Source: Candidatus Azophilus sp.
GTDB lineage: Bacteria; Pseudomonadota; Gammaproteobacteria; Pseudomonadales; Azotimanducaceae
Assembly: GCA_965200465.1 (NCBI GenBank)
Contig: OZ241358.1
Location: 1,189,872 to 1,253,871 of the forward strand
Direction of reading: 5' to 3'
Length of the DNA: 64,000 bases
Shown: in pieces, positions 1 through 64,000 of the stretch
How positions within the stretch are numbered: position 1 is the stretch's first letter
How the letters are laid out: each line of letters begins with the position of its first letter
Translations under genes and position numbers: made by a program
Notes under the pieces: generated by a model
Told to the model about the DNA's origin: nothing
What the model saw: the letters and a program-made list of their open reading frames with translations, nothing else
Database searches by the model: none

Positions 1-57
1 GCGTGTTCAGAGGCCGCAAGTTAGGGTAAGGTTAAGCCAAATCCAATCAGCAGGGGA

Positions 58-738
58 ATGAGGCTCATGGGCAACAGGATCAGGCTGCGCACCGCCGACG
101 GCTTCGAACTCGGCGCTTGGCAGGCGCTGCCGGAGGGCGAGCCGCGGGCCGGCCTCGTCGTCATTCAGGAGGTGTTCGGCGTCAACAGCCACATTCGGGA
201 AGTGGCCGAGGGCTATGCGCAGGCGGGGTACGCCGTGGTTGCGCCGCAGCTCTTCGACCGGGTGCAGGCCGACCTCGAACTTGGCTACGAGGCCCAGGAC
301 ATGGCCCGCGGCATCGAGGTCGCTTTACAGAAGCTGCGGATGCCGAACACCCTGGCGGATTTGCAGGCGGCCGTGGACCATGCCGGCGCATACGGCAAGG
401 TCGGCGTGGTCGGCTATTGCTTCGGCGGCCTGCTGACTTGGCTGTCCGCCTGCGAGCTTACGGGAGTGGCGGCGGCCGCTTCCTACTACGGCGGCGGGGT
501 GGCGGGCGAGGCCGCCCGCTCCCCGAACTGCCCGGTCATCATGCACTTCGGCGAGTTGGACCCGCACATACCCATGTCCGACGTGGAGAAGATCAAGGCC
601 GCCCAGCCCGGGGTTCCCGTCCATGTCTATCCGGCGGACCACGGGTTCAACTGCGACCACCGCGCCAGTTTTCACGCCGCCAGCGCCGACTTGGCGCGGC
701 GCCGCACCCTGGATTTCCTTGCGGAGCAGCTTGCGTGA
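58..738 (+). CDS. Dienelactone hydrolase family protein (carboxymethylenebutenolidase-like)
   Basis: 226-aa ORF. N-terminus ...GLVVIQEVFGVNSHIREVAEGYAQAGYAVVAPQLFDR and nucleophile-elbow-like GVVGYCFGG are typical of the DLH alpha/beta hydrolase family. The other frames here give Arg/Gly-rich shadow ORFs. Confidence 0.85.
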   Translation: MRLMGNRIRLRTADGFELGAWQALPEGEPRAGLVVIQEVFGVNSHIREVAEGYAQAGYAVVAPQLFDRVQADLELGYEAQDMARGIEVALQKLRMPNTLADLQAAVDHAGAYGKVGVVGYCFGGLLTWLSACELTGVAAAASYYGGGVAGEAARSPNCPVIMHFGELDPHIPMSDVEKIKAAQPGVPVHVYPADHGFNCDHRASFHAASADLARRRTLDFLAEQLA

Positions 739-922
739 GGACCGGCGCCGCCAAAACCGCCGGCGCAATCGCCTTGACAAGCGAAAAACCTTTGTTAATG
801 CTTGGGCCGCCTCGCATTTTTTGCTTTTATTGGGGGGCGGGAATGACATCCTATCTGCATGGTTCGCCAAAGTGCGCCCTTGGCCTCGTGGCGGCAGGAC
901 ACATTGTGCCTAGGGAGGACAA

Positions 923-1693
923 ATGAAAAACAAACGCAGCCATTGGCTTCCAGCGCTGGCCTTGCTGATGGGCGCGGGCTTTGTCGGCGCCGCATCGGCG
1001 GCGACGCTTGCGGACATCTATCAGGTCGCGGAGAGGATCAACCAGCAAGCCAAGACCTCCCAGGCCAGAATCGACGCGCTGGAGGAGGAGACGCACAAAC
1101 TCCTGAACGAGTACAAGACCGTGCTCAAGGAGATCGAGGGGCTGCGGGTCTATAACCGGCAGGTGGCCAAGCAGATTCAGGCCCAGGATGCGGAAATGAC
1201 CCAGCTTGGAGAGTCCATCGACAGGGTCACCGTGATTGAACGGCAGATCACCCCTCTGATGCTGCGCATGATCGACGCGCTTGAGCAGTTCGTAAGCCTG
1301 GATTTGCCCTTCCTGCTCAACGAGCGCAACGAGCGCATAGAGCGGCTGCGGGGCATTATGGACCGGGCCGACGTCGCCGTCTCCGAGCAATTCTCCCAAG
1401 TCCTGCGCGCCTTCCAGATCGAGAACGAATACGGCCGCACCATGGAGACCTACGGGGACACCATCGACATCGACGGCGTGGAGCGCAAGGCGGACGTGCT
1501 GAAAGTGGGGCGCGTCGCCTTGGTGTTCCAAACGCCGGACGGCACTGAAACCGGCATGTGGAACAAGAACACCCAGTCTTGGGAGGTGCTTGGCGACGAA
1601 TACACGACGCCGGTGCGCAACGGCATCCGCATGGCGCGCAAGCAACTCTCAGTCGATATGCTGATGCTGCCCATCACCGGACCGGAGGCTTGA
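923..1693 (+). CDS. DUF3450-type periplasmic coiled-coil protein (TtpB-like accessory of a TonB2-type system)
   Basis: Signal peptide (ALALLMGAGFVGAASA) followed by coiled-coil-rich sequence. It is the first gene of a DUF3450 / large MotA / ExbB / ExbD / TonB / TPR order. RBS gggagga lies upstream. Confidence 0.8.
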   Translation: MKNKRSHWLPALALLMGAGFVGAASAATLADIYQVAERINQQAKTSQARIDALEEETHKLLNEYKTVLKEIEGLRVYNRQVAKQIQAQDAEMTQLGESIDRVTVIERQITPLMLRMIDALEQFVSLDLPFLLNERNERIERLRGIMDRADVAVSEQFSQVLRAFQIENEYGRTMETYGDTIDIDGVERKADVLKVGRVALVFQTPDGTETGMWNKNTQSWEVLGDEYTTPVRNGIRMARKQLSVDMLMLPITGPEA

Positions 1694-1698
1694 GACCG

Positions 1699-3174
1699 AT
1701 GAAACTTTTCAATCGTTGCATGGCGCTCGGCGCCGCGTTCGTGGGGGCTGGCCTGTTCGTCGCTTCGGCGTTGGCCCAGGAGGGCGCCGGTTCGGAGAGC
1801 ACCTTGGAGGTCAACCAAGCCACCACCTTGGATGATTTGCTGCGCCTCGTGGAGGAGCGCCGGGTGGTTGAGTCCACCGAGCACCGCCAGCGGGAGCAGA
1901 GCTTTCAGGACGACAAAGCCCAGCAGGCGCAGATGCTCGCCAACGCCAAGGCGGAGCGCACCCGGGAGGAACGCCGCTCCAACCAGCTGGAGACCCGCTT
2001 TGACGAGAACGAAATCCGCATTGGCGCCCTGCAGGAGCAGCTCGATGAGCGTCTTGGCTCCCTAAGGGAGCTCTTCGGGGTGCTGCAGCAGGTCGCCGGC
2101 GACACGCGCGGCCTGTTTGAAGGCTCCCTCATCTCGGCGGAGTTCCCCAACCGAGGCGAATGGCTTGGCGAATTGGCGGCGAAGATGGGCACCGCCAGCC
2201 AGCTCGCCACCATTGAGGAAATGGAAACCCTCTGGTTTGAGCTGCAGCGGGAAATGACCGAATCCGGGCGCGTCAGCCGCTTCCCCGCAACCATCATTCG
2301 CGCCAGCGGCGAGCACGAGGAGACGGACGTGGTGCGCGTCGGCGCCTTTGCCTTGGTCGCCGACGGCGAGTACCTGAACTACGACCCCAATGACGGCACC
2401 CTGGACGATTTGCCCCGGCAGCCTTCGGGGCGCTTCACCAACACGGTTGAAGACCTTGAAGAGGCGGAGCCCGGCGAGGTGGTTGCCTTTGCGGTCGATC
2501 CCACCCGCGGCTCCCTGCTGGCGTTGCTCATTCAGGCCGCCACGGTCGGCGAGCGGGTTGGCTCGCTGTTCGGCGGCATAGCCAACGGCGAATGCTACCT
2601 GCCGTTTTGCGACGGGCAGGGCGGCTATGTGGGCGCCGTGATCATCCTCGGCGGCATCGTCGGCGTTCTCTTGGCCGTGGAGCGCTTGGTCACCCTTTCC
2701 ATCATCGGCACCAAGGTGAATGCGCAAAAGCGCTCCGAGACGCCCAATGAGGACAATCCCTTGGGCCGGGTGCTCAACGTCTATCACCAGAACACCTCCG
2801 TTGACGTCGAAACCCTGGAGTTGAAGTTGGGCGAGGCCATTCTCATCGAGACGCCGATCATCACCCGCAACGTCACGCTCATTCAGGTGATATCCGTGGT
2901 CGCGCCCTTGGTGGGCCTGCTCGGCACGGTGATCGGCATGATCCTCACGTTCCAAGCCATCACCCTGTTCGGCACGGGAGACCCCAAAACGATGGCCGGA
3001 GGCATTTCCACCGCCTTGATGACCACGGTGCTCGGCCTGTGCGTGGCCATTCCCACAACGCTGCTGCACGCCATCGTCGCCCAGCGGAGCCGGTCGGTCA
3101 TTCATGTGCTCGAAGAGCAAACCCAGGGCATCATCGCCGAACATGCGGAAAAGACCGGCCGTGCGTTGGGGTAG
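1699..3174 (+). CDS. Large MotA/TolQ/ExbB proton-channel family protein (TtpC-like)
   Basis: The ATG at 1699 (MKLFNRCMALGAAFVGAG..., signal/TM) was chosen over the track start at 1558. The C-terminal third carries the ExbB motif ISVVAPLVGLLGTVIGMILTF plus further TM helices. A long periplasmic/coiled N-domain is typical of TtpC. Confidence 0.85.
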   Translation: MKLFNRCMALGAAFVGAGLFVASALAQEGAGSESTLEVNQATTLDDLLRLVEERRVVESTEHRQREQSFQDDKAQQAQMLANAKAERTREERRSNQLETRFDENEIRIGALQEQLDERLGSLRELFGVLQQVAGDTRGLFEGSLISAEFPNRGEWLGELAAKMGTASQLATIEEMETLWFELQREMTESGRVSRFPATIIRASGEHEETDVVRVGAFALVADGEYLNYDPNDGTLDDLPRQPSGRFTNTVEDLEEAEPGEVVAFAVDPTRGSLLALLIQAATVGERVGSLFGGIANGECYLPFCDGQGGYVGAVIILGGIVGVLLAVERLVTLSIIGTKVNAQKRSETPNEDNPLGRVLNVYHQNTSVDVETLELKLGEAILIETPIITRNVTLIQVISVVAPLVGLLGTVIGMILTFQAITLFGTGDPKTMAGGISTALMTTVLGLCVAIPTTLLHAIVAQRSRSVIHVLEEQTQGIIAEHAEKTGRALG

Positions 3175-3183
3175 TCTTGCATC

Positions 3184-3702
3184 ATGCTAGGTGACGCCTA
3201 TCACGCCATCGTCCTGTTCGTGGAGCAGGGCGGCAATGTGCTGTACCTCATCGCCACTCTGACCTTTTTGATGTGGACGCTGATTTTCGAGCGGGTTTGG
3301 TACTTCACGAACCAGCACAAGGCGTTCGTTTCCGAGGCGACGGACCAGTGGGAAAGCCGCCCGGAGCGGCGCTCCTGGAGCGCCCACCAGATTCGGGACA
3401 GGATCATTTCCGAAGCGGCGGACAAGATCACCGGCAGCCTGCCGCTGATTCAGACCTGCGTCACCCTGTGCCCGCTCTTGGGGTTGCTCGGCACGGTCAC
3501 GGGCATGATTTCGGTGTTCGACGCCATGGCGACCCACGGCGGCAATGCGCGCTCCATGGCCGCCGGGGTGTCCATGGCCACCATACCCACCATGTGCGGC
3601 ATGGTCGCTTCATTGTCCGGCCTGTTCGGCAGCACCTTCGTGAAGCGCAAGGTGGATTTTGAAATCGAGCTCTTTGAAGACCATCTGACCATGGATCATT
3701 GA
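3184..3702 (+). CDS. exbB: ExbB/TolQ family proton channel
   Basis: 172 aa with three TM segments and the motif CPLLGLLGTVTGMISVF. Sits directly upstream of exbD. Confidence 0.85.
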   Translation: MLGDAYHAIVLFVEQGGNVLYLIATLTFLMWTLIFERVWYFTNQHKAFVSEATDQWESRPERRSWSAHQIRDRIISEAADKITGSLPLIQTCVTLCPLLGLLGTVTGMISVFDAMATHGGNARSMAAGVSMATIPTMCGMVASLSGLFGSTFVKRKVDFEIELFEDHLTMDH

Positions 3703-3754
3703 GTGGTCCGCGGTGGTGCGATAGGAGCAGGCGAATCGCCAGGAGGGGATTGAC

Positions 3755-4162
3755 ATGGCCCGCCAAGCAAACCGGTTCTCCCGCGCTGACGAGGAGTCGG
3801 ACATCAACTTGACGCCGATGCTTGACGTCGTGTTCATCATGTTGATTTTCTTCATCGTGACGGCCACCTTCATCAAGCAGGCCGGCATCGACGTCATGCG
3901 GCCCGAAGCGCAGACCGGGATGCAGAAGCCCACGGTGAGCGTTTTGGTGGCCATCGGCGCCAACGGCGACATCTGGATCGACAAGCGCAAGGTGGACAAG
4001 GCGGCGGTGCGCGCCCACATCGAGCGCCTGCACGCCGAGAATCCCAAGGGCGGCTTGGTGGTGCAGTCAGACCGTCACGCCAAGTACGAACAACTCAAGG
4101 CGGTGCTGTCCGCGGCCCGGGCCGCCGGCATGAGCCAGATTGCGGTTTCCACGGAGGCATAG
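3755..4162 (+). CDS. exbD: ExbD/TolR biopolymer transport protein
   Basis: 135 aa. N-terminus DINLTPMLDVVFIMLIFFIV carries the conserved TM Asp. The size and periplasmic domain are typical of ExbD. Confidence 0.9.
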   Translation: MARQANRFSRADEESDINLTPMLDVVFIMLIFFIVTATFIKQAGIDVMRPEAQTGMQKPTVSVLVAIGANGDIWIDKRKVDKAAVRAHIERLHAENPKGGLVVQSDRHAKYEQLKAVLSAARAAGMSQIAVSTEA

Positions 4163-4165
4163 GCT

Positions 4166-4771
4166 ATGGTTGCGCGTTTTGCTTTCTCAGTGGCGCTGGG
4201 GCTGGGCGCCACCTTTGTGCTGTTCCTGGTCATGCAGGCCCTGATAAAGAGCGACAAGAACCCGTTTGAGGAGGGCATAACGGGCAGAATCGTCGATTTC
4301 GTTCGCGTTGAGGAGGAAATGGCGATCGAGACCAAGCAGCGCAAGCCCAAGCCGCCGCCGCCGCCGGACGAGCCGCCGCCGAGCAAGCCGAGGGCCACGC
4401 TCGACACCAGCGCCCAGTCGCAGGGCATTGACATGAGCCAGGTCAACGTCGAGGTGGAGCTTTCCATCGACCACGGCGCCGGCTTCAGTTCGGACGGCGA
4501 ATACTTGCCCATCGTCAAGGTGGCGCCCGTGTATCCCCGTCGGGCGCAAACCCGGGGCATTGAAGGCTATGTGCTGCTTGAGTTCGTGGTTACCCGAACC
4601 GGCGCGGTGCGCGACCCGGTGGTGCTGGAGTCCAAGCCGCCGGGCATCTTTGACCGGGCCGCCCTCAATGCGGCCCTGAAGTTCAAGTACAAGCCGAAGG
4701 TGGTCAACGGCGAACCCATAGACGTGGCCGGCGTGCGCAACCGGATCACTTTCGAGTTGCAGGACGGTTGA
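4166..4771 (+). CDS. tonB: TonB family energy transducer
   Basis: N-terminal TM helix, Pro-rich spacer KPKPPPPPDEPPPSKP and a C-terminal TonB domain (GYVLLEFVVTRTGAVRDPVVLESKPPGIFDRAALNAALKFKYKP). Confidence 0.85.
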   Translation: MVARFAFSVALGLGATFVLFLVMQALIKSDKNPFEEGITGRIVDFVRVEEEMAIETKQRKPKPPPPPDEPPPSKPRATLDTSAQSQGIDMSQVNVEVELSIDHGAGFSSDGEYLPIVKVAPVYPRRAQTRGIEGYVLLEFVVTRTGAVRDPVVLESKPPGIFDRAALNAALKFKYKPKVVNGEPIDVAGVRNRITFELQDG

Positions 4772-6123
4772 GGTTTGGGAGCATACTTATGGCGAGCATG
4801 AAGCGAAGGCGGCGGGTGGCTTTTGCCTTGGTCGCGGCTTGGCTGCTGGGGCTGCCGTTGACGTTTGGCGCGGCGCCGATGGCGTGGAGCGAAGCGGCCC
4901 AGGAGGAGCAGCCGCGGCACAAGACGCGGCGGGTGCCCTCCATGAGCGAGGCGACCTTCAAGAAACTGGCGGAGGCCCAGGAGTTCATCGACGCCAAGGA
5001 CCTCAACGGCGCCCAAGCCGTGCTGGAGGGCATGCTGGACCGCAGCCGCAGATACAACGGCAACGAAATCGGCCAGATCCACAACATGCTGGGTTTCGTC
5101 CACTTCTCCAAGGAGGACTACCCCAAGGCCATTCACCACTACCAAACCGTGCTCGCCCAAGGGGAGGACATTCCCGAAGGGCTGGAGACCACCACCCTCT
5201 ACACCCTGGCCCAACTCAGCTTCGTGGATGAGCGCTATCAGGACGCCCTGCGCTACATGGAGACCTGGATATCCAAGGCCCAGAACCCGGGGCCGGAGCC
5301 GCGCATCTTCATGGGCCAGGTCTATTACCAAATGGAGGACTACGGCAACGCCGTCCGGCAGATCGAAACCGGCATCGCCGTGGCGCGGGAGCGGGGCACC
5401 GAGGTCAAGGAGAACTGGTGGGCGCTGCTGAACTACCTTTACTTCGAGCAGGAAAACTGGCCAAGGGTCTTGGAGACCTTGGAAATTCTGGTGCGGGATT
5501 TTCCCAAGCGCGAGTATTGGCTGCGGTTGGCCGGCATCCAGGGCCAGGAAGGCATGGAGAAACAGCAGATCTACACCATGATGGCGGCCTACGAAGGCGG
5601 CTTCCTGACCAAGGAGTCGGACCTGACCACCTACGCGGGGCTGCTGATGCAGGATGAAGTGCCCATTCGCGCAGTGCGCGTTTTGAAGCAGGGGTTCGAC
5701 GACGAGCTCATCGAACGCACGGACCGGAATTTGCGCGCCTTTGGGCAGGCGTACCAGCTTTCCCAAGAGGTGGACGAAGCCATACCGCTCTTTGAGGAGG
5801 CCGCCGAGCTCGCCGAGGACGGGAAAATCTACGAGAGCTTGGCGCAGCTCTACCTTGAGGACGAGAAGTTCGGCGAGTGCGTGGGCGCCGCCGCCCACGC
5901 CTTGGAGAAGGGCGGGCTGCGCAAGGTGCAGAGCGTCCACATCGTGCGCGGCATGTGCGAGTTCAATCGTGACCGCCTAGCCCCGGCGCGGCGCTCCTTT
6001 GCATCCTGCCGCAGCGAAGCGCGGCGAGTGCGGGACGAGTCCAACCAGCGCGTTTGCCAGCAGTGGATCACCTACATCGACCGCGAGTCCGAACGCCGCA
6101 GGCACATCGAAGCCGCCATCTGA
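4768..6123 (+). CDS. TPR-repeat protein (TtpD-like, last gene of the TonB2-type cluster)
   Basis: Signal-like N-terminus (an alternative start at 4789 or 4798 is possible). It has multiple TPR-like repeats (YPKAIHHYQTVLA, YGNAVRQIETGIA). Its start overlaps the tonB stop. Confidence 0.75.
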   Translation: MRFGSILMASMKRRRRVAFALVAAWLLGLPLTFGAAPMAWSEAAQEEQPRHKTRRVPSMSEATFKKLAEAQEFIDAKDLNGAQAVLEGMLDRSRRYNGNEIGQIHNMLGFVHFSKEDYPKAIHHYQTVLAQGEDIPEGLETTTLYTLAQLSFVDERYQDALRYMETWISKAQNPGPEPRIFMGQVYYQMEDYGNAVRQIETGIAVARERGTEVKENWWALLNYLYFEQENWPRVLETLEILVRDFPKREYWLRLAGIQGQEGMEKQQIYTMMAAYEGGFLTKESDLTTYAGLLMQDEVPIRAVRVLKQGFDDELIERTDRNLRAFGQAYQLSQEVDEAIPLFEEAAELAEDGKIYESLAQLYLEDEKFGECVGAAAHALEKGGLRKVQSVHIVRGMCEFNRDRLAPARRSFASCRSEARRVRDESNQRVCQQWITYIDRESERRRHIEAAI

Positions 6124-6183
6124 TTGCGCTTAAGGAAGCCGCCCTTAGGGGCTCGGCCCCCTAGCCGGGGCCGCCCGCCAACC

Positions 6184-6813
6184 ATGTTCACCGGAATAGT
6201 GCAGGGCCTTTGCGAGGTCGCCGCCGTCGCCGATGAGCCGGCTCTCCGGCGCTTGCAGGTTGACCTAGGCGGCTTGGCCGAGGGGCTGCAAACGGGCGCC
6301 TCCGTGGCGGTCAACGGCGTTTGCCTCACCGCCGCCCGGCTGGACGGCGCCGCGGCCGGCTTCGACGTGGTTCGTGAAACCCTGCACTGCACCAATCTTG
6401 GCGCCCTGGCGGTTGGCGGCCGCGTCAACGTCGAGCGCTCCTGCCGCGTTGGCGACGAAATCGGCGGCCATCCGCTGGCTGGGCACGTGCAGGGCGCAGC
6501 GCAGGTGGAGGCGGTGGAGGACGGCCCCAATGAACGCAATCTGTGGCTGGGCGCAGCGCCGGATTGGATGCGCTTTTTGCACCACAAGGGGTTCGTCGCC
6601 TTGGACGGCGCCAGCCTCACCATCGCCGCCCTGGCGCCGGCGGAGCATCGTTTTAAGGTTTGCCTGATCCCGGAAACCCTTGCCCGCACCACGCTAGGCG
6701 AAGCGGCGGTGGGCGACCGGCTCAATTTGGAGATCGACCAGCAAACTCGGGCGGTTGTGGAAACCGTGGAGCGGATGCTGCGGGCGCAGGGCCGCTCCCT
6801 TTCCGCGGCCTAG
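6184..6813 (+). CDS. ribE: Riboflavin synthase alpha chain
   Basis: The internal ATG at 6184 gives the hallmark N-terminus MFTGIVQG. The protein has a two-lumazine-binding-repeat architecture of about 209 aa. Confidence 0.85.
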   Translation: MFTGIVQGLCEVAAVADEPALRRLQVDLGGLAEGLQTGASVAVNGVCLTAARLDGAAAGFDVVRETLHCTNLGALAVGGRVNVERSCRVGDEIGGHPLAGHVQGAAQVEAVEDGPNERNLWLGAAPDWMRFLHHKGFVALDGASLTIAALAPAEHRFKVCLIPETLARTTLGEAAVGDRLNLEIDQQTRAVVETVERMLRAQGRSLSAA

Positions 6814-6864
6814 CTTCTTGCGCGCGCCGCCCACTGCCGCGGATGGCGCCCAGCGCGGCTTATA

Positions 6865-7752
6865 ATGCGCACCATGGCCGCTGCTGCTGGCTCCTTTCAT
6901 GATCGGCTAAGGCGGGCTTGGGCGGACAGCGGGTCGCTCCTCTGCGTGGGGCTGGACCCGTTGCGCAGCCGCCTGCCGCCGCCCTTCAATCGCTCCTCCT
7001 TGGGCTTGCGGGACTTCTGCTGCGCCATCGTCGACGCCACCGCCGACTTGGTCTGCGCCTTCAAGCCGCAAGCCGCCCACTTCGCCGCCGAAGGCGCGGA
7101 GGATCAGCTCGCCGAGGTCATAGCCCACATTCACGAGGGTTGGCCGGACAAACCCGTCATTTTGGACGCCAAGCGCGGCGACATCGGCAGCACGGCGGCC
7201 CTCTACGCCAAGGAGGCGTTCGAGCGCTACGGCGCGGACGCAGTGACGGTGAACCCCTATTTGGGGGAGGAGAGCATCCGTCCGTTTCTGCAGCATCCAG
7301 GCCGGGGCGTGGCCGTGCTCTGCCGCACGAGCAACCCCGGCAGCGGTTGGCTGCAGGAGGCGCCCGCCGAGGATCCAGCCTATCTGCGCATCGCCAAGGC
7401 GGCCTTGGGCTGGAACCGGGACGGCAACCTCATGTTGGTGGCGGGGGCCACCCATCCGCAGGAGCTCAGGCGCATCCGAGCCGCCGTGGGCGCCATGCCG
7501 CTGCTGACGCCGGGAGTCGGCGCCCAGGGCGGCGATCTTGAGCAGGCCTTGCGGGCTGGGTTGGACGCCGAGGGGCGGGGGATGCTCATCAACGCCTCGC
7601 GCTCGGTCCTCCACCCGGCAACGACGGCGGGCGAAGCCGGCGGCGGGCGGCGGTTTGCCGAACTCTCCCGCGCCGCCGCGCAGCGGCTTAGGGATGCCAT
7701 CAACGAGCTAGCGGAGCAGGGCAAAGGCGTCCATTTCATCCAGGGCGCTTAG
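6865..7752 (+). CDS. pyrF: Orotidine 5-prime-phosphate decarboxylase, type 2
   Basis: LCVGLDP and the ILDAKRGDIGSTA signature are present. The length of about 290 aa is typical of the long (type 2) PyrF. Confidence 0.85.
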   Translation: MRTMAAAAGSFHDRLRRAWADSGSLLCVGLDPLRSRLPPPFNRSSLGLRDFCCAIVDATADLVCAFKPQAAHFAAEGAEDQLAEVIAHIHEGWPDKPVILDAKRGDIGSTAALYAKEAFERYGADAVTVNPYLGEESIRPFLQHPGRGVAVLCRTSNPGSGWLQEAPAEDPAYLRIAKAALGWNRDGNLMLVAGATHPQELRRIRAAVGAMPLLTPGVGAQGGDLEQALRAGLDAEGRGMLINASRSVLHPATTAGEAGGGRRFAELSRAAAQRLRDAINELAEQGKGVHFIQGA

Positions 7753-8736
7753 GCTGTTGCCCAGCAGGGTGCGGGCTAGGGCTTGGCCGCGCTCGTTGCC
7801 CATGTCCAGGGTGCCGGCGATGATGACGGCGTAGCAGAGCAGGTAAAGGGCGGCGATGCGAAACCGCTCCCGGCAAAGGTCAAGGCGGTAATCGACGCCT
7901 CGTTGCGCCAACGCGGCCTGGTAGCGAGCCGGCCAGTCCTCCTGAGCGTACACCTGCGGGGCAAGGCTTTGGGTGACGAAATAGGCCAGGTCCTGCTCCG
8001 GGGCGGAGGCGCAGACCGATTGCCAATCCACCAGCACCACTTCGTTCTCGCCAAAGAAGATGTTGTCCAGCCGCACGTCCGCATGGGACAGGCACACCGG
8101 GCCGCGGCACATCTCCTCGAGCAGCCCGGCCACCCTGCCCGGCATTCTGTCTCCCGCCAAGCGGGCCCTGGGCGGAATCAGCTCGCCGAAATGCTTCGTC
8201 ACCACCGGCCACCCGGCTTGGAAGCCGGCGATCATGCCGTCCCTTTGCATGGGGTTGTTGTGCAGCAGCATTCCCGCCGGCGGCGCATCCCAAAGGCTGC
8301 TGTGCAGGTCGGCGACGGCGTTGATGACCGCCAACGCCTCATCGCGGGAGCATCCCGCCACCTGATCGCCAATGCGGTGGTTGCGCAGGTCTTCAATGAG
8401 CAGCACGAAGTCCTGGGTGGCGGCGTCAAATTCGGCATGGTGGCAAAAGGGAGTGCGCAGGCTGATGGTCTTGGCGGTCTGTTGATAAAAGCGGACTTCG
8501 CGCCCGTACATGTCGTAGGTGTGGGCGACCGCCCGGTTCTCCGTCGCAGGGGAGGGGAACTTGGCGATGATGGAGGGCGGCCCTTCGGCGGCGGTGAGAT
8601 GCAGGCGGGTGACCAAGCCGACGACGCCCGCCCCCTCGCTGAAATGGCTGACCTTGAAGCTGGCCACCGGGTAGCCCAGCACGGCGGAGAGCCAAGCGGC
8701 GTCGAGCTGTTCGGGGGCGCTGGGGAACGAAGCCAT
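7708..8736 (-). CDS. Phosphotransferase / kinase-like (APH-CHK/EcKinase family) protein
   Basis: The start was moved to the ATG at 8736 (MASFPSAPEQLDAAWL...). It has the catalytic-loop-like HADVRLDNIFF followed by VLVDWQ. The upstream part of the track ORF is not protein-like. Confidence 0.7.
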   Translation of the reverse strand: MASFPSAPEQLDAAWLSAVLGYPVASFKVSHFSEGAGVVGLVTRLHLTAAEGPPSIIAKFPSPATENRAVAHTYDMYGREVRFYQQTAKTISLRTPFCHHAEFDAATQDFVLLIEDLRNHRIGDQVAGCSRDEALAVINAVADLHSSLWDAPPAGMLLHNNPMQRDGMIAGFQAGWPVVTKHFGELIPPRARLAGDRMPGRVAGLLEEMCRGPVCLSHADVRLDNIFFGENEVVLVDWQSVCASAPEQDLAYFVTQSLAPQVYAQEDWPARYQAALAQRGVDYRLDLCRERFRIAALYLLCYAVIIAGTLDMGNERGQALARTLLGNSLSALDEMDAFALLR

Positions 8737-8925
8737 GCTTAGGGCCTGCTGCTTGCCGCAAGAGGCTAGACTATGGCCGATGCCGGCCGCCAAGTCCATG
8801 CCGTTGGGCATCGCCCGGCGACGTTCCTGGGCGCTTGCCGCCGCGGCCGCCTTGGCGCGGCCTTGCGGCCCTAGGCCGGGCACGGGACAACAGGCGCAAC
8901 GGCGCAAAGCAACAAGGAGGGCGAC

Positions 8926-9378
8926 ATGATTGTCGGCATTCATCATGTGGCGGTTGGCGTTCCCGACTTTGAGCGGGGTCTGGCGTTCTACCGCGATCTG
9001 CTTGGTTTTGAGGTGGTGCAGGAGGGCGCGTGGGAGCGGAATTTTCCCTTGGCGGACCAAGCCGTTGGCCTGGAGCAAACGGCGGCCCGCATGGCCATGC
9101 TCAGGGCGCCCAACGCCTTCATCGAGCTATGGGAGTACACCAACCCCAAACCGGCGGATCATCGGCAGCGCCCCTGCGACTACGGCTATCCGCACTTTTG
9201 CCTGCAGGTGGACGGCATTCAGGAGGAATATGATCGCCTCTGCGCCGCCGGCATGCGCTTCGCCGGCCCGCCGGTCGATTTTGGCGAAACTTCGGCGATC
9301 TACGGCAAGGACCCTTTCGGCAACGTCATTGAACTCTACGAGATCCGCAACCAGGGCGTCGCCCAGCTTGCCCGCTGA
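8926..9378 (+). CDS. VOC family (glyoxalase/bleomycin-resistance/dioxygenase) protein
   Basis: MIVGIHHVAVGVPDFERGLAFYRDLLGFEVV is a classic VOC N-terminal beta-alpha-beta module. 150 aa. Confidence 0.8.
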   Translation: MIVGIHHVAVGVPDFERGLAFYRDLLGFEVVQEGAWERNFPLADQAVGLEQTAARMAMLRAPNAFIELWEYTNPKPADHRQRPCDYGYPHFCLQVDGIQEEYDRLCAAGMRFAGPPVDFGETSAIYGKDPFGNVIELYEIRNQGVAQLAR

Positions 9379-9431
9379 GCGCGGCCTTGCCCAACCGCCC
9401 AAAGGCCGAGTACGCCGCTTGGCCGCCGTTG

Positions 9432-11066
9432 CTATTGGTGGTCGATGTCCTTGCGTGTCCGCTTGGCTTGAACTGGGGGCGGCGGCCTTTGCATCTGCTT
9501 GCGAAGCGCTTCCGGTGCAAACGCACCGGTTGGCGGCCTGGCTTGCCGGGCTGGGTTCGGCCTGGGCGCTGGCTGCACGGGCCGCGGCGGGCGGGGAATG
9601 GCGTTGATGACGCCGGGCGTCCAGCCCCCGCTTGGAGCCGCCGCCGGTGCCGAGGGGCGGTTCGGGGCGCTTGGCCGCTGCTGCACCTGGGCCGGATGGG
9701 CGACAGGTCGCCTGGCCGTCTGGGGCGCTTGCCGGGGAGGACGCTCCGCCGGCGTTGGCCGCACGAAGCGGGCCGCTGGGGTTCCAGCCCAGCGCTGCGC
9801 TCGTCCAGCATTGGCCGCGCCTTGCCCCGATGGACGCGGGCGCCGCGTCGTCTCCCTTGGCAGGGTTCCCGTCTGAATTGGCGCATGGACTCTGGGCGCC
9901 GGCCGGTCTGCGCGGTCTTGGTTGCGGTCAACGCGCCATCGGTCGGCCCGCCGCCCGTCGCGCTCTGAACTGTTGGCCCGCTCCGCATGGCGGGTGAAGG
10001 CGTGGCCAAGCTCCCCCTGCCGGGCGATCCAGCTGCCCCGCCGATGCGGATGCTTTGGCCTAGCCCCTTGCCGGTGGCCGCGTGGCCGCCAACGGGTGCC
10101 GTCATGGTGGCGCTCATGACGCCGGCGCCAGCGGTCGCGCCGCTGCTCCCGCTCATGCAGGCTCAGGTGCAGGTGCGGGCGACGGTAGTAGAAGGGGTCG
10201 TAGTAACGGTAGCCGAAGTAGGGATGGTCGTGGAAGCCGTAGTGGTGCCAGTGCAGCCGCCCGGTGCTCCAGCCGACGCTGAAGGCCGAGGTGACGCCCC
10301 AAAACAGATCGTCATGGAAGCGGTGGCGCCGATCGTATGGGTAGTAGTACACCGGATAGGCGCGCGGATAGTAGTGGTACACCCGACGGGGTTGATGGCG
10401 CACGACCACTTCGGCGGGTTCGTAGTAGGGCACATGGATGCGGGTGGGGTTGGTGGAGCGGATGCGGACGGCGTCGTCCTCCACCGCCACTGCCTGCTTG
10501 TCGTCGCTCTTCAGGTTGCCGGCCAACCGCGCCCTGTTGCGGAAGGCGCTGATCGCGGCGATGACGTCCTCCTCCTGAGCCAGCACCGCCTCGCCAAGCC
10601 GCCAAGTCCAGTCCAAATCCTCATTCAGCAGCTTCAGGGCCTCCGGATAGTTCAGCAGGGCGATGACGGCTTCGTTCCAGTCTTCATCGGGCTTGGCCGT
10701 CCGGCGCTTCCGCCGCTCCTTGAGGAACCGCGCCGCCTGCACCACCTGCAGCGGGTAGGTGGAGGCCGGCAGCACCACCGCAAGCAGGTCATCGGGGTAG
10801 AGCGCCACCGGCCCCACCAAGGCTTCAAGCTCCTCGGCATCGAGCAGCGCGGCCGCCGGCGCGGCCTGCGGTTCGGCGCCGGCGGCCGGCGCCTGGGCGG
10901 CGAACGCCAGCCAGAACGCCGTCAGCAGCGCCGCCGGCCGCAATACGGCCGTCAGCCGGTGGAGGCGCCGTCCTCTGGGCGCTGGATTGGGTTTGGCGCG
11001 CCAACCGCAGATGCGCCCGCTTCGTCGCCCCTTGGCAGCGCCGCCTTGGTGGAGTGCCTGCATCAT
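9432..11066 (-). CDS. DUF3300 domain protein with a His/Tyr/Arg/Pro-rich low-complexity C-terminal half
   Basis: The start was set at MMQALH (11066), so that the signal-like LLTAFWLAFAAQAPAAGA is N-terminal. The LVGPVALYPDDLLAVVLPASTYPLQVVQAARFL block is the DUF3300 signature. The start and the reality of the C-terminal tail are uncertain. Confidence 0.65.
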   Translation of the reverse strand: MMQALHQGGAAKGRRSGRICGWRAKPNPAPRGRRLHRLTAVLRPAALLTAFWLAFAAQAPAAGAEPQAAPAAALLDAEELEALVGPVALYPDDLLAVVLPASTYPLQVVQAARFLKERRKRRTAKPDEDWNEAVIALLNYPEALKLLNEDLDWTWRLGEAVLAQEEDVIAAISAFRNRARLAGNLKSDDKQAVAVEDDAVRIRSTNPTRIHVPYYEPAEVVVRHQPRRVYHYYPRAYPVYYYPYDRRHRFHDDLFWGVTSAFSVGWSTGRLHWHHYGFHDHPYFGYRYYDPFYYRRPHLHLSLHEREQRRDRWRRRHERHHDGTRWRPRGHRQGARPKHPHRRGSWIARQGELGHAFTRHAERANSSERDGRRADRWRVDRNQDRADRPAPRVHAPIQTGTLPRETTRRPRPSGQGAANAGRAQRWAGTPAARFVRPTPAERPPRQAPQTARRPVAHPAQVQQRPSAPNRPSAPAAAPSGGWTPGVINAIPRPPRPVQPAPRPNPARQARPPTGAFAPEALRKQMQRPPPPVQAKRTRKDIDHQ

Positions 11067-11280
11067 CCGGACCCCGTGTTGGTTCGCCGTCAACCATACA
11101 CTAGAAGGCGCAGTCTGAACCGCCGCTGAACCCGTTTTTGTCAAACCAAGATGAAAAGTTTCCCCTTTCCAGTTCCCAAGCGGGCTGTCGCCGGCTTGCC
11201 GCTCATCGAAGCCAACTCCGCCGATTTTTTCCACTAGGCGTTCCATCCGGCCCGCAATGGGCGTACTATGCGCGTCATCC

Positions 11281-11357
11281 GCACCCGTGGCCAAATTGGA
11301 TAAGGCACCAGTCTACGAAACTGGGGATTGCTGGTTCGAATCCAGCCGGGTGCGCCA
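11281..11357 (+). tRNA. tRNA-Arg (anticodon ACG)
   Basis: Folded by hand into a 77-nt cloverleaf. Acceptor GCACCCG pairs with CGGGTGC. The anticodon stem CCAGT/ACTGG carries loop CTACGAA (ACG). T-arm is GCTGG-TTCGAAT-CCAGC, with discriminator G and an encoded CCA. Confidence 0.9.
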
Positions 11358-11414
11358 GCCGACGGATGGCGTTGCCATCATTTCTCTAGTCAGAGGCAAT
11401 CAGGAGAGGCGAAC

Positions 11415-13802
11415 ATGCGGATTTTGCGAAATTTGGGAGCGCTTGGCGCACTTGCGGTCTTGGCGGGCGCCTTCGCGGGCGGCGGTTGGTCGGCGGCGGC
11501 TTGGGCGCAGCAGCAGGATGCGTCCGGGCTGATCGAGGAAGTGGTGGTCACCTCCCGGCGGCGCCAGGAGTCGCAGCAGGACGTGCCGCTTTCGGTGACC
11601 GCCTTCGGCGCAGAGCAGATCGAGCAGCTCAAGCCGCAGACCCTGCGGGACTTCGACGGGCTGGCGCCGAACGTCTATATCGGCATGAACACCGCCGGCC
11701 CCGGCGCCAGCGCCCTGTACATCCGCGGCATCGGCTACTCCGACATCGAGAAGACGCAAAGCTCCCAAGTGGGGGTGATCGTCGATGGCATCCAGATGGG
11801 CTCCAGCACCGGCCAGTTGATCGACGTCTTCGACGTGGAGAGCATCGAGGTCAACCGCGGCCCCCAGGGGGTGCTGTTCGGCAAGAACACCATCGGCGGC
11901 AACATCGTCGTCAACCGGGTGCGGCCGCAGTTCAATGAGTTCGGCGCCAAGCTGGCCGGAGAGATCGGCAATTACAACTCCAGAATCCTCAAGGGCCGGG
12001 TCAACATTCCGCTGGTCGATGACGCCTTGGCCCTGAAGGTCGGCGCCATCATGCGCGAGCGGGACGGCTTCTACGACAACATCACCTTGGGGGACTCCGC
12101 CGGGGACATCGACTTCTCCTCCCAAACCCTGGCCCTGCGCTGGGCGCCCTCGGACAAGTTCGACGCCATCCTCACCTATGACCGCCTCAAGGACCGCGGG
12201 CAAATCCCGCCCCAAGATCCGCGCTTCAACGGCGACGACCCCTTCGAGAACTTGGCGGACAAGAAGGAGCCGATGCGCTACGACGTGGACCAAGTGGGCC
12301 TGCGGGCCGAATGGGAACTGCCCAACGGCTACGTTCTCAACGCCATCACCGGCTGGCACAGCGGCGATGACTTGGTGAACCAAGACTTCGACGGCGGCGC
12401 CATTGACGGGACCGCCATTCCCTTCGCCCAACTGCACACCCTGCGCGACCAGAAATACGACGTGTTCACCCAGGAGGTCCGTTTCTCCGGGGACTTCACC
12501 GACGGCCTGGACTTCATGGCCGGCTTCTACTACTTCAACTCGGAGCTTGGGTTCCAGCAGAACACCAACAACGTGCTGCAGTTGCCGCCGGGCGCCTTGG
12601 GCCTGCCGCCGGGGCTGCCTTGCGGCATCGCTCCGGGGTTGCGCGCCAACCCCGGCGTGGGCGATGCGCTTTGCCAAGTCGCCAACGCCCGCAGCATTCA
12701 GCGGGCCGGGGAGGACGTCAAGTCCATCGCGGTCTTCGGGGCCATCAACTGGCGGCCGGCGGAGAACCTGGAGCTGAGCTTCGGCGCCCGCTACATCAAT
12801 GAGGACAAGGACGCCTTCAACTCCTACTTCGACTACTCGGACGGCACCTTCGACACCACGCCGGTCACCCAGGAGTTCAACTTCGCCGGCCGCCCGGAGC
12901 GGGCCGGCGTCGCCTACGAAGTGTCGGACAGCTGGGACGACGTGATTTTGCTGGCCTCCGCCACCTGGGCCATCACGGACAACAACCGCGCCTACGTCAG
13001 CTATTCGGAGGGCTTCCGCAGCGGCGGCTTCAGCATCCGCTCCGCCCGGGACCCGGCGGAGGCGGCGTTCCAGCCGGAGGACGCCTTCCAAATCGAGGCC
13101 GGCCTGAAGAACGAGTTCTTCGACCGTCGCCTGCGCCTCAACGTCGCCTACTTCCATTTGGAGCGGGACGGCGCCCAGTTCAGCTCCATCATTCCCCTGC
13201 CGCCCGGCTCCATTCCCGGCACCACCACCATCATCAACAACGGCGGCACCTCAGAGTACTCCGGGGTTGAACTGGAGTCCCAATGGCTGATCAACGACGA
13301 CTTCACCCTAGTGGTGAACGGCGGCGTCCTGGACGTCAAGAACCAAGCCTTCACCATCGACTGCTTCATTCTGGACGGCTGCGCCACTGGCGTTCCCGGC
13401 GTGACCGACCCACCGGGCACTTTGCGCAATCAGGGCGGCAACGACGACAGCCGGCAGCCGGACTGGAACCTTGCCGTCACCCTGGCGTTTGACCGGCAAC
13501 TGGGGCCGGGGCGCTTCTCCGCCAATCTCGGCTGGCGGAAGGTGGGCGACTTCCTGCTGGTGAACACCGGCGGCGGGGCCGACCAACGGCTGTTCGAGGG
13601 CGGCTACTTCGGCTTGGACGCTCGGGTGGCCTATGAATGGACGCTGGACAGCGGCGGCGCCGTTTCCATCGCCGCCTTCGGCAAGAACCTGACCGATGAG
13701 AAGTGGCGGGAGCAGGCCCTGTTCCTAGGCGGCTTCAGAACCGGCTTCCAAGGCTGGGGCGCGCCGCAGACCTACGCCCTGGAGTTCTCCTACACGATGT
13801 AG
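11415..13802 (+). CDS. TonB-dependent receptor
   Basis: The ATG at 11415 follows RBS aggaga. It has a signal peptide and a plug region EEVVVTSRRRQESQQDVPLSVTAF. The long beta-barrel body is rich in aromatic/Gly strand repeats. Confidence 0.9.
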   Translation: MRILRNLGALGALAVLAGAFAGGGWSAAAWAQQQDASGLIEEVVVTSRRRQESQQDVPLSVTAFGAEQIEQLKPQTLRDFDGLAPNVYIGMNTAGPGASALYIRGIGYSDIEKTQSSQVGVIVDGIQMGSSTGQLIDVFDVESIEVNRGPQGVLFGKNTIGGNIVVNRVRPQFNEFGAKLAGEIGNYNSRILKGRVNIPLVDDALALKVGAIMRERDGFYDNITLGDSAGDIDFSSQTLALRWAPSDKFDAILTYDRLKDRGQIPPQDPRFNGDDPFENLADKKEPMRYDVDQVGLRAEWELPNGYVLNAITGWHSGDDLVNQDFDGGAIDGTAIPFAQLHTLRDQKYDVFTQEVRFSGDFTDGLDFMAGFYYFNSELGFQQNTNNVLQLPPGALGLPPGLPCGIAPGLRANPGVGDALCQVANARSIQRAGEDVKSIAVFGAINWRPAENLELSFGARYINEDKDAFNSYFDYSDGTFDTTPVTQEFNFAGRPERAGVAYEVSDSWDDVILLASATWAITDNNRAYVSYSEGFRSGGFSIRSARDPAEAAFQPEDAFQIEAGLKNEFFDRRLRLNVAYFHLERDGAQFSSIIPLPPGSIPGTTTIINNGGTSEYSGVELESQWLINDDFTLVVNGGVLDVKNQAFTIDCFILDGCATGVPGVTDPPGTLRNQGGNDDSRQPDWNLAVTLAFDRQLGPGRFSANLGWRKVGDFLLVNTGGGADQRLFEGGYFGLDARVAYEWTLDSGGAVSIAAFGKNLTDEKWREQALFLGGFRTGFQGWGAPQTYALEFSYTM

Positions 13803-13832
13803 GCGCTGACCATCGCCGGCTGGCGGGCAGCC

Positions 13833-15221
13833 GTGGCTGGCGACGACGGGCATCCACCTGCGGCGGCGGATGCCCGCCCTGATCTAGGCCGCCGTTGCGG
13901 GCTTGATGCCCCTGCGCCCGGGCCCTACCCGAACCCTGCTTATGCCTGGGCGGTGGTCGGCGCACTGGTGCTGGCCGCGCTGGTGGCCTTCATCGACCGG
14001 CAGGTGGTGGCCATCGTGGTGGATCCGATGAAGGCCGACCTAGGCGTCAACGACGCCCAGATCGGCTGGCTGTACGGCGTGTTCGCGGTGTTCTACGCCG
14101 TCGCCGCGCTGCCCATCGCTTGGCTGGCGGACCGCAGAAGCCGCAAACTCATCATCGCCGCCGGCATCTTCTTCTGGTCCCTAATGACCATGGCCTGCGG
14201 CCTGTCGCGCAGCTTTTGGCATGTGCTCTTGGCCCGCATCGGCGTGGGCGTGGGGGAGGCCACCTTAAGCCCGGCCGCCACCTCCCTGGTGGGGGACTTC
14301 TTCCCTCGGCAACGGGTGCCGCTGGCGCTCTCGGTGTTCCAGACCGGCGCCATCATGGGCTCCGGCATCGCCTTCATCATCGGCGGCTATGTGCTTGGCT
14401 TGGTGCAGGAGGCGCCGCCGCTTAAGCTGCCGTTCTTTGGCGAACTGCGGCCCTGGCAGCAAACCTTCGTCTATGTGGGGGCGCCGGGGCTGCTCATGGC
14501 GCTGCTGTTCGCCCTGCTGCGGGAGCCGGCGCGGCGCATGGGCGCCCAGGTCGGCGGCGGGCGGCTGCGCGACTTGGCGGCGTTCTACCGCAGCAACCTC
14601 AAGACCTTGGCGCTGCACCACTTGGGCTTCCTGTCCCTGGTGTTGGCCGGCTACGCCTTCGTGTTCTGGACGGTCTCCTACTTCGTGCGGGTGCATGGCT
14701 ACGAAGCGGCCCAGGCTTCGCTGATCTTCGGCTGGATTTTCCTGATCGCCGGCCCGACCGGGCCGATATTGGTGGCCCTGCTGGCCCGCCGCCTGAGCGA
14801 CCGCGGCGCCAAGGACGCCAACATCGTCGGCGGCATGGCGGGCGGGGCGGCGGCCATCCTGATCATCCTGGGGATTCAATTCACGCCGAACGCCTTTTGG
14901 GCCTTCGTCCTTTACGTTCCGGCCATGGCGGCCATCAACTCGCCCTTCGGCATCGCCGCCGGCGCCCTGCCGGTCATCACGCCGCCGAACCTGCGCGCCC
15001 AGGTGGCGGCGGTCTATCTGTTCGTCACCTCGCTGGGCATGCTGCTGGGGCCGCCCATCACCGGTGCCTTCAACGAATACGTCTTCCCGGAAGGAGAGGG
15101 GGTGCGCTACTCTCTAGTGACCGTCTCCAGCATCTTCGGCCTGGTCGGCCTCATCGCGCTGCAACTGGCCCGCAAACCCTACGCCCGCAGCCTGGAGGTC
15201 GCGGACCAAAGGGACCCCTAG
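13833..15221 (+). CDS. MFS transporter (Spinster-like)
   Basis: About 12 hydrophobic segments, with FIDRQVV near TM1 and the motif-A-like WLADRRSRKLII. The only upstream in-frame start is the GTG at 13833, so the exact start is uncertain. Confidence 0.8.
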   Translation: MAGDDGHPPAAADARPDLGRRCGLDAPAPGPYPNPAYAWAVVGALVLAALVAFIDRQVVAIVVDPMKADLGVNDAQIGWLYGVFAVFYAVAALPIAWLADRRSRKLIIAAGIFFWSLMTMACGLSRSFWHVLLARIGVGVGEATLSPAATSLVGDFFPRQRVPLALSVFQTGAIMGSGIAFIIGGYVLGLVQEAPPLKLPFFGELRPWQQTFVYVGAPGLLMALLFALLREPARRMGAQVGGGRLRDLAAFYRSNLKTLALHHLGFLSLVLAGYAFVFWTVSYFVRVHGYEAAQASLIFGWIFLIAGPTGPILVALLARRLSDRGAKDANIVGGMAGGAAAILIILGIQFTPNAFWAFVLYVPAMAAINSPFGIAAGALPVITPPNLRAQVAAVYLFVTSLGMLLGPPITGAFNEYVFPEGEGVRYSLVTVSSIFGLVGLIALQLARKPYARSLEVADQRDP

Positions 15222-15339
15222 ACTTTCAGCAATGGCGGGCGCCGCTGGCTGCTCATGGCGATGCGCCAAGCCGTGCATCGATTTGCTTCAAGGATGCCGT
15301 GATATGCTGCCCTGATCTCAGGTCGCAGCGGGAGGACCA

Positions 15340-15822
15340 ATGGGCTTGATCAACGCCGAAATTGAACTCTCCAACCCTAGGGATGGGGAAATCAGGCCGG
15401 TCAAGGCCGAGGCGCTGGTCGATGCCGGCGCCCTGCACCTTTGCGTCCCGGAGCGCATTGCCTTGCAACTGCAGCTGGAGGAGCTCCACAAGCGTGAAGT
15501 GAAAACCGCCGGCGGCAAAAGCCATCTGGTTCCCTACATGGGGCCGGTGGTGGTTAAGTTTGACAATCGCGGCTGCTTCACGGGCGCCTTGGTTTTTGGC
15601 GACCAAGTGCTGCTTGGCGCCGTGCCGATGGAGGACATGGACGTCTTGATTTCTCCATCGACCCAATCTCTAGTCGTCAACCCCGAGAGCCCCAACATCG
15701 CCACTTCCGTGGCGATGCGCGGTTTCGAGTTCAACTTCCAGATGAGGCCCGGGCGGACAGTCGCTCACTGGACGATTCCGGCGATGTGCGAATTGCATGG
15801 GCAGCTCCGCTCGATGGGCTGA
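15340..15822 (+). CDS. Retropepsin-like (clan AA) aspartic protease
   Basis: N-terminal 125 aa (MGLINAEIELSNPRDG...VDAGALHLCVPERIA...LLGAVPMEDMDVLISP) match the small bacterial clan-AA protease pattern. The last ~35 aa overlap the next remnant in another frame and may not be native. Confidence 0.6.
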   Translation: MGLINAEIELSNPRDGEIRPVKAEALVDAGALHLCVPERIALQLQLEELHKREVKTAGGKSHLVPYMGPVVVKFDNRGCFTGALVFGDQVLLGAVPMEDMDVLISPSTQSLVVNPESPNIATSVAMRGFEFNFQMRPGRTVAHWTIPAMCELHGQLRSMG

Positions 15823-16115
15823 ACAAAACCGGCTATTTTTGGGCCTTCTTTCCGATGCACACGGCAAGCCTTTTGGCGGGCATTCTGAATGCCCCGTGGA
15901 AGACCAATGAGGACCGGCGGAACCTCCTGCCCGGCCCATGCAACGACGAACTGATCGATGCCGCTGCGGAATTGGCGGCGAAAGCGCTGCCCAAGCTCTC
16001 CTTGCCAACCGACCCTGCGAAGCACTTGGACGCTTTGCCGCGCCGGGAGGAAGCGGGAGACGGCGAGCACAGCAGAAGGTTGCGGGAAAGGCTGCTTGCG
16101 GCCCTGCGTGACTAA
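15660..16115 (+). pseudogene. Fragment of a larger gene (sacsin/HATPase-like family suspected)
   Basis: This open frame has no convincing start (the track starts at GTG 15786, but the frame is open further upstream). It encodes ...VRIAWAAPLDGLNKTGYFWAFFPMHTASLLAGILNAPWKTNEDRRNLLPG. I recall this block from the middle of >1000-aa ATP-binding proteins; here only ~110-150 codons are present. Confidence 0.3.
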
Positions 16116-16207
16116 AAAGTTGTTCCGGACCAAGGCGGCCAACAATATGGACAACTTCAACAGGGAGTTGGCGTTTACGGATTTGGATTGGCTGTGGGCG
16201 TAGTCCG

Positions 16208-16906
16208 CTATGCGGGGGAGATGAAGGACTTCAATTGGTTGGCGAGGCTGGAGCAGGCGGAGGAGCGCACTCTGGCGATGATGGGGATGGGCACGATGAC
16301 CGCCGGCACATAGCTCATGCCGGTGGCTTCGGAACTGATCCTGCCGGCGTTCCGGCCGGTGTTGACGTCCCATACCGAGGCTTCGTAGGAGGAGTCGTTC
16401 TCCCAGGAAAGGAAGCCGAAGCAGCCGCCGCCGCCGGGCGCTACGGCGCAGGTCAGGGAGCCGCCGGAGTCGGTGCGCTCGGTGGAGCCCTCTATCCACA
16501 CCAGATACTTCAGGCGCATCCGCTCCAAGCGTTCGGCCAAGGGCGGCTGCTTGATGATCTCCGGCAGGTCGGCGCTGTTGAGGGGTGCGATGCGCGGTTC
16601 AAACCAAGGGAAGACGGCGTCGATGAACTGCTGCTCGTCAATGACGTTGAAACCTTCCGCCCCGCGGCTCATGTTGTCCGCCACGCAGCTGATGAAGTCC
16701 AGCTCCGTTTCGTCCGCGGTCGGCTGGCTGCGGCGGCCAAGCACCACGATGGCGTCGCCGCCGGACATGGCCGTGTCCGTCTCGCGGATTTCCTGCACCG
16801 TGGCGGTGACGCAGCCGCCTAGCAGCACACACGCCAGAAGGAGCGCCAAGCCGCGCCCTGGGCCAACTGTGGACGCTTCGTCTTGAGGTTCCGCCCTCCC
16901 GAACAC
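16208..16906 (-). CDS. Hypothetical lipoprotein
   Basis: Lipobox-like LLLACVLLGGC, then a Cys-containing soluble domain. The start is uncertain (GTG at 16906 is the nearest upstream start codon). It lies on the same strand downstream of the MotA/vWA cluster. Confidence 0.5.
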   Translation of the reverse strand: MFGRAEPQDEASTVGPGRGLALLLACVLLGGCVTATVQEIRETDTAMSGGDAIVVLGRRSQPTADETELDFISCVADNMSRGAEGFNVIDEQQFIDAVFPWFEPRIAPLNSADLPEIIKQPPLAERLERMRLKYLVWIEGSTERTDSGGSLTCAVAPGGGGCFGFLSWENDSSYEASVWDVNTGRNAGRISSEATGMSYVPAVIVPIPIIARVRSSACSSLANQLKSFISPA

Positions 16907-17022
16907 GGGGTTGCCGGGTTGCCGGATGGGGACTGCGCCCTGGCGCCGCACCCTGCACCCGGCTTGGAGTGAGGCGCCGCGGGCGGCTGGGCGAATCTTG
17001 TGCTGCCTTGGCTGCCTGCACT

Positions 17023-17679
17023 TCATGCCGCCGCTCCCATTTCCTTCGCCAGCCATGCCTGCACCACCGGCACGCTGGCGAACTGCTGGGTGAAGAAGGC
17101 CATGGCGTCCCGGCAGGCGGCCATAGCCGCATCCTGCAGGGCGCTGGAGGCGCCGGCGTGGTTCTGCTTGTGCGCCTTGCCGTAGGCGGTCAAGTCCCAG
17201 CCGCCGAGTTCGACGCCCTGGTTGTCGTGCAGCTTGAAACGATAGCGCAGCCAGACCTCGTAGTAGTCCGAGCGGCTCTGCTCCGGGGTGGCGAACTGCA
17301 CCTCCTCGATGGAAGGCGACAGCACTCCGGCAATGTCAGGATGCTTGGCGTCAACGCGCTCCACCAGCCGATGGCCGGCGAACATGCCCTCCAGCAGGTT
17401 GGCGAACATGGCCGGCTGGGCGGCGCCGAGCTCGATCTCCCAGTCCCCCCGCTGCTCCAAGGACTCCCGGTGGATGTAGGCGAGCAGCGCGTCGTCGAGG
17501 TGGAGGCCCACCGGCAGCGGCACCTTTTCCACCAAGGGCACGGGAAACTGGGTGGGCACCGCCACCTTGGCCCCGGCGCAGCCCACCAACAGGGCCAAGG
17601 CGAACAGCAGCGGGAGGGCTCGGACAAGCCTAGGTTCAGGCCGTCCTCCAGCGCCTTCGGTTGCGGGACAAAGGCGCAT
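17023..17679 (-). CDS. Hypothetical lipoprotein
   Basis: The ATG at 17679 gives MRLC...LPLLFALALLVGCAG (lipobox LVGC). The longer track ORF N-terminus (to 18000) is not protein-like. An AT-richer putative promoter region lies upstream. Confidence 0.55.
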   Translation of the reverse strand: MRLCPATEGAGGRPEPRLVRALPLLFALALLVGCAGAKVAVPTQFPVPLVEKVPLPVGLHLDDALLAYIHRESLEQRGDWEIELGAAQPAMFANLLEGMFAGHRLVERVDAKHPDIAGVLSPSIEEVQFATPEQSRSDYYEVWLRYRFKLHDNQGVELGGWDLTAYGKAHKQNHAGASSALQDAAMAACRDAMAFFTQQFASVPVVQAWLAKEMGAAA

Positions 17680-18027
17680 ACGGCTTTCTCCGAAACTGAA
17701 AATATCCTTGAAAAACAACGACATGGAAAGAATTCTGCAACAGATCCTCGGCCGCGGTTGCCGGCTGTAACGAGGAACAGCCAGCCGAACTGCACCGAGT
17801 GGCGGCGCCGCCCATGCAGCGCTGGGCCAACCCGCGGCCGCGCCGTGCAGCGGCGGAATCCGCACTGAGTTCCCGTGCTTGTGGACGCTGACCCTGCGGA
17901 AAAGGGCGCACACGGCCGGGGATTGGGCTGCGCCCCGGGTGAAGCCTTGAAGCGCTTTCGGCAATGGACTGAATGTGAAGGGCATTGCTGCGTCGGACAA
18001 ACGGGTTGCTGCGGCCTGCCGCCTAGA

Positions 18028-19020
18028 TTACTGGAATTCAGACAAGCCGACAAAGGCGCCTTCGTTGCGGTGCGCCAACTCCCGCATCAGCGCGGCGAAG
18101 CGGTAGATGCGGGCGTTGGGCCGCTGCAAATGCACCGGAAAGCCCACGGCGTTGATGCGCACCCGCCGCCGCCCGGCTTCGTCGGCGACGTTGATGCGGT
18201 CCACCGCATCGACCACCTCCTCTATGGAGTCGCCGCTGTAGTCGTCGCCGAACACATAGATGCCGATGCGCTTGTCCGGCGCGTAGAAGGCGTCGATGGC
18301 GGCCTGAATGCCCTCCACCGGGCTGGAGTTGCTGAACGGGCTCCAACTGCGCAGGGTGTTGATGATGGACTGCCGGCGCGCCGGCGTGTCGGGAATCCAC
18401 TGGCCGCGGTAGCCTGAGAACATGTACTCGCCCATGTCGTTCATCACTTGGATGCCCTTGACGGTGGGATAGACGTCCAAGGTCTCCTGCACCTTGCGCA
18501 GCACCTGCGGCCAGGCGCCGTTGAACATGCTGCCGGAGGTGTCGATGACGAAGATGATGTACTCGCTGTCAACGGCGATGCCGCCCACCAAGTCGCTTTG
18601 GCGGCGGAAATCCATCCCCAGCAGGCGCTCCATCTCGTCGGTGAGGGTCTGGCGGGCGGCGGCCAGCTTCAGGGTCTGCCGCCGCACTTCCTCGTTCGTC
18701 TGCGCGGTGGCCCTGTGCCGGCCGAGCACTCGGGTCAACTCCTCGCGCATGGCGGCCAAGGCCAGCAGGTTCTTGTCCAGCTGGGCGGCGGCCTGCTCCA
18801 CCTGCCGGCGCAGCTCCCGAATCTGGCCCTGGATGTCGTGCAGGGCCTGTTCGCGGCTGGCGACCTGCCCATCCAGGCTGACTGCGGACTTCTCCAGCAG
18901 CACCGGCGCCACCGTCTTGGTGATGAGCAGCAGCAGGATGATGGCCCCGAAGCCGCAGCAGATCACGTCTAGAAAGGAGACGCTGAACTCCTCCATCGGC
19001 CGGCGTCCGCGAATGCTCAT
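18028..19020 (-). CDS. ExbD/TolR-like TM anchor - coiled coil - vWA domain protein (paralogue 2)
   Basis: N-terminus RRPMEEFSVSFLDVICCGFGAIILLLLIT aligns with the in-window ExbD INLTPMLDVVFIMLIFFIV, including the TM Asp. About 100 aa of heptad-like Q/E/R/L sequence follow. The vWA domain has MIDAS DxSxS (FVIDTSGSM). Confidence 0.75.
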   Translation of the reverse strand: MSIRGRRPMEEFSVSFLDVICCGFGAIILLLLITKTVAPVLLEKSAVSLDGQVASREQALHDIQGQIRELRRQVEQAAAQLDKNLLALAAMREELTRVLGRHRATAQTNEEVRRQTLKLAAARQTLTDEMERLLGMDFRRQSDLVGGIAVDSEYIIFVIDTSGSMFNGAWPQVLRKVQETLDVYPTVKGIQVMNDMGEYMFSGYRGQWIPDTPARRQSIINTLRSWSPFSNSSPVEGIQAAIDAFYAPDKRIGIYVFGDDYSGDSIEEVVDAVDRINVADEAGRRRVRINAVGFPVHLQRPNARIYRFAALMRELAHRNEGAFVGLSEFQ

Positions 19021-19033
19021 GGCGCACCGGCCA

Positions 19034-20125
19034 TCAGGGCCAGTCCTTGGAGGGCGCCATGTAGGCGCCGCCGCTGGTGCGGGCTAGGTTCCAAAAGGCG
19101 GCGGAGGCCAAGGGGTCGCCCTCCATCGGCATCAGGATGACGTTGATCGGCACTTGCGGGGGCAGTTGCCGCAGCGCCGCCCGGAACAGGCTGAGCCGGT
19201 CGGCGCCGGAAATGGTCGCCCGCCGCGGCCTTCCGGCGCCCTGGGTGGGCAGGGAGTCAGTCACCAAATAGACGTTGTCCGGCAGGGGGTTCAGGGTGCG
19301 CAGCTTGGCGGCCAAGCGCTCCAGGCTGGTGCCGCCTTTCGGGGTCATGGCGCCTAAGCGGTCGATGGCTGCGGACAGCGCCCGGCCGTCGCCTAGAGGC
19401 GTCCACTGCTCTTCGCTGTCCGGTACTAAGGACAGCGCCTCTTCGCTGAAGGCGAACAATTGGAAGTCCGCGTCCAAGGGCAGTTGCGCGGCCAGCCACT
19501 CCACCGTGCGCACCGCCCGCCGCCACTTGGGAGCGTTGCGCTGGCGCTCCTCCGGCATGTTGCGGCGGCGCAGCACGTTGACGATGGTTTCGTCGAGCAT
19601 GCTGGCGGATGCGTCGATGGCGATGAGGATGTTGCGCCCGCCGACCTTCAGGCCGGTGAGGTACTGCCGATCCCCCTCGCCGACGAACGCCCTGGCCTTG
19701 CCGCCTTCGTCGGCCTCCTCCATTTGGCGCAGCCGGCGCACCTCCTCCTCACGGGCCGCCACGTCGCTGCTCAGCTTCTCCAGGGAGCGCCGCTCCGCCG
19801 AAGACTCGGCGCTTAGGTCGTCGAACGCCTCGCGGGATTGGCGCAGGTCGGCCTGCACGCTCACCAGCTTGCGGCTTGATTCGCTCAGCCGCTGGGCCAG
19901 CGCCTGCAGCCGCTCCCGCCATTCGAACAGGTCCTTCTCGCCGGCTTGCACCTGATAGTCGAGCAGGCGGACTTCGGCAAGCTGCTCCCGGTTGACGACC
20001 TTGGCGTTCTCCTCGGTCTCATGGTTGATGATCAGGAAGATCAGCACCACCGCCCCGAAGCCGCAGGACATGACGTCCAGAAACGACAGCGAGAAGACGC
20101 TCGGCCGCCGTCCGCTGCGGCGCAC
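19034..20125 (-). CDS. ExbD/TolR-like TM anchor - coiled coil - vWA domain protein (paralogue 1)
   Basis: GTG start overlaps the upstream stop (TAGTG). N-terminus RRPSVFSLSFLDVMSCGFGAVVLIFLII is followed by a long coiled coil. The vWA domain has MIDAS IAIDASASM. Same architecture as the 18028-19020 product. Confidence 0.75.
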   Translation of the reverse strand: MRRSGRRPSVFSLSFLDVMSCGFGAVVLIFLIINHETEENAKVVNREQLAEVRLLDYQVQAGEKDLFEWRERLQALAQRLSESSRKLVSVQADLRQSREAFDDLSAESSAERRSLEKLSSDVAAREEEVRRLRQMEEADEGGKARAFVGEGDRQYLTGLKVGGRNILIAIDASASMLDETIVNVLRRRNMPEERQRNAPKWRRAVRTVEWLAAQLPLDADFQLFAFSEEALSLVPDSEEQWTPLGDGRALSAAIDRLGAMTPKGGTSLERLAAKLRTLNPLPDNVYLVTDSLPTQGAGRPRRATISGADRLSLFRAALRQLPPQVPINVILMPMEGDPLASAAFWNLARTSGGAYMAPSKDWP

Positions 20126-21261
20126 TAAGGGCCTTCCTCCACAAGGATGAACTGGAAGCGCCGGCCGTCCCCTTCGTGCATTTCGCCAACGCGCCCCCGC
20201 TCCGGCAGACCGAAGGGATTGCCGCGCAACGGCCAGGCGCGATGGCCCTGCAGGGCGTGGGTGGCGGCCGGCGGCGGCGCTGGGGCGCTGCTTGGGGCGA
20301 CGGCGCCCCTTGGCAGCGTCGTAACCAACTTCAACCCGTCAAGAACACCCTCATGCTGGGCGGCGGCGCGGCTTAAGACGTCCTCCGGCAGGGCCTCGGG
20401 GCGCAGGCCGAGATCACTGAGCGCCGCCATCAGCCCCGGCAGGGCGGCGCTGCGGGGCGCCACCAGCAATTGCGCGTCGGCGGGCACCTTCTCGGCCGCC
20501 GGCGCCAAGCGTTGGGCCAGCTTGTCCTGCAGCGCGGCGCGGCTTAGTTGGGTGCGCCGCACGGCGCCGCGGTGCGTAACCTCCAAGGCCAGGTCGGCTT
20601 GGCCGCCGCTGCGGGACCAAGCGTGCAATTGGTCGTAGAGCTGCTGTTCGGTGTCCGCGGCGTGCAGTGGGTCGAAGCGCAGCTCCTGCACGAAGCGGTC
20701 CGCCGCCAGGTTGGCCCAACCGTCCAGGCAGGAGTTGAGGCCGGCGCTGGCCAGGGGCTCCACTGCGCCGCGGCCCAGCTCTTCGCCGCAGCGAAGTTCG
20801 GTGAGGCAGCAGCGGGTGGCGTGCAGGTCCAGCAGCCAGGTGGGCGGTTGCAGCCGCGCCGCGCTCGCCATCAACAAGGCGGTGTCCACAAAGGCGCGCA
20901 GCTCGAAGCCGGCCTCGTTGGCAATGCCGAGCAGGACGCCGAGTTGCTCCTTGGCCAGAAATCCCGGCACGGCGGCTATGGCCGGCTGTTCCGCCAAGCC
21001 CTGCAACTCCAGCAGGTGCCGATAGACCAGATCCGCATGATTGGCCACCTGCCGCCCCGGGTGCGGCAGCGGGTCCGCGTTCAGCCGCGCCAGATATTGC
21101 TGGTTCGCCTTCTGCGGATGGCGGCGGGCGTTCTTGAGGGCGGCGTCCCCGAAGGTCAGGGCGTCGCCGTCCAGATAGGCGATGGCCGGCTGTTGATGCA
21201 GGATGCGGCCGTCATGGTGCAGGCTGAGAGCCGCGTCGTTGAGCTCCAGCACCAGGGGCAT
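20125..21261 (-). CDS. Cytoplasmic hypothetical protein, possibly a degenerate Hsp70/actin-fold (ASKHA) protein
   Basis: No TM or signal peptide. LVLELNDAALSL, AAVPGFLAKEQLGVLLGIANEAGFELRAFVDTALLMA and WLLDLHATRCCLTEL resemble the Hsp70 phosphate-1, connect and phosphate-2 blocks, but the Gly-rich ATP-binding residues are replaced. The fold call is an inference. Confidence 0.5.
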   Translation of the reverse strand: MPLVLELNDAALSLHHDGRILHQQPAIAYLDGDALTFGDAALKNARRHPQKANQQYLARLNADPLPHPGRQVANHADLVYRHLLELQGLAEQPAIAAVPGFLAKEQLGVLLGIANEAGFELRAFVDTALLMASAARLQPPTWLLDLHATRCCLTELRCGEELGRGAVEPLASAGLNSCLDGWANLAADRFVQELRFDPLHAADTEQQLYDQLHAWSRSGGQADLALEVTHRGAVRRTQLSRAALQDKLAQRLAPAAEKVPADAQLLVAPRSAALPGLMAALSDLGLRPEALPEDVLSRAAAQHEGVLDGLKLVTTLPRGAVAPSSAPAPPPAATHALQGHRAWPLRGNPFGLPERGRVGEMHEGDGRRFQFILVEEGP

Positions 21262-21361
21262 GGCTACGGCCGGCTGCTGCGGCTGTTGCCGGAGGCCAGC
21301 GGCCGCGGAGCGCCGCCGCGGTGCGGGCCGGGCGCCGCGCTGTCCGCTTTGGACGGCGGCC

Positions 21362-22165
21362 TCACTGGCCCCGCACCTGAAGATGGCTCATTAGGCGCTG
21401 GTCGCAGTAGGTCTGCACGTCCAGCACCAGGCGCTCCTGAACGAGCTGCAGTTGGTGCATCAGGAACATGATGACGATGCTGATGACCAAGGCGATGAAG
21501 GTGGAGTTGAAGGCCACGCCTAGGTTGGCCGTCACCCCGGCGATGTCCCCCTCCACGGCCTTGTAGGCCTGTCCAAGGGCCTGGCTGATGCCGCGCACCG
21601 TGCCGATGAAGCCTATGCTGGGAATCGCCCAGGCGATGTAGCGGACCATGGCCAGTTCGCTGTCCAGCCGGTCCGATTCGCTGTCGCAGACCGCCTTGAC
21701 GGCCACCGAGACGTCCTGCACGTTGCGGGTGGCGGCGAAGCGCTGCAGGGCGGACAGCAGCGCCCTTGGCAGCAGCCGCTCCCGCACCGGCGCCGGCAGC
21801 GCCTGAATGGGGCGGGCGTATTCCCGGGCGTCCTCCGGCAGGATGCTCATGCCGTCCGCCACCCGGATGACGTCCTCCGCCAAGAGGCGGCGTTCGCGCA
21901 GGGCGCTGCGGCCCTTGTAGCCCATGATCGCCATTGCCCAAAGCATCAGCACGAAGCAGGACTCCTGCTCGAAGTCCTTGAGCATGACGTAGAGGGACTG
22001 CTGCTCGTCAACGCGCTCGCCGGCCGCCGCCTGCTCGGCCCGCAGTTCAAGGACGGCTTGGGCGTTGGGGCGCACGACGGTGATGTAGAGCAGATGCACG
22101 ACGATCAGCGCCAGCACCAAGGCGGCTATCTGGTAGATCAGCTCCGTGGGCAGTGGCCGCTTCAT
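21362..22165 (-). CDS. MotA/TolQ/ExbB proton-channel family protein
   Basis: 267 aa with three TM helices. The motif AIPSIGFIGTVRGISQA plus FNSTFIALVISIVIMFL parallels the in-window ExbB CPLLGLLGTVTGMISVF. Confidence 0.8.
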   Translation of the reverse strand: MKRPLPTELIYQIAALVLALIVVHLLYITVVRPNAQAVLELRAEQAAAGERVDEQQSLYVMLKDFEQESCFVLMLWAMAIMGYKGRSALRERRLLAEDVIRVADGMSILPEDAREYARPIQALPAPVRERLLPRALLSALQRFAATRNVQDVSVAVKAVCDSESDRLDSELAMVRYIAWAIPSIGFIGTVRGISQALGQAYKAVEGDIAGVTANLGVAFNSTFIALVISIVIMFLMHQLQLVQERLVLDVQTYCDQRLMSHLQVRGQ

Positions 22166-22557
22166 ATATCCACCGGGAAGGGCGCGGCGAAGTCCTCGGA
22201 AATTTCCTCGGAGGGCAGGAACACTTCTTGACGCGGCCCTTCATTCCTTGCGGCTTCGGCATCGCCGGCCGGGTCGGCGCGGCCCTCCGCGGCGGGCGCC
22301 GGCGGCGCCTCGTTCGGAGGCTTCGCCGCCGGCCGCTCCGCCGCTTGCGTGGCGCCGGCGAGGCCGCAAAGCAGCAGGACGGCCGCGCCGCGCCGGATGC
22401 AGCCTAGGTGGAGCCAAGCGCAAGGCGACCGGTCGAACCGCTCTGCATGGCCCGTCCGCCCTGGCGCCGCCGCTGCCTTGGAGACATTGCGCAATTGCGG
22501 CCGCCGCCGGCGAGCGGGAGGGCTTCCTGTTGATGCGCAGCGCATGTTCGTTTCCAC
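22162..22557 (-). CDS. Small single-pass membrane or secreted protein, acidic Pro/Ala-rich C-terminus
   Basis: Hydrophobic segment GAAVLLLCGLAGATQA followed by a Pro/Ala/Glu-rich tail. Its stop overlaps the MotA-like start (ATGA). Only the ATGs at 22557 and 22545 are available as starts, so the N-terminus is uncertain. Confidence 0.4.
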   Translation of the reverse strand: METNMRCASTGSPPARRRRPQLRNVSKAAAAPGRTGHAERFDRSPCAWLHLGCIRRGAAVLLLCGLAGATQAAERPAAKPPNEAPPAPAAEGRADPAGDAEAARNEGPRQEVFLPSEEISEDFAAPFPVDI

Positions 22558-22597
22558 TTAGCCTTAAGCCTTGGCCAGCCGCCCGGCGCCGGCATTC

Positions 22598-24643
22598 CTA
22601 GGGCGCGGCCTCCGCAAAGCGGGCGATTCTAAAGCCTAGATCCGGCCGGCCGTCAATGCCGTAGTCGCGGAATGACAGCCTGAGATCGGTGACGGTGCCG
22701 TGCATCCAGCTGGAGCCGCGGATGACATGATACTCCCCCGCGGCCGGCCCTAGAGGGCCGACGCCTTCGGGGACCGGATGCTGGTAGTAGTCGTTGGTCC
22801 ACTCCGCCGCGTTGCCGCCTAGGTCGAAGAGGCCCTTGGCGTTGGCGGCGAACGCGCCCACCGGCGCCGCTACGGCGTAGTTGTCGTTGTAGCCGAAGAC
22901 GACCCGTCCGACCAGATGGCCGGCGGAGCGGTCCGCGTAGTTGCCGTGGCGGTCGGGTGGCGGCAGGGCCTCCCCCCAGGGAAAGCGAAGCAGCGTCGCC
23001 GCGCCCTCCTGGGTGCGGGCCGCCCAGGCCCACTCCGCCTCCGTCGGCAGCCGGTAGCCAGTGGCTTGCGGGTTGAAGCCGGTCGCCTTGCCGAACTCCT
23101 CGATGTAGAACGGCGGCAGGTTTTCCCGGCGGGACAGCCAGTTGCAGTAGAGTGCGGCGTCGTGCCAGCTTAAGCTCGCCGCCGGCTGATCGTCCTTGTT
23201 CAGGGGCTGGTCCTCGTAGGAGCCGGAGTCATGGCCGCTGGCGAAGGCCCTGAACTCCGCGTTGGTGACCTCCTTGACGGCTAGGTAGAACAGCCGCTTG
23301 AGCGCCACGTCGCGCAGGGTTTCATTGGCCCGCCGGCCCGCCTCCCTTCTGGAGGCGCCTAAGGTGATGGGGCTGGGCTGCAGCAACCTCAGCACCTGTC
23401 CCTGAGCCGTGGTGATTTCCGGGGGCAGCGCCGCCAGCCGCGCCTCCTCCAAGGTCAGCAGGTTGGCGCGCACCTCCAGGGTAAGCCCCGGCCGCGGGGT
23501 GACCTTGGCGCTGTGGTCGGCGTAGCCCGGTGCGCTGATTCTTAAAGTGTGGCGGCGAGCCGGCAACTCCAGGGTTTGGTTGGCCGGCCCGGCCGGGCGT
23601 CCGTTAACGTGCAGCAGGGCGTTGGCCGGGGAGGCCTGCACCGCCACCGCCCCGACCAGTTGCTCAAGCTCCAGGGACAGCGTTCGCGCTTCGCCGGCCG
23701 CCAGCCGCAGGTTCGCCTCCCGCGCCGCGAAACCGGCTTTGAAGACCCGCACGCGATAGGCGCGGCCGGAGCGAAGCTCCACCCGCAGCGGGGATTCGCC
23801 CTGATACTTGCCGTCGATGGTTACGCCGGCGCCGACCGGCCGGGTGCTTAGGCGCAGCGAGGCGTCGGCCTGCCGCAGCTTGATGGGGGAGGGGGCGCGC
23901 CGCTCCTGCGCGACGACCAGAATGCGCTGGCGATGGGCTTGGTGGCCGTCGAGCAGCAGCGCCACCTCATGCTCCCCGGCCAGGATCTCCGTAGTCGCCG
24001 GGGTGCGCCGGCCGGTGTCCCGCCCATCGACCAGGATGCGGGCGCCGGGCGGCTCGGTGACGTAATGCACTTCGCCCCAGTTGGGCGTCAACTCCGCATC
24101 CACCCGTTGCGGCCGCCGCTTGCCAACCACCGTCACCGGCAGCTCCCTTGCTTGATGGCGTGGATGGGTGAAGCGCAACAGCCGCTTCCCGGCCGGCACG
24201 GGAACGTCCGTCAACGGCGTTGCGCCGACGGCCTTGCCGTCAATGCTCACCGAGGCACCGGCGGGAGCGGAGTGGACGCTCAGCAGGCCGGGCAGGGGGG
24301 TGAACTCAAAGGCGAAGGCTTGGTTTCGTTCGGGGCCGACCCGCAGTTCCTTGTCCAAGGGATGATGGCCGGCGAGTTCCGCCCGCACCCGGTAGCTTTG
24401 GCGCAGCAGCAGATGAACGCCGCCGAAGGCGAGAGCCGGGCCGCCGGCAAGCTCCACCCGGTCGGCCGGCGGCGAAAACGCCAACTCCACCGAGCGGGCG
24501 GTGAACAGGAACACCAGCAAGGCGGCGGCGCCCAGCGCCACGGCCGCCAAGGCGATCGGCACCGGCGCGACCTTGGAGCGCCTTGCTCCCGCCGCTGCCG
24601 AAGGCTGATAGCGAATGGGCTGGATCGCCGGGCCGTCGGTCAT
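22598..24643 (-). CDS. Membrane-anchored PEGA-repeat protein with C-terminal FGE-sulfatase (SUMF1/GldK-like) domain
   Basis: The ATG at 24643 overlaps the upstream stop (ATGA). It has TM helix VPIALAAVALGAAALLVFLF and at least four ~70-aa PEGA-like repeats (e.g. LSVHSAPAGASVSIDGKAVGATPL..., LRLSTRPVGAGVTIDGKYQGESPL...). The C-terminus carries FGE-fold blocks AASLSWHDAALYCNWLS, YRLPTEAEWAWAAR, GGNAAEWTNDYY, RGSSW and LGFRIARF. Confidence 0.8.
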   Translation of the reverse strand: MTDGPAIQPIRYQPSAAAGARRSKVAPVPIALAAVALGAAALLVFLFTARSVELAFSPPADRVELAGGPALAFGGVHLLLRQSYRVRAELAGHHPLDKELRVGPERNQAFAFEFTPLPGLLSVHSAPAGASVSIDGKAVGATPLTDVPVPAGKRLLRFTHPRHQARELPVTVVGKRRPQRVDAELTPNWGEVHYVTEPPGARILVDGRDTGRRTPATTEILAGEHEVALLLDGHQAHRQRILVVAQERRAPSPIKLRQADASLRLSTRPVGAGVTIDGKYQGESPLRVELRSGRAYRVRVFKAGFAAREANLRLAAGEARTLSLELEQLVGAVAVQASPANALLHVNGRPAGPANQTLELPARRHTLRISAPGYADHSAKVTPRPGLTLEVRANLLTLEEARLAALPPEITTAQGQVLRLLQPSPITLGASRREAGRRANETLRDVALKRLFYLAVKEVTNAEFRAFASGHDSGSYEDQPLNKDDQPAASLSWHDAALYCNWLSRRENLPPFYIEEFGKATGFNPQATGYRLPTEAEWAWAARTQEGAATLLRFPWGEALPPPDRHGNYADRSAGHLVGRVVFGYNDNYAVAAPVGAFAANAKGLFDLGGNAAEWTNDYYQHPVPEGVGPLGPAAGEYHVIRGSSWMHGTVTDLRLSFRDYGIDGRPDLGFRIARFAEAAP

Positions 24644-26205
24644 TGCTGCAGCGCTTCCCGGCAACTGATGTCTATGGGCGCCATGTCCTCGGCCACGGTG
24701 ATCTGGGCGCGGAAGTCCCGGCAGCCGTCGCGGCTGGCGACGATGGTGTAGGCGCCGGGCCGCAGGCGCAGGCGTTTTTCGGAGAAGCGGCCCAAGGGAC
24801 CTATGTTGGAGAGCAGCACCTCGCTGGCGTTGTCCGAGCGCAGCAGCACCGGCACCGGGCTGCCGTAGCGCCGCAGCAGGGCGTCCGCTGCGGCGACGGC
24901 GGCGGCCAGCACGGGGCCTTGGGGGGCAAGCCGCTTGGCTTCGTCCAGCGCCTGCAAGGCGTCTCGGTAGCGCGCCTCGGCGGACAGCAGGTCCGCGTTG
25001 GCCATGAGTTCGTTCAGGGCCTCCAGAGTTCGCCGCTGGGTTGCCGCCCGCCGCAGTCCGGCCTTGGCGAACTGGACATTGGCGTCCAAGGCCAAAATGC
25101 CCTGGTAGGCGTCCGCCGCCTGCCGCCATTGCTCAGCGGCGGCGAAGGCCGCGGCTTGCTGCTTGAGGCGGCTGATTTCCGCCAGCACCGACTGTTCCGC
25201 GAGCTGCTGCAGGCCGCCGAGGGCGGACGAGTTGTTGGCGTCCATGGCCAGCGCCTGCTCGAAGGCGCTTCTGGCCGCGGCGAACTCCTGCCGCTCCAAG
25301 GCCGCGAAGCCTGTGGAAAGATGGCTGCGCAGCCTTTGCGCCGCCTCGTTCCGGCGGGCTTGGGCAAGGGCGTCGGCGAGGCCGGACGTTGCGGCGTCCA
25401 AGGCGCGGATGCCCTCGTAGGCGCGGACGGCGTCGGCCCAGCGCCCGGCCAGTTCGTGGTTGCGGGCTTGGCGAAATCGGTCGAGCAAGTCCGGCAGCCG
25501 GGCGGCTCGGGCCGCGGCTTGCGCCAACCTTGGGCTGTCGGGCTTGATTTGCTTGGCTTGGTCGAGCTGGGAGCGGGCCTCTTCGGAATTGCGGGCGTCA
25601 ATGGCGGCGAGCGCCGCCGCCAAGGCGCCGTTGAACTGGGAGTGGCCGGCTGCGAGCAACGCGGCCAAGGCGTCCGCCGCTTGCCGGTAGCCGCCGATGG
25701 CCTGCTCAAAGCGTTCGGCGACGAAGGCTTCATCCCCGGCTTGGGCTAGGTCGCGGGCTTGGTCATAGCCTTCCTGTCCCCATGCGCCGACGTTCAGTTC
25801 GTCGCGCAGGCGCAGCTCCAGCTCCACGAAGCGGGCCAGCGCGGCGCTGGCGTCGGTGCGCGCCTGCTCCCGGCGCAAAGCGGCGAAGGGGGGCGGCTGT
25901 TCGGCGGCCGGGCGGCTGGGGCGCGGCGTCGTGGCGGCGCCCTCCTGCGTTGGCGGGGGAGGCTTGACAACAGGTGCCCACTGGGGCGCCAGAGTGAACA
26001 GCGTCGCCACCATGGCGGCGGCCGCCAAGCCGACGGCGGCGTAGAGCGGCCAGCGGCGGCCGTCGGCGCCCGATTTGGCCGTCGTCCGGTTGGCGTGGGT
26101 AAGTGGAACCGGCTGCGGTTCGATCAGCGGCGAATCGCCGACGGGCCTCCGCTCCGTCCCGACTAGGGACGGAGCCCCGGGTTTGGGTCCTGGCTCATTC
26201 TTCAC
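24640..26205 (-). CDS. Single-pass membrane protein with TPR-like helical repeats and a C-terminal PEGA-like beta domain
   Basis: TM helix WPLYAAVGLAAAAMVATLFTL and a Pro-rich linker. The repeated Ala-rich helical hairpins are TPR-like (WADAVRAYEGIRALD, FAAARSAFEQALAMD, WRQAADAYQGILALD). The C-terminus RLRPGAYTIVASRDGCRDF resembles a PEGA strand motif. Confidence 0.65.
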   Translation of the reverse strand: MKNEPGPKPGAPSLVGTERRPVGDSPLIEPQPVPLTHANRTTAKSGADGRRWPLYAAVGLAAAAMVATLFTLAPQWAPVVKPPPPTQEGAATTPRPSRPAAEQPPPFAALRREQARTDASAALARFVELELRLRDELNVGAWGQEGYDQARDLAQAGDEAFVAERFEQAIGGYRQAADALAALLAAGHSQFNGALAAALAAIDARNSEEARSQLDQAKQIKPDSPRLAQAAARAARLPDLLDRFRQARNHELAGRWADAVRAYEGIRALDAATSGLADALAQARRNEAAQRLRSHLSTGFAALERQEFAAARSAFEQALAMDANNSSALGGLQQLAEQSVLAEISRLKQQAAAFAAAEQWRQAADAYQGILALDANVQFAKAGLRRAATQRRTLEALNELMANADLLSAEARYRDALQALDEAKRLAPQGPVLAAAVAAADALLRRYGSPVPVLLRSDNASEVLLSNIGPLGRFSEKRLRLRPGAYTIVASRDGCRDFRAQITVAEDMAPIDISCREALQQ

Positions 26206-26229
26206 CCTGGAGGCCGCGGTCTGGATGGC

Positions 26230-27432
26230 TTACGCGGGGTCGTCCGTCTCGGCCGGCGCCGGGGCGGGCAGCCCTAGGTCTGCAAAGTAGAGTTCGCGCA
26301 GGATGCGGCGCAGTTCCTGGTATTGCTGATCGACCGTGCCCTGCAGGCGCACGGTCTGGTTCTCCAACTCCAGGGTGTGGGGCATGATTTCGGCCTCCGC
26401 CGCCATGCCGATCTCCTGCAGGGCCTCCGCCTGCATGGCGGCCTCGTTCCTTTTCGCCACCGCGCCCTTGATCAAGGCGGCGCCGGCGCCGATGGCGACT
26501 AAGCCGGTGGCGTCAATGTAGGGATTGCTGCTGTCGTAGATGGCGCCGATGCCGGCGCCGATGGCGGCGGCGCCGGTCAGGGCGCGGGTGCGCGCCTGGG
26601 CCTTGAGTTCGCGCAGGGCGGCGGCCTCCGAGTAGGTGGCGTTGCGCCATTCCTGATAGGGGCGGTGCATTTGCCGATGGTAGTTGGCGTAGTGTTCGTC
26701 CAGGGTGTCGATGAAGACGTACTCGCGCTCCCGCACTTGGCGCACCCGCGCCAGCATGGGGTCGTCCTCCGCCGGCAGCCGCAGCAGCTTGAAGCCGCCC
26801 TCGGGCAGCGCCTGCACATGGCTGGCGAAGGCGTCCGGCGCGAAGTCCCGGGCGAACTTCATCTCCGCGGTGGCGCGGATGGCGCGGATGGTTGCGTCGT
26901 CCAACGTCTCCCGGTAGGCCAGCATGTCGTCCGCCAACTGCCGGTAGTTGGCTTGGAAGGGGTCGATGCCCGGCGGCATGGTCGGCGAATAGGCGTATTT
27001 GCTGGCCAGCGCCCGGTAGGTCCTGCTGAACCAAACCTGGCCGCGGGCGTCCGCCACCGTGAATTCCTGGGTGAGGCGTTCGCCGTCCGACTCCAGAATC
27101 TTGCCGGTGACGGTGACGTCCACGGCGTGGGTGGGCCGGGGAACCACCCGCACGGCGCCCCAGTTGCCGGTGCTTTGCAGCACGTTCTTGGCGAAGTAGG
27201 GCATGAACTGCGCTTCGGCGCGACGAATGTCCGGGTTGATGAGTTGGGCGACCTGCTCGTCAAAGCTCTCCGGAATGTTGGGGTCCAGCACGGCGACGCC
27301 GATGTCGAGCAGGTGCGTCTCGTCCTGAACGCCTTGGAACTGCTTCGGCGGCGTTAGGTCCACCGTGCGCACGGATTCGGAGACGCAGGCGGTGAGCGCC
27401 GCCATGCAAAGGGCAATGGGGATGAGGCGCAT
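26230..27432 (-). CDS. Hypothetical lipoprotein with C-terminal glycine-zipper segments
   Basis: MRLIPIALCMAALTACVSE (lipobox LTAC). Near the C-terminus are two Gly/Ala-rich hydrophobic segments, GAAAIGAGIGAIY and LVAIGAGAALIKGA. The start lies 2 nt after the upstream stop. Confidence 0.65.
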   Translation of the reverse strand: MRLIPIALCMAALTACVSESVRTVDLTPPKQFQGVQDETHLLDIGVAVLDPNIPESFDEQVAQLINPDIRRAEAQFMPYFAKNVLQSTGNWGAVRVVPRPTHAVDVTVTGKILESDGERLTQEFTVADARGQVWFSRTYRALASKYAYSPTMPPGIDPFQANYRQLADDMLAYRETLDDATIRAIRATAEMKFARDFAPDAFASHVQALPEGGFKLLRLPAEDDPMLARVRQVREREYVFIDTLDEHYANYHRQMHRPYQEWRNATYSEAAALRELKAQARTRALTGAAAIGAGIGAIYDSSNPYIDATGLVAIGAGAALIKGAVAKRNEAAMQAEALQEIGMAAEAEIMPHTLELENQTVRLQGTVDQQYQELRRILRELYFADLGLPAPAPAETDDPA

Positions 27433-27434
27433 GG

Positions 27435-28385
27435 TCAGCGGCCCTTGTATCTCTCGTATTCCGCCCAGAGTTTCTCGCGCAGCACTGGGTCCTGCTCCGC
27501 CATGGCCGCTTCGCGCAGTTGCCGGGCGATGATGTCGTCGTCCTTGGCGTCCGGGACGCCGCCCGCCGTCCGTCCGCCGCCGCTGCCCGGCATGGCCGGG
27601 GCGGGGCGCGGCGCTCTGGTGGTGCGTGCGCCGGGAGATGCGGCCTTGCCACCGCCTCCGGCCGGCTTGGCGGGGGCTGGTTGCGGAACCCCGCCGCCGG
27701 TTCCGGCGGTGCCGCGGTTGGAGCGTTCGGTGATGACGGAGCGTTCCGCCAGAATCTCTCCGTCGAACGCCTCAAGAGCTTGCTCCAGGGCGCCTTGCCC
27801 GCTTGCCGGAGCGCCGCCCTTGGCGCCTGAACCCGGCAGGCTGCTGGGGTTGCCGCCGCTGGGCGCTTGGCTGCCGGAAGCGGAACCGCCGGGCACGGAA
27901 CCGCTGGGTGCGGAGCTGCCGGGGACCGAACCGCCGGGCGCCGTTCCACTGGGCATGGCGCCGCCGGCTGGGGAATGGCCGGGTGCGCCGCCGCCGGGCG
28001 TTGAACCATCGGAGGATGGAGCGCCTGTTGAGCCTGGCGCGTTTGGCGGCGGCGGTATGCGCGCCTGCCCAGCGCCGCCGGGCATGGAGTTGGACGAACC
28101 GCCGGAAGTTCCGCCGGGGCTTGGCGCTCCTGCAGGCTCGGCGCCGCCCGGCAAACCGCCTGGGCTGGGCAGACCGCCTCCGGGAAGGCCGCCACTGGGC
28201 AGTCCTCCGCTGGGCAGTCCTCCGCTGGGCATGCCGCCGCCACTTGGCCCGCCGCTGGAGGAACCGCCGCTGGGGCCGGAGGACGAAGGCGATTGCGGCT
28301 GCTGCGGATAGAGCGGCGATATGGGCGCACAGGCCCACAGCAGAGCGAGCAGGGCGAAAAAAGCAATCTTGCAAGCGGCGCTCAT
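27435..28385 (-). CDS. Gly/Ser/Pro-rich low-complexity lipoprotein
   Basis: The ATG at 28385 gives MSAACKIAFFALLALLWACAP (lipobox LWAC). About 230 aa of G/S/P repeats follow (PSGGLPSGGLPSGGL...). The C-terminus is an ordinary helix, DDIIARQLREAAMAEQDPVLREKLWAEYERYKGR. Strand was chosen from the lipobox and operon context. Confidence 0.55.
   Translation of the reverse strand: MSAACKIAFFALLALLWACAPISPLYPQQPQSPSSSGPSGGSSSGGPSGGGMPSGGLPSGGLPSGGLPGGGLPSPGGLPGGAEPAGAPSPGGTSGGSSNSMPGGAGQARIPPPPNAPGSTGAPSSDGSTPGGGAPGHSPAGGAMPSGTAPGGSVPGSSAPSGSVPGGSASGSQAPSGGNPSSLPGSGAKGGAPASGQGALEQALEAFDGEILAERSVITERSNRGTAGTGGGVPQPAPAKPAGGGGKAASPGARTTRAPRPAPAMPGSGGGRTAGGVPDAKDDDIIARQLREAAMAEQDPVLREKLWAEYERYKGR
28195..28239. 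repeat. 15-bp tandem repeat x3 inside the Gly/Ser/Pro-rich lipoprotein gene
   Basis: ctgggcagtcctccg ctgggcagtcctccg ctgggcatgccgccg, read directly. On the minus strand it encodes the PSGGL pentapeptide repeats. More degenerate G/S/P-coding repeats extend over about 27850-28290. Confidence 0.8.
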
Positions 28386-28548
28386 GGCTGGCTTGGCATC
28401 CAACGGGGTGGAGCAGCCCTGGCCGCGGCGGCCTTGGCGTGATCGCAATCCGTCATGGGTTTCCCGAATCCAAGCCGTACGGCCAGTTTGGCCGCCCCGC
28501 TTGGCCGAAGGGGGGCGAGGCAGATGCGCCGCACGACCGGCAGGCGGC

Positions 28549-29940
28549 TTAGGCGTCTTCATCGTCCGCGTCCTCCTCCCGCACAAAGTAGCTGAATTCA
28601 TGCCGGTAGGTTTCCTGTTCAAAGGCGGTGGTTCGGCCATCGACCAAGGCCGGGCGGTAGCGGGCGTTGCGCAGGCTGCGGCGCACCGAGAAGTCCATCA
28701 TGCCCTTCGGCTCGGAGGCCACCACCTGCATGTTCTGGACGCCGCCGGTGGGCGACACCCGAAACGCCACCTCCACGAAGCCGGGGTTCTCCTTCCCCGC
28801 CAAGGCCCGCCGCCCCGAAGGCGGCTTTGGATCCTTGGGCAGGGGCATGTGCAGCAGCTTCGGCTTGGCGAAGTAGGCCTCGGCATCCACTGAGTCGAGT
28901 TGCTGCATGACGCCGTAAACGTGCTCGTAGAGGACTTCCGCCTTGTTGAAGCGCTCCCAAAGCAGGTGCCAGTCGGCCAGGTCCAGGATGGCTTCCGAAA
29001 CCGGCAGGGGGCCGCTGGCGGGATCTTCCCGACGAATGTGGATGACCGCCTGCAGCGCCCTCTCCGCCACGGGGAAGTTGTTGAAGGTCAGGGGCGCGTC
29101 GAAGGCCGAGGTGCGCACGCTGGGCCGGGTGGACATGGCGAACGCCGGCGCCTCCCGCTCGCTGGCGTAAAAGGGCGGGAAGCGCTCCATGCGGTAGGTT
29201 TCGGCAAGCCCCTGCAGCGCTGGGATGGCCTTGGGCGCCCCCTCGTCGCCGTTGGCCGCATGAATGCGCAGCGCCTGCTCAAACAGGGCGCGGGCGGCGA
29301 AGATGTTGTACCTTGCGTTGTGCCACTTGGCGAGGCGGAAGATGCCGGGCAGCAGGGCCTCGCTGTCCGCCCCGTGAGCCTTCCACAGGACTTCAAAGGC
29401 GTACTCCTCGCGGCTGGCGGCCTCCTCCAGGTTGCCGAGGCGCTGCAGCGCCTCCGACTGCTTGTAAACCGCTTCGACCTGGTTGGGGGTGAACAGGCCG
29501 TCGCTGACCCGGCTGACGTGGACCGCCGTGGCGTAGCTTTGCAGCGCTTCCTCGTATTGGCGAAGGCCGAACTGGGCGTCGCCAAGCAGGGTCAGCGGCC
29601 TAGCCAAGTCCCCGTGGTGGCGGTGGCGGGCGGCTTCAAGGGCGCGGATGTAGGGCACTAGGAAGGCTTGCGCCTTCCCGTATTCGGCGTTGTCGATGTC
29701 AACCGCCACCGCATCGAGCGGCGAGGCCGTTGCGCCAAGGGCTTCCTTGATGCGCTCCATCGCCGCCGCAACCGAGGATTCCCCAGCCGCGGCGGCTTGC
29801 GGCGCTGCGGCCTCCGGGCGAGCCTTAAGCTCGGCGGCGCCGGCCGCGCCAGGCAGCGGCAGCGCCAGCAGAACAACGGCCTGCACCAGCAGCAAGCAAC
29901 CGCGCCGCCGCCCGGCGCGGCTTTGCAAGGACGTCGCCAT
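28549..29940 (-). CDS. Secreted TPR-repeat protein with C-terminal TonB-C-like domain
   Basis: The ATG at 29940 gives a signal peptide (CLLLVQAVVLLALPLPGAAGA). The central region is TPR-like. A KDPKPPSG linker precedes GFVEVAFRVSPTGGVQNMQVVASEPKGMMDFSVRRSLRNARYRPALVDG. That block aligns with the in-window TonB C-domain GYVLLEFVVTRTGAVRDPVVLESKPPGIFDRAALNAALKFKYKPKVVNG. Confidence 0.65.
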   Translation of the reverse strand: MATSLQSRAGRRRGCLLLVQAVVLLALPLPGAAGAAELKARPEAAAPQAAAAGESSVAAAMERIKEALGATASPLDAVAVDIDNAEYGKAQAFLVPYIRALEAARHRHHGDLARPLTLLGDAQFGLRQYEEALQSYATAVHVSRVSDGLFTPNQVEAVYKQSEALQRLGNLEEAASREEYAFEVLWKAHGADSEALLPGIFRLAKWHNARYNIFAARALFEQALRIHAANGDEGAPKAIPALQGLAETYRMERFPPFYASEREAPAFAMSTRPSVRTSAFDAPLTFNNFPVAERALQAVIHIRREDPASGPLPVSEAILDLADWHLLWERFNKAEVLYEHVYGVMQQLDSVDAEAYFAKPKLLHMPLPKDPKPPSGRRALAGKENPGFVEVAFRVSPTGGVQNMQVVASEPKGMMDFSVRRSLRNARYRPALVDGRTTAFEQETYRHEFSYFVREEDADDEDA

Positions 29941-30080
29941 AGTGAACCCGTTCGCCCGGCCTCCTGTTCGCCAGCCTGCTTGCAGTGTGGAACCCGCACT
30001 TCGGCAAGTCAAGACGGAGGTTGATCGCGCACTCGCTTTGGGCCTATGCTGCCCGCTTGAATTGTCGGGAGGGATGGATC

Positions 30081-30980
30081 ATGACGAAGGCTCTAGCGTT
30101 GGCGGCGATGCTTGCAGCCGCATTCGCGCCGCCTTTGGCGGATGCGCAGGATTTTGAGGATCGCCATATCTTGCCGAACGTGTTTGAGGATGGGCTGAGC
30201 AACATTGAAGGTTTTATCCGGATTCACAATCTAAGCCTCGATAGAGCGCCCGTTAAATTGTCCGCCTATGACGACGCAGGCGTGTTTTGGGGAGACCGAA
30301 CAATCTTTTTGGACTCTAGCGGGGCCACGCACTTTAATTCCGGGGACCTTGAGAACGGCAATCCGGACAAAGGGCTGGAGGGGTTCGGCAATGGCAGCGG
30401 GAGGTGGACGCTGGTGATTGAAGGCCCGATTTTCGCAGGGTCGTACGCCAGAACGTCGGATGGCTTCTTGACCGCAATGCACACGGTGGCGCGGCCGGTT
30501 CCCAACTCTAACGAAGGATTATCGGATATCGACGACTACAAATACATCTACGTCATTCCCATCTTCAACCCAGGGCGCAACCGTGACCAGGTCAGCATAC
30601 TGCGCGTCAAGAACATGGAGAACTACGAGCATCAGTGCGCATTGGTGGGATTTGACGATGCAGCCGAGCAGGCTGGGCGCCCGATCGGGTTTTTTACGCT
30701 CGGTGCGGGTGTGGGCGCCGAATACACCGCCCTAGAGTTGGAGGACTTGATAGGCGACGGGGGAGGGAAATGGTATTTCCTTATCTTTTGTGACCGGATA
30801 CTCGTCTCCAGCCTTCTGCACTCCCGCCCCACTGGGTACATCACGAACCTCACCAACGCGGCTGTGGAAAGCCCCGCGCTCCGCGACTTCACGTCCTCCC
30901 AGCTGGAGAGGATCAGGCAGGCGTTCGCCAACTCGAACGCCATTGAAATCCGGCCAAGCCCCTCGCCGACACTGCATTAG
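30081..30980 (+). CDS. Secreted hypothetical protein
   Basis: The ATG at 30081 follows RBS gggaggga. Signal peptide is MTKALALAAMLAAAFAPPLADA. I recognise no family. GC is lower (52-58% in two spot-counted 60-nt lines) than in neighbouring genes (~70%). Confidence 0.6.
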   Translation: MTKALALAAMLAAAFAPPLADAQDFEDRHILPNVFEDGLSNIEGFIRIHNLSLDRAPVKLSAYDDAGVFWGDRTIFLDSSGATHFNSGDLENGNPDKGLEGFGNGSGRWTLVIEGPIFAGSYARTSDGFLTAMHTVARPVPNSNEGLSDIDDYKYIYVIPIFNPGRNRDQVSILRVKNMENYEHQCALVGFDDAAEQAGRPIGFFTLGAGVGAEYTALELEDLIGDGGGKWYFLIFCDRILVSSLLHSRPTGYITNLTNAAVESPALRDFTSSQLERIRQAFANSNAIEIRPSPSPTLH

Positions 30981-31179
30981 TTGTGGGGCGCGCCAATGGT
31001 AGATACGCATGTATCGCTCTTCTAAAGCATTGATGTTGCAGCCAAAATCGGGCGGCGCGACAACGGGCTGGCCATTCGTCCTAGGCGGCGCAAAGTCGGC
31101 CGCCTTGGGGCCACGCCGCACTGAACGCCGCGGCGCACCGATTCGGAGGCTTCCTGAAGCGGCGGAATTGCCGGTGGCT

Positions 31180-34100
31180 CTACAGGAGTTTGGGCTTGGC
31201 GGTCTTGGGCGGCTTGCGCATGGCGGCGGGGGGCGGCTTTAGGTCGCCGGCTTGCAGGCATTCCCCGGACGTCGCGGCTTCGAGCAGTTGCGCCTGCTTG
31301 GGGTAAAGCGCCAAGGTCGCCTCCAAGACCCAAAGCAGTTCGAGCAGTTCGGTGGTGAACTGCGGCGTCCAGCGCTGCGGGCGAATGCCGTCCAAGGGGG
31401 AGGAGCGCCGGCCGCCGCCTTCCCTTAGGCGGTGCTTCAGCCAGGATTGGACGACCTTGAGGCCGGAGACCTCGAAGTCGTAAACCGGCCGCGCCACCGG
31501 CGCGAACTCGCCCTTGCCGACATGCAGCGTTTGGCTGGCGGCGTTGTGCCGGAATCGTTCCGGGCAGCCCTCGGCGCCGTCGGGAACCGCCTTGAGGCAT
31601 CTCGCCGCCCCCTGCGGAACCATGCCGGGCCGCCCGCCGTCCGCGGCGAATCGCTCGCCGTAGGTGTGCAGCCACAGCAGGCGGGCGCCGAGGGCGCGGG
31701 CCTGCTCGAACAGGTCGGGGTCCCTAGTGATGGGAAGGCGCAGCTCGCGTGTCCGCAGCTGTGCGGCGAAGCGCTTGACGAAGGCCGGGTGCCCTAGGAG
31801 GCCATAGGCGTAGGCCAGGAAGTCCTCCGGCGTGACCGGGCGCCCGTATTCCCGGCTTAGCCGGTCCAGGAGGCCGGGCGAGAGGTTTGGCTTTGCGGCG
31901 TCGGCGGTTCGGTAAAGGGGGAGAGTTGCCTTTGCTCCGTATGAGCCTCGGAAATGGTCGAGGTCAGGAAGGTGGGAACTGGTCGTCAATGCAGGGCCTT
32001 CGCCAAGAGGATGGGACAGCAGGCTTGTTAGGTACACCTGCTTGTTGCTGTGCGTCCTCCATAGCGACGGCCCCGGTCTGTCGATTAGCCTTGCGTCCGA
32101 GAAAATGAACTGCCGGTCGAATGATCGGTAGGCGAAACCAGCAATTTCCGGCGCTGGGCTTCTCTTCCGCAGAGCGGCAACGGGCGCGAGCTGCGTCTCC
32201 GACGGCGCAGACGCAACGGCCGCCTGATGCACTTGGCGGCCCGTCGGGGAGTCCTTGAAAAGCGCTCTGCGCTCTTTCCCTTCGGCCTGCAGCAAGGCGC
32301 TCCAGCGCCTGTTCAGCGTCTCCCGGTCGGGCGCGATGACCCAGGTGCGGCCGGCTTTGACCCCGGACTGCTGCCACGGCATCAGGTCCGTCAACAGCGG
32401 CCAAGAGAAGTAGTCCCCCTCGCCCGCCGGGCGGAAGGGCGCCTGCCATTCCTCCGGGCAGTCCCGCCACTCCACCTTGCCAAGGCCGTCGATGGCCTCC
32501 AGCTTGGCCAGCTTCTCCCGCCGCGTTCCCTCGATGCTCGCGTAATGCACCGCCGCCGGCGCCGGGTTGGGCTGCTTCGCGCGCATCGCCACGGCGATGG
32601 CCACCGGCGTTTGGATGGCGAAGACGTTGTCGCTGCGGTGGGTGCCGCGCCCCTCGCCGCCCAGGTCCAGAATCCATATCTCGTCGCAGACGCGGCGCAG
32701 GTGCTCCCTCATGCCGCGGAAGGCGTCCCCGTCCAAGTAGCTCGAAGCGCTGATGAAGCTGACGATTCCGGGGCCGCCGCCGGCCTCCTGCTCGAAGACC
32801 TTCCACAGCGCCCAGCGCCAGAAATAGACATACAGGTTGTAGAGGTTCTTGACGCGGACGCCGTGGCCGGTGCGCTTCGCCGGCGCCAGAAAGTCGTTGA
32901 GGATGGGCGGCGCCTCGCGGTCTTCGTCGCCCCAGCGCACCCAGCCGCCGGTGCGGGCCTTGTTGAGCGCCGTGGCGGCCTCGTGGCGGTCGTAGGGCGG
33001 GTTGCCCAGGCAGACGATGACCGGCACGGCGCTCTTCACCGCCAGCGCCTTGCGGTGCTGCTCGGCGATGGGCTGCAGGAACAGGGGCGTCTGCGGCGGC
33101 TGCGCATGGGGGCTTTCCAAGGTGTCGGTCAGGTGGATGTGGGTGCCCTCGGCGGGCAGGGCGGCGCCGCGGTCGCCGAGGGCGCGGCTGATGCGCAGTT
33201 CGCTCACGGCGTAGGGGCCGACCAGCAGCTCGAAGCCGTAGAGGTTTCTGGCGAGCGAGGTGGCCTGCCCAGCCACAGCCCCGGCGCCTTGGCGGGCTTC
33301 GACGCGGCCCAAGGCGTGCTCGATGACGCCGAGCAGGTAGGTGCCGGTTCCCACCGCCGGGTCCAGGGTGAGCACCTCTGGGTCCGCGAACCCGTCCGGC
33401 TTGCCCAGCCGTTGGGAGAGCAGTTCATCGACTAGGCGCACCTGCGCGTGAACCACCTCCAAGGGCGTGTAGTAGGCGCCGGCGTTCTTGCGCAATTGCG
33501 GGTCGTAGGCCGCCAGGAAGTCCTCGTAAAAGTGCAGCCAAGGGTCCTGCGCCCCCAGGAAAAGACTGCGCGGCACTACGGAGATGACGCGCAGCAGCAA
33601 GTCCAGGGAAGCCGCCATGTCGGTGCGCGCCTTGGGGTCCGTCAGCACTTGCAGCGCCCGGGACAGCAGGCTGTGCTGGGCGGCGAGGGCCTGCTGGGCG
33701 CTTTCCAGCGTCAGCGGCTGCGCCCCCTCGCTGCGGCCCAGCAGCAGGGCGAAGGCGACGGTTTGCGCATAGGCGTCCGCGAACTGCCCGTCGGTTGCTT
33801 GCGGGAACAACAGGTGCCGCCAGTCCCGCGCCAGCGCCAGCAAGGGGGACTGCGCATCCCGCAAGGCGTCCGCCACGTCGTCGCGCAGCATCCGGCACAG
33901 GGGCGCCAGGGTTGCCGCGAAGTCCTTGAGGTTGATGCGGCCGTTGCGGTCCTGCGGCAAGGCCGGCTCCCAGCACAGGAAGTCGCGCAGCAGGCGTTCG
34001 ACCGCCAGGGCGTCCTCTTCGCTGACGGCCTTGGCGCCGTCCTCAATGATGTTTCCGGACAGGCGCAGAAGCGGGCCGATGCGCTTGCCGCGGCGGTATA

Positions 34101-34476
34101 GCGCCCATTCGTTGCCGTCGCTGTAGAGGATGTTGGGCACCGCGGCGAACCGCTTGAACTGGGCGCGGTTGCGGCCCTTGAAGCGGCCGGCGTTTGCGCC
34201 GGCGCCGGGCGCCTTAAGCTCGACATAGCCGGCCAGCAGGCCGTTGCGGTGGACGGCGAAGTCCGGCCGGCCAAGGCGGTCGGGCAGCGGTGCCTCTCCC
34301 GTGCAGACCAACCGCCAACCCCAGGCCAAGGCCGCCGCCGACATCAGGTTCTCGAAGGGCGCGCGCAGTTGCTCCTCCGGCGCCCCGGCGGTCAGTTGCC
34401 CCGTCTTGGCCGCCACGGCCGCGGCGAAGTCCTGCAAGGCATGGCGGGACCACGAATTGCGACTTGATTGGCCCAT
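31180..34476 (-). CDS. Single-polypeptide restriction-modification enzyme, type IIG / type ISP-like (PD-ExK nuclease + gamma-class N6-adenine MTase + C-terminal specificity domain)
   Basis: 1098 aa. N-terminus has RPDFAVHRNGLLAGYVELKAPG (D-X13-ExK). The AdoMet motif is YYTPLEVV...LDPAVGTGTYLL and the catalytic motif IV is CLGNPPYDRHE. The C-terminal region (FLAYAYGLLGHPAFVKRFAAQL, LWLHTYGERF) resembles the type ISP/MmeI-like target-recognition region. Confidence 0.8.
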   Translation of the reverse strand: MGQSSRNSWSRHALQDFAAAVAAKTGQLTAGAPEEQLRAPFENLMSAAALAWGWRLVCTGEAPLPDRLGRPDFAVHRNGLLAGYVELKAPGAGANAGRFKGRNRAQFKRFAAVPNILYSDGNEWALYRRGKRIGPLLRLSGNIIEDGAKAVSEEDALAVERLLRDFLCWEPALPQDRNGRINLKDFAATLAPLCRMLRDDVADALRDAQSPLLALARDWRHLLFPQATDGQFADAYAQTVAFALLLGRSEGAQPLTLESAQQALAAQHSLLSRALQVLTDPKARTDMAASLDLLLRVISVVPRSLFLGAQDPWLHFYEDFLAAYDPQLRKNAGAYYTPLEVVHAQVRLVDELLSQRLGKPDGFADPEVLTLDPAVGTGTYLLGVIEHALGRVEARQGAGAVAGQATSLARNLYGFELLVGPYAVSELRISRALGDRGAALPAEGTHIHLTDTLESPHAQPPQTPLFLQPIAEQHRKALAVKSAVPVIVCLGNPPYDRHEAATALNKARTGGWVRWGDEDREAPPILNDFLAPAKRTGHGVRVKNLYNLYVYFWRWALWKVFEQEAGGGPGIVSFISASSYLDGDAFRGMREHLRRVCDEIWILDLGGEGRGTHRSDNVFAIQTPVAIAVAMRAKQPNPAPAAVHYASIEGTRREKLAKLEAIDGLGKVEWRDCPEEWQAPFRPAGEGDYFSWPLLTDLMPWQQSGVKAGRTWVIAPDRETLNRRWSALLQAEGKERRALFKDSPTGRQVHQAAVASAPSETQLAPVAALRKRSPAPEIAGFAYRSFDRQFIFSDARLIDRPGPSLWRTHSNKQVYLTSLLSHPLGEGPALTTSSHLPDLDHFRGSYGAKATLPLYRTADAAKPNLSPGLLDRLSREYGRPVTPEDFLAYAYGLLGHPAFVKRFAAQLRTRELRLPITRDPDLFEQARALGARLLWLHTYGERFAADGGRPGMVPQGAARCLKAVPDGAEGCPERFRHNAASQTLHVGKGEFAPVARPVYDFEVSGLKVVQSWLKHRLREGGGRRSSPLDGIRPQRWTPQFTTELLELLWVLEATLALYPKQAQLLEAATSGECLQAGDLKPPPAAMRKPPKTAKPKLL

Positions 34477-34668
34477 TCACCAACCTTACTACGCATGCTG
34501 GGGGCGATGGCAATGCGCCTGAGCAATCTGCCGCCGAGGCATTGCATCCCTGCACAAGGACTTGAGCTTAGTGCATCCGTAGCCTATGGTGAGTTGCCGG
34601 GTTGCCCACATCACTCAATCGGTGAACGCTCAACTACATGGCAGCCAGCGGCGCCACAGGGCTTGACC

Positions 34669-34749
34669 ATGTACGTCTGGACGGAATATCTAAGGCACAG
34701 GGCAAAAGCAAGGGGGTTCGATTTGTCCGTTAATCGCGGTGCCGTTTGA
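34669..34749 (+). pseudogene. Possible truncated DUF4258-type toxin remnant
   Basis: MYVWTEYLRHRAKARGFDLSVNRGAV-stop resembles the N-terminus of DUF4258 proteins (H-A-x-x-R-x-x-x-RGI) but stops after 26 codons. It lies immediately upstream of a DUF2283 gene, the usual partner. Weak call. Confidence 0.25.
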
Positions 34750-34842
34750 ACAGGCAAATGATCGGGTCACGCCGGTCACCGTTCATGCAACCACTCGTCA
34801 GCAAATTAGTTTTCGGCTGAAGACAGGGAGGTACGCACCGCC

Positions 34843-35064
34843 ATGAAGACACCACGGATGTTCTACTTCGAGAAGGAGGATGTGCTGCATCTGGTGATAA
34901 GTGACGAGGAGGAAACCGGCAGCACTGAGCTCAGCCCCAACGTCACCGCGGAACTCAATGCTCAAGGGGACTTGATCGGCGTTGAGATATTGGAGGCGAG
35001 CACCTATGCCTCCTCTTCGTTCTCCACCACCGCAGGCGGTCTGGCGCAGCCGAAATTTGCTTGA
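34843..35064 (+). CDS. DUF2283 domain protein (antitoxin-like); C-terminus supplied by the 52-bp repeat
   Basis: MFYFEKEDVLHLVISDEEE...NAQGDLIGVEILEAS matches the DUF2283 pattern. The last 7 codons plus the stop (LAQPKFA-stop) lie inside the 35041-35092 repeat. Confidence 0.7.
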   Translation: MKTPRMFYFEKEDVLHLVISDEEETGSTELSPNVTAELNAQGDLIGVEILEASTYASSSFSTTAGGLAQPKFA

Positions 35065-35357
35065 AAACCGTCTTGACTGACCGTTTTGCCGCCGCTGCTT
35101 GTGCTCCCAGGGCTGCCGCTAGATGTGCGGCCAGCCTCCATCTCGAAGATTTCCTGCATATCGTCAATCGCCTTTCTAGCCTTGCTGCTGCGCATCAATT
35201 TATCAGCGTCAACATAGAATCCGCCGTTTTTGGTGACATGCACCTCCACCTTTTCTTCGCTTGGCGCCACGTCACCTCTTGGCTGGGCTTTGAACACGGT
35301 CTCCTCCTGCTTGAGTGCTGCGGTTTGAGTATGACAAGGCGAAAAACTCAGGGTCAA
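35004..35357 (-). CDS. Hypothetical small protein (doubtful)
   Basis: TTG start 20 nt downstream of the gcvPB-like stop. The first ~85 aa look protein-like (KVEVHVTKNGGFYVDADKLMRSSKARKAIDDMQEIFEMEA). The C-terminal part reads through the 52-bp repeat and is low complexity, so the native end is unclear. Confidence 0.3.
   Translation of the reverse strand: MTLSFSPCHTQTAALKQEETVFKAQPRGDVAPSEEKVEVHVTKNGGFYVDADKLMRSSKARKAIDDMQEIFEMEAGRTSSGSPGSTSSGGKTVSQDGFQANFGCARPPAVVENEEEA
35041..35092. repeat. 52-bp perfect direct repeat, copy 1
   Basis: ctggcgcagccgaaatttgcttgaaaaccgtcttgactgaccgttttgccgc is identical to 56929-56980. It contains an imperfect hairpin (aaaaccgtc-ttgact-gaccgtttt, one mismatch). 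Confidence 0.9.
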
Positions 35358-35376
35358 GGCTTAGTGTTGGGAGTTC

Positions 35377-36939
35377 TCATCTCAAGGGAGCGGCGCGGGC
35401 GGCCTGCTTGCGCAGGTGGGCCCGCCAAGTCATGGCCCAGCGGTCGGGGTCGTCCAGGGAATCCGCATTGAGCCGATGAATCCCCTGGTTGTGGGGCGCC
35501 GTTTTGACGATTTCCGGGTTGGAGTAGGCTTCGTCGGAAATTTGCCGCAGCACGGCAACCCAGTAATCCACGTCTTCCTTGGACCACATTTCCCCGGCTT
35601 CCGGCGTGAAGGGCTGGGGCACGATCCAGGGTTCGTGGCTCAGCCAGAAGGCGTCGACGCCGAAATCGACCATGCGGTTCTGGACATCGAGCACGCTCAC
35701 GCCGGTGTCTTGATACAGCTGTTCCAGGCTGAAGCGAGTCATCTCCATGCGCCAGCCCTCGGCCTCCGGGTGCGAGCGGGCCACCCCGCGGATTTGCAGC
35801 AGCTGCCGCTCCATGTAGTTGTTGAGCAGCACCGACATGTCCGCGGCCTCGGAGAGGCCCTCTGCGCCCATGGCCCGCAGCCAGGCGTAAGCCTTGACCA
35901 GCTGCTGGACATTGCCCAGATATTCCCGCACCCGGCCAACGCCTTGGGCGGAGGCGGCGCGCAGCGCGAAGCGGGCGCCTTCCCGGACGACTATGGGGCC
36001 CGGCAGATATTCGGCCAGTTCGTCCGTGCAGCCGTAGGCGCCCACCGCCGGGCCGCCTCCGCCCTTGGCCACGCCGAACGTCTTGTGCAGCATGAACATG
36101 CAGGCGTCGAAGCCGAGTTCCCTAGCCCGAATCTTGGTCATCACGCCATTGAAGTTGGCATGATCATAGAAGCACAGGCCGCCGGCCTCATGCACGATTT
36201 CCACCCACTGCTTGATGTGCGGGTTGTAAACCCCCATGTCGTCCGGGTTGTTGATCATCAGCGCGGCGGTGCGCTCCGAAACCGCCGCCTTGAGCGCCTT
36301 CAAGGATGGATAGCCGTCCTTTTCCAGCATCAGGGTCACCACCTCGAACCCGGCGGCGGCGGCGGTGGCGGGGTTGCAGGGATGGGATTGAATGCTGGTG
36401 ATGATCTGATTGCGCTGCTCAAGCTGGCCCCGGGCGGCATGATAGGCCCGGGTGACGCAGGCGTGGGCGTAGGCGGCGTCGGCGCCCCCGGCCGGCTGGA
36501 ACGTGAACCGTTCCATTCCGGACAGTTCGCGCAGCAGCAGATCCAGGCGGTGGATCACCTCCAGAACGCCTTGCAGGGTCGAGCAATCCTGATTCGGGTG
36601 CAGCTCCGCCACTTGCGGACGGGCGCTGAGATCTTCCGTCAGCCGCGGGTTGTACTTCATGGTGCAGGTGCCGAACAGGCTGATGCCCATCATGCCCAGG
36701 GTTTGCTGGGAAAGATGCAGGTAGTGGCGCAGGACGTCCGGCTCCGACATTTCCGGCAGGGCAGGGGGGGCGCCGCGCTGCATGGCTGCCGGAATCAGCT
36801 GCTTGGCGGCGCCCGCCCTGGCCGACGGGTCTTGCTCCGCGTGGGGGAAATGGCAGCCCCGGCGACCGGGCGCCCCGAGTTCCATGACCAGCGGCTCGTC
36901 CCAGATTGGGGCTTGGTATCTGCGCAGCGGAGGGGTCAT
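35377..36939 (-). CDS. gcvPB: Glycine dehydrogenase (aminomethyl-transferring) subunit 2-like PLP enzyme
   Basis: The ATG at 36939 overlaps the subunit-1 stop (ATGA). Typical GcvPB blocks are present: LPEMSEPDVLRHYLHLSQ, HPNQD, HLNLHKTF-like MFMLHKTFGVAKGGGGP and the PLP-Lys region. Confidence 0.8.
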   Translation of the reverse strand: MTPPLRRYQAPIWDEPLVMELGAPGRRGCHFPHAEQDPSARAGAAKQLIPAAMQRGAPPALPEMSEPDVLRHYLHLSQQTLGMMGISLFGTCTMKYNPRLTEDLSARPQVAELHPNQDCSTLQGVLEVIHRLDLLLRELSGMERFTFQPAGGADAAYAHACVTRAYHAARGQLEQRNQIITSIQSHPCNPATAAAAGFEVVTLMLEKDGYPSLKALKAAVSERTAALMINNPDDMGVYNPHIKQWVEIVHEAGGLCFYDHANFNGVMTKIRARELGFDACMFMLHKTFGVAKGGGGPAVGAYGCTDELAEYLPGPIVVREGARFALRAASAQGVGRVREYLGNVQQLVKAYAWLRAMGAEGLSEAADMSVLLNNYMERQLLQIRGVARSHPEAEGWRMEMTRFSLEQLYQDTGVSVLDVQNRMVDFGVDAFWLSHEPWIVPQPFTPEAGEMWSKEDVDYWVAVLRQISDEAYSNPEIVKTAPHNQGIHRLNADSLDDPDRWAMTWRAHLRKQAARAAPLR

Positions 36940-38333
36940 GCTCGGCAAATCTCCTCCAAGCATTCGGCAAGGCGCTGCAGGTCGGCGGCATCATGGAGTT
37001 CGGTCACGCAGTACAGGGCGCTCTGGCCCAGCTCCGGAAAGGCCGCGCTCAAATCCAGGCCGCCGAAAATGCCCCGGTCGAGCAACTGCCGGTTGATCTC
37101 ATGCACACTCTTGCCCGCGGCATCGAAATTGACCCGGAACTCCTTGAAAAATCCCGTGCTGGGGCAGACCGAAACCCCGGGAATCCGCCCAAGCAGAGAG
37201 GCGCCGCTATGCGCCTGCTGCACGATCAGTTCGCCCAGCTCTCGGAACCCCTCGGGGCCCAGCAGCGCCATGTAGGCGGCGCTGGCGATGGCCCACAGAT
37301 AGGTGGAGTTGCCGGTCCAATCCTTGCCGGCTTCCCGGGAACCGTAGGAACTTTGATGCATCAGGGCCATGCCGAAGCCGCGCTCGCCATGGGTGGTTTC
37401 GCCGATGCTCAGCATCAGCGCCGGGCATTCGCCGGCGTAGCGCGGCTCGTCCCGGCTGGCGATGAACCCGCCGAGGCCGCCGCCGCAGTGCATGTGAATG
37501 CCCAGGGGCTGAATCGACCCCACGGCAATATCTGCCCCGTATTGCCCGGGCGGCATCAGCACCCCTAGGGATAGAGGGTCCAGGCCGACGATGGTTTCCG
37601 CGCCTCGATGCCGGGCGGCGTCGGCAATTTGCGCGGCCTGAGACTGAATTTGCCCCAGATAGGAGGGGTTTTCGAAATAGACCGCGGCACATCGATCGGA
37701 CAGTTTCGCCTGCAGGTCGCGCAAGTCAACCAGCCCGCTGGCCGGCTCCACCTCGAACTCCAAGATCTGAATGTGCGAGGCCATTTGCGGCGGTTCGCAA
37801 TAGGTTGCGATGACCGCGCGCCGCTCCGGGTCCAAAAAGCGGGGGATGAGCACTTGGCTGCGCTCGGTCATTCGGGCGGCCATGCGAATGGCATGCCCCG
37901 CCGCGCAGCCCCAGCTGTAAACGGGCAGCGCCACCAAGTCCAGATCCAGCAGTTCGCCCAGCTGGCTGGCGAACTCGAACCAGGCTTGGTTTCTGCCCAA
38001 ATCGGAAGAAGGGGTGCCCCAAACCGGGGTGAGAAATTCGCTGCGCCGGACGATTTCGTCGCAGACTGCGGGCACATGGTGGCGCCAGCAGCCGCCGCCT
38101 AGGAAGTTCAAGGCTTCTTCGCAGGAGGTGTTCCGCCCAAGCAGACCGAGCATGTGGCGGCGCAACTCGACCTCTGAACTCATGGCCGGCGGCAGTTGCA
38201 GCGGCTTCCGGCAGCGGTGGTCGTCGGGAATCTGAATGAACAGCTCCTCGGCCGTCTCGACACCCAAAGCATCCAGCAGTTGCCGGCGCATGGCGGGGAC
38301 CGAATTCGGCATGAAGGGGTGAGGACGCGGCAT
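36936..38333 (-). CDS. gcvPA: Glycine dehydrogenase (aminomethyl-transferring) subunit 1-like protein
   Basis: N-terminus PHPFMPNSVPAMRRQLLDALGVETAEELF and FLGGGCWRHHVPAVCDEI are typical of GcvPA. 465 aa. Confidence 0.8.
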   Translation of the reverse strand: MPRPHPFMPNSVPAMRRQLLDALGVETAEELFIQIPDDHRCRKPLQLPPAMSSEVELRRHMLGLLGRNTSCEEALNFLGGGCWRHHVPAVCDEIVRRSEFLTPVWGTPSSDLGRNQAWFEFASQLGELLDLDLVALPVYSWGCAAGHAIRMAARMTERSQVLIPRFLDPERRAVIATYCEPPQMASHIQILEFEVEPASGLVDLRDLQAKLSDRCAAVYFENPSYLGQIQSQAAQIADAARHRGAETIVGLDPLSLGVLMPPGQYGADIAVGSIQPLGIHMHCGGGLGGFIASRDEPRYAGECPALMLSIGETTHGERGFGMALMHQSSYGSREAGKDWTGNSTYLWAIASAAYMALLGPEGFRELGELIVQQAHSGASLLGRIPGVSVCPSTGFFKEFRVNFDAAGKSVHEINRQLLDRGIFGGLDLSAAFPELGQSALYCVTELHDAADLQRLAECLEEICRA

Positions 38334-38456
38334 GATCGCCTATGCCTCCCATGCTCGATTCAGGAAATTGCGCTGCTTCACTGGCGGGAATATATCATCG
38401 CCGCACCGCAATGGCACTCGCAATCAATGCCTTGGCCAAACGGGACGGGGTGGGCA

Positions 38457-39599
38457 ATGCAGACATATCGGCTCGGCTTGATCGTCAATCCCATTGCCGG
38501 CATGGGAGGCGCGGTGGGGCTCAAGGGCACTGACCGGGAACTGGCGGAGAAGGCGCGAGCGCTCGGCGCCGCGCCCTTGGCCGGCTGCCGCGCCGCCGCC
38601 GCTCTGTCGCAGTTGGCCGACCTTGGCGACCGGCTGCAAGTGCTCACCTGTTCCGGGACAATGGGTGCGGACGCCGCACAGGCGAACGGCTTGCCGGCAC
38701 AGGTGGCGAGCATTGTGCAGGATGGTCCAACCAGCGCCGCCGACACCCAGGCAGCGGCCCTGCGCATCCTCGATCGGCATCCAGATCTGCTGCTGTTTGC
38801 CGGCGGAGACGGCACGGCTCGGGATCTGCTCGAGGTGTTGGGCCAAAGGGTTCCCATGCTGGGCGTGCCCTGCGGCGTGAAGATGCATTCGGCGGCCTTT
38901 GCGGCTTCGCCTCGGGCCGCTGGGGAAGTGGTTCGCAGACACCTGCTGGCCGCCGACCGCGGGGCCCTGCTGCGGGATGCGGAAATTCTGGACCGGGAAG
39001 CCTCCTCCGCAACGCAAAACAGGCTGTCGCCCAAACTGTACGGCATGGTGCGGACCCCCTGCCTGTCCTTGCTGGTGCCGGGCGCCAAGTCTTCCAGCAG
39101 GCCGAGCGAGCAAGCAGCCTTGCAGAGCGCCGTGTGCAGGGCGGTGAAGTTGGCTGGCGACAAGCGCATCACGCTCATCGGTCCCGGCTCGACCATGCAG
39201 CGGGTAAAGCGGGGGCTCGGCTTTGCAGGCGCGCTTTTGGGCGTGGATGCCGCAGCGGAGGGACGCTGCTTGGCCGAAGACCTCGGCGAACGGGATATTC
39301 TCGGCTTGCTGCGCGGTCGGCCGGCGCGCATTCTGCTCAGCGTGGTCGGCGGCCAGGGATTCCTGTTCGGACGGGGCAATCAGCAGTTCAGCCCAAAGGT
39401 CATCCGGGCCGTGGGCCTGGATCAGATCTTTGTGGTGGCCTCCCTGGAAAAACTGGCGGCGCTGCCGGAGCAATGCCTGCTGGTCGATACCGGAGACGAG
39501 CGGCTGGACGATCAGTTGGCGGGCTTTAGGGAAGTAATCGTGAGCGGCGGTCGAACGGTGCTCATGCCGGTGCGCAACGCCGGACGACAAGCGCCGTGA
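38457..39599 (+). CDS. ATP-NAD kinase family protein (AcoX-like)
   Basis: The ATG at 38457 gives MQTYRLGLIVNPIAGMGGAVGLKGTD. GGDGT (FAGGDGTARDLL) is the NAD-kinase/diacylglycerol-kinase-fold signature. The gene is divergent from the gcvPA-like gene. Confidence 0.7.
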   Translation: MQTYRLGLIVNPIAGMGGAVGLKGTDRELAEKARALGAAPLAGCRAAAALSQLADLGDRLQVLTCSGTMGADAAQANGLPAQVASIVQDGPTSAADTQAAALRILDRHPDLLLFAGGDGTARDLLEVLGQRVPMLGVPCGVKMHSAAFAASPRAAGEVVRRHLLAADRGALLRDAEILDREASSATQNRLSPKLYGMVRTPCLSLLVPGAKSSSRPSEQAALQSAVCRAVKLAGDKRITLIGPGSTMQRVKRGLGFAGALLGVDAAAEGRCLAEDLGERDILGLLRGRPARILLSVVGGQGFLFGRGNQQFSPKVIRAVGLDQIFVVASLEKLAALPEQCLLVDTGDERLDDQLAGFREVIVSGGRTVLMPVRNAGRQAP

Positions 39600-40564
39600 C
39601 CAAGGCGTCGCCGCGAGCCGGTCGGGGCTGGACCCATTACTGGCGGGAGGGCTGGGCGGCCTCCTGCGCCCCGGACAGCAAACGCGCGGCCCGGGAAATC
39701 CGCGAACGCTGGATGCAATGGTTCGCCGAGCTGCCGGACGGCAGCCGTGTGCTGGATCTGGGCACGGGCAACGGCATCCTGCTGGCCCATGCGGTGGCGG
39801 CGGCTCAGCAGCAAGGCAAGCGCTTTTATCTGACCGGCGTGGATTTGGCGGACATCGATCCGGTGCGCTGGCTGTCCAGCCTTCCCCCGGGGCTGCGCCG
39901 GGCGCGGTTTCTCGGCGGCGTGGCCGCGGAGCAGCTGCCGCTGGCCGCCGGAGAGTTCGATGCGGCGGTGTCTCAGTACGGCTTGGAATACGCGGCTCTG
40001 GAGCCAGCCTTGGCGGAGGTCGAGCGGATCCTCGCGCCGGGCGGGAAGCTGTTCTGGCTGGCCCATGCCGAAGACAGTTCCGTGGTGCGGCAGAACCGCA
40101 GCCAAGGTGAGCAGGCGGCCTACTTGCTGGCGCCGGGCAGCCCGCTGCATGCCATGCGGCGGTTCGTGGCCGAACGGCGCAGGGGCAGGGTGCCGAAGCG
40201 CACCGCCAAGGAGTTGGCTGCTGCGCTGGCCAAGGCCGAGCAATACTGCAACGACCGCCCGTCGGCCGCGGTGGTGCGTGAAGTCTGCACCGTCATCGCC
40301 GAAACGGCCCAGCGCTGGCAGGCATACCGCTTGGAGGACTTGGACCGCATGCTGAGCGACAGCCGCGCCCGGCTCCAGGCGCATCGCCAGAGAATGAGCG
40401 ATCTGGCGGCGGCCGTCCTGTCGCCCGTGCGGCTTGCAGCGGTTCGCCGCCGCTTGCAGCCGCCGGCTTGGCAAGAGGCGTCCATGGCGGAATTGCGGGT
40501 CGGCGCCTCCGCCAGCTCGGTGGGCCTGCTCATCGCCGCCCAACGTGCCTTCCCGCCTAGCTGA
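39596..40564 (+). CDS. Class I SAM-dependent methyltransferase
   Basis: GTG start overlaps the upstream stop (GTGA). Motif I is VLDLGTGNGILLAH, and an acidic post-I residue is followed by DAAVSQYGLEY. Confidence 0.7.
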   Translation: MTKASPRAGRGWTHYWREGWAASCAPDSKRAAREIRERWMQWFAELPDGSRVLDLGTGNGILLAHAVAAAQQQGKRFYLTGVDLADIDPVRWLSSLPPGLRRARFLGGVAAEQLPLAAGEFDAAVSQYGLEYAALEPALAEVERILAPGGKLFWLAHAEDSSVVRQNRSQGEQAAYLLAPGSPLHAMRRFVAERRRGRVPKRTAKELAAALAKAEQYCNDRPSAAVVREVCTVIAETAQRWQAYRLEDLDRMLSDSRARLQAHRQRMSDLAAAVLSPVRLAAVRRRLQPPAWQEASMAELRVGASASSVGLLIAAQRAFPPS

Positions 40565-40698
40565 CCGGGCCATCCTTCGGCCTTGGCCGGCGCCGCGCCC
40601 GGCCAATCTGCCGTGCTTCGTAAATACAGCAGAAACGCCATGCAGATTATTGAAATTAAAGCATTTTTTGGAACGGTTCGTTTGACTGAATATGCCGG

Positions 40699-41814
40699 CT
40701 AGCCTGGGCGGCGTCTCAGAAAGAACGCATAGGATTCCGGCAGGATCGCATGCGGATCCGGGTGGTCCAGGGCTTGCGCGGCGTGGAAGACGAAGTTTGG
40801 ATCGTCCAGCAGTTGCCGGCCGATGGCGACCAGATCCGCGCTGCCGGAAGCGATCGCCGCGTTCGCCTGACGCGGCTCGATGATCAGCCCCACGGCCATG
40901 GTCGGGATGCCGGCGCCTTGGCGAATGGCCTTGGCGTAGGGCACCAAGTAGCCCGGAGACTGCTCCCGGAGCGCACGCCCGGACGGGCCGACGATGCCCC
41001 CGGAGGAGCAGTCGATCAGATCCACGCCCTTGGCCTGCAGGGCCTTCGCCAAGGCCACCGAATCCTCAATGGTCGCACCTTCGGGGAATCCGTCCACGGC
41101 GGAAGTGCGGAACAGCAGCGGCATGGAATCCGGCAGAACCGAGCGCACCGCCTCCGCCACGGCCAAGGGAAAGCGCATGCGGTCGCGCAGTTCCGGCCCG
41201 CCCCAACGGTCCTCCCGCTGATTGGACAGCGGCGAAAAGAAGCTGTTCAGCAAATAACCATGAGCGCCGTGAATTTCGATGAAGTCAAAGCCGGCTTGCA
41301 GGGCGCGGCGCGCCGCCAAGACGAAGGCTTCGATCATGCGCTGAATTTCCGCCTCTCTCATGGCCTTGGGCGCGGGCCAGCCCGGGGCCATGGCGATGGC
41401 GCTGGGCGCGATGGTTTCCCATGCCTGATCGGGTGCGCATTGCGCCAGCGGGGCGGCCCCGTCCAAGGGCGCCGCGGCGCTGCCCTTGCGCCCGGAGTGG
41501 CCGATCTGAATGCCTGCTGGAATCCCTTGGCGGTGGTAGATGGCGGCGATCTTGGCAAGCCCTTTGATGTGGCTGTCCAAATAGATGCCCAAGCACTTGG
41601 GCGTGATGCGTCCTTTGCGGGTGACCGCGGTGGCTTCGACGCTGGCCGCGCCCACCCCCGCCAGAGAAAACCGCCCGTGGTGCGCGAAATGCCAATCCAC
41701 GACATGGCCATCTTCCGCGCAGTACTGGCACATGGGCGTGACGAACACCCGATTGCGGAACTCCAGGCCGCGCAGGCGGAAGGGCCGGAACAGCGCCGGC
41801 AGGGATGCGTCCAA
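40699..41814 (-). CDS. NADH:flavin oxidoreductase / NADH oxidase (Old Yellow Enzyme family)
   Basis: LFRPFRLRGLEFRNRVFVTPMCQY, HSGRKGS, GFDFIEIHGAHGYLLNSFFSPLSNQR and GRQLLDDPNF are canonical OYE blocks. Confidence 0.85.
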   Translation of the reverse strand: MDASLPALFRPFRLRGLEFRNRVFVTPMCQYCAEDGHVVDWHFAHHGRFSLAGVGAASVEATAVTRKGRITPKCLGIYLDSHIKGLAKIAAIYHRQGIPAGIQIGHSGRKGSAAAPLDGAAPLAQCAPDQAWETIAPSAIAMAPGWPAPKAMREAEIQRMIEAFVLAARRALQAGFDFIEIHGAHGYLLNSFFSPLSNQREDRWGGPELRDRMRFPLAVAEAVRSVLPDSMPLLFRTSAVDGFPEGATIEDSVALAKALQAKGVDLIDCSSGGIVGPSGRALREQSPGYLVPYAKAIRQGAGIPTMAVGLIIEPRQANAAIASGSADLVAIGRQLLDDPNFVFHAAQALDHPDPHAILPESYAFFLRRRPG

Positions 41815-41821
41815 GGCGAGT

Positions 41822-42802
41822 TCAGCCAGCCGCTTGCCCGACTTTAATCTCCGGCTCCTTGCGGTCGGCGATGGGCGGCAGGCTGTGGGCTAGGGCTTCC
41901 ACTTCGCGCATCAGGGGAACCAGCTTGCGCATCCGCTCAGCCCCCTCCTGCCCAAGCTGATCGAAGCGGGTGAGGGGAGGGCGCACCTCGCCCATGGGAT
42001 AGCCGGCCGCCGCCGCTAGAGCCTTGGAATAGCATTGATGGCCGTAGGCGGGATGGCCTTCGGCGATCACCTTGTCCATCGCCTCGGCCAGTTGCTGAAT
42101 GCGCTTCGCCTCCTCGATGCGGCCGGCATCCAGCAGATCCCAAAGCCTTGACGTCGAATAGGGGATGTAGTTGCCGAAAGGGTTGACATAGCCGACGGCG
42201 CCCAGCAGATGGCTTTCCACGGGTCGCTCTCCGGCGAACACATGCATTGCGCCTTCGGTTTCCTCCAGGATGTCGAACACCCGGCCCACGTCCATGCTGG
42301 CCTCCTTGATGTAGCGGACGTTGTCGAAGGCCGCGGTCAGGCGGGCAACCAGCTTGGCGGACATGTCCACGTTGGAGGTGAACGGATTGTTGTACAGCAT
42401 GATCGGCAGCGAGACCGCTTCCGAGATGGCCCGGTAGTACTCGAATATCTCGTCCTCCGTGGGCGTGTAGTAATAGGGGGGAAGGATCATCAGGCCGTCG
42501 GCGCCCAGGTCTTGCGCCTCGCGGCTGTGGCGGACCGCCTTGGGGGTGTGGGCGTTCATGGCGCCCACCAGCACATCCATCCGCCCTTGGACGTGCTCCA
42601 CCGTGGCGCCGACCAGGGTGCGGCGCTCCTGATCGCTGACGGTCAGGAATTCTCCGGTGGTGCCCAGAATGATGATGCCGGGAACCTCGCAGGCCAGCTG
42701 CCAGTCGAGAAACCGCTTCAGGGAATCGACGCATATCCGGGCGCCGTCCTCCGTAAAAGGCGTGACCGCCACCGTGTGGCTGCCATGAAACTGCGCATTC
42801 AT
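41822..42802 (-). CDS. Dihydrodipicolinate synthase family protein (DapA/HypD-like lyase or deaminase)
   Basis: The ATG at 42802 gives MNAQFHGSHTVAVTPFTEDG. GIIILGTTGEF and PPYYYTP are present, and IKEAS is the Schiff-base Lys region. Confidence 0.85.
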   Translation of the reverse strand: MNAQFHGSHTVAVTPFTEDGARICVDSLKRFLDWQLACEVPGIIILGTTGEFLTVSDQERRTLVGATVEHVQGRMDVLVGAMNAHTPKAVRHSREAQDLGADGLMILPPYYYTPTEDEIFEYYRAISEAVSLPIMLYNNPFTSNVDMSAKLVARLTAAFDNVRYIKEASMDVGRVFDILEETEGAMHVFAGERPVESHLLGAVGYVNPFGNYIPYSTSRLWDLLDAGRIEEAKRIQQLAEAMDKVIAEGHPAYGHQCYSKALAAAAGYPMGEVRPPLTRFDQLGQEGAERMRKLVPLMREVEALAHSLPPIADRKEPEIKVGQAAG

Positions 42803-42960
42803 TCGTCCGCCCTCCCGTGCCGCCAAGCGCTTGCCGATGCCGTTGGGATTCGGCGCCGATGGCGCCCTTGCTGTCGCCGTCGGCCCGATGCGCCTTGAAC
42901 CTTAGCACAGAGCGCGAAAAGCAATCCAGTTCGGCGAGGGCTTGCGCAGGGGCATGGGCC

Positions 42961-44175
42961 ATGGCGGTTGACGGGGCTTTTTGGATGGGAATAGCATCGC
43001 CGAAGGCAGGGAAGGCGGCGCGGTTCGGCACGGGGCGGACAGGCGGATTGTTCGACGCGATCATCATCGGGGGCGGCATCGCCGGTTGCAGCACGGCTTA
43101 TTTTTTGGCTGCGGACGGGGCGCAGGCGGCTGTCTTGGAGCAGTTCGAGCCCGGGTCCCTGGCTTCGAGCGCCAATGCCGGCAGCCTGCATGTCCAGATT
43201 CAGCCCGAACCTTTCCATGCGTTTGGCGAGGCTTGGGCGCGGGCGTTCGCGCCGGCCTTGCCGTTCTATGCCGAGTCCCTGTCACTCTGGCGGCAAACCG
43301 AAACTGCGCTGGGCGAAGATTTTCAGATCGTCCAAAACGGCGGGCTGCTGATTGCCGAAAGCGACGCGGATATGCGCTTCATCGAGGCCAAGATGCGCAT
43401 CGAACGTGCGGCCGGCTTGGAGATGGCGCTGCTGTCCGCGGCGGATTTGCGCGACCGGGCGCCCTGGATCGCGGATTCCGCTGTCGGCGGCGCCTTCTGT
43501 CCCGTGGAAGGCCAAGCCAATCCGCTGATCGCCGCGCAGTCCTTCGCCGCCGCCGCCGCCGCCTTGGGCGCTCGGATCGAGTCGGGCTGTCAGGTGCGGG
43601 CCATTCGTCGCAGCAAGGCTGGCTATGAGGCCGAGACCAGCAAGGGGCGGTTTCGGGCGGCGCGGCTGGTGAACGCGGCCGGAGCGGATGCGCCGCGCAT
43701 CGCCAAGCTGCTCGGCAGCGCTTTGCCGCTGGAATCCTTTCCCTTGCAGCTGATCGTCACCGAACCCGCCGAGCCGTTGCTGGACCAGCTGATCTATTCC
43801 GCCGCCGACCCTCTGACCTTGAAGCAGACCAAGATCGGCAGCGTCCTGATCGGGGGCGGCTGGCCCGGGTGGCTGGATGGCCGCGGCCACGCCCAGGTTG
43901 CCGCGCGCTCCCTGCTGGGCAATCTGCGCGCCGCCGGCCGGCTGGTTCCGGCTCTGCAGCCGCTGCGCATGATCCGCGCCTGGGCGGCGCAAGCGGCGGG
44001 CAATCGCAGCTGGCTGCCGATGCTTGGGGAACTGCCCGGCGTTCCGGGATGCTTCGTCAACTGCGTGCCTTGGATGGGGTTCAGCGGAGCGCCGGCCGCC
44101 AGCCGCATCGTCGCCAGCCTCGTGCAGGGGCGAACTCCGCCGATGGATTTCGATGTCTCCTGCTTCGCCCCTTGA
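42961..44175 (+). CDS. FAD-dependent oxidoreductase (DAO / sarcosine-oxidase-beta-like)
   Basis: The start was set at ATG 42961 (or 42985) to leave a divergent intergenic gap to the dapA-like gene. The dinucleotide fold is FDAIIIGGGIAGCSTAYFLA. About 400 aa. Confidence 0.8.
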   Translation: MAVDGAFWMGIASPKAGKAARFGTGRTGGLFDAIIIGGGIAGCSTAYFLAADGAQAAVLEQFEPGSLASSANAGSLHVQIQPEPFHAFGEAWARAFAPALPFYAESLSLWRQTETALGEDFQIVQNGGLLIAESDADMRFIEAKMRIERAAGLEMALLSAADLRDRAPWIADSAVGGAFCPVEGQANPLIAAQSFAAAAAALGARIESGCQVRAIRRSKAGYEAETSKGRFRAARLVNAAGADAPRIAKLLGSALPLESFPLQLIVTEPAEPLLDQLIYSAADPLTLKQTKIGSVLIGGGWPGWLDGRGHAQVAARSLLGNLRAAGRLVPALQPLRMIRAWAAQAAGNRSWLPMLGELPGVPGCFVNCVPWMGFSGAPAASRIVASLVQGRTPPMDFDVSCFAP

Positions 44176-44198
44176 ACAGGCGGAATCGCCGCCGCCAG

Positions 44199-44936
44199 TC
44201 AGTGCTTCAGGATGGAGGCGACGAACTCCCGAGTGCGGGCCTGCCGGGGCCGGTCGAAAATCCGCTCCGGCGGGCCGATTTCGACGATGCTCCCCTGGTC
44301 CATGACCGCCACCTGGGTGGAAACCTCCCGCACGAAGGCCATCTCGTGGGAGACGATGAGCATGGTGATGCCTTCTCCGGTCAGGGTGCGGATGGTTGCA
44401 AGCACCTCGCTTACGCGCTCAGGGTCCAGGGCGGCGGTCACTTCGTCCAGCAGCAGGATTTCCGGGTGGGTGGCCAGGGCCCGGGCGATGGCCACCCGCT
44501 GCTGCTGCCCGCCGGAAAGCTCCTCGGGATAGGCGTCGCGCTTGTCCGTCATGCCCACTTTTTCCAGCAGCGCCAGCGCCTCCCGCTCCGCTTCCCGGCG
44601 CGAGCGCTTCTTCACCTTGATCGGCGCCAAGGTCAGGTTGCGCAGCGTCGTCATGTTCTGAAACAGGTTGTACTCCTGAAAGACGATGGACATCCGATTG
44701 CGCAGCGCCCGCAGGCTCTTGCGGCTGCGGTAATCGACCCGTTCGCCGGCGATCAGCACCTCGCCTTGGCTGGCGGGCGTCAATCCGATCAGCGCCCGCA
44801 GCAGGGTGCTCTTGCCGGAGCCGGACGGGCCGATCAGGCCGATCACCTCGCCCTGGTCCGCGGCTAGGCTTACTTCCCGCAGCACCTCGCTGGCGCCGTA
44901 GGCGCTGCACAGATTGCGAATTTCAAGATGCGGCAA
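44199..44936 (-). CDS. Amino-acid ABC transporter ATP-binding protein
   Basis: Walker A GPSGSGKST, signature LSGGQQQRVAIARAL, Walker B LLLDEVTAALD. Confidence 0.9.
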   Translation of the reverse strand: MPHLEIRNLCSAYGASEVLREVSLAADQGEVIGLIGPSGSGKSTLLRALIGLTPASQGEVLIAGERVDYRSRKSLRALRNRMSIVFQEYNLFQNMTTLRNLTLAPIKVKKRSRREAEREALALLEKVGMTDKRDAYPEELSGGQQQRVAIARALATHPEILLLDEVTAALDPERVSEVLATIRTLTGEGITMLIVSHEMAFVREVSTQVAVMDQGSIVEIGPPERIFDRPRQARTREFVASILKH

Positions 44937-45603
44937 GGCGCTTCTCCAGCCAGGCCGCGGCGCGGCTCAAGGGATAGGACAGCAAAAAATAGCAGATCAG
45001 CACGGCGCCGAACCCCAGCACCGGCGAGAAGCCCCGGTTCACCAGCATCTTGCCGGCGAAGGTCAGTTCGATCACGCCTAGCTGGGAGGCCAGGGAAGTG
45101 TCCTTGACGAACATGACCGCGAAGGCTGCGGCTGGCGGCAGGATGACTTTCCAGGATTGCGGCAGCACCACCAGAATCAGGGTTTGCAGGAAGCCCAGGT
45201 TGAGCGCCCGGGCGCCCTCGAGCTGCCGGGCCGAGACCGATTCCAGCCCGGCGCGGACGATTTCCGAGAGAAACGCGGTGGACAGCAGGCATACGGAAAC
45301 CGTGGCGATGCCCAGCAGCGACGTGCCCGGCATCAGGGGTTCGATGACGAACATCACGATGAACAGGATGACCAGAAAGGGAATGCGCCGGAAGGTCTCG
45401 ACGTATGCGATGGCCGCCGCCCGCAGCGGCAGCAGCAGGGCCGAGCGGGAGCGGCGCAGCACCGCCAGAAGCAGGCCGAAGGCGAAGCCCAGGGAGCAGC
45501 CGATTAGGGTCATCGCCAAAGTGCGGCCCATGGCCTCCAGCAAAAAGATCAGGTTGTAGCGGTTGAAGAAGGCGGGGGCCTGTTCCAGCAGCGCATCGAG
45601 CAT
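44923..45603 (-). CDS. Amino-acid ABC transporter permease (His/Glu/Gln/Arg/opine family)
   Basis: 226 aa polytopic protein with an EAA-like loop (SEIVRAGLESVSARQLEGARALNL). It overlaps its neighbours. Confidence 0.85.
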   Translation of the reverse strand: MLDALLEQAPAFFNRYNLIFLLEAMGRTLAMTLIGCSLGFAFGLLLAVLRRSRSALLLPLRAAAIAYVETFRRIPFLVILFIVMFVIEPLMPGTSLLGIATVSVCLLSTAFLSEIVRAGLESVSARQLEGARALNLGFLQTLILVVLPQSWKVILPPAAAFAVMFVKDTSLASQLGVIELTFAGKMLVNRGFSPVLGFGAVLICYFLLSYPLSRAAAWLEKRLAAS

Positions 45604-46277
45604 CAGAACACCTTGGCCTTGACTCGGAACAGCCAGCGCCCCACTAGGGCGAGAAAGGCGCTGGCGAAGACCGTGAGCAGCACGTAGATTCCCGCCACCA
45701 GGGTGAAGGTCTCGATGCTGCGCAAGTTCGCCGTGCTGATGTTGATGGCCCGGCCAGTCAGTTCCTCCACGCCGAACAGCGCCGCCAGGGAACTGCCGAG
45801 CACCAGCCAGATGAAGAAGTTCGACAGGGGCGCATAGACGGTCTTCGCCGTGTGCGGCAGCATCACGCAGCGCACTTGCTGCCAGCGCGACAGGCCCAGG
45901 GCGACGGCCGCCTCCATCTCGGAACGGCGCACGGAGACGATGCCGGCGCGCAGAATTTCCGTCAGATAGGCGCCGGCGTTCAGCGTCAGGCCGATCAGCA
46001 CGGCGGTCATGGCGCCGAGCAGGATGCCGGCATCGGGCAGCGCGTAGTAGAGCAGGAATATCTGCACCAGCGCCGGGGTGTTGGTCAGCGCGGTGACGTA
46101 GGAGGAAGCCGTCTTGCGGGCGGCCGGCCCCCCGTACACCTTGGCCAGGGCGCCGAGAACGCCGATCAGGGCGCCGCCCCAGAAGGAGACGAAGGCGATC
46201 TGCAAGGTGACCAGGGCGCCGCCGAGCAAGTAGGGCAGCTGATCGATGACCGGGGCGAACTGAAAGCTGTAGTCCAT
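45603..46277 (-). CDS. Amino-acid ABC transporter permease (His/Glu/Gln/Arg/opine family)
   Basis: 224 aa polytopic protein with an EAA-like loop (TEILRAGIVSVRRSEMEAAVALGL). Confidence 0.85.
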   Translation of the reverse strand: MDYSFQFAPVIDQLPYLLGGALVTLQIAFVSFWGGALIGVLGALAKVYGGPAARKTASSYVTALTNTPALVQIFLLYYALPDAGILLGAMTAVLIGLTLNAGAYLTEILRAGIVSVRRSEMEAAVALGLSRWQQVRCVMLPHTAKTVYAPLSNFFIWLVLGSSLAALFGVEELTGRAINISTANLRSIETFTLVAGIYVLLTVFASAFLALVGRWLFRVKAKVF

Positions 46278-46323
46278 CGCAAACCCTAGGGCCGGACGGC
46301 GGGGAGGGGCTGGGCGCGGGCGA

Positions 46324-47127
46324 TCAAAAGAACGGATCTGGCGTCACGGGAACCGCCATGGGCGCTCCGTACCATTGCCGCCAAATTTCGTTGACTCTGC
46401 CTGAGGAATGCAGGTCGTAGAGCAGCACGTTCAGAAAATCCCGCAGGGCGTAGTTGCCCTTGCCGACGCCGATGCCGCAGTAGGCGATGAAGATCGGCTC
46501 ATTCAGCACCTGCCACTGCACGTTGCGGTATTGCCGAAGGAAGCGCAGGAAGAAGTCCACATTTTCCACCAGGGCGTCCGCCCGGCCCTGGGCGATGGCC
46601 CGGATGGTGTCCGCATTGCCGTCCACCAGCAGCACCTTGGGCTTCGGCAGCCGCTCCTTGAGCAACTGCACGGAGAGATTGCCGCGCATGTTCACCAGGG
46701 TGATGTCCTCCCGGTTCAATTCCGTCCAAGAGGAGACGTCGATTTTGTCCGTAGTGATGACGCCCATGGCCTCCGAATGCAGAGGCAGGGTGTAGCTGAT
46801 CAGCTTGGCTCGCTCCGGCGTGCGGGTCAGGGCGCCTAGGGCGACGTCGATCCGGTTGGCGGCCAGGAAGGGCACCCGCTGCGCGGATTCGGTGGCGACG
46901 AATTCCACCTCCACGCCCAGCGCCTTGCCGATCAGGTTGCCGATGTCGATGTCGAAGCCTTCCAGCTGATTGGTGGTTCCGAAGGAGCTCATGGGCGGGA
47001 AGTTGGGGTTGACGCCGATGCGCACGGCGCCTTCGCCGATGATCTCATCCAGAGTGCGGGCTTGCAGGGAGGGCACGGCCGCCGCCCAGCAGAGCAGGGC
47101 GAGGGCGGAAAGGGTTTTGCCGAGCAT
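46324..47127 (-). CDS. ABC transporter substrate-binding protein, family 3 (polar amino acid/opine type)
   Basis: The ATG at 47127 gives a signal peptide (MLGKTLSALALLCWAAAVPSLQA). GFDIDIGNLIGKALG is typical of SBP_bac_3. Confidence 0.85.
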   Translation of the reverse strand: MLGKTLSALALLCWAAAVPSLQARTLDEIIGEGAVRIGVNPNFPPMSSFGTTNQLEGFDIDIGNLIGKALGVEVEFVATESAQRVPFLAANRIDVALGALTRTPERAKLISYTLPLHSEAMGVITTDKIDVSSWTELNREDITLVNMRGNLSVQLLKERLPKPKVLLVDGNADTIRAIAQGRADALVENVDFFLRFLRQYRNVQWQVLNEPIFIAYCGIGVGKGNYALRDFLNVLLYDLHSSGRVNEIWRQWYGAPMAVPVTPDPFF

Positions 47128-47183
47128 CTTGTTCAGCCTCCAGTCGTTCAATTGCAGCAATGAATCGGCCCGCCAGACTTAAG

Positions 47184-47951
47184 CTAGCGAATGTAGCTCG
47201 CGCCGTTGACGTCCAGGGTTGCGCCGGACAGATGCTTGAGGCGCCCGCTGGCCAGGAGCGCAACCAGCTCCGCGATTTCCTCGGGCGGCGCCCATTCCCC
47301 CATCGCCAGCCCCCGGGCCACCTTTGCGGCGCCGCCAAGCCGGGCGGCGGACTGCTGGGACATGCGGGTGTCCACCGGGCCGGGCGCCAGAACGTACGCC
47401 AGGATGCCATGCGCGGCGAACGACCGGGCGATGGTCTGGGTGGCGCAATGAATGGCCGCTTTGGAGGCCCCGTAGGCGATGGTGTCGGGCAGGGCGGTGC
47501 CCTGCTGAGCGGTCCAGCTGGAAAGGGTGACGATGGTTCCGCCGTCCCGTTCGAGGAAGTGCCGCACCGCCCGGCGCAGCAGGCGGGCCGGTGCCGCCAC
47601 GTTGATCTCCAAGGTTCGGTCCCAGACCGCGTCCCAGGCATCCAGCGGCTCCTCGAATCCGCCGCCCCAAAGCATGACCGCGGCGTTGTTCACCAGCACG
47701 TCGATGCCGCCGCGCCACTGCCGGGCGGCGTCCCACAAGGCTTCCACTTGGCCTCGCTGGGCCAAATCCGCCTGCAGCAGGCATTTTCGCTCCGTTTCAA
47801 TGGCTTCCCCGGCCTGCTCCGCGCCCGCCCGATCCGATCCGTAGTGCAGGACGACATGGGCGCCGGCTTCGCCCAAGCGTCGGACGATGGCGGCGCCGAT
47901 TCCCCTTGAGGAACCAGTCACCAGAATTGTCTTGCCTGAAAGATCGTGCAT
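47184..47951 (-). CDS. SDR family oxidoreductase
   Basis: TGSSRGIGAAI (TGxxxGxG), NNAA and YGASKAA (YxxxK). It is a paralogue of the 53923-54705 product and shares the C-terminus LSGATLDVNGA-S/T-YIR. Confidence 0.85.
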   Translation of the reverse strand: MHDLSGKTILVTGSSRGIGAAIVRRLGEAGAHVVLHYGSDRAGAEQAGEAIETERKCLLQADLAQRGQVEALWDAARQWRGGIDVLVNNAAVMLWGGGFEEPLDAWDAVWDRTLEINVAAPARLLRRAVRHFLERDGGTIVTLSSWTAQQGTALPDTIAYGASKAAIHCATQTIARSFAAHGILAYVLAPGPVDTRMSQQSAARLGGAAKVARGLAMGEWAPPEEIAELVALLASGRLKHLSGATLDVNGASYIR

Positions 47952-48014
47952 TGCCCAGCCTCAAGGCGGGCCATTGTGTACGGCGCTGGCGACGAAATGC
48001 AAAGGAAAAAAATG

Positions 48015-48043
48015 TTGACTTTCCGTGGGCGAGCGTCTATTAA
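48015..48043 (+). promoter_or_regulatory. Putative sigma-70 promoter for the TonB-dependent receptor gene
   Basis: TTGACT, a 17-nt spacer, then TATTAA, about 70 nt upstream of the ATG at 48113 in the divergent intergenic region. Pattern match only. Confidence 0.4.
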
Positions 48044-48112
48044 CTGTCGCACAAGGGCGATCGTGGCTAGGGGGTGGCCCAATTCTAAGGATACGGCTTG
48101 GGAGGACATCCA

Positions 48113-51037
48113 ATGACTATTGCACCGGCTCGCAATCCCTTGCGCCGCGCCATACGCCGTGCGCTAATCGCCGGCCCGGTGGCGGCCGTGGCCAGCCAGG
48201 TCCCCGGCGCGTTCGCCCAGCAGGAAGGCGCGGAGGGAATCGCCATTGAAGAAGTTGTGGTGACCGGCTCCCGGCTGGTTCGCCAGGACTTCACCGCCAT
48301 CAGCCCCATCGCCACCGTGGATCAGGACGTCATCCGCCAATCCGGCAACGTCACCTTGGAGGAAACGCTCAACATGTATCCGCAGCTGAACCCGGATACC
48401 ACCAGCGCCTCCAATCAAAGCGGCGGCGATGGAGTGCTGGCGCCGGATTTGCGCGGCTTGGGCTCGGTTCGCACCCTGGTGCTGGTGGACGGCAAGCGCT
48501 TCATTCCCGCCAGCGTCACCGGCCTCTCGGACATGGGCATCATCCCGGACATGCTCATCGAGCGGGTGGAGATCGCCACCGGGGGCGCTTCCGCGGTGTA
48601 CGGCTCCGACGCCATCGCCGGAGCAATCAACTTCATTCTCGCCGACGACTACGAGGGCGCCGACATCCGCTATCAGTGGGGCCAGGCCGGGGAAGGGGAC
48701 GCCACCACCAGCAAGGTGGACCTGATCCTAGGCGCCAACGTCGCCGAAGGCGAAGGCAACATCACCCTGCATGCCTCCTTCACTCAGCGCGACCCGGTGT
48801 TCATGGAAAACCGGACCTTTTCCCAGCAGCCGTGGCTGGCCGACAGTTCGGGGAACCTGAATGAATTCGGCTCCGGCAACATTCCGGGCGGCAAGATTTT
48901 CATCCCCTCGGCGGATTTCGGGCAGATCGCCGGCCTGGACCTAGTGAGCGCCGCAGCCGACTGCCCAGGCCCCATTCAAGGCATCAGGTTTGGCGAAAAC
49001 AGCCAGCCCCTGCCGTTCTGCCGGCCCACGGACCAGTTCAACTACGCGGCCACCAACTACATCATGCGCCCCTTGGAGCGCTGGCAGCTGGGTGTGCTCG
49101 GCGAGTATGAGATTGCCGAAGGCGTGGAACTCTACGCCCAAGGCTTCTACACCAAGAAGGAAAATGAATGGCAGCAGGCCGCCTTGGCGGTGGCGCCCAC
49201 CAGCTCCGGCGCCCCCAACGGCAGCCTGCTGCTGCCCAATGCGGACACCAACCCCTTGTTCCCAGCGCCTCTGCGGGAATTCTTCGCGGCCAACCGCAGC
49301 TATTTCGACCCGGACGGCGATGGCGTGTTCCAAACCTTCGGCAACGGCCGGCGATTTTTGGAGTTCGGTCCCCGCAACGCGCACATTCTGCACGAGTCCT
49401 TCGGCGTCACAGGGGGACTGCGCGGCGCCATTCAACTGGCCAACCGAACTTGGAACTGGGACGGCTTCTATCAGTATCAGCGCTCGGATGTGGATCAGAC
49501 TCGGGTCGGGCTTCTGTCCCGCTCCCGAACCACCCTGGGGCTGGATGTGGTGTTGGGGGCCGATGGCCAGCCCCAATGCCGGGTGGACCTGCTGGGCTGC
49601 GTGCCAGTCAATGTCTATGGCACCAACACCCTCACGCCCGAGATGGTCGATTTCCTGAGCGTGACCACCGGCCGCGCGGACTGGTTCAAGCGCCAAGTGG
49701 TGGGCGGTTCCATGGCTGGGGACCTGTTCGACTTGCCGGCCGGCCCCGTCTCCACCGCCTTCGGCTTCGAATGGCGGGACGAGTCCTATCAGACGGTGCC
49801 GGACGAGGTCTCCGCCTCCGGCGACTTGGGCGGTGTGCCCCCGGTCAGGAACGCCGGCGGCTACGACCTTTGGGAGTTTTACGGGGAAGTGCGCATTCCC
49901 ATCATCGAAACTCTGGCGGTGGAGGGGGCCATTCGCTACTCGGACTACTCCACCATCGGCGGGGTCACCACTTGGCGGGCTGGTCTGGATTGGTCGCCAG
50001 TGGATTGGGCCCGGGGCCGCTTCTCCATCAGCCGGGCCATTCGGGCGCCCAATCTGGACGAACTGTTCGCGCCGCCCAATCAGAGCTTCATCGGCGGGGA
50101 GGACCCTTGCGTGGTGGACAACAACCCCACCACGGCAATCAAGGATCTGTGCCGGCAGCAGGGGGTCCCGGCCCGCTTCATCGACGATCTGCAAGTGGGC
50201 GCCAGCCAAGGATGGAGCCAGTTTTCCGGCGGCAACCTGAACCTGAACGAGGAGAAGTCCGACACCTACACGGTGGGCATGGTGGCGAGCCCGCCCTTTG
50301 CTCCAGGGCTGACGCTGTCCCTCGACTACTGGCAGATCGAAGTGGAGGGCGCCATCAGCAGCGTCAATTCCCAAGCGCTGGTGAATTCCTGCTTCGACCT
50401 GCTCGACAGCAGCTCCCCCCAATGCCAAGCCATCACTCGGGACGCCCTCGGCAACATCGACCAGGTGAACGCGCCCCTGCTGAACCTGCAAACCCGGAAA
50501 GGCACGGGCATCGATCTGCAAGCCAGCTACGCCATGGACTTGCCGGAATCGTTCGGCCTCGCGGGGAACGGGGCGGAACTGGCCCTGCGCTGGATCTCCA
50601 CTTGGCAGACCAAGGACAGCACGGTGATTCTGGAGGGGCAGCCGGCGGTGGACTGCGCCGGCTATCTAGGCGGCGATTGTTCGGCCAACTTCATTCGCGC
50701 CACGCCGGATTTCCGCGGGCTGTTCAGCGCCGTCTATTCCAGCGGCTTGGCCAGCGTACGTTCGGATGTGGAGCTGATAGGCGGCTTCGGCTTGGCCGAA
50801 GGCGCCTATCCAAACAACAATGTCCCCATCGGCTCCGAAGCCTACTGGGACATTTCCGGCAGCTACACCTTCATGGGCTATGTGGAAGTGTTCGCCGGCG
50901 TCAGCAACGTGCTGGACCGGCAGCCGCCCGTTCTCGGCTTCCGTGCCGGGGGCGACTCGAACACCCAGTCGCAGCTGTACGACACGGTGGGGCGGCGCTA
51001 TTTCATCGGCACCACGGTGAAGCTGGGCGCCCGCTAG
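48113..51037 (+). CDS. TonB-dependent receptor
   Basis: The ATG at 48113 follows RBS gggagga. It has a signal peptide, a plug (EEVVVTGSRLVRQDFTAISPIATV, RVEIATGGASAVYGSDAIAGAINF) and a long barrel. Confidence 0.9.
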   Translation: MTIAPARNPLRRAIRRALIAGPVAAVASQVPGAFAQQEGAEGIAIEEVVVTGSRLVRQDFTAISPIATVDQDVIRQSGNVTLEETLNMYPQLNPDTTSASNQSGGDGVLAPDLRGLGSVRTLVLVDGKRFIPASVTGLSDMGIIPDMLIERVEIATGGASAVYGSDAIAGAINFILADDYEGADIRYQWGQAGEGDATTSKVDLILGANVAEGEGNITLHASFTQRDPVFMENRTFSQQPWLADSSGNLNEFGSGNIPGGKIFIPSADFGQIAGLDLVSAAADCPGPIQGIRFGENSQPLPFCRPTDQFNYAATNYIMRPLERWQLGVLGEYEIAEGVELYAQGFYTKKENEWQQAALAVAPTSSGAPNGSLLLPNADTNPLFPAPLREFFAANRSYFDPDGDGVFQTFGNGRRFLEFGPRNAHILHESFGVTGGLRGAIQLANRTWNWDGFYQYQRSDVDQTRVGLLSRSRTTLGLDVVLGADGQPQCRVDLLGCVPVNVYGTNTLTPEMVDFLSVTTGRADWFKRQVVGGSMAGDLFDLPAGPVSTAFGFEWRDESYQTVPDEVSASGDLGGVPPVRNAGGYDLWEFYGEVRIPIIETLAVEGAIRYSDYSTIGGVTTWRAGLDWSPVDWARGRFSISRAIRAPNLDELFAPPNQSFIGGEDPCVVDNNPTTAIKDLCRQQGVPARFIDDLQVGASQGWSQFSGGNLNLNEEKSDTYTVGMVASPPFAPGLTLSLDYWQIEVEGAISSVNSQALVNSCFDLLDSSSPQCQAITRDALGNIDQVNAPLLNLQTRKGTGIDLQASYAMDLPESFGLAGNGAELALRWISTWQTKDSTVILEGQPAVDCAGYLGGDCSANFIRATPDFRGLFSAVYSSGLASVRSDVELIGGFGLAEGAYPNNNVPIGSEAYWDISGSYTFMGYVEVFAGVSNVLDRQPPVLGFRAGGDSNTQSQLYDTVGRRYFIGTTVKLGAR

Positions 51038-51062
51038 CGGAAGCATACGGAAGGTTGACCCC

Positions 51063-52772
51063 ATGAAACAGCAATTGACCCGAAGCATCCGATTCGCTCT
51101 GGTTGCCGCAGCCCTCGCTTGCGCCTTGGGGCCGTTCGCCGGTCCAGCCCGAGGCGCCGCGCTGGAGGGCATGCCGGAAGGGCAGGGCGGCCATCAGGAT
51201 TTGGTGGCGCTGTTCCAGGAATTTCTGGAATGGAAAGACCCGGCGCGCGCCCGGGGCGATGTGCCCAATCGCGACATCGCCGGCGCGGCCACCGAGATCT
51301 ATCCCGACTACGGCCCGGAAGCCGTGGCCGCTCGCCGGGCGCAGATGCGGGAATATCAGGGCCGCCTTGCCGACATGGCGGTGGCCAGCTGGCCCTTGGC
51401 GCAGCAAGTGGACTATCTGGCGGTGCGCTCCCGCTTCGACCAGCATCAATTCACTTTGGACATTTCCCGCCCCTGGTCTCGGGACCCGGGCTTCTATGTG
51501 GATCAAATGCTGCGCGTGACCTTTGCCGAACTGCCCCTTGCCGCCGATGAAACCGCGGCGCTGCAAGCCCAGTTGCAGGCCATATCGCTGCTTGTGGAGC
51601 AGGCCATGCGCAATTTGACGGAAGTGGCGGCGGACTATGCGGACTTGGCCATCTTCAACCTGAGCAATGCCGACGGGGTGGGGCATGGCTTCCCCTACCG
51701 GGCGGTTCCGCCGCCGGGCGTGATTGGCTGGTACGCGGATTTTCTGGAGCGAGCGGCGCAGCAGCAGCCCGCGCTGCAAGAGGACATCGCCGCCGCCAAG
51801 GCCTCCGTGGAGGCATTCCGGGACTGGCTGACCGAGGGTCGCGCCGGCATGACAGGGCAGGCCGGGGTCGGCGAGGACAACTTCGACTGGTACTTGAAGC
51901 ACGTCAAGCTGATGCCCTACACGGCGGATCAGATCGTTACCCTGGGCTTGCGGGAGCTGGATCGCCTGTGGAGCGTTTACGCCTTGGAGCAACATCGCAA
52001 CCGCGCCCTGCCGGCCATTGAAATCTCCAAATCCGAGGAGGAATACGCTGCCCGCATCGCCGCCACGGATCAGCGCATCCGCACCTTTCTGGTGGAGAAC
52101 GACGTCATCAGCATCCCGGACTACATTCAGGAACTGGACACCAACGTGCCCTGGATCGTTCGCCCTGGCGGGCCGAATTTCTGGGAGCAGGTGCAGTACC
52201 GCAATCCCACGCCCGATCATCTGCATGCGGTCATTCCCGGCCACCGCTTCGACGGCTTGGTGGAGCGCAACAACCCCCATCCCATTCGCGGCAAGATCAC
52301 CAGCGGCGCCCGCACCGAGGGATGGGCCGTTTATCTGGAGGAGGGGATGATGAATGCCGGGGTGATCGACGACTTGCCCCGGGTGCGGGAACTGATCTAT
52401 GTGTTCGGCATCTTCCGCGCCGCTCGAGTGCCGGCGGATGTCTGGCTGCAAACCAATGAAATGACCGTGAACGAAGTGGTCGATTGGTGGCGGGAGCGAA
52501 CGCCTTGGCTGGATGTGGACGTGGCCCGAGTCGATGCGGAAATCTACTTGCGCCGTCCGCCGGGCTACGGGCTGGGCTACACAGTGGGCATGCTGCAAAT
52601 GCAGCAGCTGCTGGCCGACCGCAAGCGTCAGCTGGGGGATGACTTCAATCTCAAGGCGTTCCACGATCAGTTCATGGCCGCCGGCCGGCTGCCCATTTCC
52701 CTGATCCGCTGGGAAATGACCGGGCTGGAGGACGAGGCCCGCGACCTCTGGCGCAGGGAACCTCTGAACTAG
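51063..52772 (+). CDS. DUF885 domain protein (secreted)
   Basis: Signal peptide present. PGHRFDG ... EGWAVYLEE resembles the DUF885 metallopeptidase-like core. Family recall only. Confidence 0.7.
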   Translation: MKQQLTRSIRFALVAAALACALGPFAGPARGAALEGMPEGQGGHQDLVALFQEFLEWKDPARARGDVPNRDIAGAATEIYPDYGPEAVAARRAQMREYQGRLADMAVASWPLAQQVDYLAVRSRFDQHQFTLDISRPWSRDPGFYVDQMLRVTFAELPLAADETAALQAQLQAISLLVEQAMRNLTEVAADYADLAIFNLSNADGVGHGFPYRAVPPPGVIGWYADFLERAAQQQPALQEDIAAAKASVEAFRDWLTEGRAGMTGQAGVGEDNFDWYLKHVKLMPYTADQIVTLGLRELDRLWSVYALEQHRNRALPAIEISKSEEEYAARIAATDQRIRTFLVENDVISIPDYIQELDTNVPWIVRPGGPNFWEQVQYRNPTPDHLHAVIPGHRFDGLVERNNPHPIRGKITSGARTEGWAVYLEEGMMNAGVIDDLPRVRELIYVFGIFRAARVPADVWLQTNEMTVNEVVDWWRERTPWLDVDVARVDAEIYLRRPPGYGLGYTVGMLQMQQLLADRKRQLGDDFNLKAFHDQFMAAGRLPISLIRWEMTGLEDEARDLWRREPLN

Positions 52773-53692
52773 GTCGCCGACCGGGCTTGCGGCAGGGCCA
52801 GTTCCGGCTGGCAGGCCCTCCTGACCCAGCGGGCCACTTCAGCGTGGCTGCCGAACCAGACGCCGCCTTTCTCCTTCGCCCGCTCGAGCAGCCGTTCCAG
52901 AATCCAGATGCGCGAGCGATAGCCGATGACGAACGGGTGCATGACCAGCTGAAACAGCCCGCGTTCCTCCCAGGCCGCATCCAGTTCCCGCTTGAAGATG
53001 CCGAACACTTCCTCCGGCGTGCTCCAGGGCCGGGTTGCCGGTGCCCGGTTGAACATCAGATAGACCGCGTCGTCCCGCAGCCACTCCACGGGAACTTCCA
53101 CGACGCCAGTGGGTGCTCCGTCCAGCAGCAATTCGTAGCAGGCCTCGTCCGCCATCATGGAACTGTCGTATTCCAAGCCGAGTTCCGCAACGATGGCGAT
53201 GGTGTTCGGGCTCAAATCCCAATTTGCCGAACGAAAGCCCACTGGCGCAGCGCCCGTCCGCTCCGCCAGCAGGTCTCGGGCACGAAGCGCCAAATCCCGT
53301 TCGGTGGCGGCATCCAGCTTGGAGTTGTCTTCGTGCATCCAGCCGTGCAGGCCAACCTCGTGCCCGTCGGCGAGGATGCGCCGAGTTTCCTCGGGGTCGA
53401 TCATGGCGCAGACCGCCGGCACGAAGAAGCTGGCCCGCACTTCATGGCGGCGCAACGCAGCCAAGATGCGCGGCACGCCAACCCGGCGGCCGAATTCCCC
53501 CCAGGCCAACCGGCCCACTGCTCGGCCGCCGCGGCCCAGTTCGTAGGCTTCATGGTCGCAGTCGAAGGACAGTGCCGCCGCGCAGCGGGCGCCGCCCGGC
53601 CATGCCGGGGGACGCAAGGCGCGGCCGGCGCGGACCCGGCCCACCAGGTCGCGCCAGTCGGGGGAGATTTCCCCTTGTTCCGCCTTGCCCAT
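52769..53692 (-). CDS. Polysaccharide deacetylase family (NodB-fold) protein
   Basis: The ATG at 53692 follows RBS ggagga. LSFDCDHE, SFFVPA and GHEVGLHGWMHE match NodB-homology motifs. Confidence 0.75.
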   Translation of the reverse strand: MGKAEQGEISPDWRDLVGRVRAGRALRPPAWPGGARCAAALSFDCDHEAYELGRGGRAVGRLAWGEFGRRVGVPRILAALRRHEVRASFFVPAVCAMIDPEETRRILADGHEVGLHGWMHEDNSKLDAATERDLALRARDLLAERTGAAPVGFRSANWDLSPNTIAIVAELGLEYDSSMMADEACYELLLDGAPTGVVEVPVEWLRDDAVYLMFNRAPATRPWSTPEEVFGIFKRELDAAWEERGLFQLVMHPFVIGYRSRIWILERLLERAKEKGGVWFGSHAEVARWVRRACQPELALPQARSAT

Positions 53693-53859
53693 GATTCCTC
53701 CGCTGCCCGTCGAGCAATGGGACAGTGCTTGGCCGCTGCATAGCCTAACGCATGGAACTGCGGCCAACCCGGAGATTTTCGCGCTTTCGCACAGGAAGGC
53801 CGCGCCATGCGTGAGGATTGCAGTCGCGCCGCAAGCGCCGCACCGTCGCCAGAGTTTCG

Positions 53860-53887
53860 TTGACAGGGGCGCGACGGCGGGCACAAT
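53860..53887 (+). promoter_or_regulatory. Putative sigma-70 promoter for the SDR/SnoaL/oxidoreductase genes
   Basis: TTGACA, a 16-nt spacer, then CACAAT, about 35 nt upstream of the ATG at 53923. Pattern match only. Confidence 0.3.
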
Positions 53888-53922
53888 GGAAAAACTCGGA
53901 GGATTGAACAGTTAAGGAAGCA

Positions 53923-54705
53923 ATGACCGCTGGGCATCTGCAAGGCAAGGTCATCCTGCTGACTGGCGCATCCCAGGGAATCGGGGCCGCCGCGGCCGGG
54001 GCGCTCGTCCAAGAAGGGGCCGCGCTGATCGCGCATCATCAAGGACGGCCTGGGGACTTGCAGGGTGCTCAAGCGGCGCTTCGGGATGCGCCGCCGGAGC
54101 GCAAGCATTTCGTGGCCGGGAATTTCGAGCGCAACGAAGAGGTGGAGCGCGTCTGGCGAAGCGCCTTGAACTGGCGGGGCCGCCTGGACGCGCTGGTGCT
54201 GAACGCCGCCATGATGGAGGCGGCGGGCGGCATCGACGACAGCGACGAGCATTGGGACGCCTCTTGGCGTCGCCATTACCAAGTGAATGTGCAGGCCCCC
54301 GCCCGTCTCATGCGGGGCGCGGTTCGGCATTTCCGCAGCAGCGGCGGCGGCGTCATCGTTCTGATGTCCAGTTGGGTGGCGCAGCGCGGCGTCACCAATC
54401 CGCAGATGATTGCCTACGCCGCCTCCAAAGGCGCCGTCAAGGCCTTGGCGCAATCCATCGCCCGGGGCTATGCCAAGGACGGCATCCGCACCTACATCAT
54501 CGCCCCGGGAATCGTGCGCACCAAGATGTCCTTGGACTTCGCGGCCTTGCAGGGAGGCGAGGCGGCGGTGACCGAAACCCTGGCCATGCGCGAATGGGTG
54601 CCGCCCGCCGAGCTGGGGGAACTGATCGCCTTCCTGGTGCGGGGCAAGGTTCGTCACCTGTCCGGCGCCACCCTGGACGTGAACGGCGCCACTTACATCC
54701 GCTGA
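53923..54705 (+). CDS. SDR family oxidoreductase
   Basis: TGASQGIGAAA, NAAM and YAASKGA (YxxxK). Paralogue of the 47184-47951 product. Confidence 0.85.
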   Translation: MTAGHLQGKVILLTGASQGIGAAAAGALVQEGAALIAHHQGRPGDLQGAQAALRDAPPERKHFVAGNFERNEEVERVWRSALNWRGRLDALVLNAAMMEAAGGIDDSDEHWDASWRRHYQVNVQAPARLMRGAVRHFRSSGGGVIVLMSSWVAQRGVTNPQMIAYAASKGAVKALAQSIARGYAKDGIRTYIIAPGIVRTKMSLDFAALQGGEAAVTETLAMREWVPPAELGELIAFLVRGKVRHLSGATLDVNGATYIR

Positions 54706-54729
54706 GGCGCCGCGGTGGGGGATCGGATC

Positions 54730-55212
54730 ATGCAGGAGTTGCTGGACCGACAGGCCATTGCCGAGGCGCTGCACGAATACTGCGCCGCCTTGGACTCCAT
54801 GGACCTGCCCCGGCTGGCGGCGCTGTTCACCAAGGATTGCGTGGTGGACTATGGCCCGGAGGACTGGCTGCAAAGCCGCGGCGCCGCGGCTTTGGAAAAG
54901 TCTTTGCAGCGGATGTGGCGCTGGTCGCGCACCTCCCATCATCTCTCCAATGTGCAGATCGACTTCCGGGGCAAAGACCAAGCCTTGGCGCGCAGCTACG
55001 TCCACGCCTGGCACGAGCGCGGCGACGGCGCCACGGCCACGGTTTTTGGCCAGTACCATGATCGGTTCGTGCGCTTGCCGGCCGGTTGGCGCATCGCGGA
55101 GCGGCGCATGCTGATGAACGGCAATTCCGCGGGCTTCGCAGTGAACCTCAACCGTTTGCGGCGCCAACCGCCGCCAAGGGGTTGGTCGCCGCCGCGCGGC
55201 GCTCCAACTTAA
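54730..55212 (+). CDS. SnoaL-like / NTF2-fold protein
   Basis: MQELLDRQAIAEALHEYCAALDSMDLPRLAALFTKDCVVDYG is the typical SnoaL_4 opening. About 160 aa. Confidence 0.65.
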   Translation: MQELLDRQAIAEALHEYCAALDSMDLPRLAALFTKDCVVDYGPEDWLQSRGAAALEKSLQRMWRWSRTSHHLSNVQIDFRGKDQALARSYVHAWHERGDGATATVFGQYHDRFVRLPAGWRIAERRMLMNGNSAGFAVNLNRLRRQPPPRGWSPPRGAPT

Positions 55213-55227
55213 GGCGCGGCGCAAGCC

Positions 55228-56952
55228 ATGCAATCCCGTCGAGCTCCGCCGGAGGACGCCATAAGGATTTTCTTCGAAGGTCGGGAAATTCGCTGCCGTC
55301 CGGGGCTGTCGCTGGCCGCCGCCCTGACCCAAGCGGGCGAACTGCGGCTTCGGGATGCCGGGCCCGGCGGAGTGCGCGGCCTGTTCTGCGGCATGGGCGT
55401 CTGCCAGGAGTGCCGGGTTGATCTGGACGACCGCCAAGGCGTTCGCGCCTGCATGTGCTTGGCGGAGGACGGCCAGCGCCTGTCTCGGCATCGGCGTCTC
55501 CGTCCCCGGAATGCGCAAGGCTTCCATGTCGGCGGCAACGGCGATTGCCAGCCCTGGGCGCCGGACATTCTGGTGATTGGCGCGGGGCCGGGCGGACTGG
55601 CCGCGGCCGCGCTCGCCGCGGAAGCCGGCGCCGATGTGGTGCTGGTGGATGATCGCACCCATCCCGGCGGCCAGTTCTACAAGCAGCCGGCCTCTCCCCG
55701 CCATGTGCCTGCCTCTCTCGCCGGAGATCCGCAGTTCGCGGCCGGTCGGGCGCTCATCGAACGGGCCGAGCGCTCCGGCGCCAAGCGGCTGGCCGCCACG
55801 GAAATCTGGGGTGCCTTCCCGCCCAACGAATTCGCCGCCGCGCACCTTGACGGCAGTTGTATGTTCAAGCCGAAGCGAACGATCGTCGCCACCGGCGCCT
55901 TCGAGCGAGGGCTGCCGCTGCCGGGTTGGACCCTGCCCGGCGCCATGACCACTGGTGCGGCGCAAACCTTGCTGCGCGCGCATGGCGTGCTGCCGGGCCG
56001 GCGCGTGCTGGTGGCCGGCAATGGGCCGCTGAACCTGCAAGTGGCCTTGGAATTGAAGCGGGCGGGCGCGCAGGTGGCGGCCGTGGCGGAACTCTCGGCG
56101 GCGCCTGGCCCAGCCGCGCTCGGCCAAGCTTGGCGGATGCTGCGCAATGCGCCCGGCCTGACCTTCAAGGGCTTGGCTTGCTTGGCCGGGTTGCGTTGGG
56201 CGGGGGTGCCGGTGCTGCATCAGCGCATTCTGACCGCGGTGGAGAAGGGTGGCACCGGCCTGATCGCCTGGCTTGGCCGAATCGGCCCCGAGGGGCCGAC
56301 CAAGGAGGTCCGCTTCGAGGTCGATGCCGTGTGCATGGGGTATGGCTTTCAGCCCAGCAATGAACTGCTCAAGTGCCTTGGCTGCCGCCACCGCTACGAT
56401 GAACGCTTCGGCCAGCTGGTCGTTGCACGAAGCGCCGACTGCGAAACCAGCCTGCCCGGCATCTACGCCATCGGCGACTGCTGCGGCCTGGGCGGGGCGC
56501 CGGCGGCGATTCGGGAGGGCATTCTGGCCGCCACGGCGGCGGTCCGCTCCCTAGGCCTGAATCTTGCGCCCCGCATGCTCGCAGAACGCCGCGCCGCGCT
56601 GCGGGAACTGCGCCGGCAGCGGGCCTTTCAGTCCGCGCTCTGGCAGCTGTTCGCCGCGCCGCGCTTTCAGACCGAATTGGCCGAACCGGATACGCCGATC
56701 TGCCGCTGCGAAAACGTTTGCCTCGGCGACATCGAAGAAGCGCTGAACCGGGGCGATGCATCCATCGGCATGCTCAAGCGGCGCACCCGTTTGGGCATGG
56801 GCCTCTGCCAAGGCCGCTACTGCGCCCCGCTGGCGGCGGCCATGATTGCCCGGCGAACAGGCCATCCCTTGGACGAATTTTCCTTTTTCGCCCCCCGCAT
56901 CCCCCTTCGGCCCATCGCCATCGGCCGGCTGGCGCAGCCGAAATTTGCTTGA
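55228..56952 (+). CDS. FAD/NAD(P)-binding oxidoreductase with N-terminal 2Fe-2S and C-terminal BFD-like 2Fe-2S domains (opine-oxidase subunit A / HcnAB-like)
   Basis: N-terminus IFFEGREIRCRPGLSLAAAL...FCGMGVCQECRV. The dinucleotide fold is ILVIGAGPGGLAAAALAA with a second one at VLVAGNGPLNLQVA. The C-terminus has CRCENVCLGDI...GMGLCQGRYC. The last 7 codons plus the stop lie in the 52-bp repeat. Confidence 0.8.
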   Translation: MQSRRAPPEDAIRIFFEGREIRCRPGLSLAAALTQAGELRLRDAGPGGVRGLFCGMGVCQECRVDLDDRQGVRACMCLAEDGQRLSRHRRLRPRNAQGFHVGGNGDCQPWAPDILVIGAGPGGLAAAALAAEAGADVVLVDDRTHPGGQFYKQPASPRHVPASLAGDPQFAAGRALIERAERSGAKRLAATEIWGAFPPNEFAAAHLDGSCMFKPKRTIVATGAFERGLPLPGWTLPGAMTTGAAQTLLRAHGVLPGRRVLVAGNGPLNLQVALELKRAGAQVAAVAELSAAPGPAALGQAWRMLRNAPGLTFKGLACLAGLRWAGVPVLHQRILTAVEKGGTGLIAWLGRIGPEGPTKEVRFEVDAVCMGYGFQPSNELLKCLGCRHRYDERFGQLVVARSADCETSLPGIYAIGDCCGLGGAPAAIREGILAATAAVRSLGLNLAPRMLAERRAALRELRRQRAFQSALWQLFAAPRFQTELAEPDTPICRCENVCLGDIEEALNRGDASIGMLKRRTRLGMGLCQGRYCAPLAAAMIARRTGHPLDEFSFFAPRIPLRPIAIGRLAQPKFA

Positions 56953-56980
56953 AAACCGTCTTGACTGACCGTTTTGCCGC
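56929..56980. repeat. 52-bp perfect direct repeat, copy 2
   Basis: Identical to 35041-35092 in the same orientation, 21,888 bp downstream. Degenerate similarity continues for about 12 nt on the right side. Confidence 0.9.
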
Positions 56981-57029
56981 TTCTATGCTTCTGCCTTGAG
57001 CCTGCAAGGATTTGGTTTAGGGGGGTTTC

Positions 57030-58346
57030 ATGACGGTTTACCGCAAGATCGATCGGTTCGCGGACCCGCAGACGTCAAAGACGCCGGCGCACAAGGAGCC
57101 GGATCCGGACCTGGGGCACGACTTCATCCCCAAGGAGCGCTACACCTCGCCGGAATTCATGCGCCGGGAGTGGGACAAGCTGTGGACCAAGGTGTGGCTT
57201 ATGGGCGCTTGGGAGGGGGATCTGCGGAACCCCGGGGACTACGTCACCACCAAGATCGGCACGGAGTGCATCGTCATCACCAAGGACGAGAACCACCAGT
57301 ACAACGCCTTCTACAACGTCTGCTCCCACCGCGGCAACCAGGTGGCCTACGGCCCCGCCGGCAACACGGAGACCTTCCGCTGCTCCTACCACCTGTGGGA
57401 GTACAACCTGCGCGGGGAGCTCATCCACGTGCCGGACGCGGAGACCTTCCCGCAAGGCGCCCCCTGCGACAAGCTGTCCATCGTGCGCCTGCCCTGCGAC
57501 AGCTGGGGCGGCTGGGTTTGGTTCAGCCTGAACCCCAACGCGGAGCCCCTGCGGGACTACCTGGGCATGATCCCGCAGCACCTGGACCCCTACCACTTCG
57601 ACCGCATGACCCTGGTGAACGACGTCACCGTGGAGTGGGACTGCAACTGGAAGACCTCCGTCGACGCCTTCAACGAGACCTACCACGTCTTCGGCACCCA
57701 CCCGCAGCTCACCACCATGCTGGAGGACATGGACGTGCAGATCGACTGCTACGAGCGCCACAACCGCTACCTCATTCCCTTCGGCTGCGTCAGCACCCAC
57801 ATCAAGGACGGCACCATCATCACGGAGGAGTTGAAGGACTACATGCGCCTCAACCTGCTGGACCCGGACAGCTACCAGGGGGACGGCCTTGGCGTGCGCC
57901 GGGCGGTGCAGCTGAACTGGCGCAAGATCGCCGGCGGCATGGGCTTTGACTTTGACGACTTGAACGACGATCAGCTTTCGGATGACTACCACTACCTGAT
58001 CTTCCCCAACATCACCATGAACATCCACTGCAACAGCGTGATGATCTTCCGCCAGCGCCCGCACGAGACCGACCCCAACAAGATGTACTACGACCTGCAG
58101 AACTACTCCCTGTTCCCGGCCGGCCAGGAGCCGCCGCCAAGGCCGCAGCATCAGCAGTTCAAGCACGGCGAGCAGTCCATCGGCGAGGTGCTGGACCAGG
58201 ACGCCTCCAACTTGGCGATGGTGCAGGCCGGCATGAACTCGGCCGGCTATCGGGGGCTTTGGATCTCCAGCCAGGAGCTGCGCATCCGCCACTTCCACAA
58301 GACCATCGACGACTACCTGCAGCGCAACCCCATCAAGTGGATGTAG
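57030..58346 (+). CDS. Rieske non-heme iron oxygenase, alpha subunit (alpha-only type, GbcA/Stc2/CntA-like class suspected)
   Basis: Rieske motif CSHRGNQV...FRCSYHLWEY and a catalytic-domain His/Asp region (FNETYHVFGTHP). No beta-subunit gene is adjacent. Confidence 0.85.
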   Translation: MTVYRKIDRFADPQTSKTPAHKEPDPDLGHDFIPKERYTSPEFMRREWDKLWTKVWLMGAWEGDLRNPGDYVTTKIGTECIVITKDENHQYNAFYNVCSHRGNQVAYGPAGNTETFRCSYHLWEYNLRGELIHVPDAETFPQGAPCDKLSIVRLPCDSWGGWVWFSLNPNAEPLRDYLGMIPQHLDPYHFDRMTLVNDVTVEWDCNWKTSVDAFNETYHVFGTHPQLTTMLEDMDVQIDCYERHNRYLIPFGCVSTHIKDGTIITEELKDYMRLNLLDPDSYQGDGLGVRRAVQLNWRKIAGGMGFDFDDLNDDQLSDDYHYLIFPNITMNIHCNSVMIFRQRPHETDPNKMYYDLQNYSLFPAGQEPPPRPQHQQFKHGEQSIGEVLDQDASNLAMVQAGMNSAGYRGLWISSQELRIRHFHKTIDDYLQRNPIKWM

Positions 58347-58352
58347 GCCCAG

Positions 58353-58697
58353 GTGAAGCCGGCGGTTGCCATGGCGGCGGTGGGCGAGGGCGAGATGGCC
58401 GCTTGCCAAGTTGAGGGCGTCAAGGTTCTCGTTTGCCAGGTGGAGGGCCGTTTCTACGCCCTGCACGACCAATGCAGCCACGCCCGCCAAGCGCTGCACG
58501 GGGGAACCCTGAGCGGCCATCAGTTGCGCTGCCCGCTGCACGGCGGCAGGTTTGACGTGCGCACCGGAAAGTGCCTCGGCCCGCCGGCTGTTTTGCCGGT
58601 GCAGACCTTTCCCTTGCAGTTGCAAGCGGGTAAGGTGCATGTGGACGTGTCCGGCGCCAAGGACAGGCCGCGCCCGCAGTTCGGGCCGCTGAACTGA
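58353..58697 (+). CDS. Rieske-type ferredoxin component
   Basis: 114 aa with CSHARQAL...LRCPLHGGRFD (CxH...CxxH). GTG start at 58353 or ATG at 58371. Confidence 0.8.
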   Translation: MKPAVAMAAVGEGEMAACQVEGVKVLVCQVEGRFYALHDQCSHARQALHGGTLSGHQLRCPLHGGRFDVRTGKCLGPPAVLPVQTFPLQLQAGKVHVDVSGAKDRPRPQFGPLN

Positions 58698-58788
58698 GCG
58701 TCCGCTTGGCCGCCGCTTCAATGGGGAAGGTTCAAGCTCGGCTTTGGGCCGGCAAGACAAGCAACAACGTCTTTTAAGGAGGACAGCA

Positions 58789-59547
58789 ATGGATCTGCAA
58801 CTTAAGGGCTGCAAGGCCCTGATCACCGGGGGCTCCAAGGGCATCGGCCGCGCCATAGCGGACCGGCTGGCCGACGAGGGCTGCAACGTCGCCATCTGCG
58901 CGCGCAACGAAGAGCAGGTCAATGACGCGGTGGCGGCCCTTGCCGCCAAGGGCGTGACCGCTTTCGGCCAAGCCGTTGACGTGGCCGACGGGGACGCCCT
59001 CAAGGCTTGGGTGGCGGCCTCCGCCGAGGCCTTGGGCGGCATCGACAACATCGTCGCCAACGTCTCCGGCCCCAACGCCCAGGGGGACGCCGGCTGGCAA
59101 GCCAAGTTCGACGTCGACGTCATGGGCACCGTGCGCATGGTGGAGGCGGCCACGCCCCACTTGGAGAACTCCGAAAACGCCAGTGCGCTGATCATCTCCA
59201 CCACGGCGGCCTTGGAGCGGTTCATCGGCCCCGGTGCCTACAACGCCATGAAGGCCGGGCTGCTGAACTACTCCGGCGCCCTTTCCCAGGCCTTGGCCGG
59301 CAAGGGCATTCGGGTGAACGCCATCTCGCCGGGGCCGATCTTCATTGACGGCGGCGCCTGGGACAACATCAAGCAGCACATGACGGCCTTCTACGACGCC
59401 ACGTTGGCGGACATCCCGCTGGGGCGCATGGGCAAGGCTTCGGAGGTTGCCGCCCAGGCGGCGCTCCTGGCCAGCCCCTTGGGGGCCTTCACCACGGGCG
59501 CCAACATCGTCATTGACGGCGGCCTCACCAAGCGCATTCAGTTCTAG
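58789..59547 (+). CDS. SDR family oxidoreductase
   Basis: The ATG at 58789 follows RBS aaggagga. TGGSKGIGRAI and YNAMKAG (YxxxK). Confidence 0.85.
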   Translation: MDLQLKGCKALITGGSKGIGRAIADRLADEGCNVAICARNEEQVNDAVAALAAKGVTAFGQAVDVADGDALKAWVAASAEALGGIDNIVANVSGPNAQGDAGWQAKFDVDVMGTVRMVEAATPHLENSENASALIISTTAALERFIGPGAYNAMKAGLLNYSGALSQALAGKGIRVNAISPGPIFIDGGAWDNIKQHMTAFYDATLADIPLGRMGKASEVAAQAALLASPLGAFTTGANIVIDGGLTKRIQF

Positions 59548-59549
59548 CC

Positions 59550-60314
59550 GTGGCCGAAGCGGAGAACAGAACCGTCAACGTCCACATGGTGGCGGCGGGC
59601 AAGTACCACGACATCGACTTCGCCCGCTTGGAGCTGTTGAAGCTGCTGGCGGAGGATGAGCGCATCCGGGTGCGGGTGGCGCCGGACTACCATGACTTGG
59701 ACGGCATCCGCGCGGCGGACTTCCTCATCACCTACACCTGCGATCTGGTGCCGGAGGACGAGGAGCAGGTTGCGTTGCGGGACTACATCGCCTCCGGCAA
59801 GCGCTGGTTCGCCCTGCACGGCACCAACGCCATCCTCAGGTTCCTGGAGGACGGGCGGGTCGATGCGCCGGAAACCGCGCCGGTGCTGATGCAGACCTTG
59901 GGCACCCAGTTCCTGGCCCATCCGCCCATTCAGCCCTTCAAGGTCATGCTGTCGGACCCGGAGCACGAGCTGGTCAAGGGCATCAACGAGTTCGAGACCG
60001 ATGACGAGCTTTACCTTTGCCGGGTTCACGGCGACCTGCATCGGCTGTTGGAAACCCGCTTCCACGGGGACGTCCAAGGCTGGGTGCATGACCAATGGCC
60101 AGAGGACGAGCCGCGGCCGGTCTATTACATCAACCGGGTGGGGCAGGGCGAAGTGCTGTACCTGAACCTCGGCCACTGCCGGGGGCACTACGACATGCAG
60201 CCCATCATGGACTACTACCCGGAAATGGAGCGCGGCAGTTGGCGGCGGCAGGAGTACTACGAACTGCTGCGGCGCGGCATCCGCTACTGCGCGGAGCGGG
60301 CGCTGGCGGCTTGA
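59550..60314 (+). CDS. ThuA-like domain protein (tentative)
   Basis: VHMVAAGKYHDIDFARLELLKLL...FLITYTCDLVP...WFALHGTN resembles the ThuA / class-I glutamine-amidotransferase-like fold. Family recall is moderate. Start is GTG 59550 or ATG 59586. Confidence 0.5.
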   Translation: MAEAENRTVNVHMVAAGKYHDIDFARLELLKLLAEDERIRVRVAPDYHDLDGIRAADFLITYTCDLVPEDEEQVALRDYIASGKRWFALHGTNAILRFLEDGRVDAPETAPVLMQTLGTQFLAHPPIQPFKVMLSDPEHELVKGINEFETDDELYLCRVHGDLHRLLETRFHGDVQGWVHDQWPEDEPRPVYYINRVGQGEVLYLNLGHCRGHYDMQPIMDYYPEMERGSWRRQEYYELLRRGIRYCAERALAA

Positions 60315-60410
60315 CTGCGCAGGCAAGATCGCTTCGGCGGTCATGCCTGCGGCTAGGCGCTCTTGACGCATCCCAAAGCTTTGGCGCCCGCAACGGGAGG
60401 TTGCTTAGAC

Positions 60411-61379
60411 ATGGCCATTAAGCCGTTCCGCTTCGCCGTGCAGTCCTTCAACGCCCAGAGCGGGGAGGACTGGGCCAACCAGGTTCGCCAAGCGGAGCAA
60501 CTGGGCTATTCGGCCTTCCACTTGGCGGACCATCTGATCGGCCCCGGCCCAGCGCTGGAGAGGACCAACCATCCGGTGCAGAACCTAGCGGCCGTCCCGG
60601 CCATGGCCTACGCGGCGGCGGTGACCGAGCGCATCCGCATCGGCTGCCGGGTGTTCTGCATCGACTACTACAACCCCGTGGTGCTGGTGAAGTCCGCCAT
60701 GACCATCGACCTCCTGTCCGGCGGGCGCTTGGAGTTCGGCCTAGGCGCCGGCTGGCTTAAGGAGGAGTACGCCGCCATCGGCCTGCAGTTCGACCCGCCC
60801 AGGGAGCGCATCGACCGTTTGGCGGATGTGCTGGAGGGGGTGCAGGCGTTTCGCGGCGAGGGCCACGCCGACTTGGCCAACGCCACCCTGTCCTGGCGGG
60901 ACTTCGAGGGCCTGCCCAAACCCGTCTCCAAGCCGCCCATCATGATCGGCGGCGGCAGCCCCAGGGTGCTGCGCTTGGCCGGGCGCGAGGCGGACATCGT
61001 GAGCCTCAACTTCAACAACCGCGCTGGGGTGATCGGCCCGGACGGTGTGCAAATGTCCACGGAGGAGGAGACCCGCCGCAAGATCGGCTGGATTCGGGAG
61101 GGCGCCGGGGAGCGCTTTGACGACCTGGAAATTGAGATCGGCGCCTACTTCACGGAGGTGGCCGAAGATCCGGCGCCGGTGCTGGCCGGCTTCGCGCAGA
61201 TGTTCGGCCTGCCGGAGGCGGAGGTGGCCAAGCATCCCCACGCCCTGATCGGCAATGTTGACGCCATTTGCAACGAACTGCAGCGCCGCCGCGAACTGTT
61301 TGGCATCTCCTACGTCACCGTCGGCGCGGACACCATGCGGGCTTTTGCCCCTGTGGTGGAGCGGCTGGCCGGAAGATAG
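60411..61379 (+). CDS. LLM-class (luciferase-like) flavin/F420-dependent oxidoreductase
   Basis: The ATG at 60411 follows RBS gggagg. FRFAVQSF...AEQLGYSAFHLADHL and LSGGRLEFGLGAGW are typical LLM blocks. Confidence 0.8.
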   Translation: MAIKPFRFAVQSFNAQSGEDWANQVRQAEQLGYSAFHLADHLIGPGPALERTNHPVQNLAAVPAMAYAAAVTERIRIGCRVFCIDYYNPVVLVKSAMTIDLLSGGRLEFGLGAGWLKEEYAAIGLQFDPPRERIDRLADVLEGVQAFRGEGHADLANATLSWRDFEGLPKPVSKPPIMIGGGSPRVLRLAGREADIVSLNFNNRAGVIGPDGVQMSTEEETRRKIGWIREGAGERFDDLEIEIGAYFTEVAEDPAPVLAGFAQMFGLPEAEVAKHPHALIGNVDAICNELQRRRELFGISYVTVGADTMRAFAPVVERLAGR

Positions 61380-61582
61380 TTATCCCGCATAGGACAAAAC
61401 GGCACAAATGGCGAAGGAAACACGGATCCGGGAGGCTGGCGGCAACTTCATCAAAGACTCCAGTACGAAGAACGAGTTGGTGCCGTTTGCTTCCGGTGTG
61501 AAGACCGAAATTGTGCGGAGGGCGTAATGGCAACGACGTATGACAAAGTAGACACTACCCAGACGGCGAAGACTGTCCGAGC

Positions 61583-61837
61583 TTGGAGGCCGCAAAAGTC
61601 CACTTCGACGTTCTGATGGGCTGGCTCCAGTCCCGGCACTTGCTGTCGGAAGAAGGGCGGGAAGCAATGGAGGTCGGCATCGATTCGGACTTTTCGCTTA
61701 CCTCATACATGCTCACCGACAAGGGCCACCAGCTTTTGACTGCCTGCTATGCGGAATGGACCAGCACGGTGAGGTATGGAGTGCGGCCATCCATGAACGT
61801 TCTTGAGGAGCATCTGCAGAGGATCGCACTAAGGTAG
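61583..61837 (+). CDS. Hypothetical small protein (doubtful)
   Basis: 84-codon ORF with a TTG start in a lower-GC stretch (52% in a spot-counted line). No recognisable family. Confidence 0.3.
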   Translation: MEAAKVHFDVLMGWLQSRHLLSEEGREAMEVGIDSDFSLTSYMLTDKGHQLLTACYAEWTSTVRYGVRPSMNVLEEHLQRIALR

Positions 61838-61888
61838 GAGTGCAGGGGTCAGGAAGGCAAATGGGTCGTGCTATTGCGGCATATCGGC

Positions 61889-63022
61889 CTAGCCTCCAGC
61901 GAGGTCGCCGTTTGAGCAGACCGTGAACAGATGGCCGCGCCGCCTGACTTGGTAGGGCTTGCGGGCGAGGGGCGTCGCCACATAGTTGTTGCCGATTGGA
62001 TAGCGTTTGCGGAAAGCCTCCACCGGTGCCGGGTTCAGCTTGTCCGGGTTGATCTTGCATTCCACTAGGTCAACGCGGCCCTCGGTGCGCCGAATTACGA
62101 AGTCCAGCTCGCGGCGCGCCTTGTCCTGCCAGTACAGCACGTTGTCCTCAGCGAAGCGCATCAGCAGCGCGTCCAGCACCAGATGCTCCCAAAGGAGGCC
62201 GCGGTCGTCATCGCGAATGGCGTCCCAGCCCTTTGCGTGCGTGACGAAGCCGGTGTCGAAGGCGTAGCACTTGGGGCGGCTGATGATCTCCTGCTTGCCG
62301 TCGCCGTGGAACGGACGCAGCAGGTGGACGGCATGGGCCGTGTACATGGCTTCGATGTGGGCCTTCACCGTCGGCCGGCTCAGTTCCGAGAGGGAGGCAA
62401 GCTGACTGAAATCGAGCTGGCCGCCGCTGCGCTGCAACAACAGCCGGAAGAGCGTGAGAAAGCCCTGCCGGTTGCGGATGCCGAACAACTCGAGGATGTC
62501 ACGGGCGTAGAAGCTGTCGATCCACTCGCTGAAGAAAGCCGGGTCTTTGTTTGCGGCCAACAGGGGTTCCGGCAGGCCGCCGTGGAGCAGACGATGATCT
62601 AGGCTGGTTGCGCCGAACGCCTCGCATTCCTCCCAAGGCACCGGCCGCAGATGGACGACCGCCTTGCGTCCGGTCAAGGAGTCGCGAAACTTGCTTGTGG
62701 CGGCGAGCGTGGAGGAACCGGTGGCCAGCACCCGCAGGCTGCTGTATTGGTCCGCCGCAATTTTCAGCAACTGGCTTGGGTCGGGAAGGCGATGCACTTC
62801 GTCAAAGATCAGGGTGGCGCCCTGTTGCTGGCTCTCGTAGAACAGTTCAGGGTCTGCAAGCGCCCGCTGCGTGGAGGGCAGGTCGCAGTTGAGGTACGTC
62901 GCGTCCCCAAGCATCTTGGCGAGCGTCGTCTTCCCCACCCGGCGTACGCCGGAGAGCCATGCAATTGGCCGCTGCGACCACGCAGCGCGGATTTTTCGCA
63001 GCCAATACGTTCGCTGGATCAT
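61889..63022 (-). CDS. AAA-family ATPase with DUF4143-type C-terminal domain
   Basis: Walker A GVRRVGKTTL, Walker B LIFDEVH, and a C-terminal block with a restriction-endonuclease-like fold (ELDFVI...VDLVECK) typical of AAA_14/DUF4143 proteins. Confidence 0.8.
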   Translation of the reverse strand: MIQRTYWLRKIRAAWSQRPIAWLSGVRRVGKTTLAKMLGDATYLNCDLPSTQRALADPELFYESQQQGATLIFDEVHRLPDPSQLLKIAADQYSSLRVLATGSSTLAATSKFRDSLTGRKAVVHLRPVPWEECEAFGATSLDHRLLHGGLPEPLLAANKDPAFFSEWIDSFYARDILELFGIRNRQGFLTLFRLLLQRSGGQLDFSQLASLSELSRPTVKAHIEAMYTAHAVHLLRPFHGDGKQEIISRPKCYAFDTGFVTHAKGWDAIRDDDRGLLWEHLVLDALLMRFAEDNVLYWQDKARRELDFVIRRTEGRVDLVECKINPDKLNPAPVEAFRKRYPIGNNYVATPLARKPYQVRRRGHLFTVCSNGDLAGG

Positions 63023-63034
63023 AAGTCAACTTTA

Positions 63035-63052
63035 CATTTAGTGCGCTAAATG
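63035..63052. promoter_or_regulatory. Palindrome CATTTAG-N4-CTAAATG upstream of the AAA ATPase gene
   Basis: Perfect 7-bp inverted repeat 13-30 nt upstream of the minus-strand ATG at 63022. A third CATTTAG heptamer lies at 63085-63091. An operator role is speculative. Confidence 0.3.
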
Positions 63053-63218
63053 GCAAGTACGATTTACACTTGGTTGCATCCATCCATTTAGACGCCACAG
63101 GAGGCAGGGGCAGGGCGCTCCAGGGCCGCCAAGGCGGGACCGGCTTCCATCGCGGGCATCCTGAAGGCGGCTGGTTTATCATCGCCGCTCCCCGTGCGCA
63201 AAAATCGAGGCCCCTTAC

Positions 63219-64000
63219 ATGCTCGTTGAACAGATCTGGACCGGCAACGCCTACCGCAACTTCAACTACCTCATTGCCTGCCCTCAGACTGGCGAAGCCT
63301 TGGCCGTGGACCCGCTGGACCACGAGAAGTGCCTCGCCGCCGCCCAAGCCAAGGGCTGGGAGGTCACCTGGATTCTGAACACCCATGAGCACTTCGACCA
63401 CATCGGCGGCAACGAGGCGCTGCAGCAGGCCACCGGGGCGCGGATCATGGCGCACGGCAACGCCGGCAAGGCCATCGCCGGGATGGAGCGCGGCCTCGCC
63501 GCTGGGGATCTGGTGCAGGTGGGCAAGACCGTGGAGCTGCTGGCGCTGGACACGCCGGGCCACACCATGAGCCATGTCTGCCTGCTGTCGCAGACCGATG
63601 CGCCGGCCCTGTTCTGCGGAGACACCCTGTTCAACGCCGGCGCCGGCAACTGCCACAACGGTGGCCATCCCAACGAACTGTACGAGACCTTCGCCTCCCA
63701 GCTCGACGGTCTGCCGGACAGCACCAGGATCTATCCGGGCCACGACTACATCACCAACAACTTGGCCTTCACCCTGGACCGGGAGCCGGACAACCAAGCC
63801 GCCGCCGACCTGCTCGCCGACCTCAAGTCCAGCCATGACCCGGCTGCGGCGATGGTCACCACCCTAGGCCAGGAAAAGGCGTTCAACACCTTCTTTCGCC
63901 TGACCAGCCCAGCCGTCATCGCCCGGCTGCGGGAGGCGTTCCCGGAACTGGACGAGCGCCCGTCACCAAGGGAGGTGTTCCTCAGGCTGCGCGAACTGCG
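63219..64000 (+). CDS. gloB: Hydroxyacylglutathione hydrolase-like MBL-fold protein (3-prime partial, runs off the window)
   Basis: Translated by hand from the ATG at 63219, with no stop before 64000. It has THEHFDHIGGN (HxHxDH), TPGHTMSH and GDTLF, and a GloB-like C-terminal helix region (KAFNTFFRL). Confidence 0.8.
   Translation, partial: MLVEQIWTGNAYRNFNYLIACPQTGEALAVDPLDHEKCLAAAQAKGWEVTWILNTHEHFDHIGGNEALQQATGARIMAHGNAGKAIAGMERGLAAGDLVQVGKTVELLALDTPGHTMSHVCLLSQTDAPALFCGDTLFNAGAGNCHNGGHPNELYETFASQLDGLPDSTRIYPGHDYITNNLAFTLDREPDNQAAADLLADLKSSHDPAAAMVTTLGQEKAFNTFFRLTSPAVIARLREAFPELDERPSPREVFLRLREL

Follow-up and report, generated by a model that had tools for sequence, protein, structure and literature searches.

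A twelve-gene operon on the minus strand

We analysed a 64,000-nucleotide stretch of a Candidatus Azophilus sp. genome (hereafter the window), in which twelve minus-strand genes lie between 16208 and 29940. We number them g1 to g12 from the high coordinates downwards; an open reading frame list and domain searches returned the domains that a preliminary description had read from the sequence. The first gene, g1 (28549-29940), encodes a secreted protein that joins TPR repeats to a TonB_C domain at the C-terminus, and is an accessory gene, mainly of the gammaproteobacterial version of the cluster. Two lipoprotein genes follow: g2 (27435-28385), which has a long linker rich in Gly, Ser and Pro and is conserved in its helical C-terminus, and g3 (26230-27432), with Gly-zipper-like segments close to its C-terminus. 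The next two products are bitopic inner-membrane proteins, g4 (24640-26205) having a periplasmic region of helical repeats with a beta domain at the C-terminus, and g5 (22598-24643) having four PEGA repeats and a non-catalytic FGE-sulfatase-fold domain. Downstream are g6 (22162-22557; start codon uncertain), a small protein, secreted or anchored, that has an acidic linker and ends in EEISEDFAxPFPVDI, g7 (21362-22165), a MotA/TolQ/ExbB-family channel protein and presumed pentameric motor part, and g8 (20125-21261), a cytoplasmic protein with the Hsp70 nucleotide-binding domain (NBD) fold, degenerate phosphate loops and a C-terminal FHA stump. Two paralogues, g9 (19034-20125) and g10 (18028-19020), each combine an N-terminal transmembrane (TM) helix bearing an invariant Asp, a helix or coiled coil (about 110 residues in g9) and a vWA domain whose MIDAS site is intact. 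After a 348-nt spacer (17680-18027) come the lipoproteins g11 (17023-17679), of a family without a database match, and g12 (16208-17026), which has four further invariant cysteines.

Read directly from the sequence, g2 and g3 are separated by 2 nt (27433-27434), g4-g5 and g6-g7 share overlapping ATGA sequences (24640-24643 and 22162-22165), and g9 overlaps the g8 stop by one base at TAGTG (20123-20127), exactly as first described. An additional ATGA overlap joins the g11 stop to the g12 start (17023-17026), giving translational coupling at five junctions of the cluster. The earlier suggestion that the cluster might extend to 16208 was borne out, and g11 and g12 were each present in 48 of 49 related loci. 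No Rfam family matched the spacer between g10 and g11, which in the two relatives compared is replaced by a 4-nt overlap (L001) or a gap of about 50 nt (L005). The twelve genes are one conserved operon.

Conservation of the gene set

Synteny was counted over 49 species-level loci of uncultured Pseudomonadales with enough flanking sequence. All twelve genes were colinear in 46 of them, and because of this colinearity the cluster looks vertically inherited across the clade. Both g9 and g10 were present in every locus, g3, g4, g5, g7, g11 and g12 in 48 each, and g1 was detected in 45. Six distant loci, found through g9 alone and including two labelled Verrucomicrobiota, formed a second sample. 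All six contained a core consisting of the PEGA-FGE protein, the MotA/TolQ-like protein and the two TM-coiled-coil-vWA paralogues, accompanied in five by the Hsp70-fold protein. The orthologous g9/g10 pair was retained at every locus, and in the distant ones the first gene matched g9 best and the second g10. The preliminary description had let its case depend on the co-occurrence of the MotA-like, paired vWA and PEGA-FGE genes and on their synteny in other genomes; we found the four together in all six distant loci and the whole set colinear in nearly all Pseudomonadales loci. To judge from the locus titles, the hosts belong to MAG lineages without cultured members (OM182, Porticoccaceae, Opitutae), most of them aquatic.

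A MotA/ExbB-family channel and two TM-coiled-coil-vWA proteins

The similarity of g7 to MotA/ExbB proteins passed statistical testing (Pfam MotA_ExbB 2.4e-14, 53.6 bits against a cut-off of 22.9); the TolQ and ExbB equivalog models matched it far below their cut-offs. Its motifs WAIPSxGFxGTVRGI and AFNST were invariant across all sampled loci, the distant ones included.

An AF2 model of g9 comprised a 121-residue helix (23-143) and a vWA fold (160-363), with low confidence at the N-terminus (pLDDT below 50 for residues 1-24), and matched PDB vWA domains (Foldseek E 4e-7). By sequence, vWA matches of g9 and g10 were sub-threshold only (Pfam VWA 0.0021 for g10). MIDAS sites are intact in both paralogues. 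DxSxS of g9 was invariant in all sampled loci, and SFLD..CGFGA and DTSGS of g10 are invariant as well. Across the family, identity was 95% in the TM segment and 55-68% in the rest of the protein, and the TM Asp was invariant in both paralogues at all sampled loci. The g9 family is large, with 287 clusters at 50% identity (E<1e-30).

These two proteins had been called ExbD-like-TM/coiled-coil/vWA proteins. The TM helix, coiled coil and vWA domain all stood up to analysis, and the ExbD sequence similarity failed the statistical test proposed for it: a profile of the g9 and g10 N-termini, run against a 572-sequence database, gave E-values of 4-13 for the TolR and ExbD of E. coli, and Pfam ExbD was silent on both, yet gave 100 bits on a genuine ExbD elsewhere in the window. 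Judged from sequence, the resemblance to ExbD is functional, residing in the conserved Asp, its position and the gene context, and homology is not demonstrated. Pfam and NCBIfam searches detected no ExbD, TolR or MotB gene within the cluster.

A related gene pairing has been predicted before. In PMC12204202 (Mol Biol Evol 2025, Fig. 4c,d), heterologous pairs of genes for TM-tethered vWA proteins were described in close linkage with tolQ-like genes, and an independent AF3 5:2 model was presented for the same kind of gene pair. The predicted assembly was a TolQ-like pentamer with a pair of "transpore-helix vWA" proteins, to which no function was assigned. The present cluster shares with that system the tight linkage of one tolQ-like gene to two heterologous TM-tethered vWA genes, the lack of tolR, exbD or motB, the conserved TM Asp and pentamer Thr, and occurrence in Proteobacteria and Verrucomicrobia, a likeness judged from the paper's description, which starts from an Idiomarina seed. 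The earlier view of the cluster as an undescribed system is only partly right, as the motor core had already been predicted; the text of PMC12204202 names only tolQ and the vWA pair, and not the PEGA-FGE, Hsp70-fold/FHA, FPxDI, lipoprotein or TPR-TonB_C partners. What is new here is the conserved partner set around the motor core, including the degenerate-loop Hsp70-fold protein and the small protein ending in FPxDI.

Partner proteins

The window g8 had no Pfam or PDB sequence match. Its AF2 model (pLDDT 93.8) resembled the NBDs of DnaK, Hsc70 and Ssz1 (Foldseek E 1e-14 to 1e-13, TM about 0.65), and its phosphate loops are degenerate, reading LELNDAAL for IDLGTTNS and LDLHATR for DLGGGT, in agreement with its description as a degenerate Hsp70/actin-fold cytoplasmic protein. 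Distant g8 orthologues bear true Pfam FHA domains (7e-12, 5e-5), sometimes beside Ser/Thr kinases.

Four PEGA stretches (1.2e-47) and an FGE-sulfatase domain (3.8e-36) were recovered in g5 as predicted, and the FGE Cys pair was absent from every g5 family member (RGSSWMHGT...). For g4, first read as a TM-TPR protein, a single TM segment (residues 54-72) was found and the TPR assignment fell short as a Pfam call (TPR_2, sub-threshold, E 0.07). Its homologues occur in L085-L088, and in L088 the matching region belongs to a Ser/Thr protein kinase, of which it forms the C-terminal part. The C-terminal motif of g6 is conserved across Pseudomonadales loci, and distant versions end in FPTDI, MPSDV, FPSDI, FPIDI or LPSDF.

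Matches of g1 to TPR_12 (1.6e-9) and TonB_C (5.4e-8; 33.6 bits against 24.6) both exceeded Pfam cut-offs, and TIGR01352 matched at 3.9e-7. An N-terminal signal peptide is present in the window and in orthologues, without a TM anchor; g1 is a secreted TonB_C protein, and not a membrane-anchored TonB, which qualifies its earlier listing as the TonB-C-like part of the machine. It was undetected in the OM182-type loci L076-L078 and in the distant loci L085-L088. The lipoboxes of g2, g3, g11 and g12 are conserved in their orthologues. The g2 reading frame reaches 28640, with a likely start at the ATG at 28385; its lipobox is LWAC (MSAC or ISAC in orthologues), and no Pfam or NCBIfam family matched it. 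Searches of Pfam, NCBIfam and PDB likewise returned nothing for g3, g11 and g12. The g3 protein (lipobox LTAC) had a median identity of 65% over its 48 loci and homologues beyond Pseudomonadales in L085 (Opitutae, 1e-35) and L087 (8e-40). Both g11 (LVGC) and g12 (LGGC; C62, C141, C150 and C206 invariant) were detected only in gammaproteobacterial loci; they aligned with their L090 counterparts at 1.9e-26 and 1.3e-64 (hhalign), respectively, and g11 did not match the same-position protein in L086 or L088.

A predicted envelope-spanning motor

Gene content, synteny, folds and key-residue conservation were established here, and from them we predict that the operon probably encodes a machine that spans the envelope and is powered by a proton-motive-force (PMF) motor of the MotA/TolQ/ExbB (5:2) kind. 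In this machine, g7 would form a pentameric channel, and g9 and g10 would place their N-terminal helices inside it as a heterodimeric axle, whose invariant Asp residues could take up and release protons. Proton flow would turn or pull the dimer relative to the pentamer, and the roughly 110-residue helical stalk could convey this movement through the periplasm to the two vWA heads, where the intact MIDAS metal sites may hold on to a partner protein through an acidic ligand. Candidate ligands encoded in the operon are the FPVDI C-terminus of g6, whose pairing with a MIDAS site is pure inference, the lipoproteins g2, g3, g11 and g12, and the FGE-fold/PEGA protein g5. The g8 protein, which has lost its ATP-binding loops, may act as a scaffold or clutch docked on the cytoplasmic side; its FHA domain would read Ser/Thr phosphorylation in older forms of the system, and in this lineage it has shrunk to a stump. 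Possible outputs are tethering or remodelling of the outer membrane, surface adhesion or movement, and force sensing. In favour of the motor reading are the synteny, the coupled junctions, the invariant g7 motifs and TM Asp, the g9 and g8 folds, the published AF3 model, and the lack of an ExbD, TolR or MotB gene in the cluster while genuine Ton genes lie elsewhere in the window and a genuine tolQR adjoins the cluster in L090. Against it stand the TM helix that does not resemble ExbD or TolR significantly, the low-confidence g9 N-terminus, the g7 scores far under the TolQ and ExbB equivalog cut-offs, and the lack of an encoded outer-membrane beta-barrel or known output module.

Alternative readings

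An alternative that we consider unlikely is a complex for signalling or scaffolding across the envelope that is linked to phosphorylation and performs no mechanical work. In such a complex, the vWA, PEGA and FGE domains would detect a ligand in the periplasm or cell wall, with the MotA-like protein as only a regulated ion channel or membrane platform and the Hsp70-fold/FHA protein as the cytoplasmic relay. The canonical FHA domains of distant g8 orthologues fit this reading, as does L088, in which the g4-like region is fused to a Ser/Thr kinase and a neighbouring gene encodes a second kinase that carries LamG and FGE domains. It would also suit an operon in which domain searches found no outer-membrane channel or beta-barrel, adhesin or known output module. 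However, the whole Pseudomonadales branch lacks the kinase and keeps only the FHA stump while retaining all other parts. Moreover, the TM Asp, GTVRGI and NST are the best-conserved parts of the system, and because the proton-relay residues are the most conserved, a working motor fits better than a passive anchor.

Also improbable is a specialised Tol-Pal or Ton analogue, in which the motor would hold the outer membrane in place or power uptake by the nearby TonB-dependent receptor, with g1 as coupler. The real TonB_C domain of g1, the four lipoproteins and the membership of g7 in Pfam MotA_ExbB alongside a conserved partner TM Asp are shared with, or suited to, ExbB-ExbD-TonB and TolQ-TolR-TolA. 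In addition, a TonB-dependent receptor (11328-13802, plus strand) and an MFS transporter stand 2.4 kb past g12, which corrects the initial statement that no such receptor is adjacent. Yet the receptor is on the opposite strand and is not conserved beside the cluster in other genomes, and g1, undetected in several loci, lacks the TM anchor and SHLS motif of TonB. Neither g9 nor g10 possesses the periplasmic domain of ExbD/TolR, and neither resembles these proteins significantly in sequence. The standard machinery also exists separately: a complete TonB2-type system lies at 923-6123 in the window, and canonical tolQR adjoins the cluster in L090.

Quite improbable, in our assessment, is a gliding or secretion machine with the logic of GldLM-GldK (type 9 secretion) or Agl-Glt, in which the motor drives a periplasmic FGE-fold ring. 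Like GldLM/PorLM of Bacteroidota, the cluster would have a PMF motor whose dimeric subunit extends far into the periplasm from a single TM helix, and its operon encodes a non-catalytic FGE-sulfatase-fold protein; the FGE domain of g5 matched the GldK/PorK model at 5.7e-21 and likewise lacks the catalytic Cys pair, but at 75 bits it fell far under the 350-bit cut-off. GldM has no vWA head; GldK is a lipoprotein of the outer membrane, and g5 an inner-membrane protein with PEGA repeats. To our knowledge, GldL, unlike g7, is not a Pfam MotA_ExbB member, and gliding has not been reported for the OM182, Porticoccaceae or Opitutae lineages to which the locus titles point; the host phyla of the type 9 system differ. 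With Agl-Glt and the gammaproteobacterial 'core complex' (PMC3169522) the cluster shares a TolQ-like motor gene accompanied by TPR and TonB_C-type proteins, and with Myxococcus Agl-Glt a vWA protein at the output end (CglB). Glt differs in its ordinary TolR-like AglQ and AglS, its membrane-anchored TonB_C proteins GltG and GltJ and its outer-membrane beta-barrels, and has no PEGA-FGE or Hsp70-fold protein. No homologue of GldN, SprA, a Glt beta-barrel or the TolR-like AglQ/S was found, and the composition differs from both systems, as had been argued at the outset.

Finally, a Zorya-type anti-phage defence, with a MotAB-like sensor and effectors, is very improbable: it would draw on a MotA-family protein with a weak ZorA match (0.0027), the Type ISP restriction-modification gene directly upstream (31180-34476) and defence-like genes immediately downstream in strain variant L003, but the ZorA match is confined to the generic MotA domain, no other real PADLOC match was obtained, and the cluster lacks a ZorB-type peptidoglycan-binding partner, a long ZorA tail and a ZorC/ZorD/ZorE effector, nuclease or helicase. 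In other genomes the flanks vary and look housekeeping (SUF operon, ruvCAB-tolQR, Moco genes), and the operon itself keeps its clade-wide, vertical-looking distribution.

Organization of the gene cluster

Twelve open reading frames follow one another on the minus strand and fill the cluster region of the window from 29940 down to 16208; we refer to them as g1 to g12. The preliminary description had assigned domains to several of their products, and profile searches bore these out for g1 (28549-29940), in which TPR_12 and TonB_C each exceeded the Pfam cut-off, and for g5 (22598-24643), in which four stretches matched PEGA (1.2e-47) and a further domain matched FGE-sulfatase (3.8e-36). The TPR call on g4 proved weak (E 0.07), and for the vWA call on the paralogous proteins g9 and g10 the Pfam matches stayed below threshold, with the fold supported by a structural model of g9. 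All four junctions named earlier were read in the sequence as claimed (a 2-nt gap at 27433-27434, ATGA at 24640-24643 and 22162-22165, and TAGTG at 20123-20127), and g11 and g12 are joined by a fifth, an ATGA overlap at 17023-17026.

The lipoboxes of the lipoproteins g2, g3, g11, and g12 are kept in their orthologues. Searches of g2, g3, g6, g8, g11, and g12 against Pfam and NCBIfam found no family, and profile searches of g3, g8, g9, g11, and g12 against PDB sequences returned only coiled-coil or chance matches. The small g6 product is secreted or anchored, and its conservation is confined to the C-terminus (...EEISEDFAxPFPVDI), which in distant versions ends in FPTDI, MPSDV, FPSDI, FPIDI or LPSDF. 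In g5, the FGE domain is without the catalytic Cys pair in every family member, as are, to our knowledge, GldK and PorK.

At the DNA level, a promoter and terminator scan gave no site exceeding shuffled controls, and Rfam found no family in 15000-31500. Between g7 and g8 there is a gap of 100 nt. The spacer between g10 and g11 (17680-18027) comprises 348 nt, is non-coding, and has neither an Rfam family nor a terminator-like site on the coding strand; elsewhere the two genes overlap by 4 nt (homologous locus L001) or are separated by a gap of ~50 nt (L005). In g12 (16208-17026), C62, C141, C150, and C206 (alignment A5 numbering) are invariant across 26 aligned orthologues, the lipobox Cys being extra. 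Their invariance points to a metal site or a pair of disulfides in the protein, an orphan among lipoproteins.

Conservation of the cluster across genomes

With one genome per species searched, a scan for the g8 family returned 134 relatives, all titled Pseudomonadales or other (Gamma)proteobacterial MAGs, among them Ca. Azophilus, Ca. Azotimanducaceae, OM182, and Exilibacterium. Synteny was then counted by tblastn of the twelve window proteins against fetched loci, 49 of which had sufficient flank. By this measure g9 and g10 were present in every locus (49/49), g3, g4, g5, g7, g11, and g12 in 48/49, and g1 in 45/49, with strict colinearity in 46 of the 49. Where g2 or g6 scored as missing, the cause is at least in part that low-complexity or very short proteins escape detection, and g6 was recovered in loci L076 and L080 by direct ORF reading. 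The only clear breaks in synteny were found in L022, in L029, and in the OM182-type loci (L076-L078), where g11 and g12 are inverted and lie upstream of the cluster and g1 was not detected by tblastn. L022 has g8-g12, with g1-g7 missing from that place; in L029, an extra ~2.9 kb of DNA stands between g5 and g6, and neither g11 nor g12 was detected downstream of g10. The flanks vary among genomes (a SUF operon, ruvCAB-tolQR, or molybdenum-cofactor genes), and since the twelve genes are colinear in most loci while their flanking genes differ, they constitute a conserved unit.

An exhaustive search with g9 extended this range to 1373 clusters (50% identity) at E<1e-3, with Opitutae and Puniceicoccaceae (Verrucomicrobiota), Porticoccaceae, and Ca. 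Eutrophobiaceae named among the distant relatives. With 287 such clusters at E<1e-30, the system is a widespread member of the MotA/ExbB/TolQ family; by their labels its loci span at least two phyla, and many of its lineages are known here from MAGs only. We selected six distant loci through g9 alone, and their choice is therefore unbiased by the other genes. In each of the six we found a MotA_ExbB protein, a PEGA-FGE protein, and a vWA pair orthologous to g9 and g10; a g8-like protein stood between the MotA and vWA genes in five of six, and g3-like and g4-like proteins also occur. The preliminary description had proposed asking whether the cluster genes co-occur across genomes; they do, since the core genes recur in 6/6 distant loci fetched through g9. 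The deep core comprises g3, g4, g5, the small protein, g7, g8, g9, and g10. Only gammaproteobacterial loci contained g11 and g12, and the protein downstream of the vWA pair in the distant loci L086 and L088 had no detectable relation to g11.

The proposed motor proteins g7, g9, and g10

Membership of g7 (21362-22165) in the MotA_ExbB family was confirmed (Pfam PF01618, 53.6 bits against a cut-off of 22.9, E 2.4e-14), and the protein fell below the NCBIfam equivalog cut-offs for both TolQ (30.5 bits vs 221) and ExbB (12.8 bits vs 206). The motifs GF(I/V)GTVRGI and AFNST do not vary among 27 sequences, distant loci included, and the longer motif WAIPSxGFxGTVRGI is likewise invariant. Their threonines presumably correspond to the pore-lining T145 and T178 of E. 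coli TolQ.

At the N-terminus of both g9 and g10 lies a single TM helix, and close to the cytoplasmic end of this helix a protonatable Asp is conserved. The motif (S/A)F(L/M)D..CGFGA, including this Asp, is invariant in both proteins at every sampled locus, and no His or SHLS motif was found in their TM segments in these loci. In g9 the TM segment is 95% identical family-wide, against 55-68% for the remainder of the protein. A model of g9 (AF2, pLDDT 76) consists of a continuous helix over residues 23-143 followed by a vWA fold, and it matches vWA domains (Foldseek E 4e-7 to 1e-5), including BatB 3ibs (2.7e-6) and 4fx5 (3.6e-6). The MIDAS residues D171, S173, and S175 of g9 (DxSxS) are invariant, with GGT(S/N) and D290 also present, and in g10 DTSGS is invariant.

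The two proteins had been described as ExbD-like, a likeness that their sequences do not bear out. Pfam PF02472 (ExbD/TolR) gave no match to either at E<=0.1, and a local profile of their N-termini, run against 572 sequences comprising the window ORFs and E. coli ExbD and TolR, gave TolR at E 3.9 and ExbD at E 13. The true ExbD of the window (3755-4162) scores 100.6 bits with Pfam ExbD. The cluster itself is without an ExbD, TolR or MotB gene.

Such an arrangement has one precedent. TM-tethered vWA proteins, mostly in heterologous pairs and from Proteobacteria and Verrucomicrobia, have been described from gene neighborhoods and AF3 models, with seed proteins from Idiomarina loihiensis, as co-occurring tightly with tolQ homologues but not with tolR or exbD (PMC12204202, Mol Biol Evol 2025). 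Our cluster resembles these predicted motors in its adjacent tolQ-like gene, in the lack of tolR, exbD, and motB, and in its two heterologous TM-tethered vWA genes, which have a conserved TM Asp and no SHLS and occur as a pair in every locus. It has all the descriptive features of that family, and it is by description that the two are matched. The text of that paper makes no mention of PEGA-FGE, Hsp70-fold/FHA, FPxDI, lipoprotein or TPR-TonB_C partners, and literature searches turned up no other paper on the full combination of domains. The cluster is probably a representative of this once-predicted motor family, full-length and rich in accessory genes. Of the preliminary description, the genes, domains, and junctions stood as observations, and its interpretation stood in part: the likeness to ExbD found no statistical support, and the motor core had already been predicted (PMC12204202).

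The reading best supported by the observed gene content, synteny, folds, and key-residue conservation is a PMF-driven force transducer of the 5:2 type. For its assembly, movement, ligands, and output we infer the following: g7 would form a pentamer around a heterodimeric axle of g9 and g10, whose stalk of ~110 residues, some 16-18 nm long if helical throughout, would display two MIDAS vWA heads to operon-encoded periplasmic or outer-membrane partners. On the cytoplasmic side, g8 may act as a scaffold or clutch descended from a phospho-threonine reader.

The Hsp70-fold protein g8 and its link to kinase and FHA signaling

The AF2 model of g8 (pLDDT 93.8, built on 47 homologues) matches the nucleotide-binding domains of DnaK/Hsc70 (Foldseek E 1e-14 to 1e-13, TM 0.6-0.67), and Pfam HSP70 gave no match to its sequence. 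Both Gly-rich phosphate loops are replaced across the family, FHA-bearing members included (ELND for DLGTT, LDLH/Q for DLGGGT), so that its designation as a degenerate Hsp70 fold was correct: the NBD fold is kept and the loops are not. With these loops replaced family-wide, g8 is unlikely to hydrolyze ATP in the usual way.

Distant g8 orthologues are ~120 residues longer and end in a canonical FHA domain (Pfam FHA 7e-12 in L088 and 5e-5 in L085); FHA was also recorded in the L091 orthologue, and the related Yop-YscD_cpl family in that of L089. The window g8 keeps only the apparent first and last FHA strands (THALQGHRAWPL ... FQFILVEE). A homologue search with the FHA-bearing L088 orthologue returned three proteins. 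Kinase features of this distant version lie at L088 1834-4410 and 13023-16964: the g4-like region forms the C-terminal end of a Ser/Thr kinase, and the cluster is followed by another kinase, which bears Laminin_G_3, FGE-sulfatase, and Lectin_C domains. Upstream in L088 are an FHA-ABC transporter and a Gly-zipper protein.

The weightiest of four rival explanations is that the cluster encodes a sensor or scaffold linked to phosphorylation and performing no mechanical work. The FHA domains and kinases of the distant loci speak for such a device; the invariant TM Asp of g9 and g10 and the invariant threonine motifs of g7 fit a working motor better.

Comparison with known envelope systems

Second in weight comes a Tol/Ton-like tether or importer. 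The TonB_C domain of g1 is real (33.6 bits vs a 24.6 cut-off); unlike in TonB, however, it is preceded by a signal peptide and TPR repeats, and the protein is without an inner-membrane anchor, SHLS/His motif or Pro-rich spacer. Orthologues also start with a cleavable-looking signal peptide, and g1 lies far below the cut-offs of the TonB equivalog models. The window holds a complete TonB2-type cluster on the plus strand (923-6123), with a DUF3450 protein, a large MotA_ExbB protein, ExbB, ExbD, TonB (TonB_C 1e-19), and a TPR protein, which probably serves the TonB-dependent receptor at 11328-13802. The true ExbD belongs to this cluster, and g1-g12 are therefore not the Ton motor of the cell. Nor does the system replace Tol-Pal; the two coexist, since in L090, a locus from a gammaproteobacterial MAG, canonical ruvCAB-ybgC-tolQ-tolR (19164-20272) lies ~6 kb downstream of it.

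A gliding or secretion device ranks third. For T9SS, the FGE fold of g5 recalls GldK/PorK, but g5 scored 75.3 bits vs a 350-bit cut-off and differs in having an N-terminal TM helix and no lipobox. For gliding, Agl-Glt comprises TolR-like AglQ/AglS, membrane-anchored TonB_C proteins, and the outer-membrane beta-barrels GltA/B/H (PMC3169522), whereas our cluster is without an ExbD/TolR family protein or a beta-barrel family. The gammaproteobacterial Glt 'core complex' is likewise a different system, because TolR-like genes are part of it (Luciano et al., PMC3169522).

Last comes a Zorya-like defence system, which is poorly supported and was rejected, as PADLOC yielded only coiled-coil noise on PbeC and a partial ZorA match (14.8 bits, MotA domain only), with the long ZorA tail, ZorB, ZorC/D, and ZorE not found. 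The vWA/FGS/HSP70 conflict systems have no MotA or ExbB component (Kaur et al. 2020, PMC7159879).

Significance of the proposed machine

Motors of the MotA/ExbB/TolQ family drive flagellar rotation, TonB-dependent import, Tol-Pal, Glt gliding, type 9 secretion, and Zorya defence, and few outputs of this family are known to us. Beyond a force transducer in general, the cluster might represent a distinct class of envelope nanomachine, a tentative proposal that we rate as less likely than not. Such a machine would be a 5:2 proton motor whose axle, a coiled-coil heterodimer, ends in two MIDAS vWA heads. On the cytoplasmic side it would be coupled to a pseudo-ATPase with the Hsp70 fold, which would have begun as a phospho-threonine reader (FHA) controlled by a Ser/Thr kinase. 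Its periplasmic partners would be a GldK-like FGE-fold/PEGA protein, lipoproteins of its own, and a small ligand with an FPxDI tail. The output in the cell would be distinct from Ton, Tol, flagellar, Glt, and T9SS functions; the machine might, for instance, probe or remodel the outer envelope mechanically, powered by the PMF and gated by phosphorylation.

The system is of interest mainly because its conserved partner set and the kinase/FHA link open it to experiment. To the motor core of PMC12204202 it adds a defined parts list of partner genes kept together across the sampled loci, a link to Ser/Thr-kinase and FHA signaling, and concrete candidate ligands for the vWA heads, which together make it directly testable.

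Genomic neighborhood and strain variants

The cluster had been described as having no adjacent TonB-dependent receptor; such a receptor and an MFS transporter do lie just beyond g12, on the opposite strand, and do not adjoin the cluster in other genomes. Directly upstream of g1 are an unannotatable ORF of 331 aa (29985-30980, plus strand) and a Type ISP restriction-modification enzyme (31180-34476, minus strand; Type_ISP_C 1.5e-73). GC falls to 0.625 at 30001-32000, against 0.67-0.71 within the cluster, and 29985-34476 may be an inserted island. Locus L003 is a strain-level variant with g6-g12 96-100% identical to those of the window. After g12 (L003 6211-13292) it encodes PLDc_2, HATPase_c_3, ResIII/DEAD helicase, PAPS_reduct, and a 1071-aa protein, which look like a defence island in place of the window's aspartyl-protease-like ORF, MFS transporter, and TonB-dependent receptor.

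Follow-up and report, generated by a model that had tools for sequence, protein, structure and literature searches.

The adjacent genes vWA-A and vWA-B, which lie on the minus strand of the window (the whole stretch of 64,000 nucleotides from Candidatus Azophilus sp. that was analysed, and to which all positions refer), probably encode the two inner subunits, or 'axle', of an ion-driven motor of the 5:2 type with a MotA/TolQ-like outer pentamer. That the two proteins are motor partners is well supported, though indirectly, by a conserved transmembrane (TM) Asp, predicted topology, a Thr pair in the MotA-like protein, synteny, the lack of a neighbouring exbD or tolR gene, and an independent published proposal (PMC12204202). 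We infer insertion into the pentamer, formation of a heterodimer and a link to the proton-motive force, as well as any ligand and the biological role.

The vWA-A and vWA-B proteins

The features of the two genes are as follows.

vWA-A: 19034..20125, minus strand; 363 aa, predicted N-in TM helix, coiled coil and periplasmic vWA domain
vWA-A TM helix: residues ~11-33, 20027..20095, minus strand; Asp17 codon at 20075-20077, motif SFLDVMSCGFGA
vWA-A stalk: residues 34-137, 19715..20026, minus strand; one continuous helix with heptad periodicity, predicted coiled coil
vWA-A vWA domain: residues ~160-363, 19037..19648, minus strand; complete MIDAS set D171, S173, S175, T266, D290
vWA-B: 18028..19020, minus strand; 330 aa, paralogue with the same architecture as vWA-A
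vWA-B TM helix: residues ~12-34, 18919..18987, minus strand; Asp18 codon at 18967-18969, motif SFLDVICCGFGA
vWA-B stalk: residues ~35-135, 18616..18918, minus strand; helical, heptad periodicity
vWA-B vWA domain: residues ~150-325, 18046..18573, minus strand; D160, S162, S164 and D259 invariant

Both open reading frames were recovered on the minus strand where a sequence-only reading of the window had placed them, with the N-termini that it had quoted. The start codon of vWA-A is GTG, with GGAGGAAGG just before it. The paralogy claimed in that reading was borne out by BLASTP (E=2e-12, 29% identity, residues 5-187), in an alignment that runs from the TM helix through the coil to the first MIDAS strand. 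Homologues of vWA-A numbered more than 6000 in 90%-identity clusters and 1373 in 50%-identity clusters (E<=1e-3), and homologues of vWA-B at least 8000. For the family, one genome scan yielded at least 595 species matches, and more than 1,300 clusters were obtained at 50% identity; the cultured marine carriers include Congregibacter, Kineobactrum and Pseudohalioglobus, among others. Because the family is large, deeply conserved and present in cultured marine bacteria, it is directly testable.

A single hydrophobic segment per protein was identified by hydrophobicity analysis (residues 15-33 in vWA-A and 16-34 in vWA-B); both N-termini are basic, and both TM segments carry the motif SFLDxMxCGFGA. 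The TM Asp sits near the predicted cytoplasmic end of the helix, two residues inside the most hydrophobic 19-aa segment of each protein, and the genuine ExbD of the window (3755-4162, plus strand; PF02472, E=9e-29) has an Asp at the identical offset. Among 104 diverse sequences, D17, G24 and L28 of the vWA-A helix are invariant, and F15, L16, C21, G22 and A25 are conserved at 90% or more. As read from the sequence, S14, D17, C21, G24/A25 and L28 share one helical face. The Asp was present in vWA-A in 113/113 representatives at 50% identity and in 116/116 close homologues with an N-terminus; for vWA-B, Asp18 was present in 120/120 close homologues with an N-terminus and at every one of the 79 distinct orthologous loci with a vWA-B. 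It is kept in all 159 distinct vWA proteins from 80 loci, and the expectation that orthologues would retain it held for more than 500 sequences including the N-terminus, none of which lacked it. No His and no SHLS-type motif was found in the vWA TM sequences (sequence SFLDVMSCGFGAVVLIFLII). The positive-inside N-terminus assigned earlier agrees with a family-wide charge bias that fits an N-in orientation: mean K+R is 3.4-3.7 in the N-flank vs 1.3-1.6 in the C-flank, with more in the N-flank for 86-96% of sequences. The flank charges thus point to periplasmic vWA domains, and the cytoplasmic placement named beforehand as contrary to the motor model was not supported.

The likeness of this helix to that of ExbD, as claimed in the sequence-only reading, stands in part: the Asp is aligned and lies at the same depth, but hmmscan, PDB profile searches, hhalign and shuffled controls gave no significant family match. 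Neither the full proteins nor their 45-aa N-termini matched PF02472 at E<=10 in the hmmscan search of Pfam, vWA-A and vWA-B were not matched by an ExbD/TolR HMM run over 19,367 ORFs, and a profile of the TM region compared with PDB sequences found no ExbD, TolR or MotB. The HMM-HMM comparison of the TM profile with an ExbD alignment (hhalign) did not reach a significant match, giving a probability of 13% and P=0.002; it has to open a gap of 5 residues across CGFGA, a motif peculiar to the family, and in a column-shuffle control the real score was equalled by 6/300 shuffles. The same alignment sets the vWA TM Asp on the ExbD Asp, and the local motif F-L-D-V-M resembles F-I-D-V-M of E. coli ExbD and L-L-D-V-L of TolR. 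It is plausible that the helix works like an ExbD helix; that it is an ExbD-family helix is unproven at the sequence level, because the TM region has no statistically significant match to that family, an outcome that the sequence-only reading had named in advance as refuting. The periplasmic alpha/beta domain of ExbD/TolR is absent from both proteins, as judged from AlphaFold2 (AF2) models and Foldseek, and a helix of ~100 residues and a vWA fold stand in its place.

The coiled coil of about 100 aa proposed for this region was upheld, as a prediction, by the AF2 helix and by heptad a/d hydrophobicity. In vWA-A, AF2 gave an unbroken helix from residue 22 to 137 (pLDDT 89-98; whole model 90.6); in vWA-B, helices were modelled at 17-45, 49-103 and 109-135, with low confidence outside the vWA domain and from a shallow alignment. 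The stalk helix ends at residue 137 in vWA-A and 135 in vWA-B. The hydrophobic fraction at heptad a/d positions was 0.64 in vWA-A vs 0.24 elsewhere and 0.74 in vWA-B vs 0.29, and the vWA-A profile matched mostly coiled-coil proteins in the PDB. Stalk length is fixed: the spacing from the TM Asp to the MIDAS Asp is 154 aa in 59/77 vWA-A and 142 aa in 56/77 vWA-B proteins and varies over a range of just 3-5 residues. The A and B spacings covary (rho=0.64, kinship ignored).

Pfam VWA matches fell below the gathering score, with E ~1e-3 (VWA_3 at 19.8 bits vs 27 for vWA-A; VWA at 18.8 vs 23.8 for vWA-B), and the family profile matched ITIH4 and VWA2 weakly in the PDB (E=0.003 to 0.04). The vWA fold that had been read from the letters was confirmed for both proteins by Foldseek comparison of the models with solved vWA domains (probability 1.00, E 1e-7 to 4e-7). 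The vWA-A matches, at E=4e-7 to 1e-5, were TFIIH p44/Ssl1, 4fx5, BatB, ITIH1, the LapA vWFA domain and CMG2; vWA-B matched vWA domains at E=1e-7, and the vWA part of its model has a pLDDT of 84-95. The intact first MIDAS motif was found as described, with DASAS in vWA-A (D171/S173/S175) and DTSGS in vWA-B (D160/S162/S164), and is conserved. In vWA-A, S173 and D290 occur in 104/104 sequences, D171 in 95/104, S175 in 98/104 and T266 in 87/104. As for the remaining MIDAS residues, vWA-A has conserved T266 and D290 and vWA-B an invariant D259, but the Thr of vWA-B is not evident, and an invariant SSPVEG loop lies at its usual place; a Ser or Glu may stand in for it. The domains would form putative metal-dependent ligand-binding heads.

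The MotA-like protein and its operon

The other genes of the operon and its surroundings are listed below.

MotA/TolQ/ExbB-family protein: 21362..22165, minus strand; 267 aa, presumed pentameric motor subunit
g378: 20125..21261, minus strand; 378 aa, no TM segment or signal peptide, in 76/80 loci
Small secreted protein: 22162..22494, minus strand; start TTG 22494 or ATG 22545, C-terminus ...FLPSEEISEDFAAPFPVDI
PEGA/FGE protein: 22598..24643, minus strand; TM anchor, four PEGA domains and C-terminal FGE-sulfatase fold, GldK/PorK-like
TPR-like protein: 24640..26205, minus strand; 521 aa, TM-anchored, weak TPR matches, in 61/80 loci with order kept
Predicted lipoprotein: 26230..27432, minus strand; 400 aa, lipobox LTAC, no known family, in 56/80 loci
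Predicted lipoprotein: 27435..28385, minus strand; lipobox LWAC, long Gly/Pro/Ser-rich linker, conserved C-terminus DDDIIARQLREAAM...LWAEYERYKG
TPR/TonB_C protein: 28549..29940, minus strand; secreted, TPR_12 E=4e-10, syntenic in 32 loci
Predicted lipoprotein: 17023..17679, minus strand; lipobox LVGC, directly downstream of vWA-B, in 63/80 loci
Predicted lipoprotein: 16208..16906, minus strand; lipobox LGGC, in only 9/80 loci, operon membership uncertain

The MotA-like protein matched PF01618 (E=2.4e-14, 53.6 bits, cut-off 22.9) and is no TolQ or ExbB equivalog, scoring far below both cut-offs in NCBIfam. Its residues T189 (GTVRGI) and T222 (NSTFIAL) align to the E. coli TolQ segments GTVWGI and ATAIGL, where we take their counterparts to be T145 and T178, and each is conserved at 97% or more among 70 orthologues. 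Using the ExbD/TolR HMM, no exbD or tolR gene was detected within ±10 kb in 81 related loci, and the gene at ~3755-4162 was the only genuine ExbD found. MotA-like and vWA genes occur together in ~68/70 informative loci and across phyla. The exceptions, L023 and L032 (2 of ~70 loci), have no MotA-like gene in the cluster and retain the vWA Asp; L023 carries a single vWA gene.

vWA-A and vWA-B belong to a minus-strand operon that is conserved and comprises 11 or more genes, one of them of the MotA/TolQ/ExbB family. The operon has no room for a further gene; the listed gaps range from an overlap of a few bases up to 100 bp. The vWA pair had been described as standing next to the MotA-like gene; it belongs to the same operon, but g378 (20125-21261) lies between that gene and vWA-A, which it overlaps by one base. 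No Pfam family was matched by g378, its sole PDB profile match was the Hsp70-type SSZ1 (E=0.56), and hhalign against the DnaK nucleotide-binding domain (NBD) gave P=0.07; possibly its sequence represents a degenerate Hsp70/actin-like fold.

The order PEGA/FGE - small ORF - MotA-like - g378 - vWA-A - vWA-B - lipoprotein is kept in 80 Pseudomonadales loci, and an adjacent vWA-A/vWA-B pair is present in 79/80. The same order recurs in a Verrucomicrobium, in which the A orthologue best matches vWA-A and the B orthologue best matches vWA-B; the pair is therefore ancient and has been kept as a pair. A 229-aa gene occupies the position of the lipoprotein gene 17023..17679 in Verrucomicrobia. The small secreted protein consists of a signal peptide, an acidic/Pro-rich spacer and a conserved C-terminus, and its stop overlaps the MotA-like start; the C-terminal motif, ending at that start, was found in 57/68 loci. 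The PEGA/FGE protein (PEGA E=4e-47; FGE-sulfatase E=6e-36) lacks the FGE cysteine pair, its ATG at 24643 overlaps the upstream stop, and it occurs in 67/80 loci and in Verrucomicrobia. The C-terminal segment of the 27435..28385 lipoprotein is encoded directly upstream of the gene for the 400-aa lipoprotein in 51 loci, and the TonB_C domain of the 28549..29940 product scored E=5.8e-8 (33.5 bits vs a cut-off of 24.6).

Proposed motor and alternative readings

In the proposed motor, the outer pentamer would be formed by the MotA/TolQ-like protein, whose gene lies two genes upstream of vWA-A, and each vWA protein would insert N-in and supply one trans-pore helix. D17 of vWA-A and D18 of vWA-B would then lie inside the pentamer beside T189 and T222, where the proton-motive force would drive their protonation and deprotonation. 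The helices would run unbroken into a parallel coiled coil of ~100 residues (~15 nm) and then a short flexible linker, so that the two vWA heads, which differ from each other and bear MIDAS sites, would reach far into the periplasm; the heteromeric stator of the sequence-only reading would correspond to this arrangement. Movement of the motor would go directly to a head-bound partner with no TonB/TolA-type adaptor. Likely partners from the operon would be the GldK-like FGE-fold/PEGA protein, the lipoproteins, the TPR/TonB_C protein or the small secreted protein through its acidic C-terminus.

It is suggested more tentatively that the vWA proteins could serve as the drive shaft in a complete trans-envelope machine, encoded by 11 or more genes, that marine and soil Gammaproteobacteria share with Verrucomicrobia. 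The MotA-like 5:2 motor of such a machine would rotate or pull on a stiff heterodimeric coiled coil of ~15 nm. The two differing MIDAS heads of this coil would contact products of the operon in the outer periplasm: the GldK-like FGE-fold/PEGA protein, three or four lipoproteins, the TPR/TonB_C protein and the small secreted protein, whose conserved acidic C-terminal peptide could be a MIDAS ligand. The machine might act in secretion, surface movement or envelope maintenance. If so, a third way of energising the outer envelope would stand beside the TonB/TolA adaptors and the GldM/PorM shaft.

The absence of significant similarity to ExbD, TolR or MotB in the vWA helices would also suit signal-anchored periplasmic vWA scaffolds like BatA/BatB, in which the conserved TM face (S-D-C-G-A-L) packs the two proteins against each other or against other bitopic operon proteins instead of entering the MotA-like pore, and the MotA-like protein works alone or with a TolR/ExbD encoded elsewhere. 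Structurally, the vWA domain has BatB as one of its nearest matches, and L023 and L032 retain Asp-bearing vWA genes with no adjacent MotA-like gene. A buried Asp that never varies is, however, costly and unusual in a bitopic helix unless functional, and none of the operon's other bitopic proteins has a basic residue in its TM segment to pair with it. The MotA-like gene moreover has no cognate partner gene in 81 loci and yet keeps its Thr pair, which in TolQ/ExbB contacts the Asp of the partner, and its co-occurrence with the vWA genes extends across phyla; scaffolds of this kind are considered unlikely. Inverted topology, with cytoplasmic vWA domains acting together with a possibly Hsp70-like g378, would account for the lack of a signal peptide or TM segment in g378 and for its one-base overlap with vWA-A, but it runs against the strong family-wide positive-inside bias and against the remaining operon products, which are lipoproteins, secreted proteins or TM-anchored proteins with much of their length in the periplasm, and it is hardly credible.

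The layout of a TM helix, a long helical region and a globular C-terminal domain is TolA-like, and a protein with a TonB_C domain is encoded in the operon, as might be expected of TolA/TonB-like peripheral force transducers docked by their TM helix outside a TolQR/ExbBD-type motor; this type is the other vWA family in PMC12204202. The vWA TM helices nevertheless have neither the His nor the SHLS-type motif, no tolR or exbD gene accompanies the MotA-like gene, and the stalk is a heptad coiled coil instead of a Pro-rich or disordered linker, which makes peripheral docking very improbable. The TM motifs of vWA-A and vWA-B are nearly identical, so that either fits the same pore, and L023 carries one vWA gene; A2 and B2 homodimers could thus give two kinds of motor on one pentamer, with separate targets. 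The adjacent A/B pair in Pseudomonadales and Verrucomicrobia, the fixed and covarying stalk lengths with the same end residue number, and the 'heterologous pairs' noted in PMC12204202 speak against this, although none is decisive, and separate homodimers are regarded as rather unlikely.

Comparison with known systems

Bat operons (Bacteroides aerotolerance) are organised around MoxR-type ATPases and are not known to include a MotA-like gene. BatA and BatB share with the vWA proteins a bitopic anchor and a vWA domain, and the BatB structure 3ibs was among the best Foldseek matches; neither an invariant TM Asp nor a coiled-coil stalk is known from BatA/BatB-type proteins. MotA-MotB, PomA-PomB and ZorA-ZorB (Zorya) have in common with the present system a MotA-family pentamer and a bitopic partner with a conserved TM Asp. 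MotB, PomB and ZorB end in peptidoglycan-binding OmpA-like domains that anchor the unit, whereas no such domain was detected in vWA-A or vWA-B using Pfam, NCBIfam and Foldseek. No flagellar genes were found near the vWA operon, and PADLOC returned a weak ZorA match (E=0.0027) and nothing else.

In GldL-GldM/PorL-PorM, a 5:2 motor, the dimeric inner subunit is a periplasmic shaft of ~18 nm, for which a role in energy transfer to an outer-membrane-proximal GldK/GldN ring has been proposed (PMC9389320). The likeness is one of analogy only: GldK has an FGE-sulfatase fold and the FGE-fold protein of the operon has GldK as its best NCBIfam match, but neither GldL nor GldM is related by sequence to MotA/ExbB or the vWA proteins, and the GldM shaft consists of globular domains where the vWA proteins have a coiled coil and a vWA head. 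The FGE-fold protein was rejected as a GldK orthologue, with 74 bits vs a cut-off of 350.

The ExbB-ExbD and TolQ-TolR systems share with the vWA operon a PF01618 pentamer gene with both pore threonines and a bitopic N-in partner whose N-terminus is basic and whose Asp lies equally deep in the membrane, within an F/L-L/I-D-V-M/L context. Unlike them, the vWA pair lacks PF02472, has its own CGFGA motif and consists of two paralogous partners, each carrying its own stalk and head with no TonB/TolA adaptor. The family offers a natural experiment on how an Asp-bearing trans-pore helix can be joined to unrelated output domains, and a test of whether a motor can deliver force without an adaptor of the TonB/TolA type. 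If the motor is as proposed, 5:2 motors of the MotA/ExbB type also power a widespread envelope machine besides flagella, TonB, Tol-Pal, gliding and Zorya, and inner motor subunits can carry their own stalk and ligand-binding heads.

The closest counterparts are the TPH-vWA proteins, put forward in 2025 in a computational proposal as TM-tethered vWA proteins in heterologous pairs, whose genes adjoin tolQ-like genes without tolR/exbD in Proteobacteria and Verrucomicrobia; AlphaFold3 models of that paper's own example place the conserved Asp pair within a Thr ring (PMC12204202). The TM tether, the C-terminal vWA fold, the heterologous pair, the conserved Asp in a putative ExbD/TolR-like trans-pore helix, the occurrence in Proteobacteria and Verrucomicrobia and the absence of SHLS/His are shared, as is tight linkage to a tolQ-like gene without tolR, exbD or motB, with the exceptions of L023 and L032. 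Nothing contradicts membership in that family, whose published seed comes from Idiomarina loihiensis and with which the vWA pair was compared by described features. The present interpretation matches the proposal, so the vWA pair is a re-discovery and not a new idea; it is the 2025 paper that deserves the credit. That paper makes no mention of a coiled-coil stalk or its fixed length, of the state of the MIDAS, of g378 or of the wider operon. New in the present analysis are statistics for the whole family, the constant stalk length, the antiquity of the A/B pairing and the broader extent of the operon; the window also supplies the published proposal with an example that is well resolved and with a set of candidate partners.

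Gene order and conservation of the vWA operon

Two adjoining open reading frames on the minus strand, vWA-A and vWA-B, were found where the sequence-only reading had located a pair of paralogous proteins, and their N-termini matched those it had quoted exactly. Both genes lie within a densely packed minus-strand operon that contains several ATGA or one-base overlaps. The start codon of vWA-A is GTG, with GGAGGAAGG just before it; the gene overlaps its upstream neighbor by one base and is separated from vWA-B downstream by 13 bp.

Genes of the vWA operon
28549-29940 (-), secreted TPR protein with a TonB C-terminal domain (PF03544, 33.5 bits; 32 loci)
27435-28385 (-), lipoprotein; very long linker rich in Gly/Pro/Ser, C-terminal segment (DDDIIARQLREAAM..LWxEYxRYKG) conserved in 51 loci
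26230-27432 (-), lipoprotein, 400 aa
24640-26205 (-), TM-anchored TPR-like protein
22598-24643 (-), protein with a TM anchor, 4 PEGA domains, and an FGE-sulfatase fold at its C-terminus (PEGA/FGE)
~22162-22494, alternative start 22545 (-), small secreted protein; acidic C-terminus conserved
21362-22165 (-), MotA/TolQ/ExbB-family (MotA-like) protein
20125-21261 (-), g378, a 378-aa protein
19034-20125 (-), vWA-A, 363-aa ORF
18028-19020 (-), vWA-B, 330-aa ORF
17023-17679 (-), lipoprotein after vWA-B
16208-~16906 (-), possibly a further lipoprotein

Between the 400-aa lipoprotein and the lipoprotein after vWA-B, gene order was kept in essentially all of the 80 Pseudomonadales-type loci that were long enough. 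In the Verrucomicrobium Puniceicoccaceae bacterium K14, the core consists of the PEGA/FGE gene, a small ORF, two extra genes, MotA_ExbB, a 499-aa protein, A, B, and a 229-aa protein; SFMDCICCGFGA is retained by both of its vWA proteins, best matches were A to A and B to B, and A/B orthology across phyla is ancient. In two variant loci, L023 and L032, the PEGA/FGE gene and the g378 homologue have no MotA-like gene between them, and L023 has one vWA gene only.

The small secreted protein, which is unannotated, comprises a signal peptide, an acidic/Pro-rich low-complexity spacer, and the C-terminus F.PSEEISED..V.FPVDI-stop, and could be an acidic ligand for the heads of the vWA proteins, which carry residues of a predicted metal-binding site (MIDAS). 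Its stop codon and the start of the MotA-like gene share an ATGA overlap, and the C-terminal motif was present just upstream of the MotA-like gene in 57 of 68 loci. The Verrucomicrobial counterpart (L081:4057-4323) ends ...SSVEMPSDV.

No Pfam match was obtained among the 23 orthologues of g378 that were scanned, and its profile returned SSZ1 alone from the PDB (E=0.56). Alignment with a DnaK NBD sequence using hhalign gave P=0.07. Read together with the motifs LELND..., VLAVPG..EQLG.LLGI, LDL....LT.L, and L.PR.A.LPGL, these weak matches hint that g378 possibly adopts a degenerate Hsp70/actin-like fold; as a conserved cytoplasmic protein, it could anchor or regulate a motor from the cytoplasmic side. 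From Gammaproteobacteria to Verrucomicrobia, the PEGA/FGE gene is conserved together with the vWA pair, and the top NCBIfam match of its product was the T9SS ring lipoprotein GldK/PorK at 74 bits, against a cut-off of 350. The FGE cysteine pair, which is catalytic, is missing from this protein, and the sequence there is RGSSWMHGTVTDLRLSFRDY. Elsewhere in the window, a Type ISP restriction-modification enzyme of 1098 aa (31180-34476, (-); Type_ISP_C, E=1.5e-73; N6_Mtase) is encoded within a stretch of lower G+C (0.62-0.63 at 30-32 kb).

vWA heads and the invariant membrane aspartate

The paralogy of vWA-A and vWA-B was borne out by BLASTP (29% identity over residues 5-187, E=2e-12). Structures were predicted using AlphaFold2 from a 104-sequence alignment for vWA-A and a shallower one for vWA-B. 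The vWA-A model (mean pLDDT 90.6) contains a helix at residues 10-20, an unbroken helix at 22-137, a low-confidence linker at ~138-160, and an alpha/beta domain at 160-363; in the vWA-B model, the vWA domain was confident (pLDDT 84-95) and the helical region was of low confidence. Foldseek comparisons agreed with the earlier identification of both heads as vWA domains. Matches of the vWA-A head to vWA domains of known structure ran from E=4e-7 to 1e-5 with probability 1.00 and included TFIIH p44/Ssl1, 4fx5, BatB, ITIH1, LapA vWFA, and CMG2; for the vWA-B head, ITIH1, ANTXR2, and Rpn10 were matched with E-values of about 1e-7. In a Pfam scan, the vWA domains of both proteins scored under the gathering thresholds, and Pfam alone would miss them.

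MIDAS geometry was assessed by sequence and secondary-structure position. In vWA-A, the residues are D171 (conserved in 95/104 sequences), S173 (104/104), S175 (98/104), T266 (87/104), and D290 (104/104). In vWA-B, D160, S162, S164, and D259 are each conserved in 75/75, and the usual MIDAS Thr position is filled by an invariant SSPVEG loop.

The family is large, with more than 6000 clusters at 90% identity for vWA-A, at least 8000 for vWA-B, and 1373 clusters at 50% identity (E<=1e-3); in one scan, the TM motif pattern was matched in at least 595 species genomes. Cultured carriers include Congregibacter variabilis and Kineobactrum sediminis. The membrane aspartate (D17 in vWA-A, D18 in vWA-B) was kept in every sequence that included the N-terminus (113/113 representatives; 116/116 and 120/120 close homologues) and in all 159 distinct vWA proteins from the 80 loci. 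Seeming absences were fragments or gene calls begun at the internal Met of MSCGFGA, and no orthologue lacking the aspartate was found among sequences including the N-terminus. In a diverse alignment, D17, G24, and L28 were invariant, and F15, L16, C21, G22, and A25 were at least 90% conserved. By their i, i+3/4, i+7, and i+11 spacing, S14, D17, C21, G24/A25, and L28 share one helical face.

Comparison with ExbD and the MotA-like protein

The sequence-only reading had described the N-terminal helices as ExbD/TolR-type stator helices. The superposition of aspartate on aspartate was reproduced; a statistically significant family match was not. Using hmmscan, ExbD was absent from the Pfam families matched at E<=10 by the 45-aa N-termini, and a TM-region profile searched against 177,635 PDB sequences returned no ExbD, TolR, or MotB, its sole return being a chance match to NDUFB4 at E=0.3. 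With hhalign, the TM profile placed SFLDV on PMLDV of an ExbD/TolR alignment, Asp on Asp (probability 13%, P=0.002), and this required a 5-residue gap over the vWA family's own CGFGA motif. In a composition-matched control, in which columns of the ExbD TM region were shuffled 300 times, 6 shuffles reached the real score. When the full-length vWA family was compared with ExbD using hhalign, a 19-column match was all that emerged, and it was rejected as spurious. Neither a profile match to Pfam ExbD nor the periplasmic ExbD domain was found in vWA-A or vWA-B, which do not belong to Pfam ExbD. The similarity of the helix to ExbD is thus suggestive and not significant, and homology is not demonstrable by sequence statistics. 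The F-L-D-V-M of the vWA helix resembles, as a local match, the F-I-D-V-M of E. coli ExbD, and the depth of the aspartate within the hydrophobic segment is identical to that in ExbD; both likenesses would fit either remote homology or convergence.

The MotA-like protein passed the PF01618 cut-off. On alignment with E. coli TolQ, its T189 (GTVRGI) and T222 (NSTFIAL), each at least 97% conserved in 70 orthologues, fell in the GTVWGI and ATAIGL segments, which we take to be the positions of TolQ T145/T178 (ExbB T148/T181) that surround the partner's aspartate. His24 and Tyr27 in its first TM helix are also at least 97% conserved in the 70 orthologues; we know of no conserved His equivalent to His24 in TM1 of ExbB or TolQ.

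The operon has no space for an exbD/tolR gene. When every six-frame ORF in 81 loci (±10 kb each) was searched with an ExbD/TolR HMM, none was detected apart from the ExbD that served as the comparator, which belongs to a separate, complete TonB2-type energy-transduction cluster (923-6123, (+)).

Genes of the TonB2-type cluster
923-1693 (+), DUF3450 protein
1558-3174 (+), long TtpC-like MotA_ExbB protein
3184-3702 (+), ExbB
3755-4162 (+), ExbD
4166-4771 (+), TonB
4768-6123 (+), TPR protein

A TonB-dependent receptor (Plug and beta-barrel; 11328-13802, (+)) and an MFS transporter (13833-15221, (+)) are encoded between this cluster and the vWA operon. With exbD/tolR absent from the operon and from ±10 kb, the gene for the MotA-family pentamer is left without its obligatory Asp-bearing partner, unless that role falls to the vWA proteins.

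Proposed mechanism, alternatives, and known systems

vWA-A and vWA-B are probably the motor partners of the MotA-like protein, and gene context is the main carrier of this argument. Two trans-pore helices would be enclosed by a MotA-like pentamer, and protonation and deprotonation of D17/D18 beside the Thr ring would produce a power stroke or relative rotation. Through the coiled coil, this movement would pass straight to two non-identical MIDAS heads, with no TonB/TolA-type adaptor, and the heads would bind partners encoded in the operon; candidate ligands are the C-terminus of the small secreted protein (...SEEISEDFAxPFPVDI), the lipoprotein C-terminal helix, the FGE-fold domain, and the TonB_C domain. 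Of this picture, the architecture, conservation, topology signals, synteny, and missing exbD gene were observed; pore insertion, heterodimer formation, ion coupling, and the ligand are inferred. As a caveat, L023 and L032 retain the TM Asp motif despite the absence of a MotA-like gene from the cluster. A passive TM-anchored vWA scaffold is considered unlikely. That the proteins are peripheral transducers resembling TolA/TonB is very improbable, and this reading was rejected because neither the His/SHLS motif nor a tolR gene is present. A Zorya-like defence system was also rejected, as PADLOC gave coiled-coil noise and a weak ZorA match.

In each vWA protein, a single hydrophobic segment is preceded by a basic stretch and followed by one that is acidic or neutral. 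The positive-inside bias noted from the sequence holds family-wide (mean K+R of 3.4-3.7 in the N-flank versus 1.3-1.6 in the C-flank) and puts stalk and heads on the periplasmic side; an inverted topology is scarcely credible. The predicted coiled coil was upheld by heptad periodicity, with hydrophobic occupancy at a/d of 0.64 (A) and 0.74 (B) versus 0.24 and 0.29 elsewhere in the heptad. The TM Asp and the MIDAS Asp are 154 aa apart in 59/77 A proteins and 142 aa apart in 56/77 B proteins; this spacing ranges over just 3-5 residues across sequences 40-100% identical and covaries between A and B (Spearman rho 0.64, uncorrected for phylogeny). The AlphaFold2 helices end at residues 137 (A) and 135 (B). 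These values would fit a heterodimeric coiled coil, parallel and in register, with a length of about 100 residues or about 15 nm (0.15 nm/residue). Whether A2 and B2 homodimers form rather than an A:B heterodimer is a separate question, and homodimers appear rather unlikely.

In a full-text search for literature on the gene cluster and for experimental work, PMC12204202 (Mol Biol Evol 2025) was the only relevant paper found. It describes TM-tethered vWA proteins of Proteobacteria and Verrucomicrobia, "predominantly in heterologous pairs", which are closely linked to a tolQ-like gene in the absence of tolR/exbD, lack the SHLS motif, and carry a conserved Asp in an ExbD/TolR-like trans-pore helix. 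Its AlphaFold3 models position the Asp pair within the Thr ring, and it states that no phenotypes are known. Every listed feature was reproduced for the window, and vWA-A and vWA-B were therefore assigned to that predicted family, as compared by described features. What the sequence-only reading observed is real, and conservation of the genes is good; its functional interpretation is largely right, its homology claim is unproven, and its idea is a re-discovery of a proposal already in print without experiments. New here are statistics on invariance across the family, homology tests (negative or weak) that include a shuffle control, stalk lengths that are fixed and covary, the ancient A/B orthology, an account of the MIDAS residues in each head, and a conserved operon that comprises at least 11 genes and supplies candidate partners. 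The system is unstudied and open to direct testing, but its central idea had been put forward before. Beyond ExbBD/TolQR, the nearest functional analogy is GldLM/PorLM, in which the dimeric subunit builds a periplasmic shaft 18 nm long that is proposed to act on a GldK/GldN ring (PMC9389320). The vWA operon likewise encodes an FGE-fold protein whose top NCBIfam match is GldK, though far sub-threshold, and the parallel may serve as a lead rather than a finding.

Follow-up and report, generated by a model that had tools for sequence, protein, structure and literature searches.

Two adjacent genes on the minus strand of the window (the whole stretch of 64,000 nucleotides analysed here) raise the question of what a protein with the FGE-sulfatase fold does in an operon that also encodes a MotA/TolQ-like channel. 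The two ORFs, g04 (26205-24640, 521 aa) and g05 (24643-22598, 681 aa), lie so close that the ATG of g05 (24643-24641) shares bases with the TGA of g04 (24642-24640) as ATGA, which bears out the translational coupling proposed in the preliminary description of this DNA.

24640..26205, minus strand: g04, predicted bitopic inner-membrane protein, 521 aa (ORF; AlphaFold2 model; Foldseek; TPR Pfam matches in homologues)
22598..24643, minus strand: g05, predicted bitopic inner-membrane protein, 681 aa (ORF; Pfam; AlphaFold2 model)
24640..24643, minus strand: ATGA overlap of g04 stop and g05 start (translational coupling)

The GTG start of g04 is backed by the N-termini of its homologues. The order g04-g05 was the same in every locus examined, and among the 116 loci in which both genes were detected by tblastn the 4-nt overlap was found in 32 and a candidate g05 start at -20 to +30 nt from the g04 stop in 105; both counts are upper bounds, because in each locus the candidate nearest to the g04 stop was taken as the g05 start. 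Judging from the sequences and structure models, g04 and g05 are predicted to be translated together and to sit in the inner membrane as bitopic proteins, each extending into the periplasm.

The g05 protein is composed of a short cytoplasmic tail, a TM helix, five PEGA-type domains and an FGE-sulfatase-fold head.

24602..24625, minus strand: g05 cytoplasmic motif, residues 7-14, IQPIRYQP (kept across g08-bearing lineages)
24500..24565, minus strand: g05 TM helix, residues 27-48 (AlphaFold2 model; Arg/Lys before the helix)
23453..24499, minus strand: g05 periplasmic stalk of five PEGA-type beta-sandwiches, residues 49-397 (Pfam, AlphaFold2, hhalign)
22616..23419, minus strand: g05 FGE-sulfatase-fold head, residues 409-676 (Pfam, AlphaFold2, alignment, conservation)

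In the Pfam search, four stretches of g05 matched PEGA (E=1.2e-47), and residues 427-675 matched FGE-sulfatase (E=3.8e-36). Modelling with AlphaFold2 (mean pLDDT 91.6) placed the TM helix at 27-48, followed by five beta-sandwiches (50-113, 119-184, 189-243, 261-325 and 330-394) and then the FGE fold at 409-676; the first sandwich is a divergent PEGA domain, with hhalign probabilities of 96.5-97.5% against the other four. The anchor-PEGA-FGE layout given in the preliminary description therefore stands, but its count of four PEGA repeats has to be raised to five. The N-terminal motif has the consensus I-x-P-V-x-Y-x-P and tracks the cytoplasmic protein g08, being found in g08-bearing lineages and missing from a compact, g08-less type; this link may go back to one event in evolution, when the long and compact types diverged, instead of repeated co-variation.

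The partner g04 has a cytoplasmic N-terminus, a TM helix, a Pro-rich linker, a TPR-like solenoid and a PEGA-like C-terminal beta-sandwich.

26095..26127, minus strand: g04 short cytoplasmic motif, residues 27-37, LIEPQPVPLTH (aligned N-termini of ~30 kinase-less homologues)
25987..26052, minus strand: g04 TM segment, residues ~52-73 (AlphaFold2 helix 56-71; GRR precedes the helix)
24865..25887, minus strand: g04 periplasmic TPR-like helical-repeat domain, residues 107-447 (pLDDT ~97; Foldseek)
24649..24864, minus strand: g04 C-terminal PEGA-like beta-sandwich, residues 448-519 (AlphaFold2; hhalign; conservation)

Pfam gave no match on g04 itself; its homologues carry TPR_1/TPR_2 matches, and the top Foldseek matches of g04 were the TPR proteins P58IPK, Hop and BamD. 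In its AlphaFold2 model (pLDDT 87) the TM helix (56-71) is followed by a disordered linker (72-106), helical repeats (107-447) and a beta-sandwich (451-513), and hhalign related this end domain to PEGA D1 of g05 with a probability of 89%, in agreement with the anchor, TPR-like repeats and PEGA-like end ascribed to the protein earlier. The topology is N-in, C-out, because kinase-fused homologues fix the orientation. Across the ~30 kinase-less homologues the cytoplasmic motif reads I-x-P-[KR]-x-V-P-L-[ST]-H. Conservation peaks in the distal heads of both proteins: the FGE head ranks first within g05 (mean identity 61%), and the C-terminal beta-sandwich, in which C515 is invariant, within g04 (59%), as compared with 38-44% for the stalk and the TPR domain.

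Both genes belong to a fixed-order core of seven, which comprises lipoproteins, g04, g05, the MotA/TolQ-like channel and two trans-pore-helix vWA proteins, and which is extended to twelve genes in the source lineage.

28549..30012, minus strand: g01, secreted TPR protein with a terminal TonB_C domain (start codon not fixed; syntenic in 65/80 close loci)
27435..28640, minus strand: g02, Gly/Ser/Pro-rich lipoprotein with a conserved C-terminal helix (start not fixed)
26230..27432, minus strand: g03, 400-aa lipoprotein, universal core member directly upstream of g04 (synteny)
22162..22557, minus strand: g06, small membrane protein whose stop overlaps the MotA start (ORF, synteny)
21362..22165, minus strand: g07, MotA/TolQ/ExbB-family channel (PF01618, E=2.4e-14)
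20125..21261, minus strand: g08, cytoplasmic protein of 378 aa without a family match (homology to FHA-bearing proteins)
19034..20125, minus strand: g09, trans-pore-helix/coiled-coil/vWA protein 1 (family described in PMC12204202)
18028..19020, minus strand: g10, trans-pore-helix/coiled-coil/vWA protein 2 (ORF, domain search)
16208..17700, minus strand: g11 and g12, two lipoproteins closing the long-type operon (starts not fixed)

The order g02-g03-g04-g05-(g06)-g07-(g08)-g09-g10 was found in 80 close loci, and the core gene order also in ~35 distant gammaproteobacterial loci and in 6 loci of a family from another class of Pseudomonadota; the C-terminal ~40 aa of g02 show 50-83% identity across classes. 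The co-occurrence with the motor that the preliminary description had raised for the MotA-like gene was evident in 401 evenly drawn Gammaproteobacteria genomes, where full-length g05 was present in 37, the vWA protein in 37 and both in 36, nearly always with the two genes on the same strand of a single contig and separated by 2-5 kb. All 24 of the 24 genomes of the source genus contain the system with unchanged gene order, which fits vertical inheritance and a housekeeping-type machine. In the loci examined, across two classes of Pseudomonadota, the g04/g05 pair is obligately associated with the TolQ-like/vWA motor.

The catalytic roles of C336 and C341 of FGE have been established previously (PMC4505483). 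When g05 was aligned, its loop GSSWM-HGTVTD paired with GGSYMCHRSYC of human FGE, and both Cys are missing.

22685..22717, minus strand: degenerate catalytic loop GSSWM-HGTVTD, g05 residues 643-653 (alignment)

Cys was found at neither catalytic position in any of the 51 aligned members of the g05 family (27-82% identity), whose sole near-invariant Cys is C500 of YCNW. The head is thereby predicted to be catalytically dead for formylglycine formation. The earlier remark that no sulfatase gene is nearby also proved right: no PF00884 match lies within ~570 kb of the locus, and the ~seven sulfatase genes of the genome are all at least 0.57 Mb away. Eight FGE-domain matches elsewhere in the genome outscore g05 (E 1e-37 to 7e-65), and six of the eight lie together at 490-500 kb. 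Since neither intact catalytic Cys nor a lack of conservation of the gene pair was found, the structural or sensing role that the preliminary description preferred to Cys-to-formylglycine chemistry is supported.

The strongest pointer to what this role could be comes from relatives. In several lineages a cytoplasmic Ser/Thr kinase is fused to the N-terminus of g04 homologues, and g08 bears an FHA domain (PF00498, E ~2e-11) in exactly these loci; no locus had the kinase without FHA or FHA without the kinase. The homology of the source g08 to those FHA-bearing proteins covers their N-terminal 350 aa (33% identity, E=2e-31). Of five kinase-bearing loci examined, four have a g05 with an extra N-terminal cytoplasmic domain of ~110-130 aa, as does one further locus that is cut upstream, and two of the four such domains tested showed FHA similarity below threshold (14-15 bits against the Pfam threshold of 20.7). 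Separately, kinase-FGE fusion genes were noticed in two sampled Gammaproteobacteria (G001 and G224). The kinase/FHA variants point to g04/g05 being a signalling (sensor) or scaffold module of the motor, in the manner of TagR/TagQ-PpkA-Fha1. Neither kinase nor FHA is present in the source locus or in any of the 80 close loci, so for the source lineage the signalling part of this suggestion is borrowed from its relatives.

The reading that we prefer, with a probability of roughly 60%, is that g04 and g05 form the non-motor periplasmic module of an envelope machine built on the MotA/TolQ-like channel and the vWA pair. A rigid stalk of five PEGA domains would carry the inactive FGE-fold head of g05, and because an Ig-like domain is usually 3.5-4 nm long, this stalk could reach the outer-membrane side of the periplasm. 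The g04 protein would supply a TPR scaffold topped by the PEGA-like head. Both heads would act as protein-binding modules, their likely partners being the outer-membrane lipoproteins of the operon, the vWA heads on the axle of the motor, or both, and the cytoplasmic ends would signal to g08 and hence to the motor. In other lineages the signalling could run through phospho-threonine, with g04 carrying the kinase and with g08 and g05 carrying FHA or FHA-like domains, and in the source lineage through the two short conserved N-terminal peptides of g04 and g05. What we infer in this scheme is that g04 and g05 are in physical contact, which partners their heads bind, and which way the signal runs and what it means.

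The g05 FGE heads might instead oligomerise as a PorK/GldK-like periplasmic ring or cage round the vWA axle, a purely architectural part with no signalling. An FGE-fold gene directly upstream of motor genes mirrors gldK-gldL-gldM, GldK/PorK is the best NCBIfam match of the FGE domain (E=5.7e-21), PorK chains match in sequence and fold, and the source version has neither kinase nor FHA. However, the domain reaches 75 bits in the GldK model, whose cut-off is 350, the Foldseek TM to PorK is 0.33 whereas PvdO gives 0.75 and true FGEs 0.66-0.68, the membrane anchor of g05 is an N-terminal TM helix and not a lipobox, a domain search of the locus found no PorN, PorL or PorM homologues, and the kinase/FHA variants speak for more than architecture. 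We therefore keep the PorK/GldK parallel of the preliminary description as an analogy but not as family membership, and regard a purely architectural ring as unlikely; such a ring is compatible with the module that we favour and does not exclude it.

Even less probable is that the head is an active enzyme with a chemistry other than formylglycine formation, namely a PvdO- or EgtB/SenA-like periplasmic oxidase or modifier of a machine or envelope component. PvdO is the closest fold match (TMt 0.75), one homologue is named 'SUMF1/EgtB/PvdO family nonheme iron enzyme' at NCBI, and many polar residues are kept: N568, D587, N611, E614 and R659 are invariant, and in the close clade S645 and H648 are kept and the loop GSSWMHGTxT(D/E)LR is strictly conserved. 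In the wider family, however, the loop varies, with H, S, R, K, N, D, T or Q at position 648; the invariant residues presumably correspond to structural and Ca-site positions of FGE, g05 falls far short of the NCBIfam equivalog cut-offs for PvdO, EgtB and SenA, and the operon has no redox partner or cofactor gene.

That the head is the receptor of an anti-phage or conflict system, sensing an invader-derived molecule and triggering a Zorya-like MotA-driven response, seems highly improbable to us. FGE (FGS) domains are known as binding modules of conflict systems and diversity-generating retroelements (PMC7159879), and the MotA-like protein weakly matches ZorA (E=0.0027), but PADLOC finds nothing for g04 or g05, neither a nuclease nor another effector domain is encoded in the operon, the FGE head is the best-conserved region and not variable, and gene order is constant in 24/24 genomes of the genus; the conflict-sensor idea of the preliminary description is thus not upheld. 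A genuine formylglycine-generating enzyme maturing sulfatases, as suggested by the Pfam match far over threshold, the JGI label 'formylglycine-generating enzyme required for sulfatase activity' on homologues and the ~seven sulfatase genes, is effectively refuted by the missing Cys pair (51/51 members); the distance of those sulfatases, the eight better-scoring FGE-domain matches and the tie of g05 to the motor operon also speak against it.

Several known systems resemble the proposed module in part. PvdO, a periplasmic protein of pyoverdine maturation and the closest structural match of the g05 head, also lacks the FGE cysteines, but it is soluble, single-domain and part of a siderophore pathway, and on its NCBIfam model g05 scores 47 bits where 500 are required. 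Ser/Thr kinases with an extracytoplasmic FGE-sulfatase sensor likewise tie an FGE module to Hanks-type kinase signalling, whereas here kinase and FGE are on separate, translationally coupled proteins linked to a motor. In the type IX secretion system, the outer-membrane lipoprotein PorK and its partner PorN build a ring above the PorL/PorM motor. PorK shares with g05 an FGE fold without FGE chemistry, a periplasmic location and a gene beside a proton-driven motor, but g05 is anchored in the inner membrane, has five PEGA domains and accompanies a motor of the MotA/ExbB family instead of PorL/PorM.

In the H1-T6SS of Pseudomonas aeruginosa, TagR, which has the FGE-sulfatase fold, binds together with the lipoprotein TagQ to the kinase PpkA at its periplasmic vWA domain, and PpkA in turn signals to the FHA protein Fha1 (PMC13713981; PMC3224232). 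The same parts recur here, namely a non-catalytic FGE-fold periplasmic protein, outer-membrane lipoprotein(s) and a periplasmic vWA domain, with the membrane Ser/Thr kinase and its FHA target only in relatives of the source locus. In TagR the FGE fold serves protein-protein binding, and we liken g05 to it at the level of a shared superfamily. Unlike in that system, the vWA domains are on the motor axle proteins, it is the TPR protein that carries the kinase in those loci that have one, g05 is membrane-anchored via its PEGA stalk, and there are no T6SS genes. The trans-pore-helix/vWA motor core itself was described in silico in 2025 (PMC12204202), and our locus has in common with it a tolQ-like gene, the lack of tolR/exbD, a heterologous TM-coiled-coil-vWA pair and an Asp in the TM helix. 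The words FGE, PEGA, sulfatase and formylglycine do not occur in the text of PMC12204202, nor does a kinase/FHA layer. Beyond that core, our locus has g04-g05 directly upstream of the motor genes, and the obligate tie of the TPR/PEGA-FGE pair and the lipoproteins to the motor does not appear in that paper.

The genes g04, which codes for a TM/TPR-like/PEGA-like protein, and g05, which codes for a TM/five-PEGA/FGE-sulfatase-fold protein, form a pair in which the TGA stop of g04 and the ATG of g05 overlap as ATGA.

26205 to 24640, minus strand: g04, GTG start, 521 aa
24643 to 22598, minus strand: g05, ATG start at 24643, 681 aa

The raw ORF listing gives an 843-codon frame for g05, but the true start is the ATG at 24643: the 162 codons 5' of it lie inside g04, are Arg/Gly/Pro-rich and out of frame, and the g05 homologues start at the equivalent position. 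The two genes are closely spaced as a rule: across 116 loci, 32 show a 4-nt overlap and 105 a candidate g05 start codon between −20 and +30 nt of the end of g04, both counts being upper bounds as the nearest possible start was taken.

Pfam detected PEGA (PF08308) in four stretches of g05 (E = 1.2e-47; 160 bits against a gathering threshold of 20.8) and FGE-sulfatase (PF03781, E = 3.8e-36) at residues 427–675. The AlphaFold2 model, made with an input alignment of 51 sequences down to 27% identity (mean pLDDT 91.6), consists of a TM helix (27–48), five beta-sandwiches (D1 to D5, numbered from the membrane side) and an FGE fold (409–676). D1 is a divergent PEGA domain that is invisible to Pfam, and hhalign relates it to D2–D5 with 96.5–97.5% probability. 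The preliminary description, which had presented the pair as a TM/TPR-like protein followed by a TM/PEGA/FGE protein, was thus right on the architecture, while its count of four PEGA domains has to be raised to five on the evidence of the model and hhalign. Because basic residues lie before the TM helix, the 25-residue N-terminus of g05 is predicted to be cytoplasmic and the remainder periplasmic.

The window's g04 had no Pfam match at E < 0.01, and its homologues match TPR_1, TPR_2 and TPR_11. Its model (pLDDT 87 overall and about 97 where the chain is folded) has a TM helix (56–71), a Pro-rich disordered linker, a helical-repeat domain (107–447) and a beta-sandwich (451–513). The top Foldseek matches are TPR proteins, with low TM values of 0.16–0.22, and the end domain resembles D1 of g05 with 89% probability in hhalign. 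Distant homologues, 25–31% identical and aligned over most of the periplasmic part, carry a Ser/Thr kinase ahead of the TM helix, which settles the topology independently: the TPR part of g04 must lie outside the cytoplasm.

The pair belongs to an operon of twelve genes on the minus strand. The first five are a secreted TPR/TonB_C protein, two lipoproteins (g02 and g03), g04 and g05, and they are followed by a small membrane protein (g06), a MotA/TolQ/ExbB channel (g07), the 378-aa cytoplasmic g08, two TM-coiled-coil-vWA paralogues (g09 and g10) and two lipoproteins (g11 and g12). The first protein of the operon ends in an acidic tail, EDADDEDA. In a scan of species-representative genomes, gene content and order were identical in 80 of 80 loci wherever the contig allows, and about 35 distant genomes share a universal core in strict order: the C-terminal helix of g02, g03, g04, g05, MotA, vWA1 and vWA2. 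Exactly the same seven-gene compact form, which lacks g08, is kept in a family of another class of the phylum. The operon was present in 24 of 24 genomes of the window's genus, versus 1 of 16 in other families of the order; cultured carriers of the system are Salinisphaera/Spectribacter, and one homologue was found in a Methylophaga MAG.

A sample of 401 genomes comprised that of the window and 400 Gammaproteobacteria spread evenly over the class. Of these, 37 contain full-length g05, 37 the vWA protein and 36 both, where about 3.4 would be expected if the two were independent; both exceptions are contig-end fragments. The g05 and vWA genes were almost always on one contig and one strand, 2–5 kb apart. 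The preliminary description had made its reading depend on conservation of the pair and had proposed a search for co-occurrence with the MotA-like gene; the order is in fact fixed in about 120 loci overall, and the association with the vWA protein is nearly complete.

Several observations on the loci themselves can be added. At a distance of 430 kb in the genome of the window lies a second system, paralogous and compact (G000:C1:1641011-1648000; locus L081, 7009-14217). It encodes counterparts of the lipoprotein g03 and of g04, a PEGA-FGE paralogue of 629 aa that is about 30% identical, a MotA-like protein and two vWA proteins, without g08, g11 and g12; such a second compact copy is also present in about half of the genomes of the genus. 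In g02, a Gly/Ser/Pro-rich lipoprotein of mostly low-complexity and variable sequence, the last ~40 residues (27435–27560; DDIIARQLREAAMAEQDPVLREKLWAEYERYKG) are 50–83% identical even in another class and are probably a docking helix. The MotA-like gene is absent from the usual g05–g08 interval in L074, L078, L098, L106 and L109, and in L106 it is located after vWA2; in genome G275 the g03–g05 part and the motor part are 22 kb apart on one contig. A long-type operon, that is, one with g08, was found in locus L057 (JBNMMV010000206.1), labelled Limisphaerales (Verrucomicrobiota); its g05 is 51% identical to that of the window, the same closeness as in Pseudomonadales MAGs, which suggests a binning error or recent transfer.

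The proton-driven 5:2 motors, which transmit energy from the inner membrane to the envelope, form a small group of machines (Mot, Ton, Tol, Agl, GldLM, Zorya). In the window, g07 matches PF01618, and g09 and g10 have SFLDV...GFGA in their TM helices and, in addition, DxSxS vWA motifs; Pfam found no ExbD/TolR match at the locus. A motor cluster in which a tolQ-like gene is accompanied by a heterologous pair of trans-pore-helix vWA genes, tolR being absent, was described in silico in 2025 (PMC12204202), and the window has the same features: a tolQ-like gene, a TM(Asp)-coiled-coil-vWA pair, and no tolR/exbD. The text of that report mentions neither FGE, PEGA, sulfatase nor formylglycine. This class of motor with a vWA-headed axle was predicted only then. 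The present analysis lists its partner proteins: the motor never stands by itself but is always accompanied by a TPR protein, a five-PEGA stalk with a dead FGE fold, and lipoproteins, and in several lineages the TPR and stalk proteins bear a kinase and FHA-type domains. In both vWA paralogues (18028–20125) the MIDAS motif DxSxS is intact (IAIDASASM and FVIDTSGSM) and the Asp of the TM helix is kept (SFLDV); because the MIDAS motif is intact, the vWA heads could use a metal to bind an acidic ligand.

Of all the comparisons made, that of the variants with a kinase and an FHA domain is the most informative. Kinase-type loci occur in at least five families (G238, G023 and two Steroidobacteraceae-type metagenome contigs, with G385 and G315 partly observable). 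There, a Hanks-type kinase forms the N-terminus of g04, and a clear FHA domain (PF00498, E about 2e-11) the C-terminus of the g08 homologue; g08 of the window matches the first 350 residues of the FHA protein (33% identity, E = 2e-31), with the FHA end missing. Most of them also have a g05 with an extra cytoplasmic N-terminal domain of ~110–130 aa and weak FHA similarity, which we call only FHA-like, the Pfam matches being sub-threshold and seen in two of four sequences. No locus had the kinase without FHA or FHA without the kinase; both are absent from the window and from the 80 close loci, and both are present in the relatives L099, L100, L101 and L102. The kinase-less long type instead carries short cytoplasmic motifs, I-x-P-[KR]-x-V-P-L-[ST]-H in g04 and I-x-P-V-x-Y-x-P in g05. 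The g05 motif tracks g08, being present with it and absent in the compact type, but this association may reflect one ancient split, and we therefore treat it as a lead rather than a statistic. A relation of g08 to Hsp70/actin-like proteins received no support from PDB phmmer or Pfam. Outside the motor system, and independently of it, two gammaproteobacterial loci (L119 and L120, in G001 and G224) contain genes fusing a Ser/Thr kinase to a C-terminal FGE-sulfatase domain, with a further FGE-domain gene alongside.

The same set of parts is known from the H1-T6SS of P. aeruginosa, where the TagR domain belongs to the FGE-sulfatase superfamily, TagR and the outer-membrane lipoprotein TagQ bind the kinase PpkA at its folded periplasmic domain, and PpkA then phosphorylates the FHA protein Fha1 (PMC13713981); this periplasmic domain is a vWA domain (PMC3224232). 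Because a TagR-like set (FGE fold, lipoproteins and vWA, with kinase and FHA in relatives) recurs in the operon, we propose that g04 and g05 most likely serve the motor as its sensor or scaffold module in the periplasm. Fold assignment, active-site loss, synteny and co-variation are observed, and the contacts and the signal are inferred: the dead FGE head would bind the axle's vWA heads and/or a lipoprotein, and this binding would be coupled to g08 and the channel by the cytoplasmic ends of g04 and g05. The candidate contacts that follow from the parts list are those of the FGE head with a vWA head or a lipoprotein, and of the N-terminal peptides with g08.

The main rival is a purely architectural role, in which g05 would build a PorK-like ring; it is compatible with the sensor or scaffold module. 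Membership of g05 in PorK/GldK itself is ruled out by score, anchor type and fold overlap. Its score of 75.3 bits is far from the TIGR03525 equivalog cut-off of 350; the lipoprotein signal peptide of PorK/GldK is absent, the N-terminus being a 22-residue TM helix without Cys; and in Foldseek the head gave a TMt of 0.75 with PvdO, 0.69 with the Treponema variable protein TvpA and 0.66–0.68 with true FGEs (human, S. coelicolor), and 0.33 with PorK. No porL, porM or porN (gldLMN) was found beside g05, whose neighbours are MotA_ExbB and vWA proteins, and no Por/Gld family was matched there. As to a receptor for variable foreign ligands, the FGE head (mean identity 61%) and the g04 end domain (59%) are the most conserved parts and the stalk and TPR part change faster, a pattern that fits binding to conserved partners at a fixed spacing from the membrane and does not fit such ligands.

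Formylglycine chemistry by g05 is excluded as far as the sequence tells, because the catalytic-loop Cys are absent, better-scoring FGE paralogues exist elsewhere in the genome and the sulfatases are distant. The invariant residues of the family are W493, N501, W502, GYRL 529–532, E537, W538, N568, Y585 and D587, and further GNxxEW 610–615, R659 and GFR 670–672, which we take to be core and Ca-site positions of the FGE fold; N568, D587, N611 and E614 presumably align where the Ca ligands of human FGE are. Catalysis by FGE requires two Cu(I)-binding Cys (C336 and C341 in human), with S333, H337 and Y340 close by (PMC4505483). In the HMMER alignment, GSSWM-HGT of g05 lies opposite GGSYMCHRS of human FGE, and none of 51 family members (20 close homologues and 31 further) has a Cys in this loop, so that a genuine FGE identity is ruled out. 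The loop is strictly conserved in the close clade of g05 and variable across the wider family. The sole Cys of the window's g05, C500, lies in a structural YCNW motif and is the only near-invariant Cys of the family. Eight FGE-domain matches in the same genome score above g05, six of them clustered at 490–500 kb, and PF00884 sulfatase genes lie at 0.33, 1.82 and 2.13–2.24 Mb, far from the g05 locus at 1.21 Mb. The preliminary description, which had judged this chemistry unlikely and had seen no sulfatase gene nearby, is borne out on both points. The six clustered matches (G000:C1:490361-499761; E from 1e-37 to 7e-65) are in tandem within 10 kb, some in open frames of 600–1000 aa, and form an unusual paralogue array.

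A defence system can be set aside, as PADLOC-DB 2.0 left g04 and g05 unmatched and gave only a marginal ZorA match (E = 0.0027) for the MotA-like protein. The eLife 2020 paper on conflict systems deals with FGS and PEGA in other settings only (PMC7159879), and our full-text literature searches with combinations of PEGA, FGE-sulfatase and MotA/vWA/FHA found the pair described nowhere. In the databases it goes by the names 'PEGA domain-containing protein', 'formylglycine-generating enzyme required for sulfatase activity' and 'SUMF1/EgtB/PvdO family nonheme iron enzyme', and by no others.

The sensor or scaffold module can be extended to a bolder reading, which we consider improbable: together with the lipoproteins and the vWA-headed axle, g04 and g05 would make up a device, powered by protons, for testing the integrity of the envelope or for remodelling it, a mechanically driven sensory machine. 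The FGE head, aided by an outer-membrane lipoprotein as with TagQ and TagR, would capture the vWA heads of a rotating or pulling axle, and g04 and g05 would pass the capture or its loss across the inner membrane to g08, through phospho-threonine in the kinase-type lineages and through short docking peptides in that of the window. We know of no machine of that kind; if true, it would share its logic with both TagQR-PpkA and Tol-Pal/Ton.

Compared with known systems, g05 shares with FGE the fold but not the two catalytic Cys or the sulfatase link. With TagQRST-PpkA-Fha1 it shares a non-catalytic periplasmic FGE-fold protein, whereas the kinase and FHA target of that system are absent from the window and the 80 close loci and present in relatives, and its T6SS locus has no counterpart here, no T6SS family being found among the twelve products. 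The FGE fold, lipoproteins and vWA, with kinase and FHA in relatives, recur in one operon with a wiring unlike that of the TagR system, and the window's pair would bring to three, with PorK and TagR, the independent cases in which the FGE fold has been reused as a periplasmic protein-binding module beside an envelope machine.
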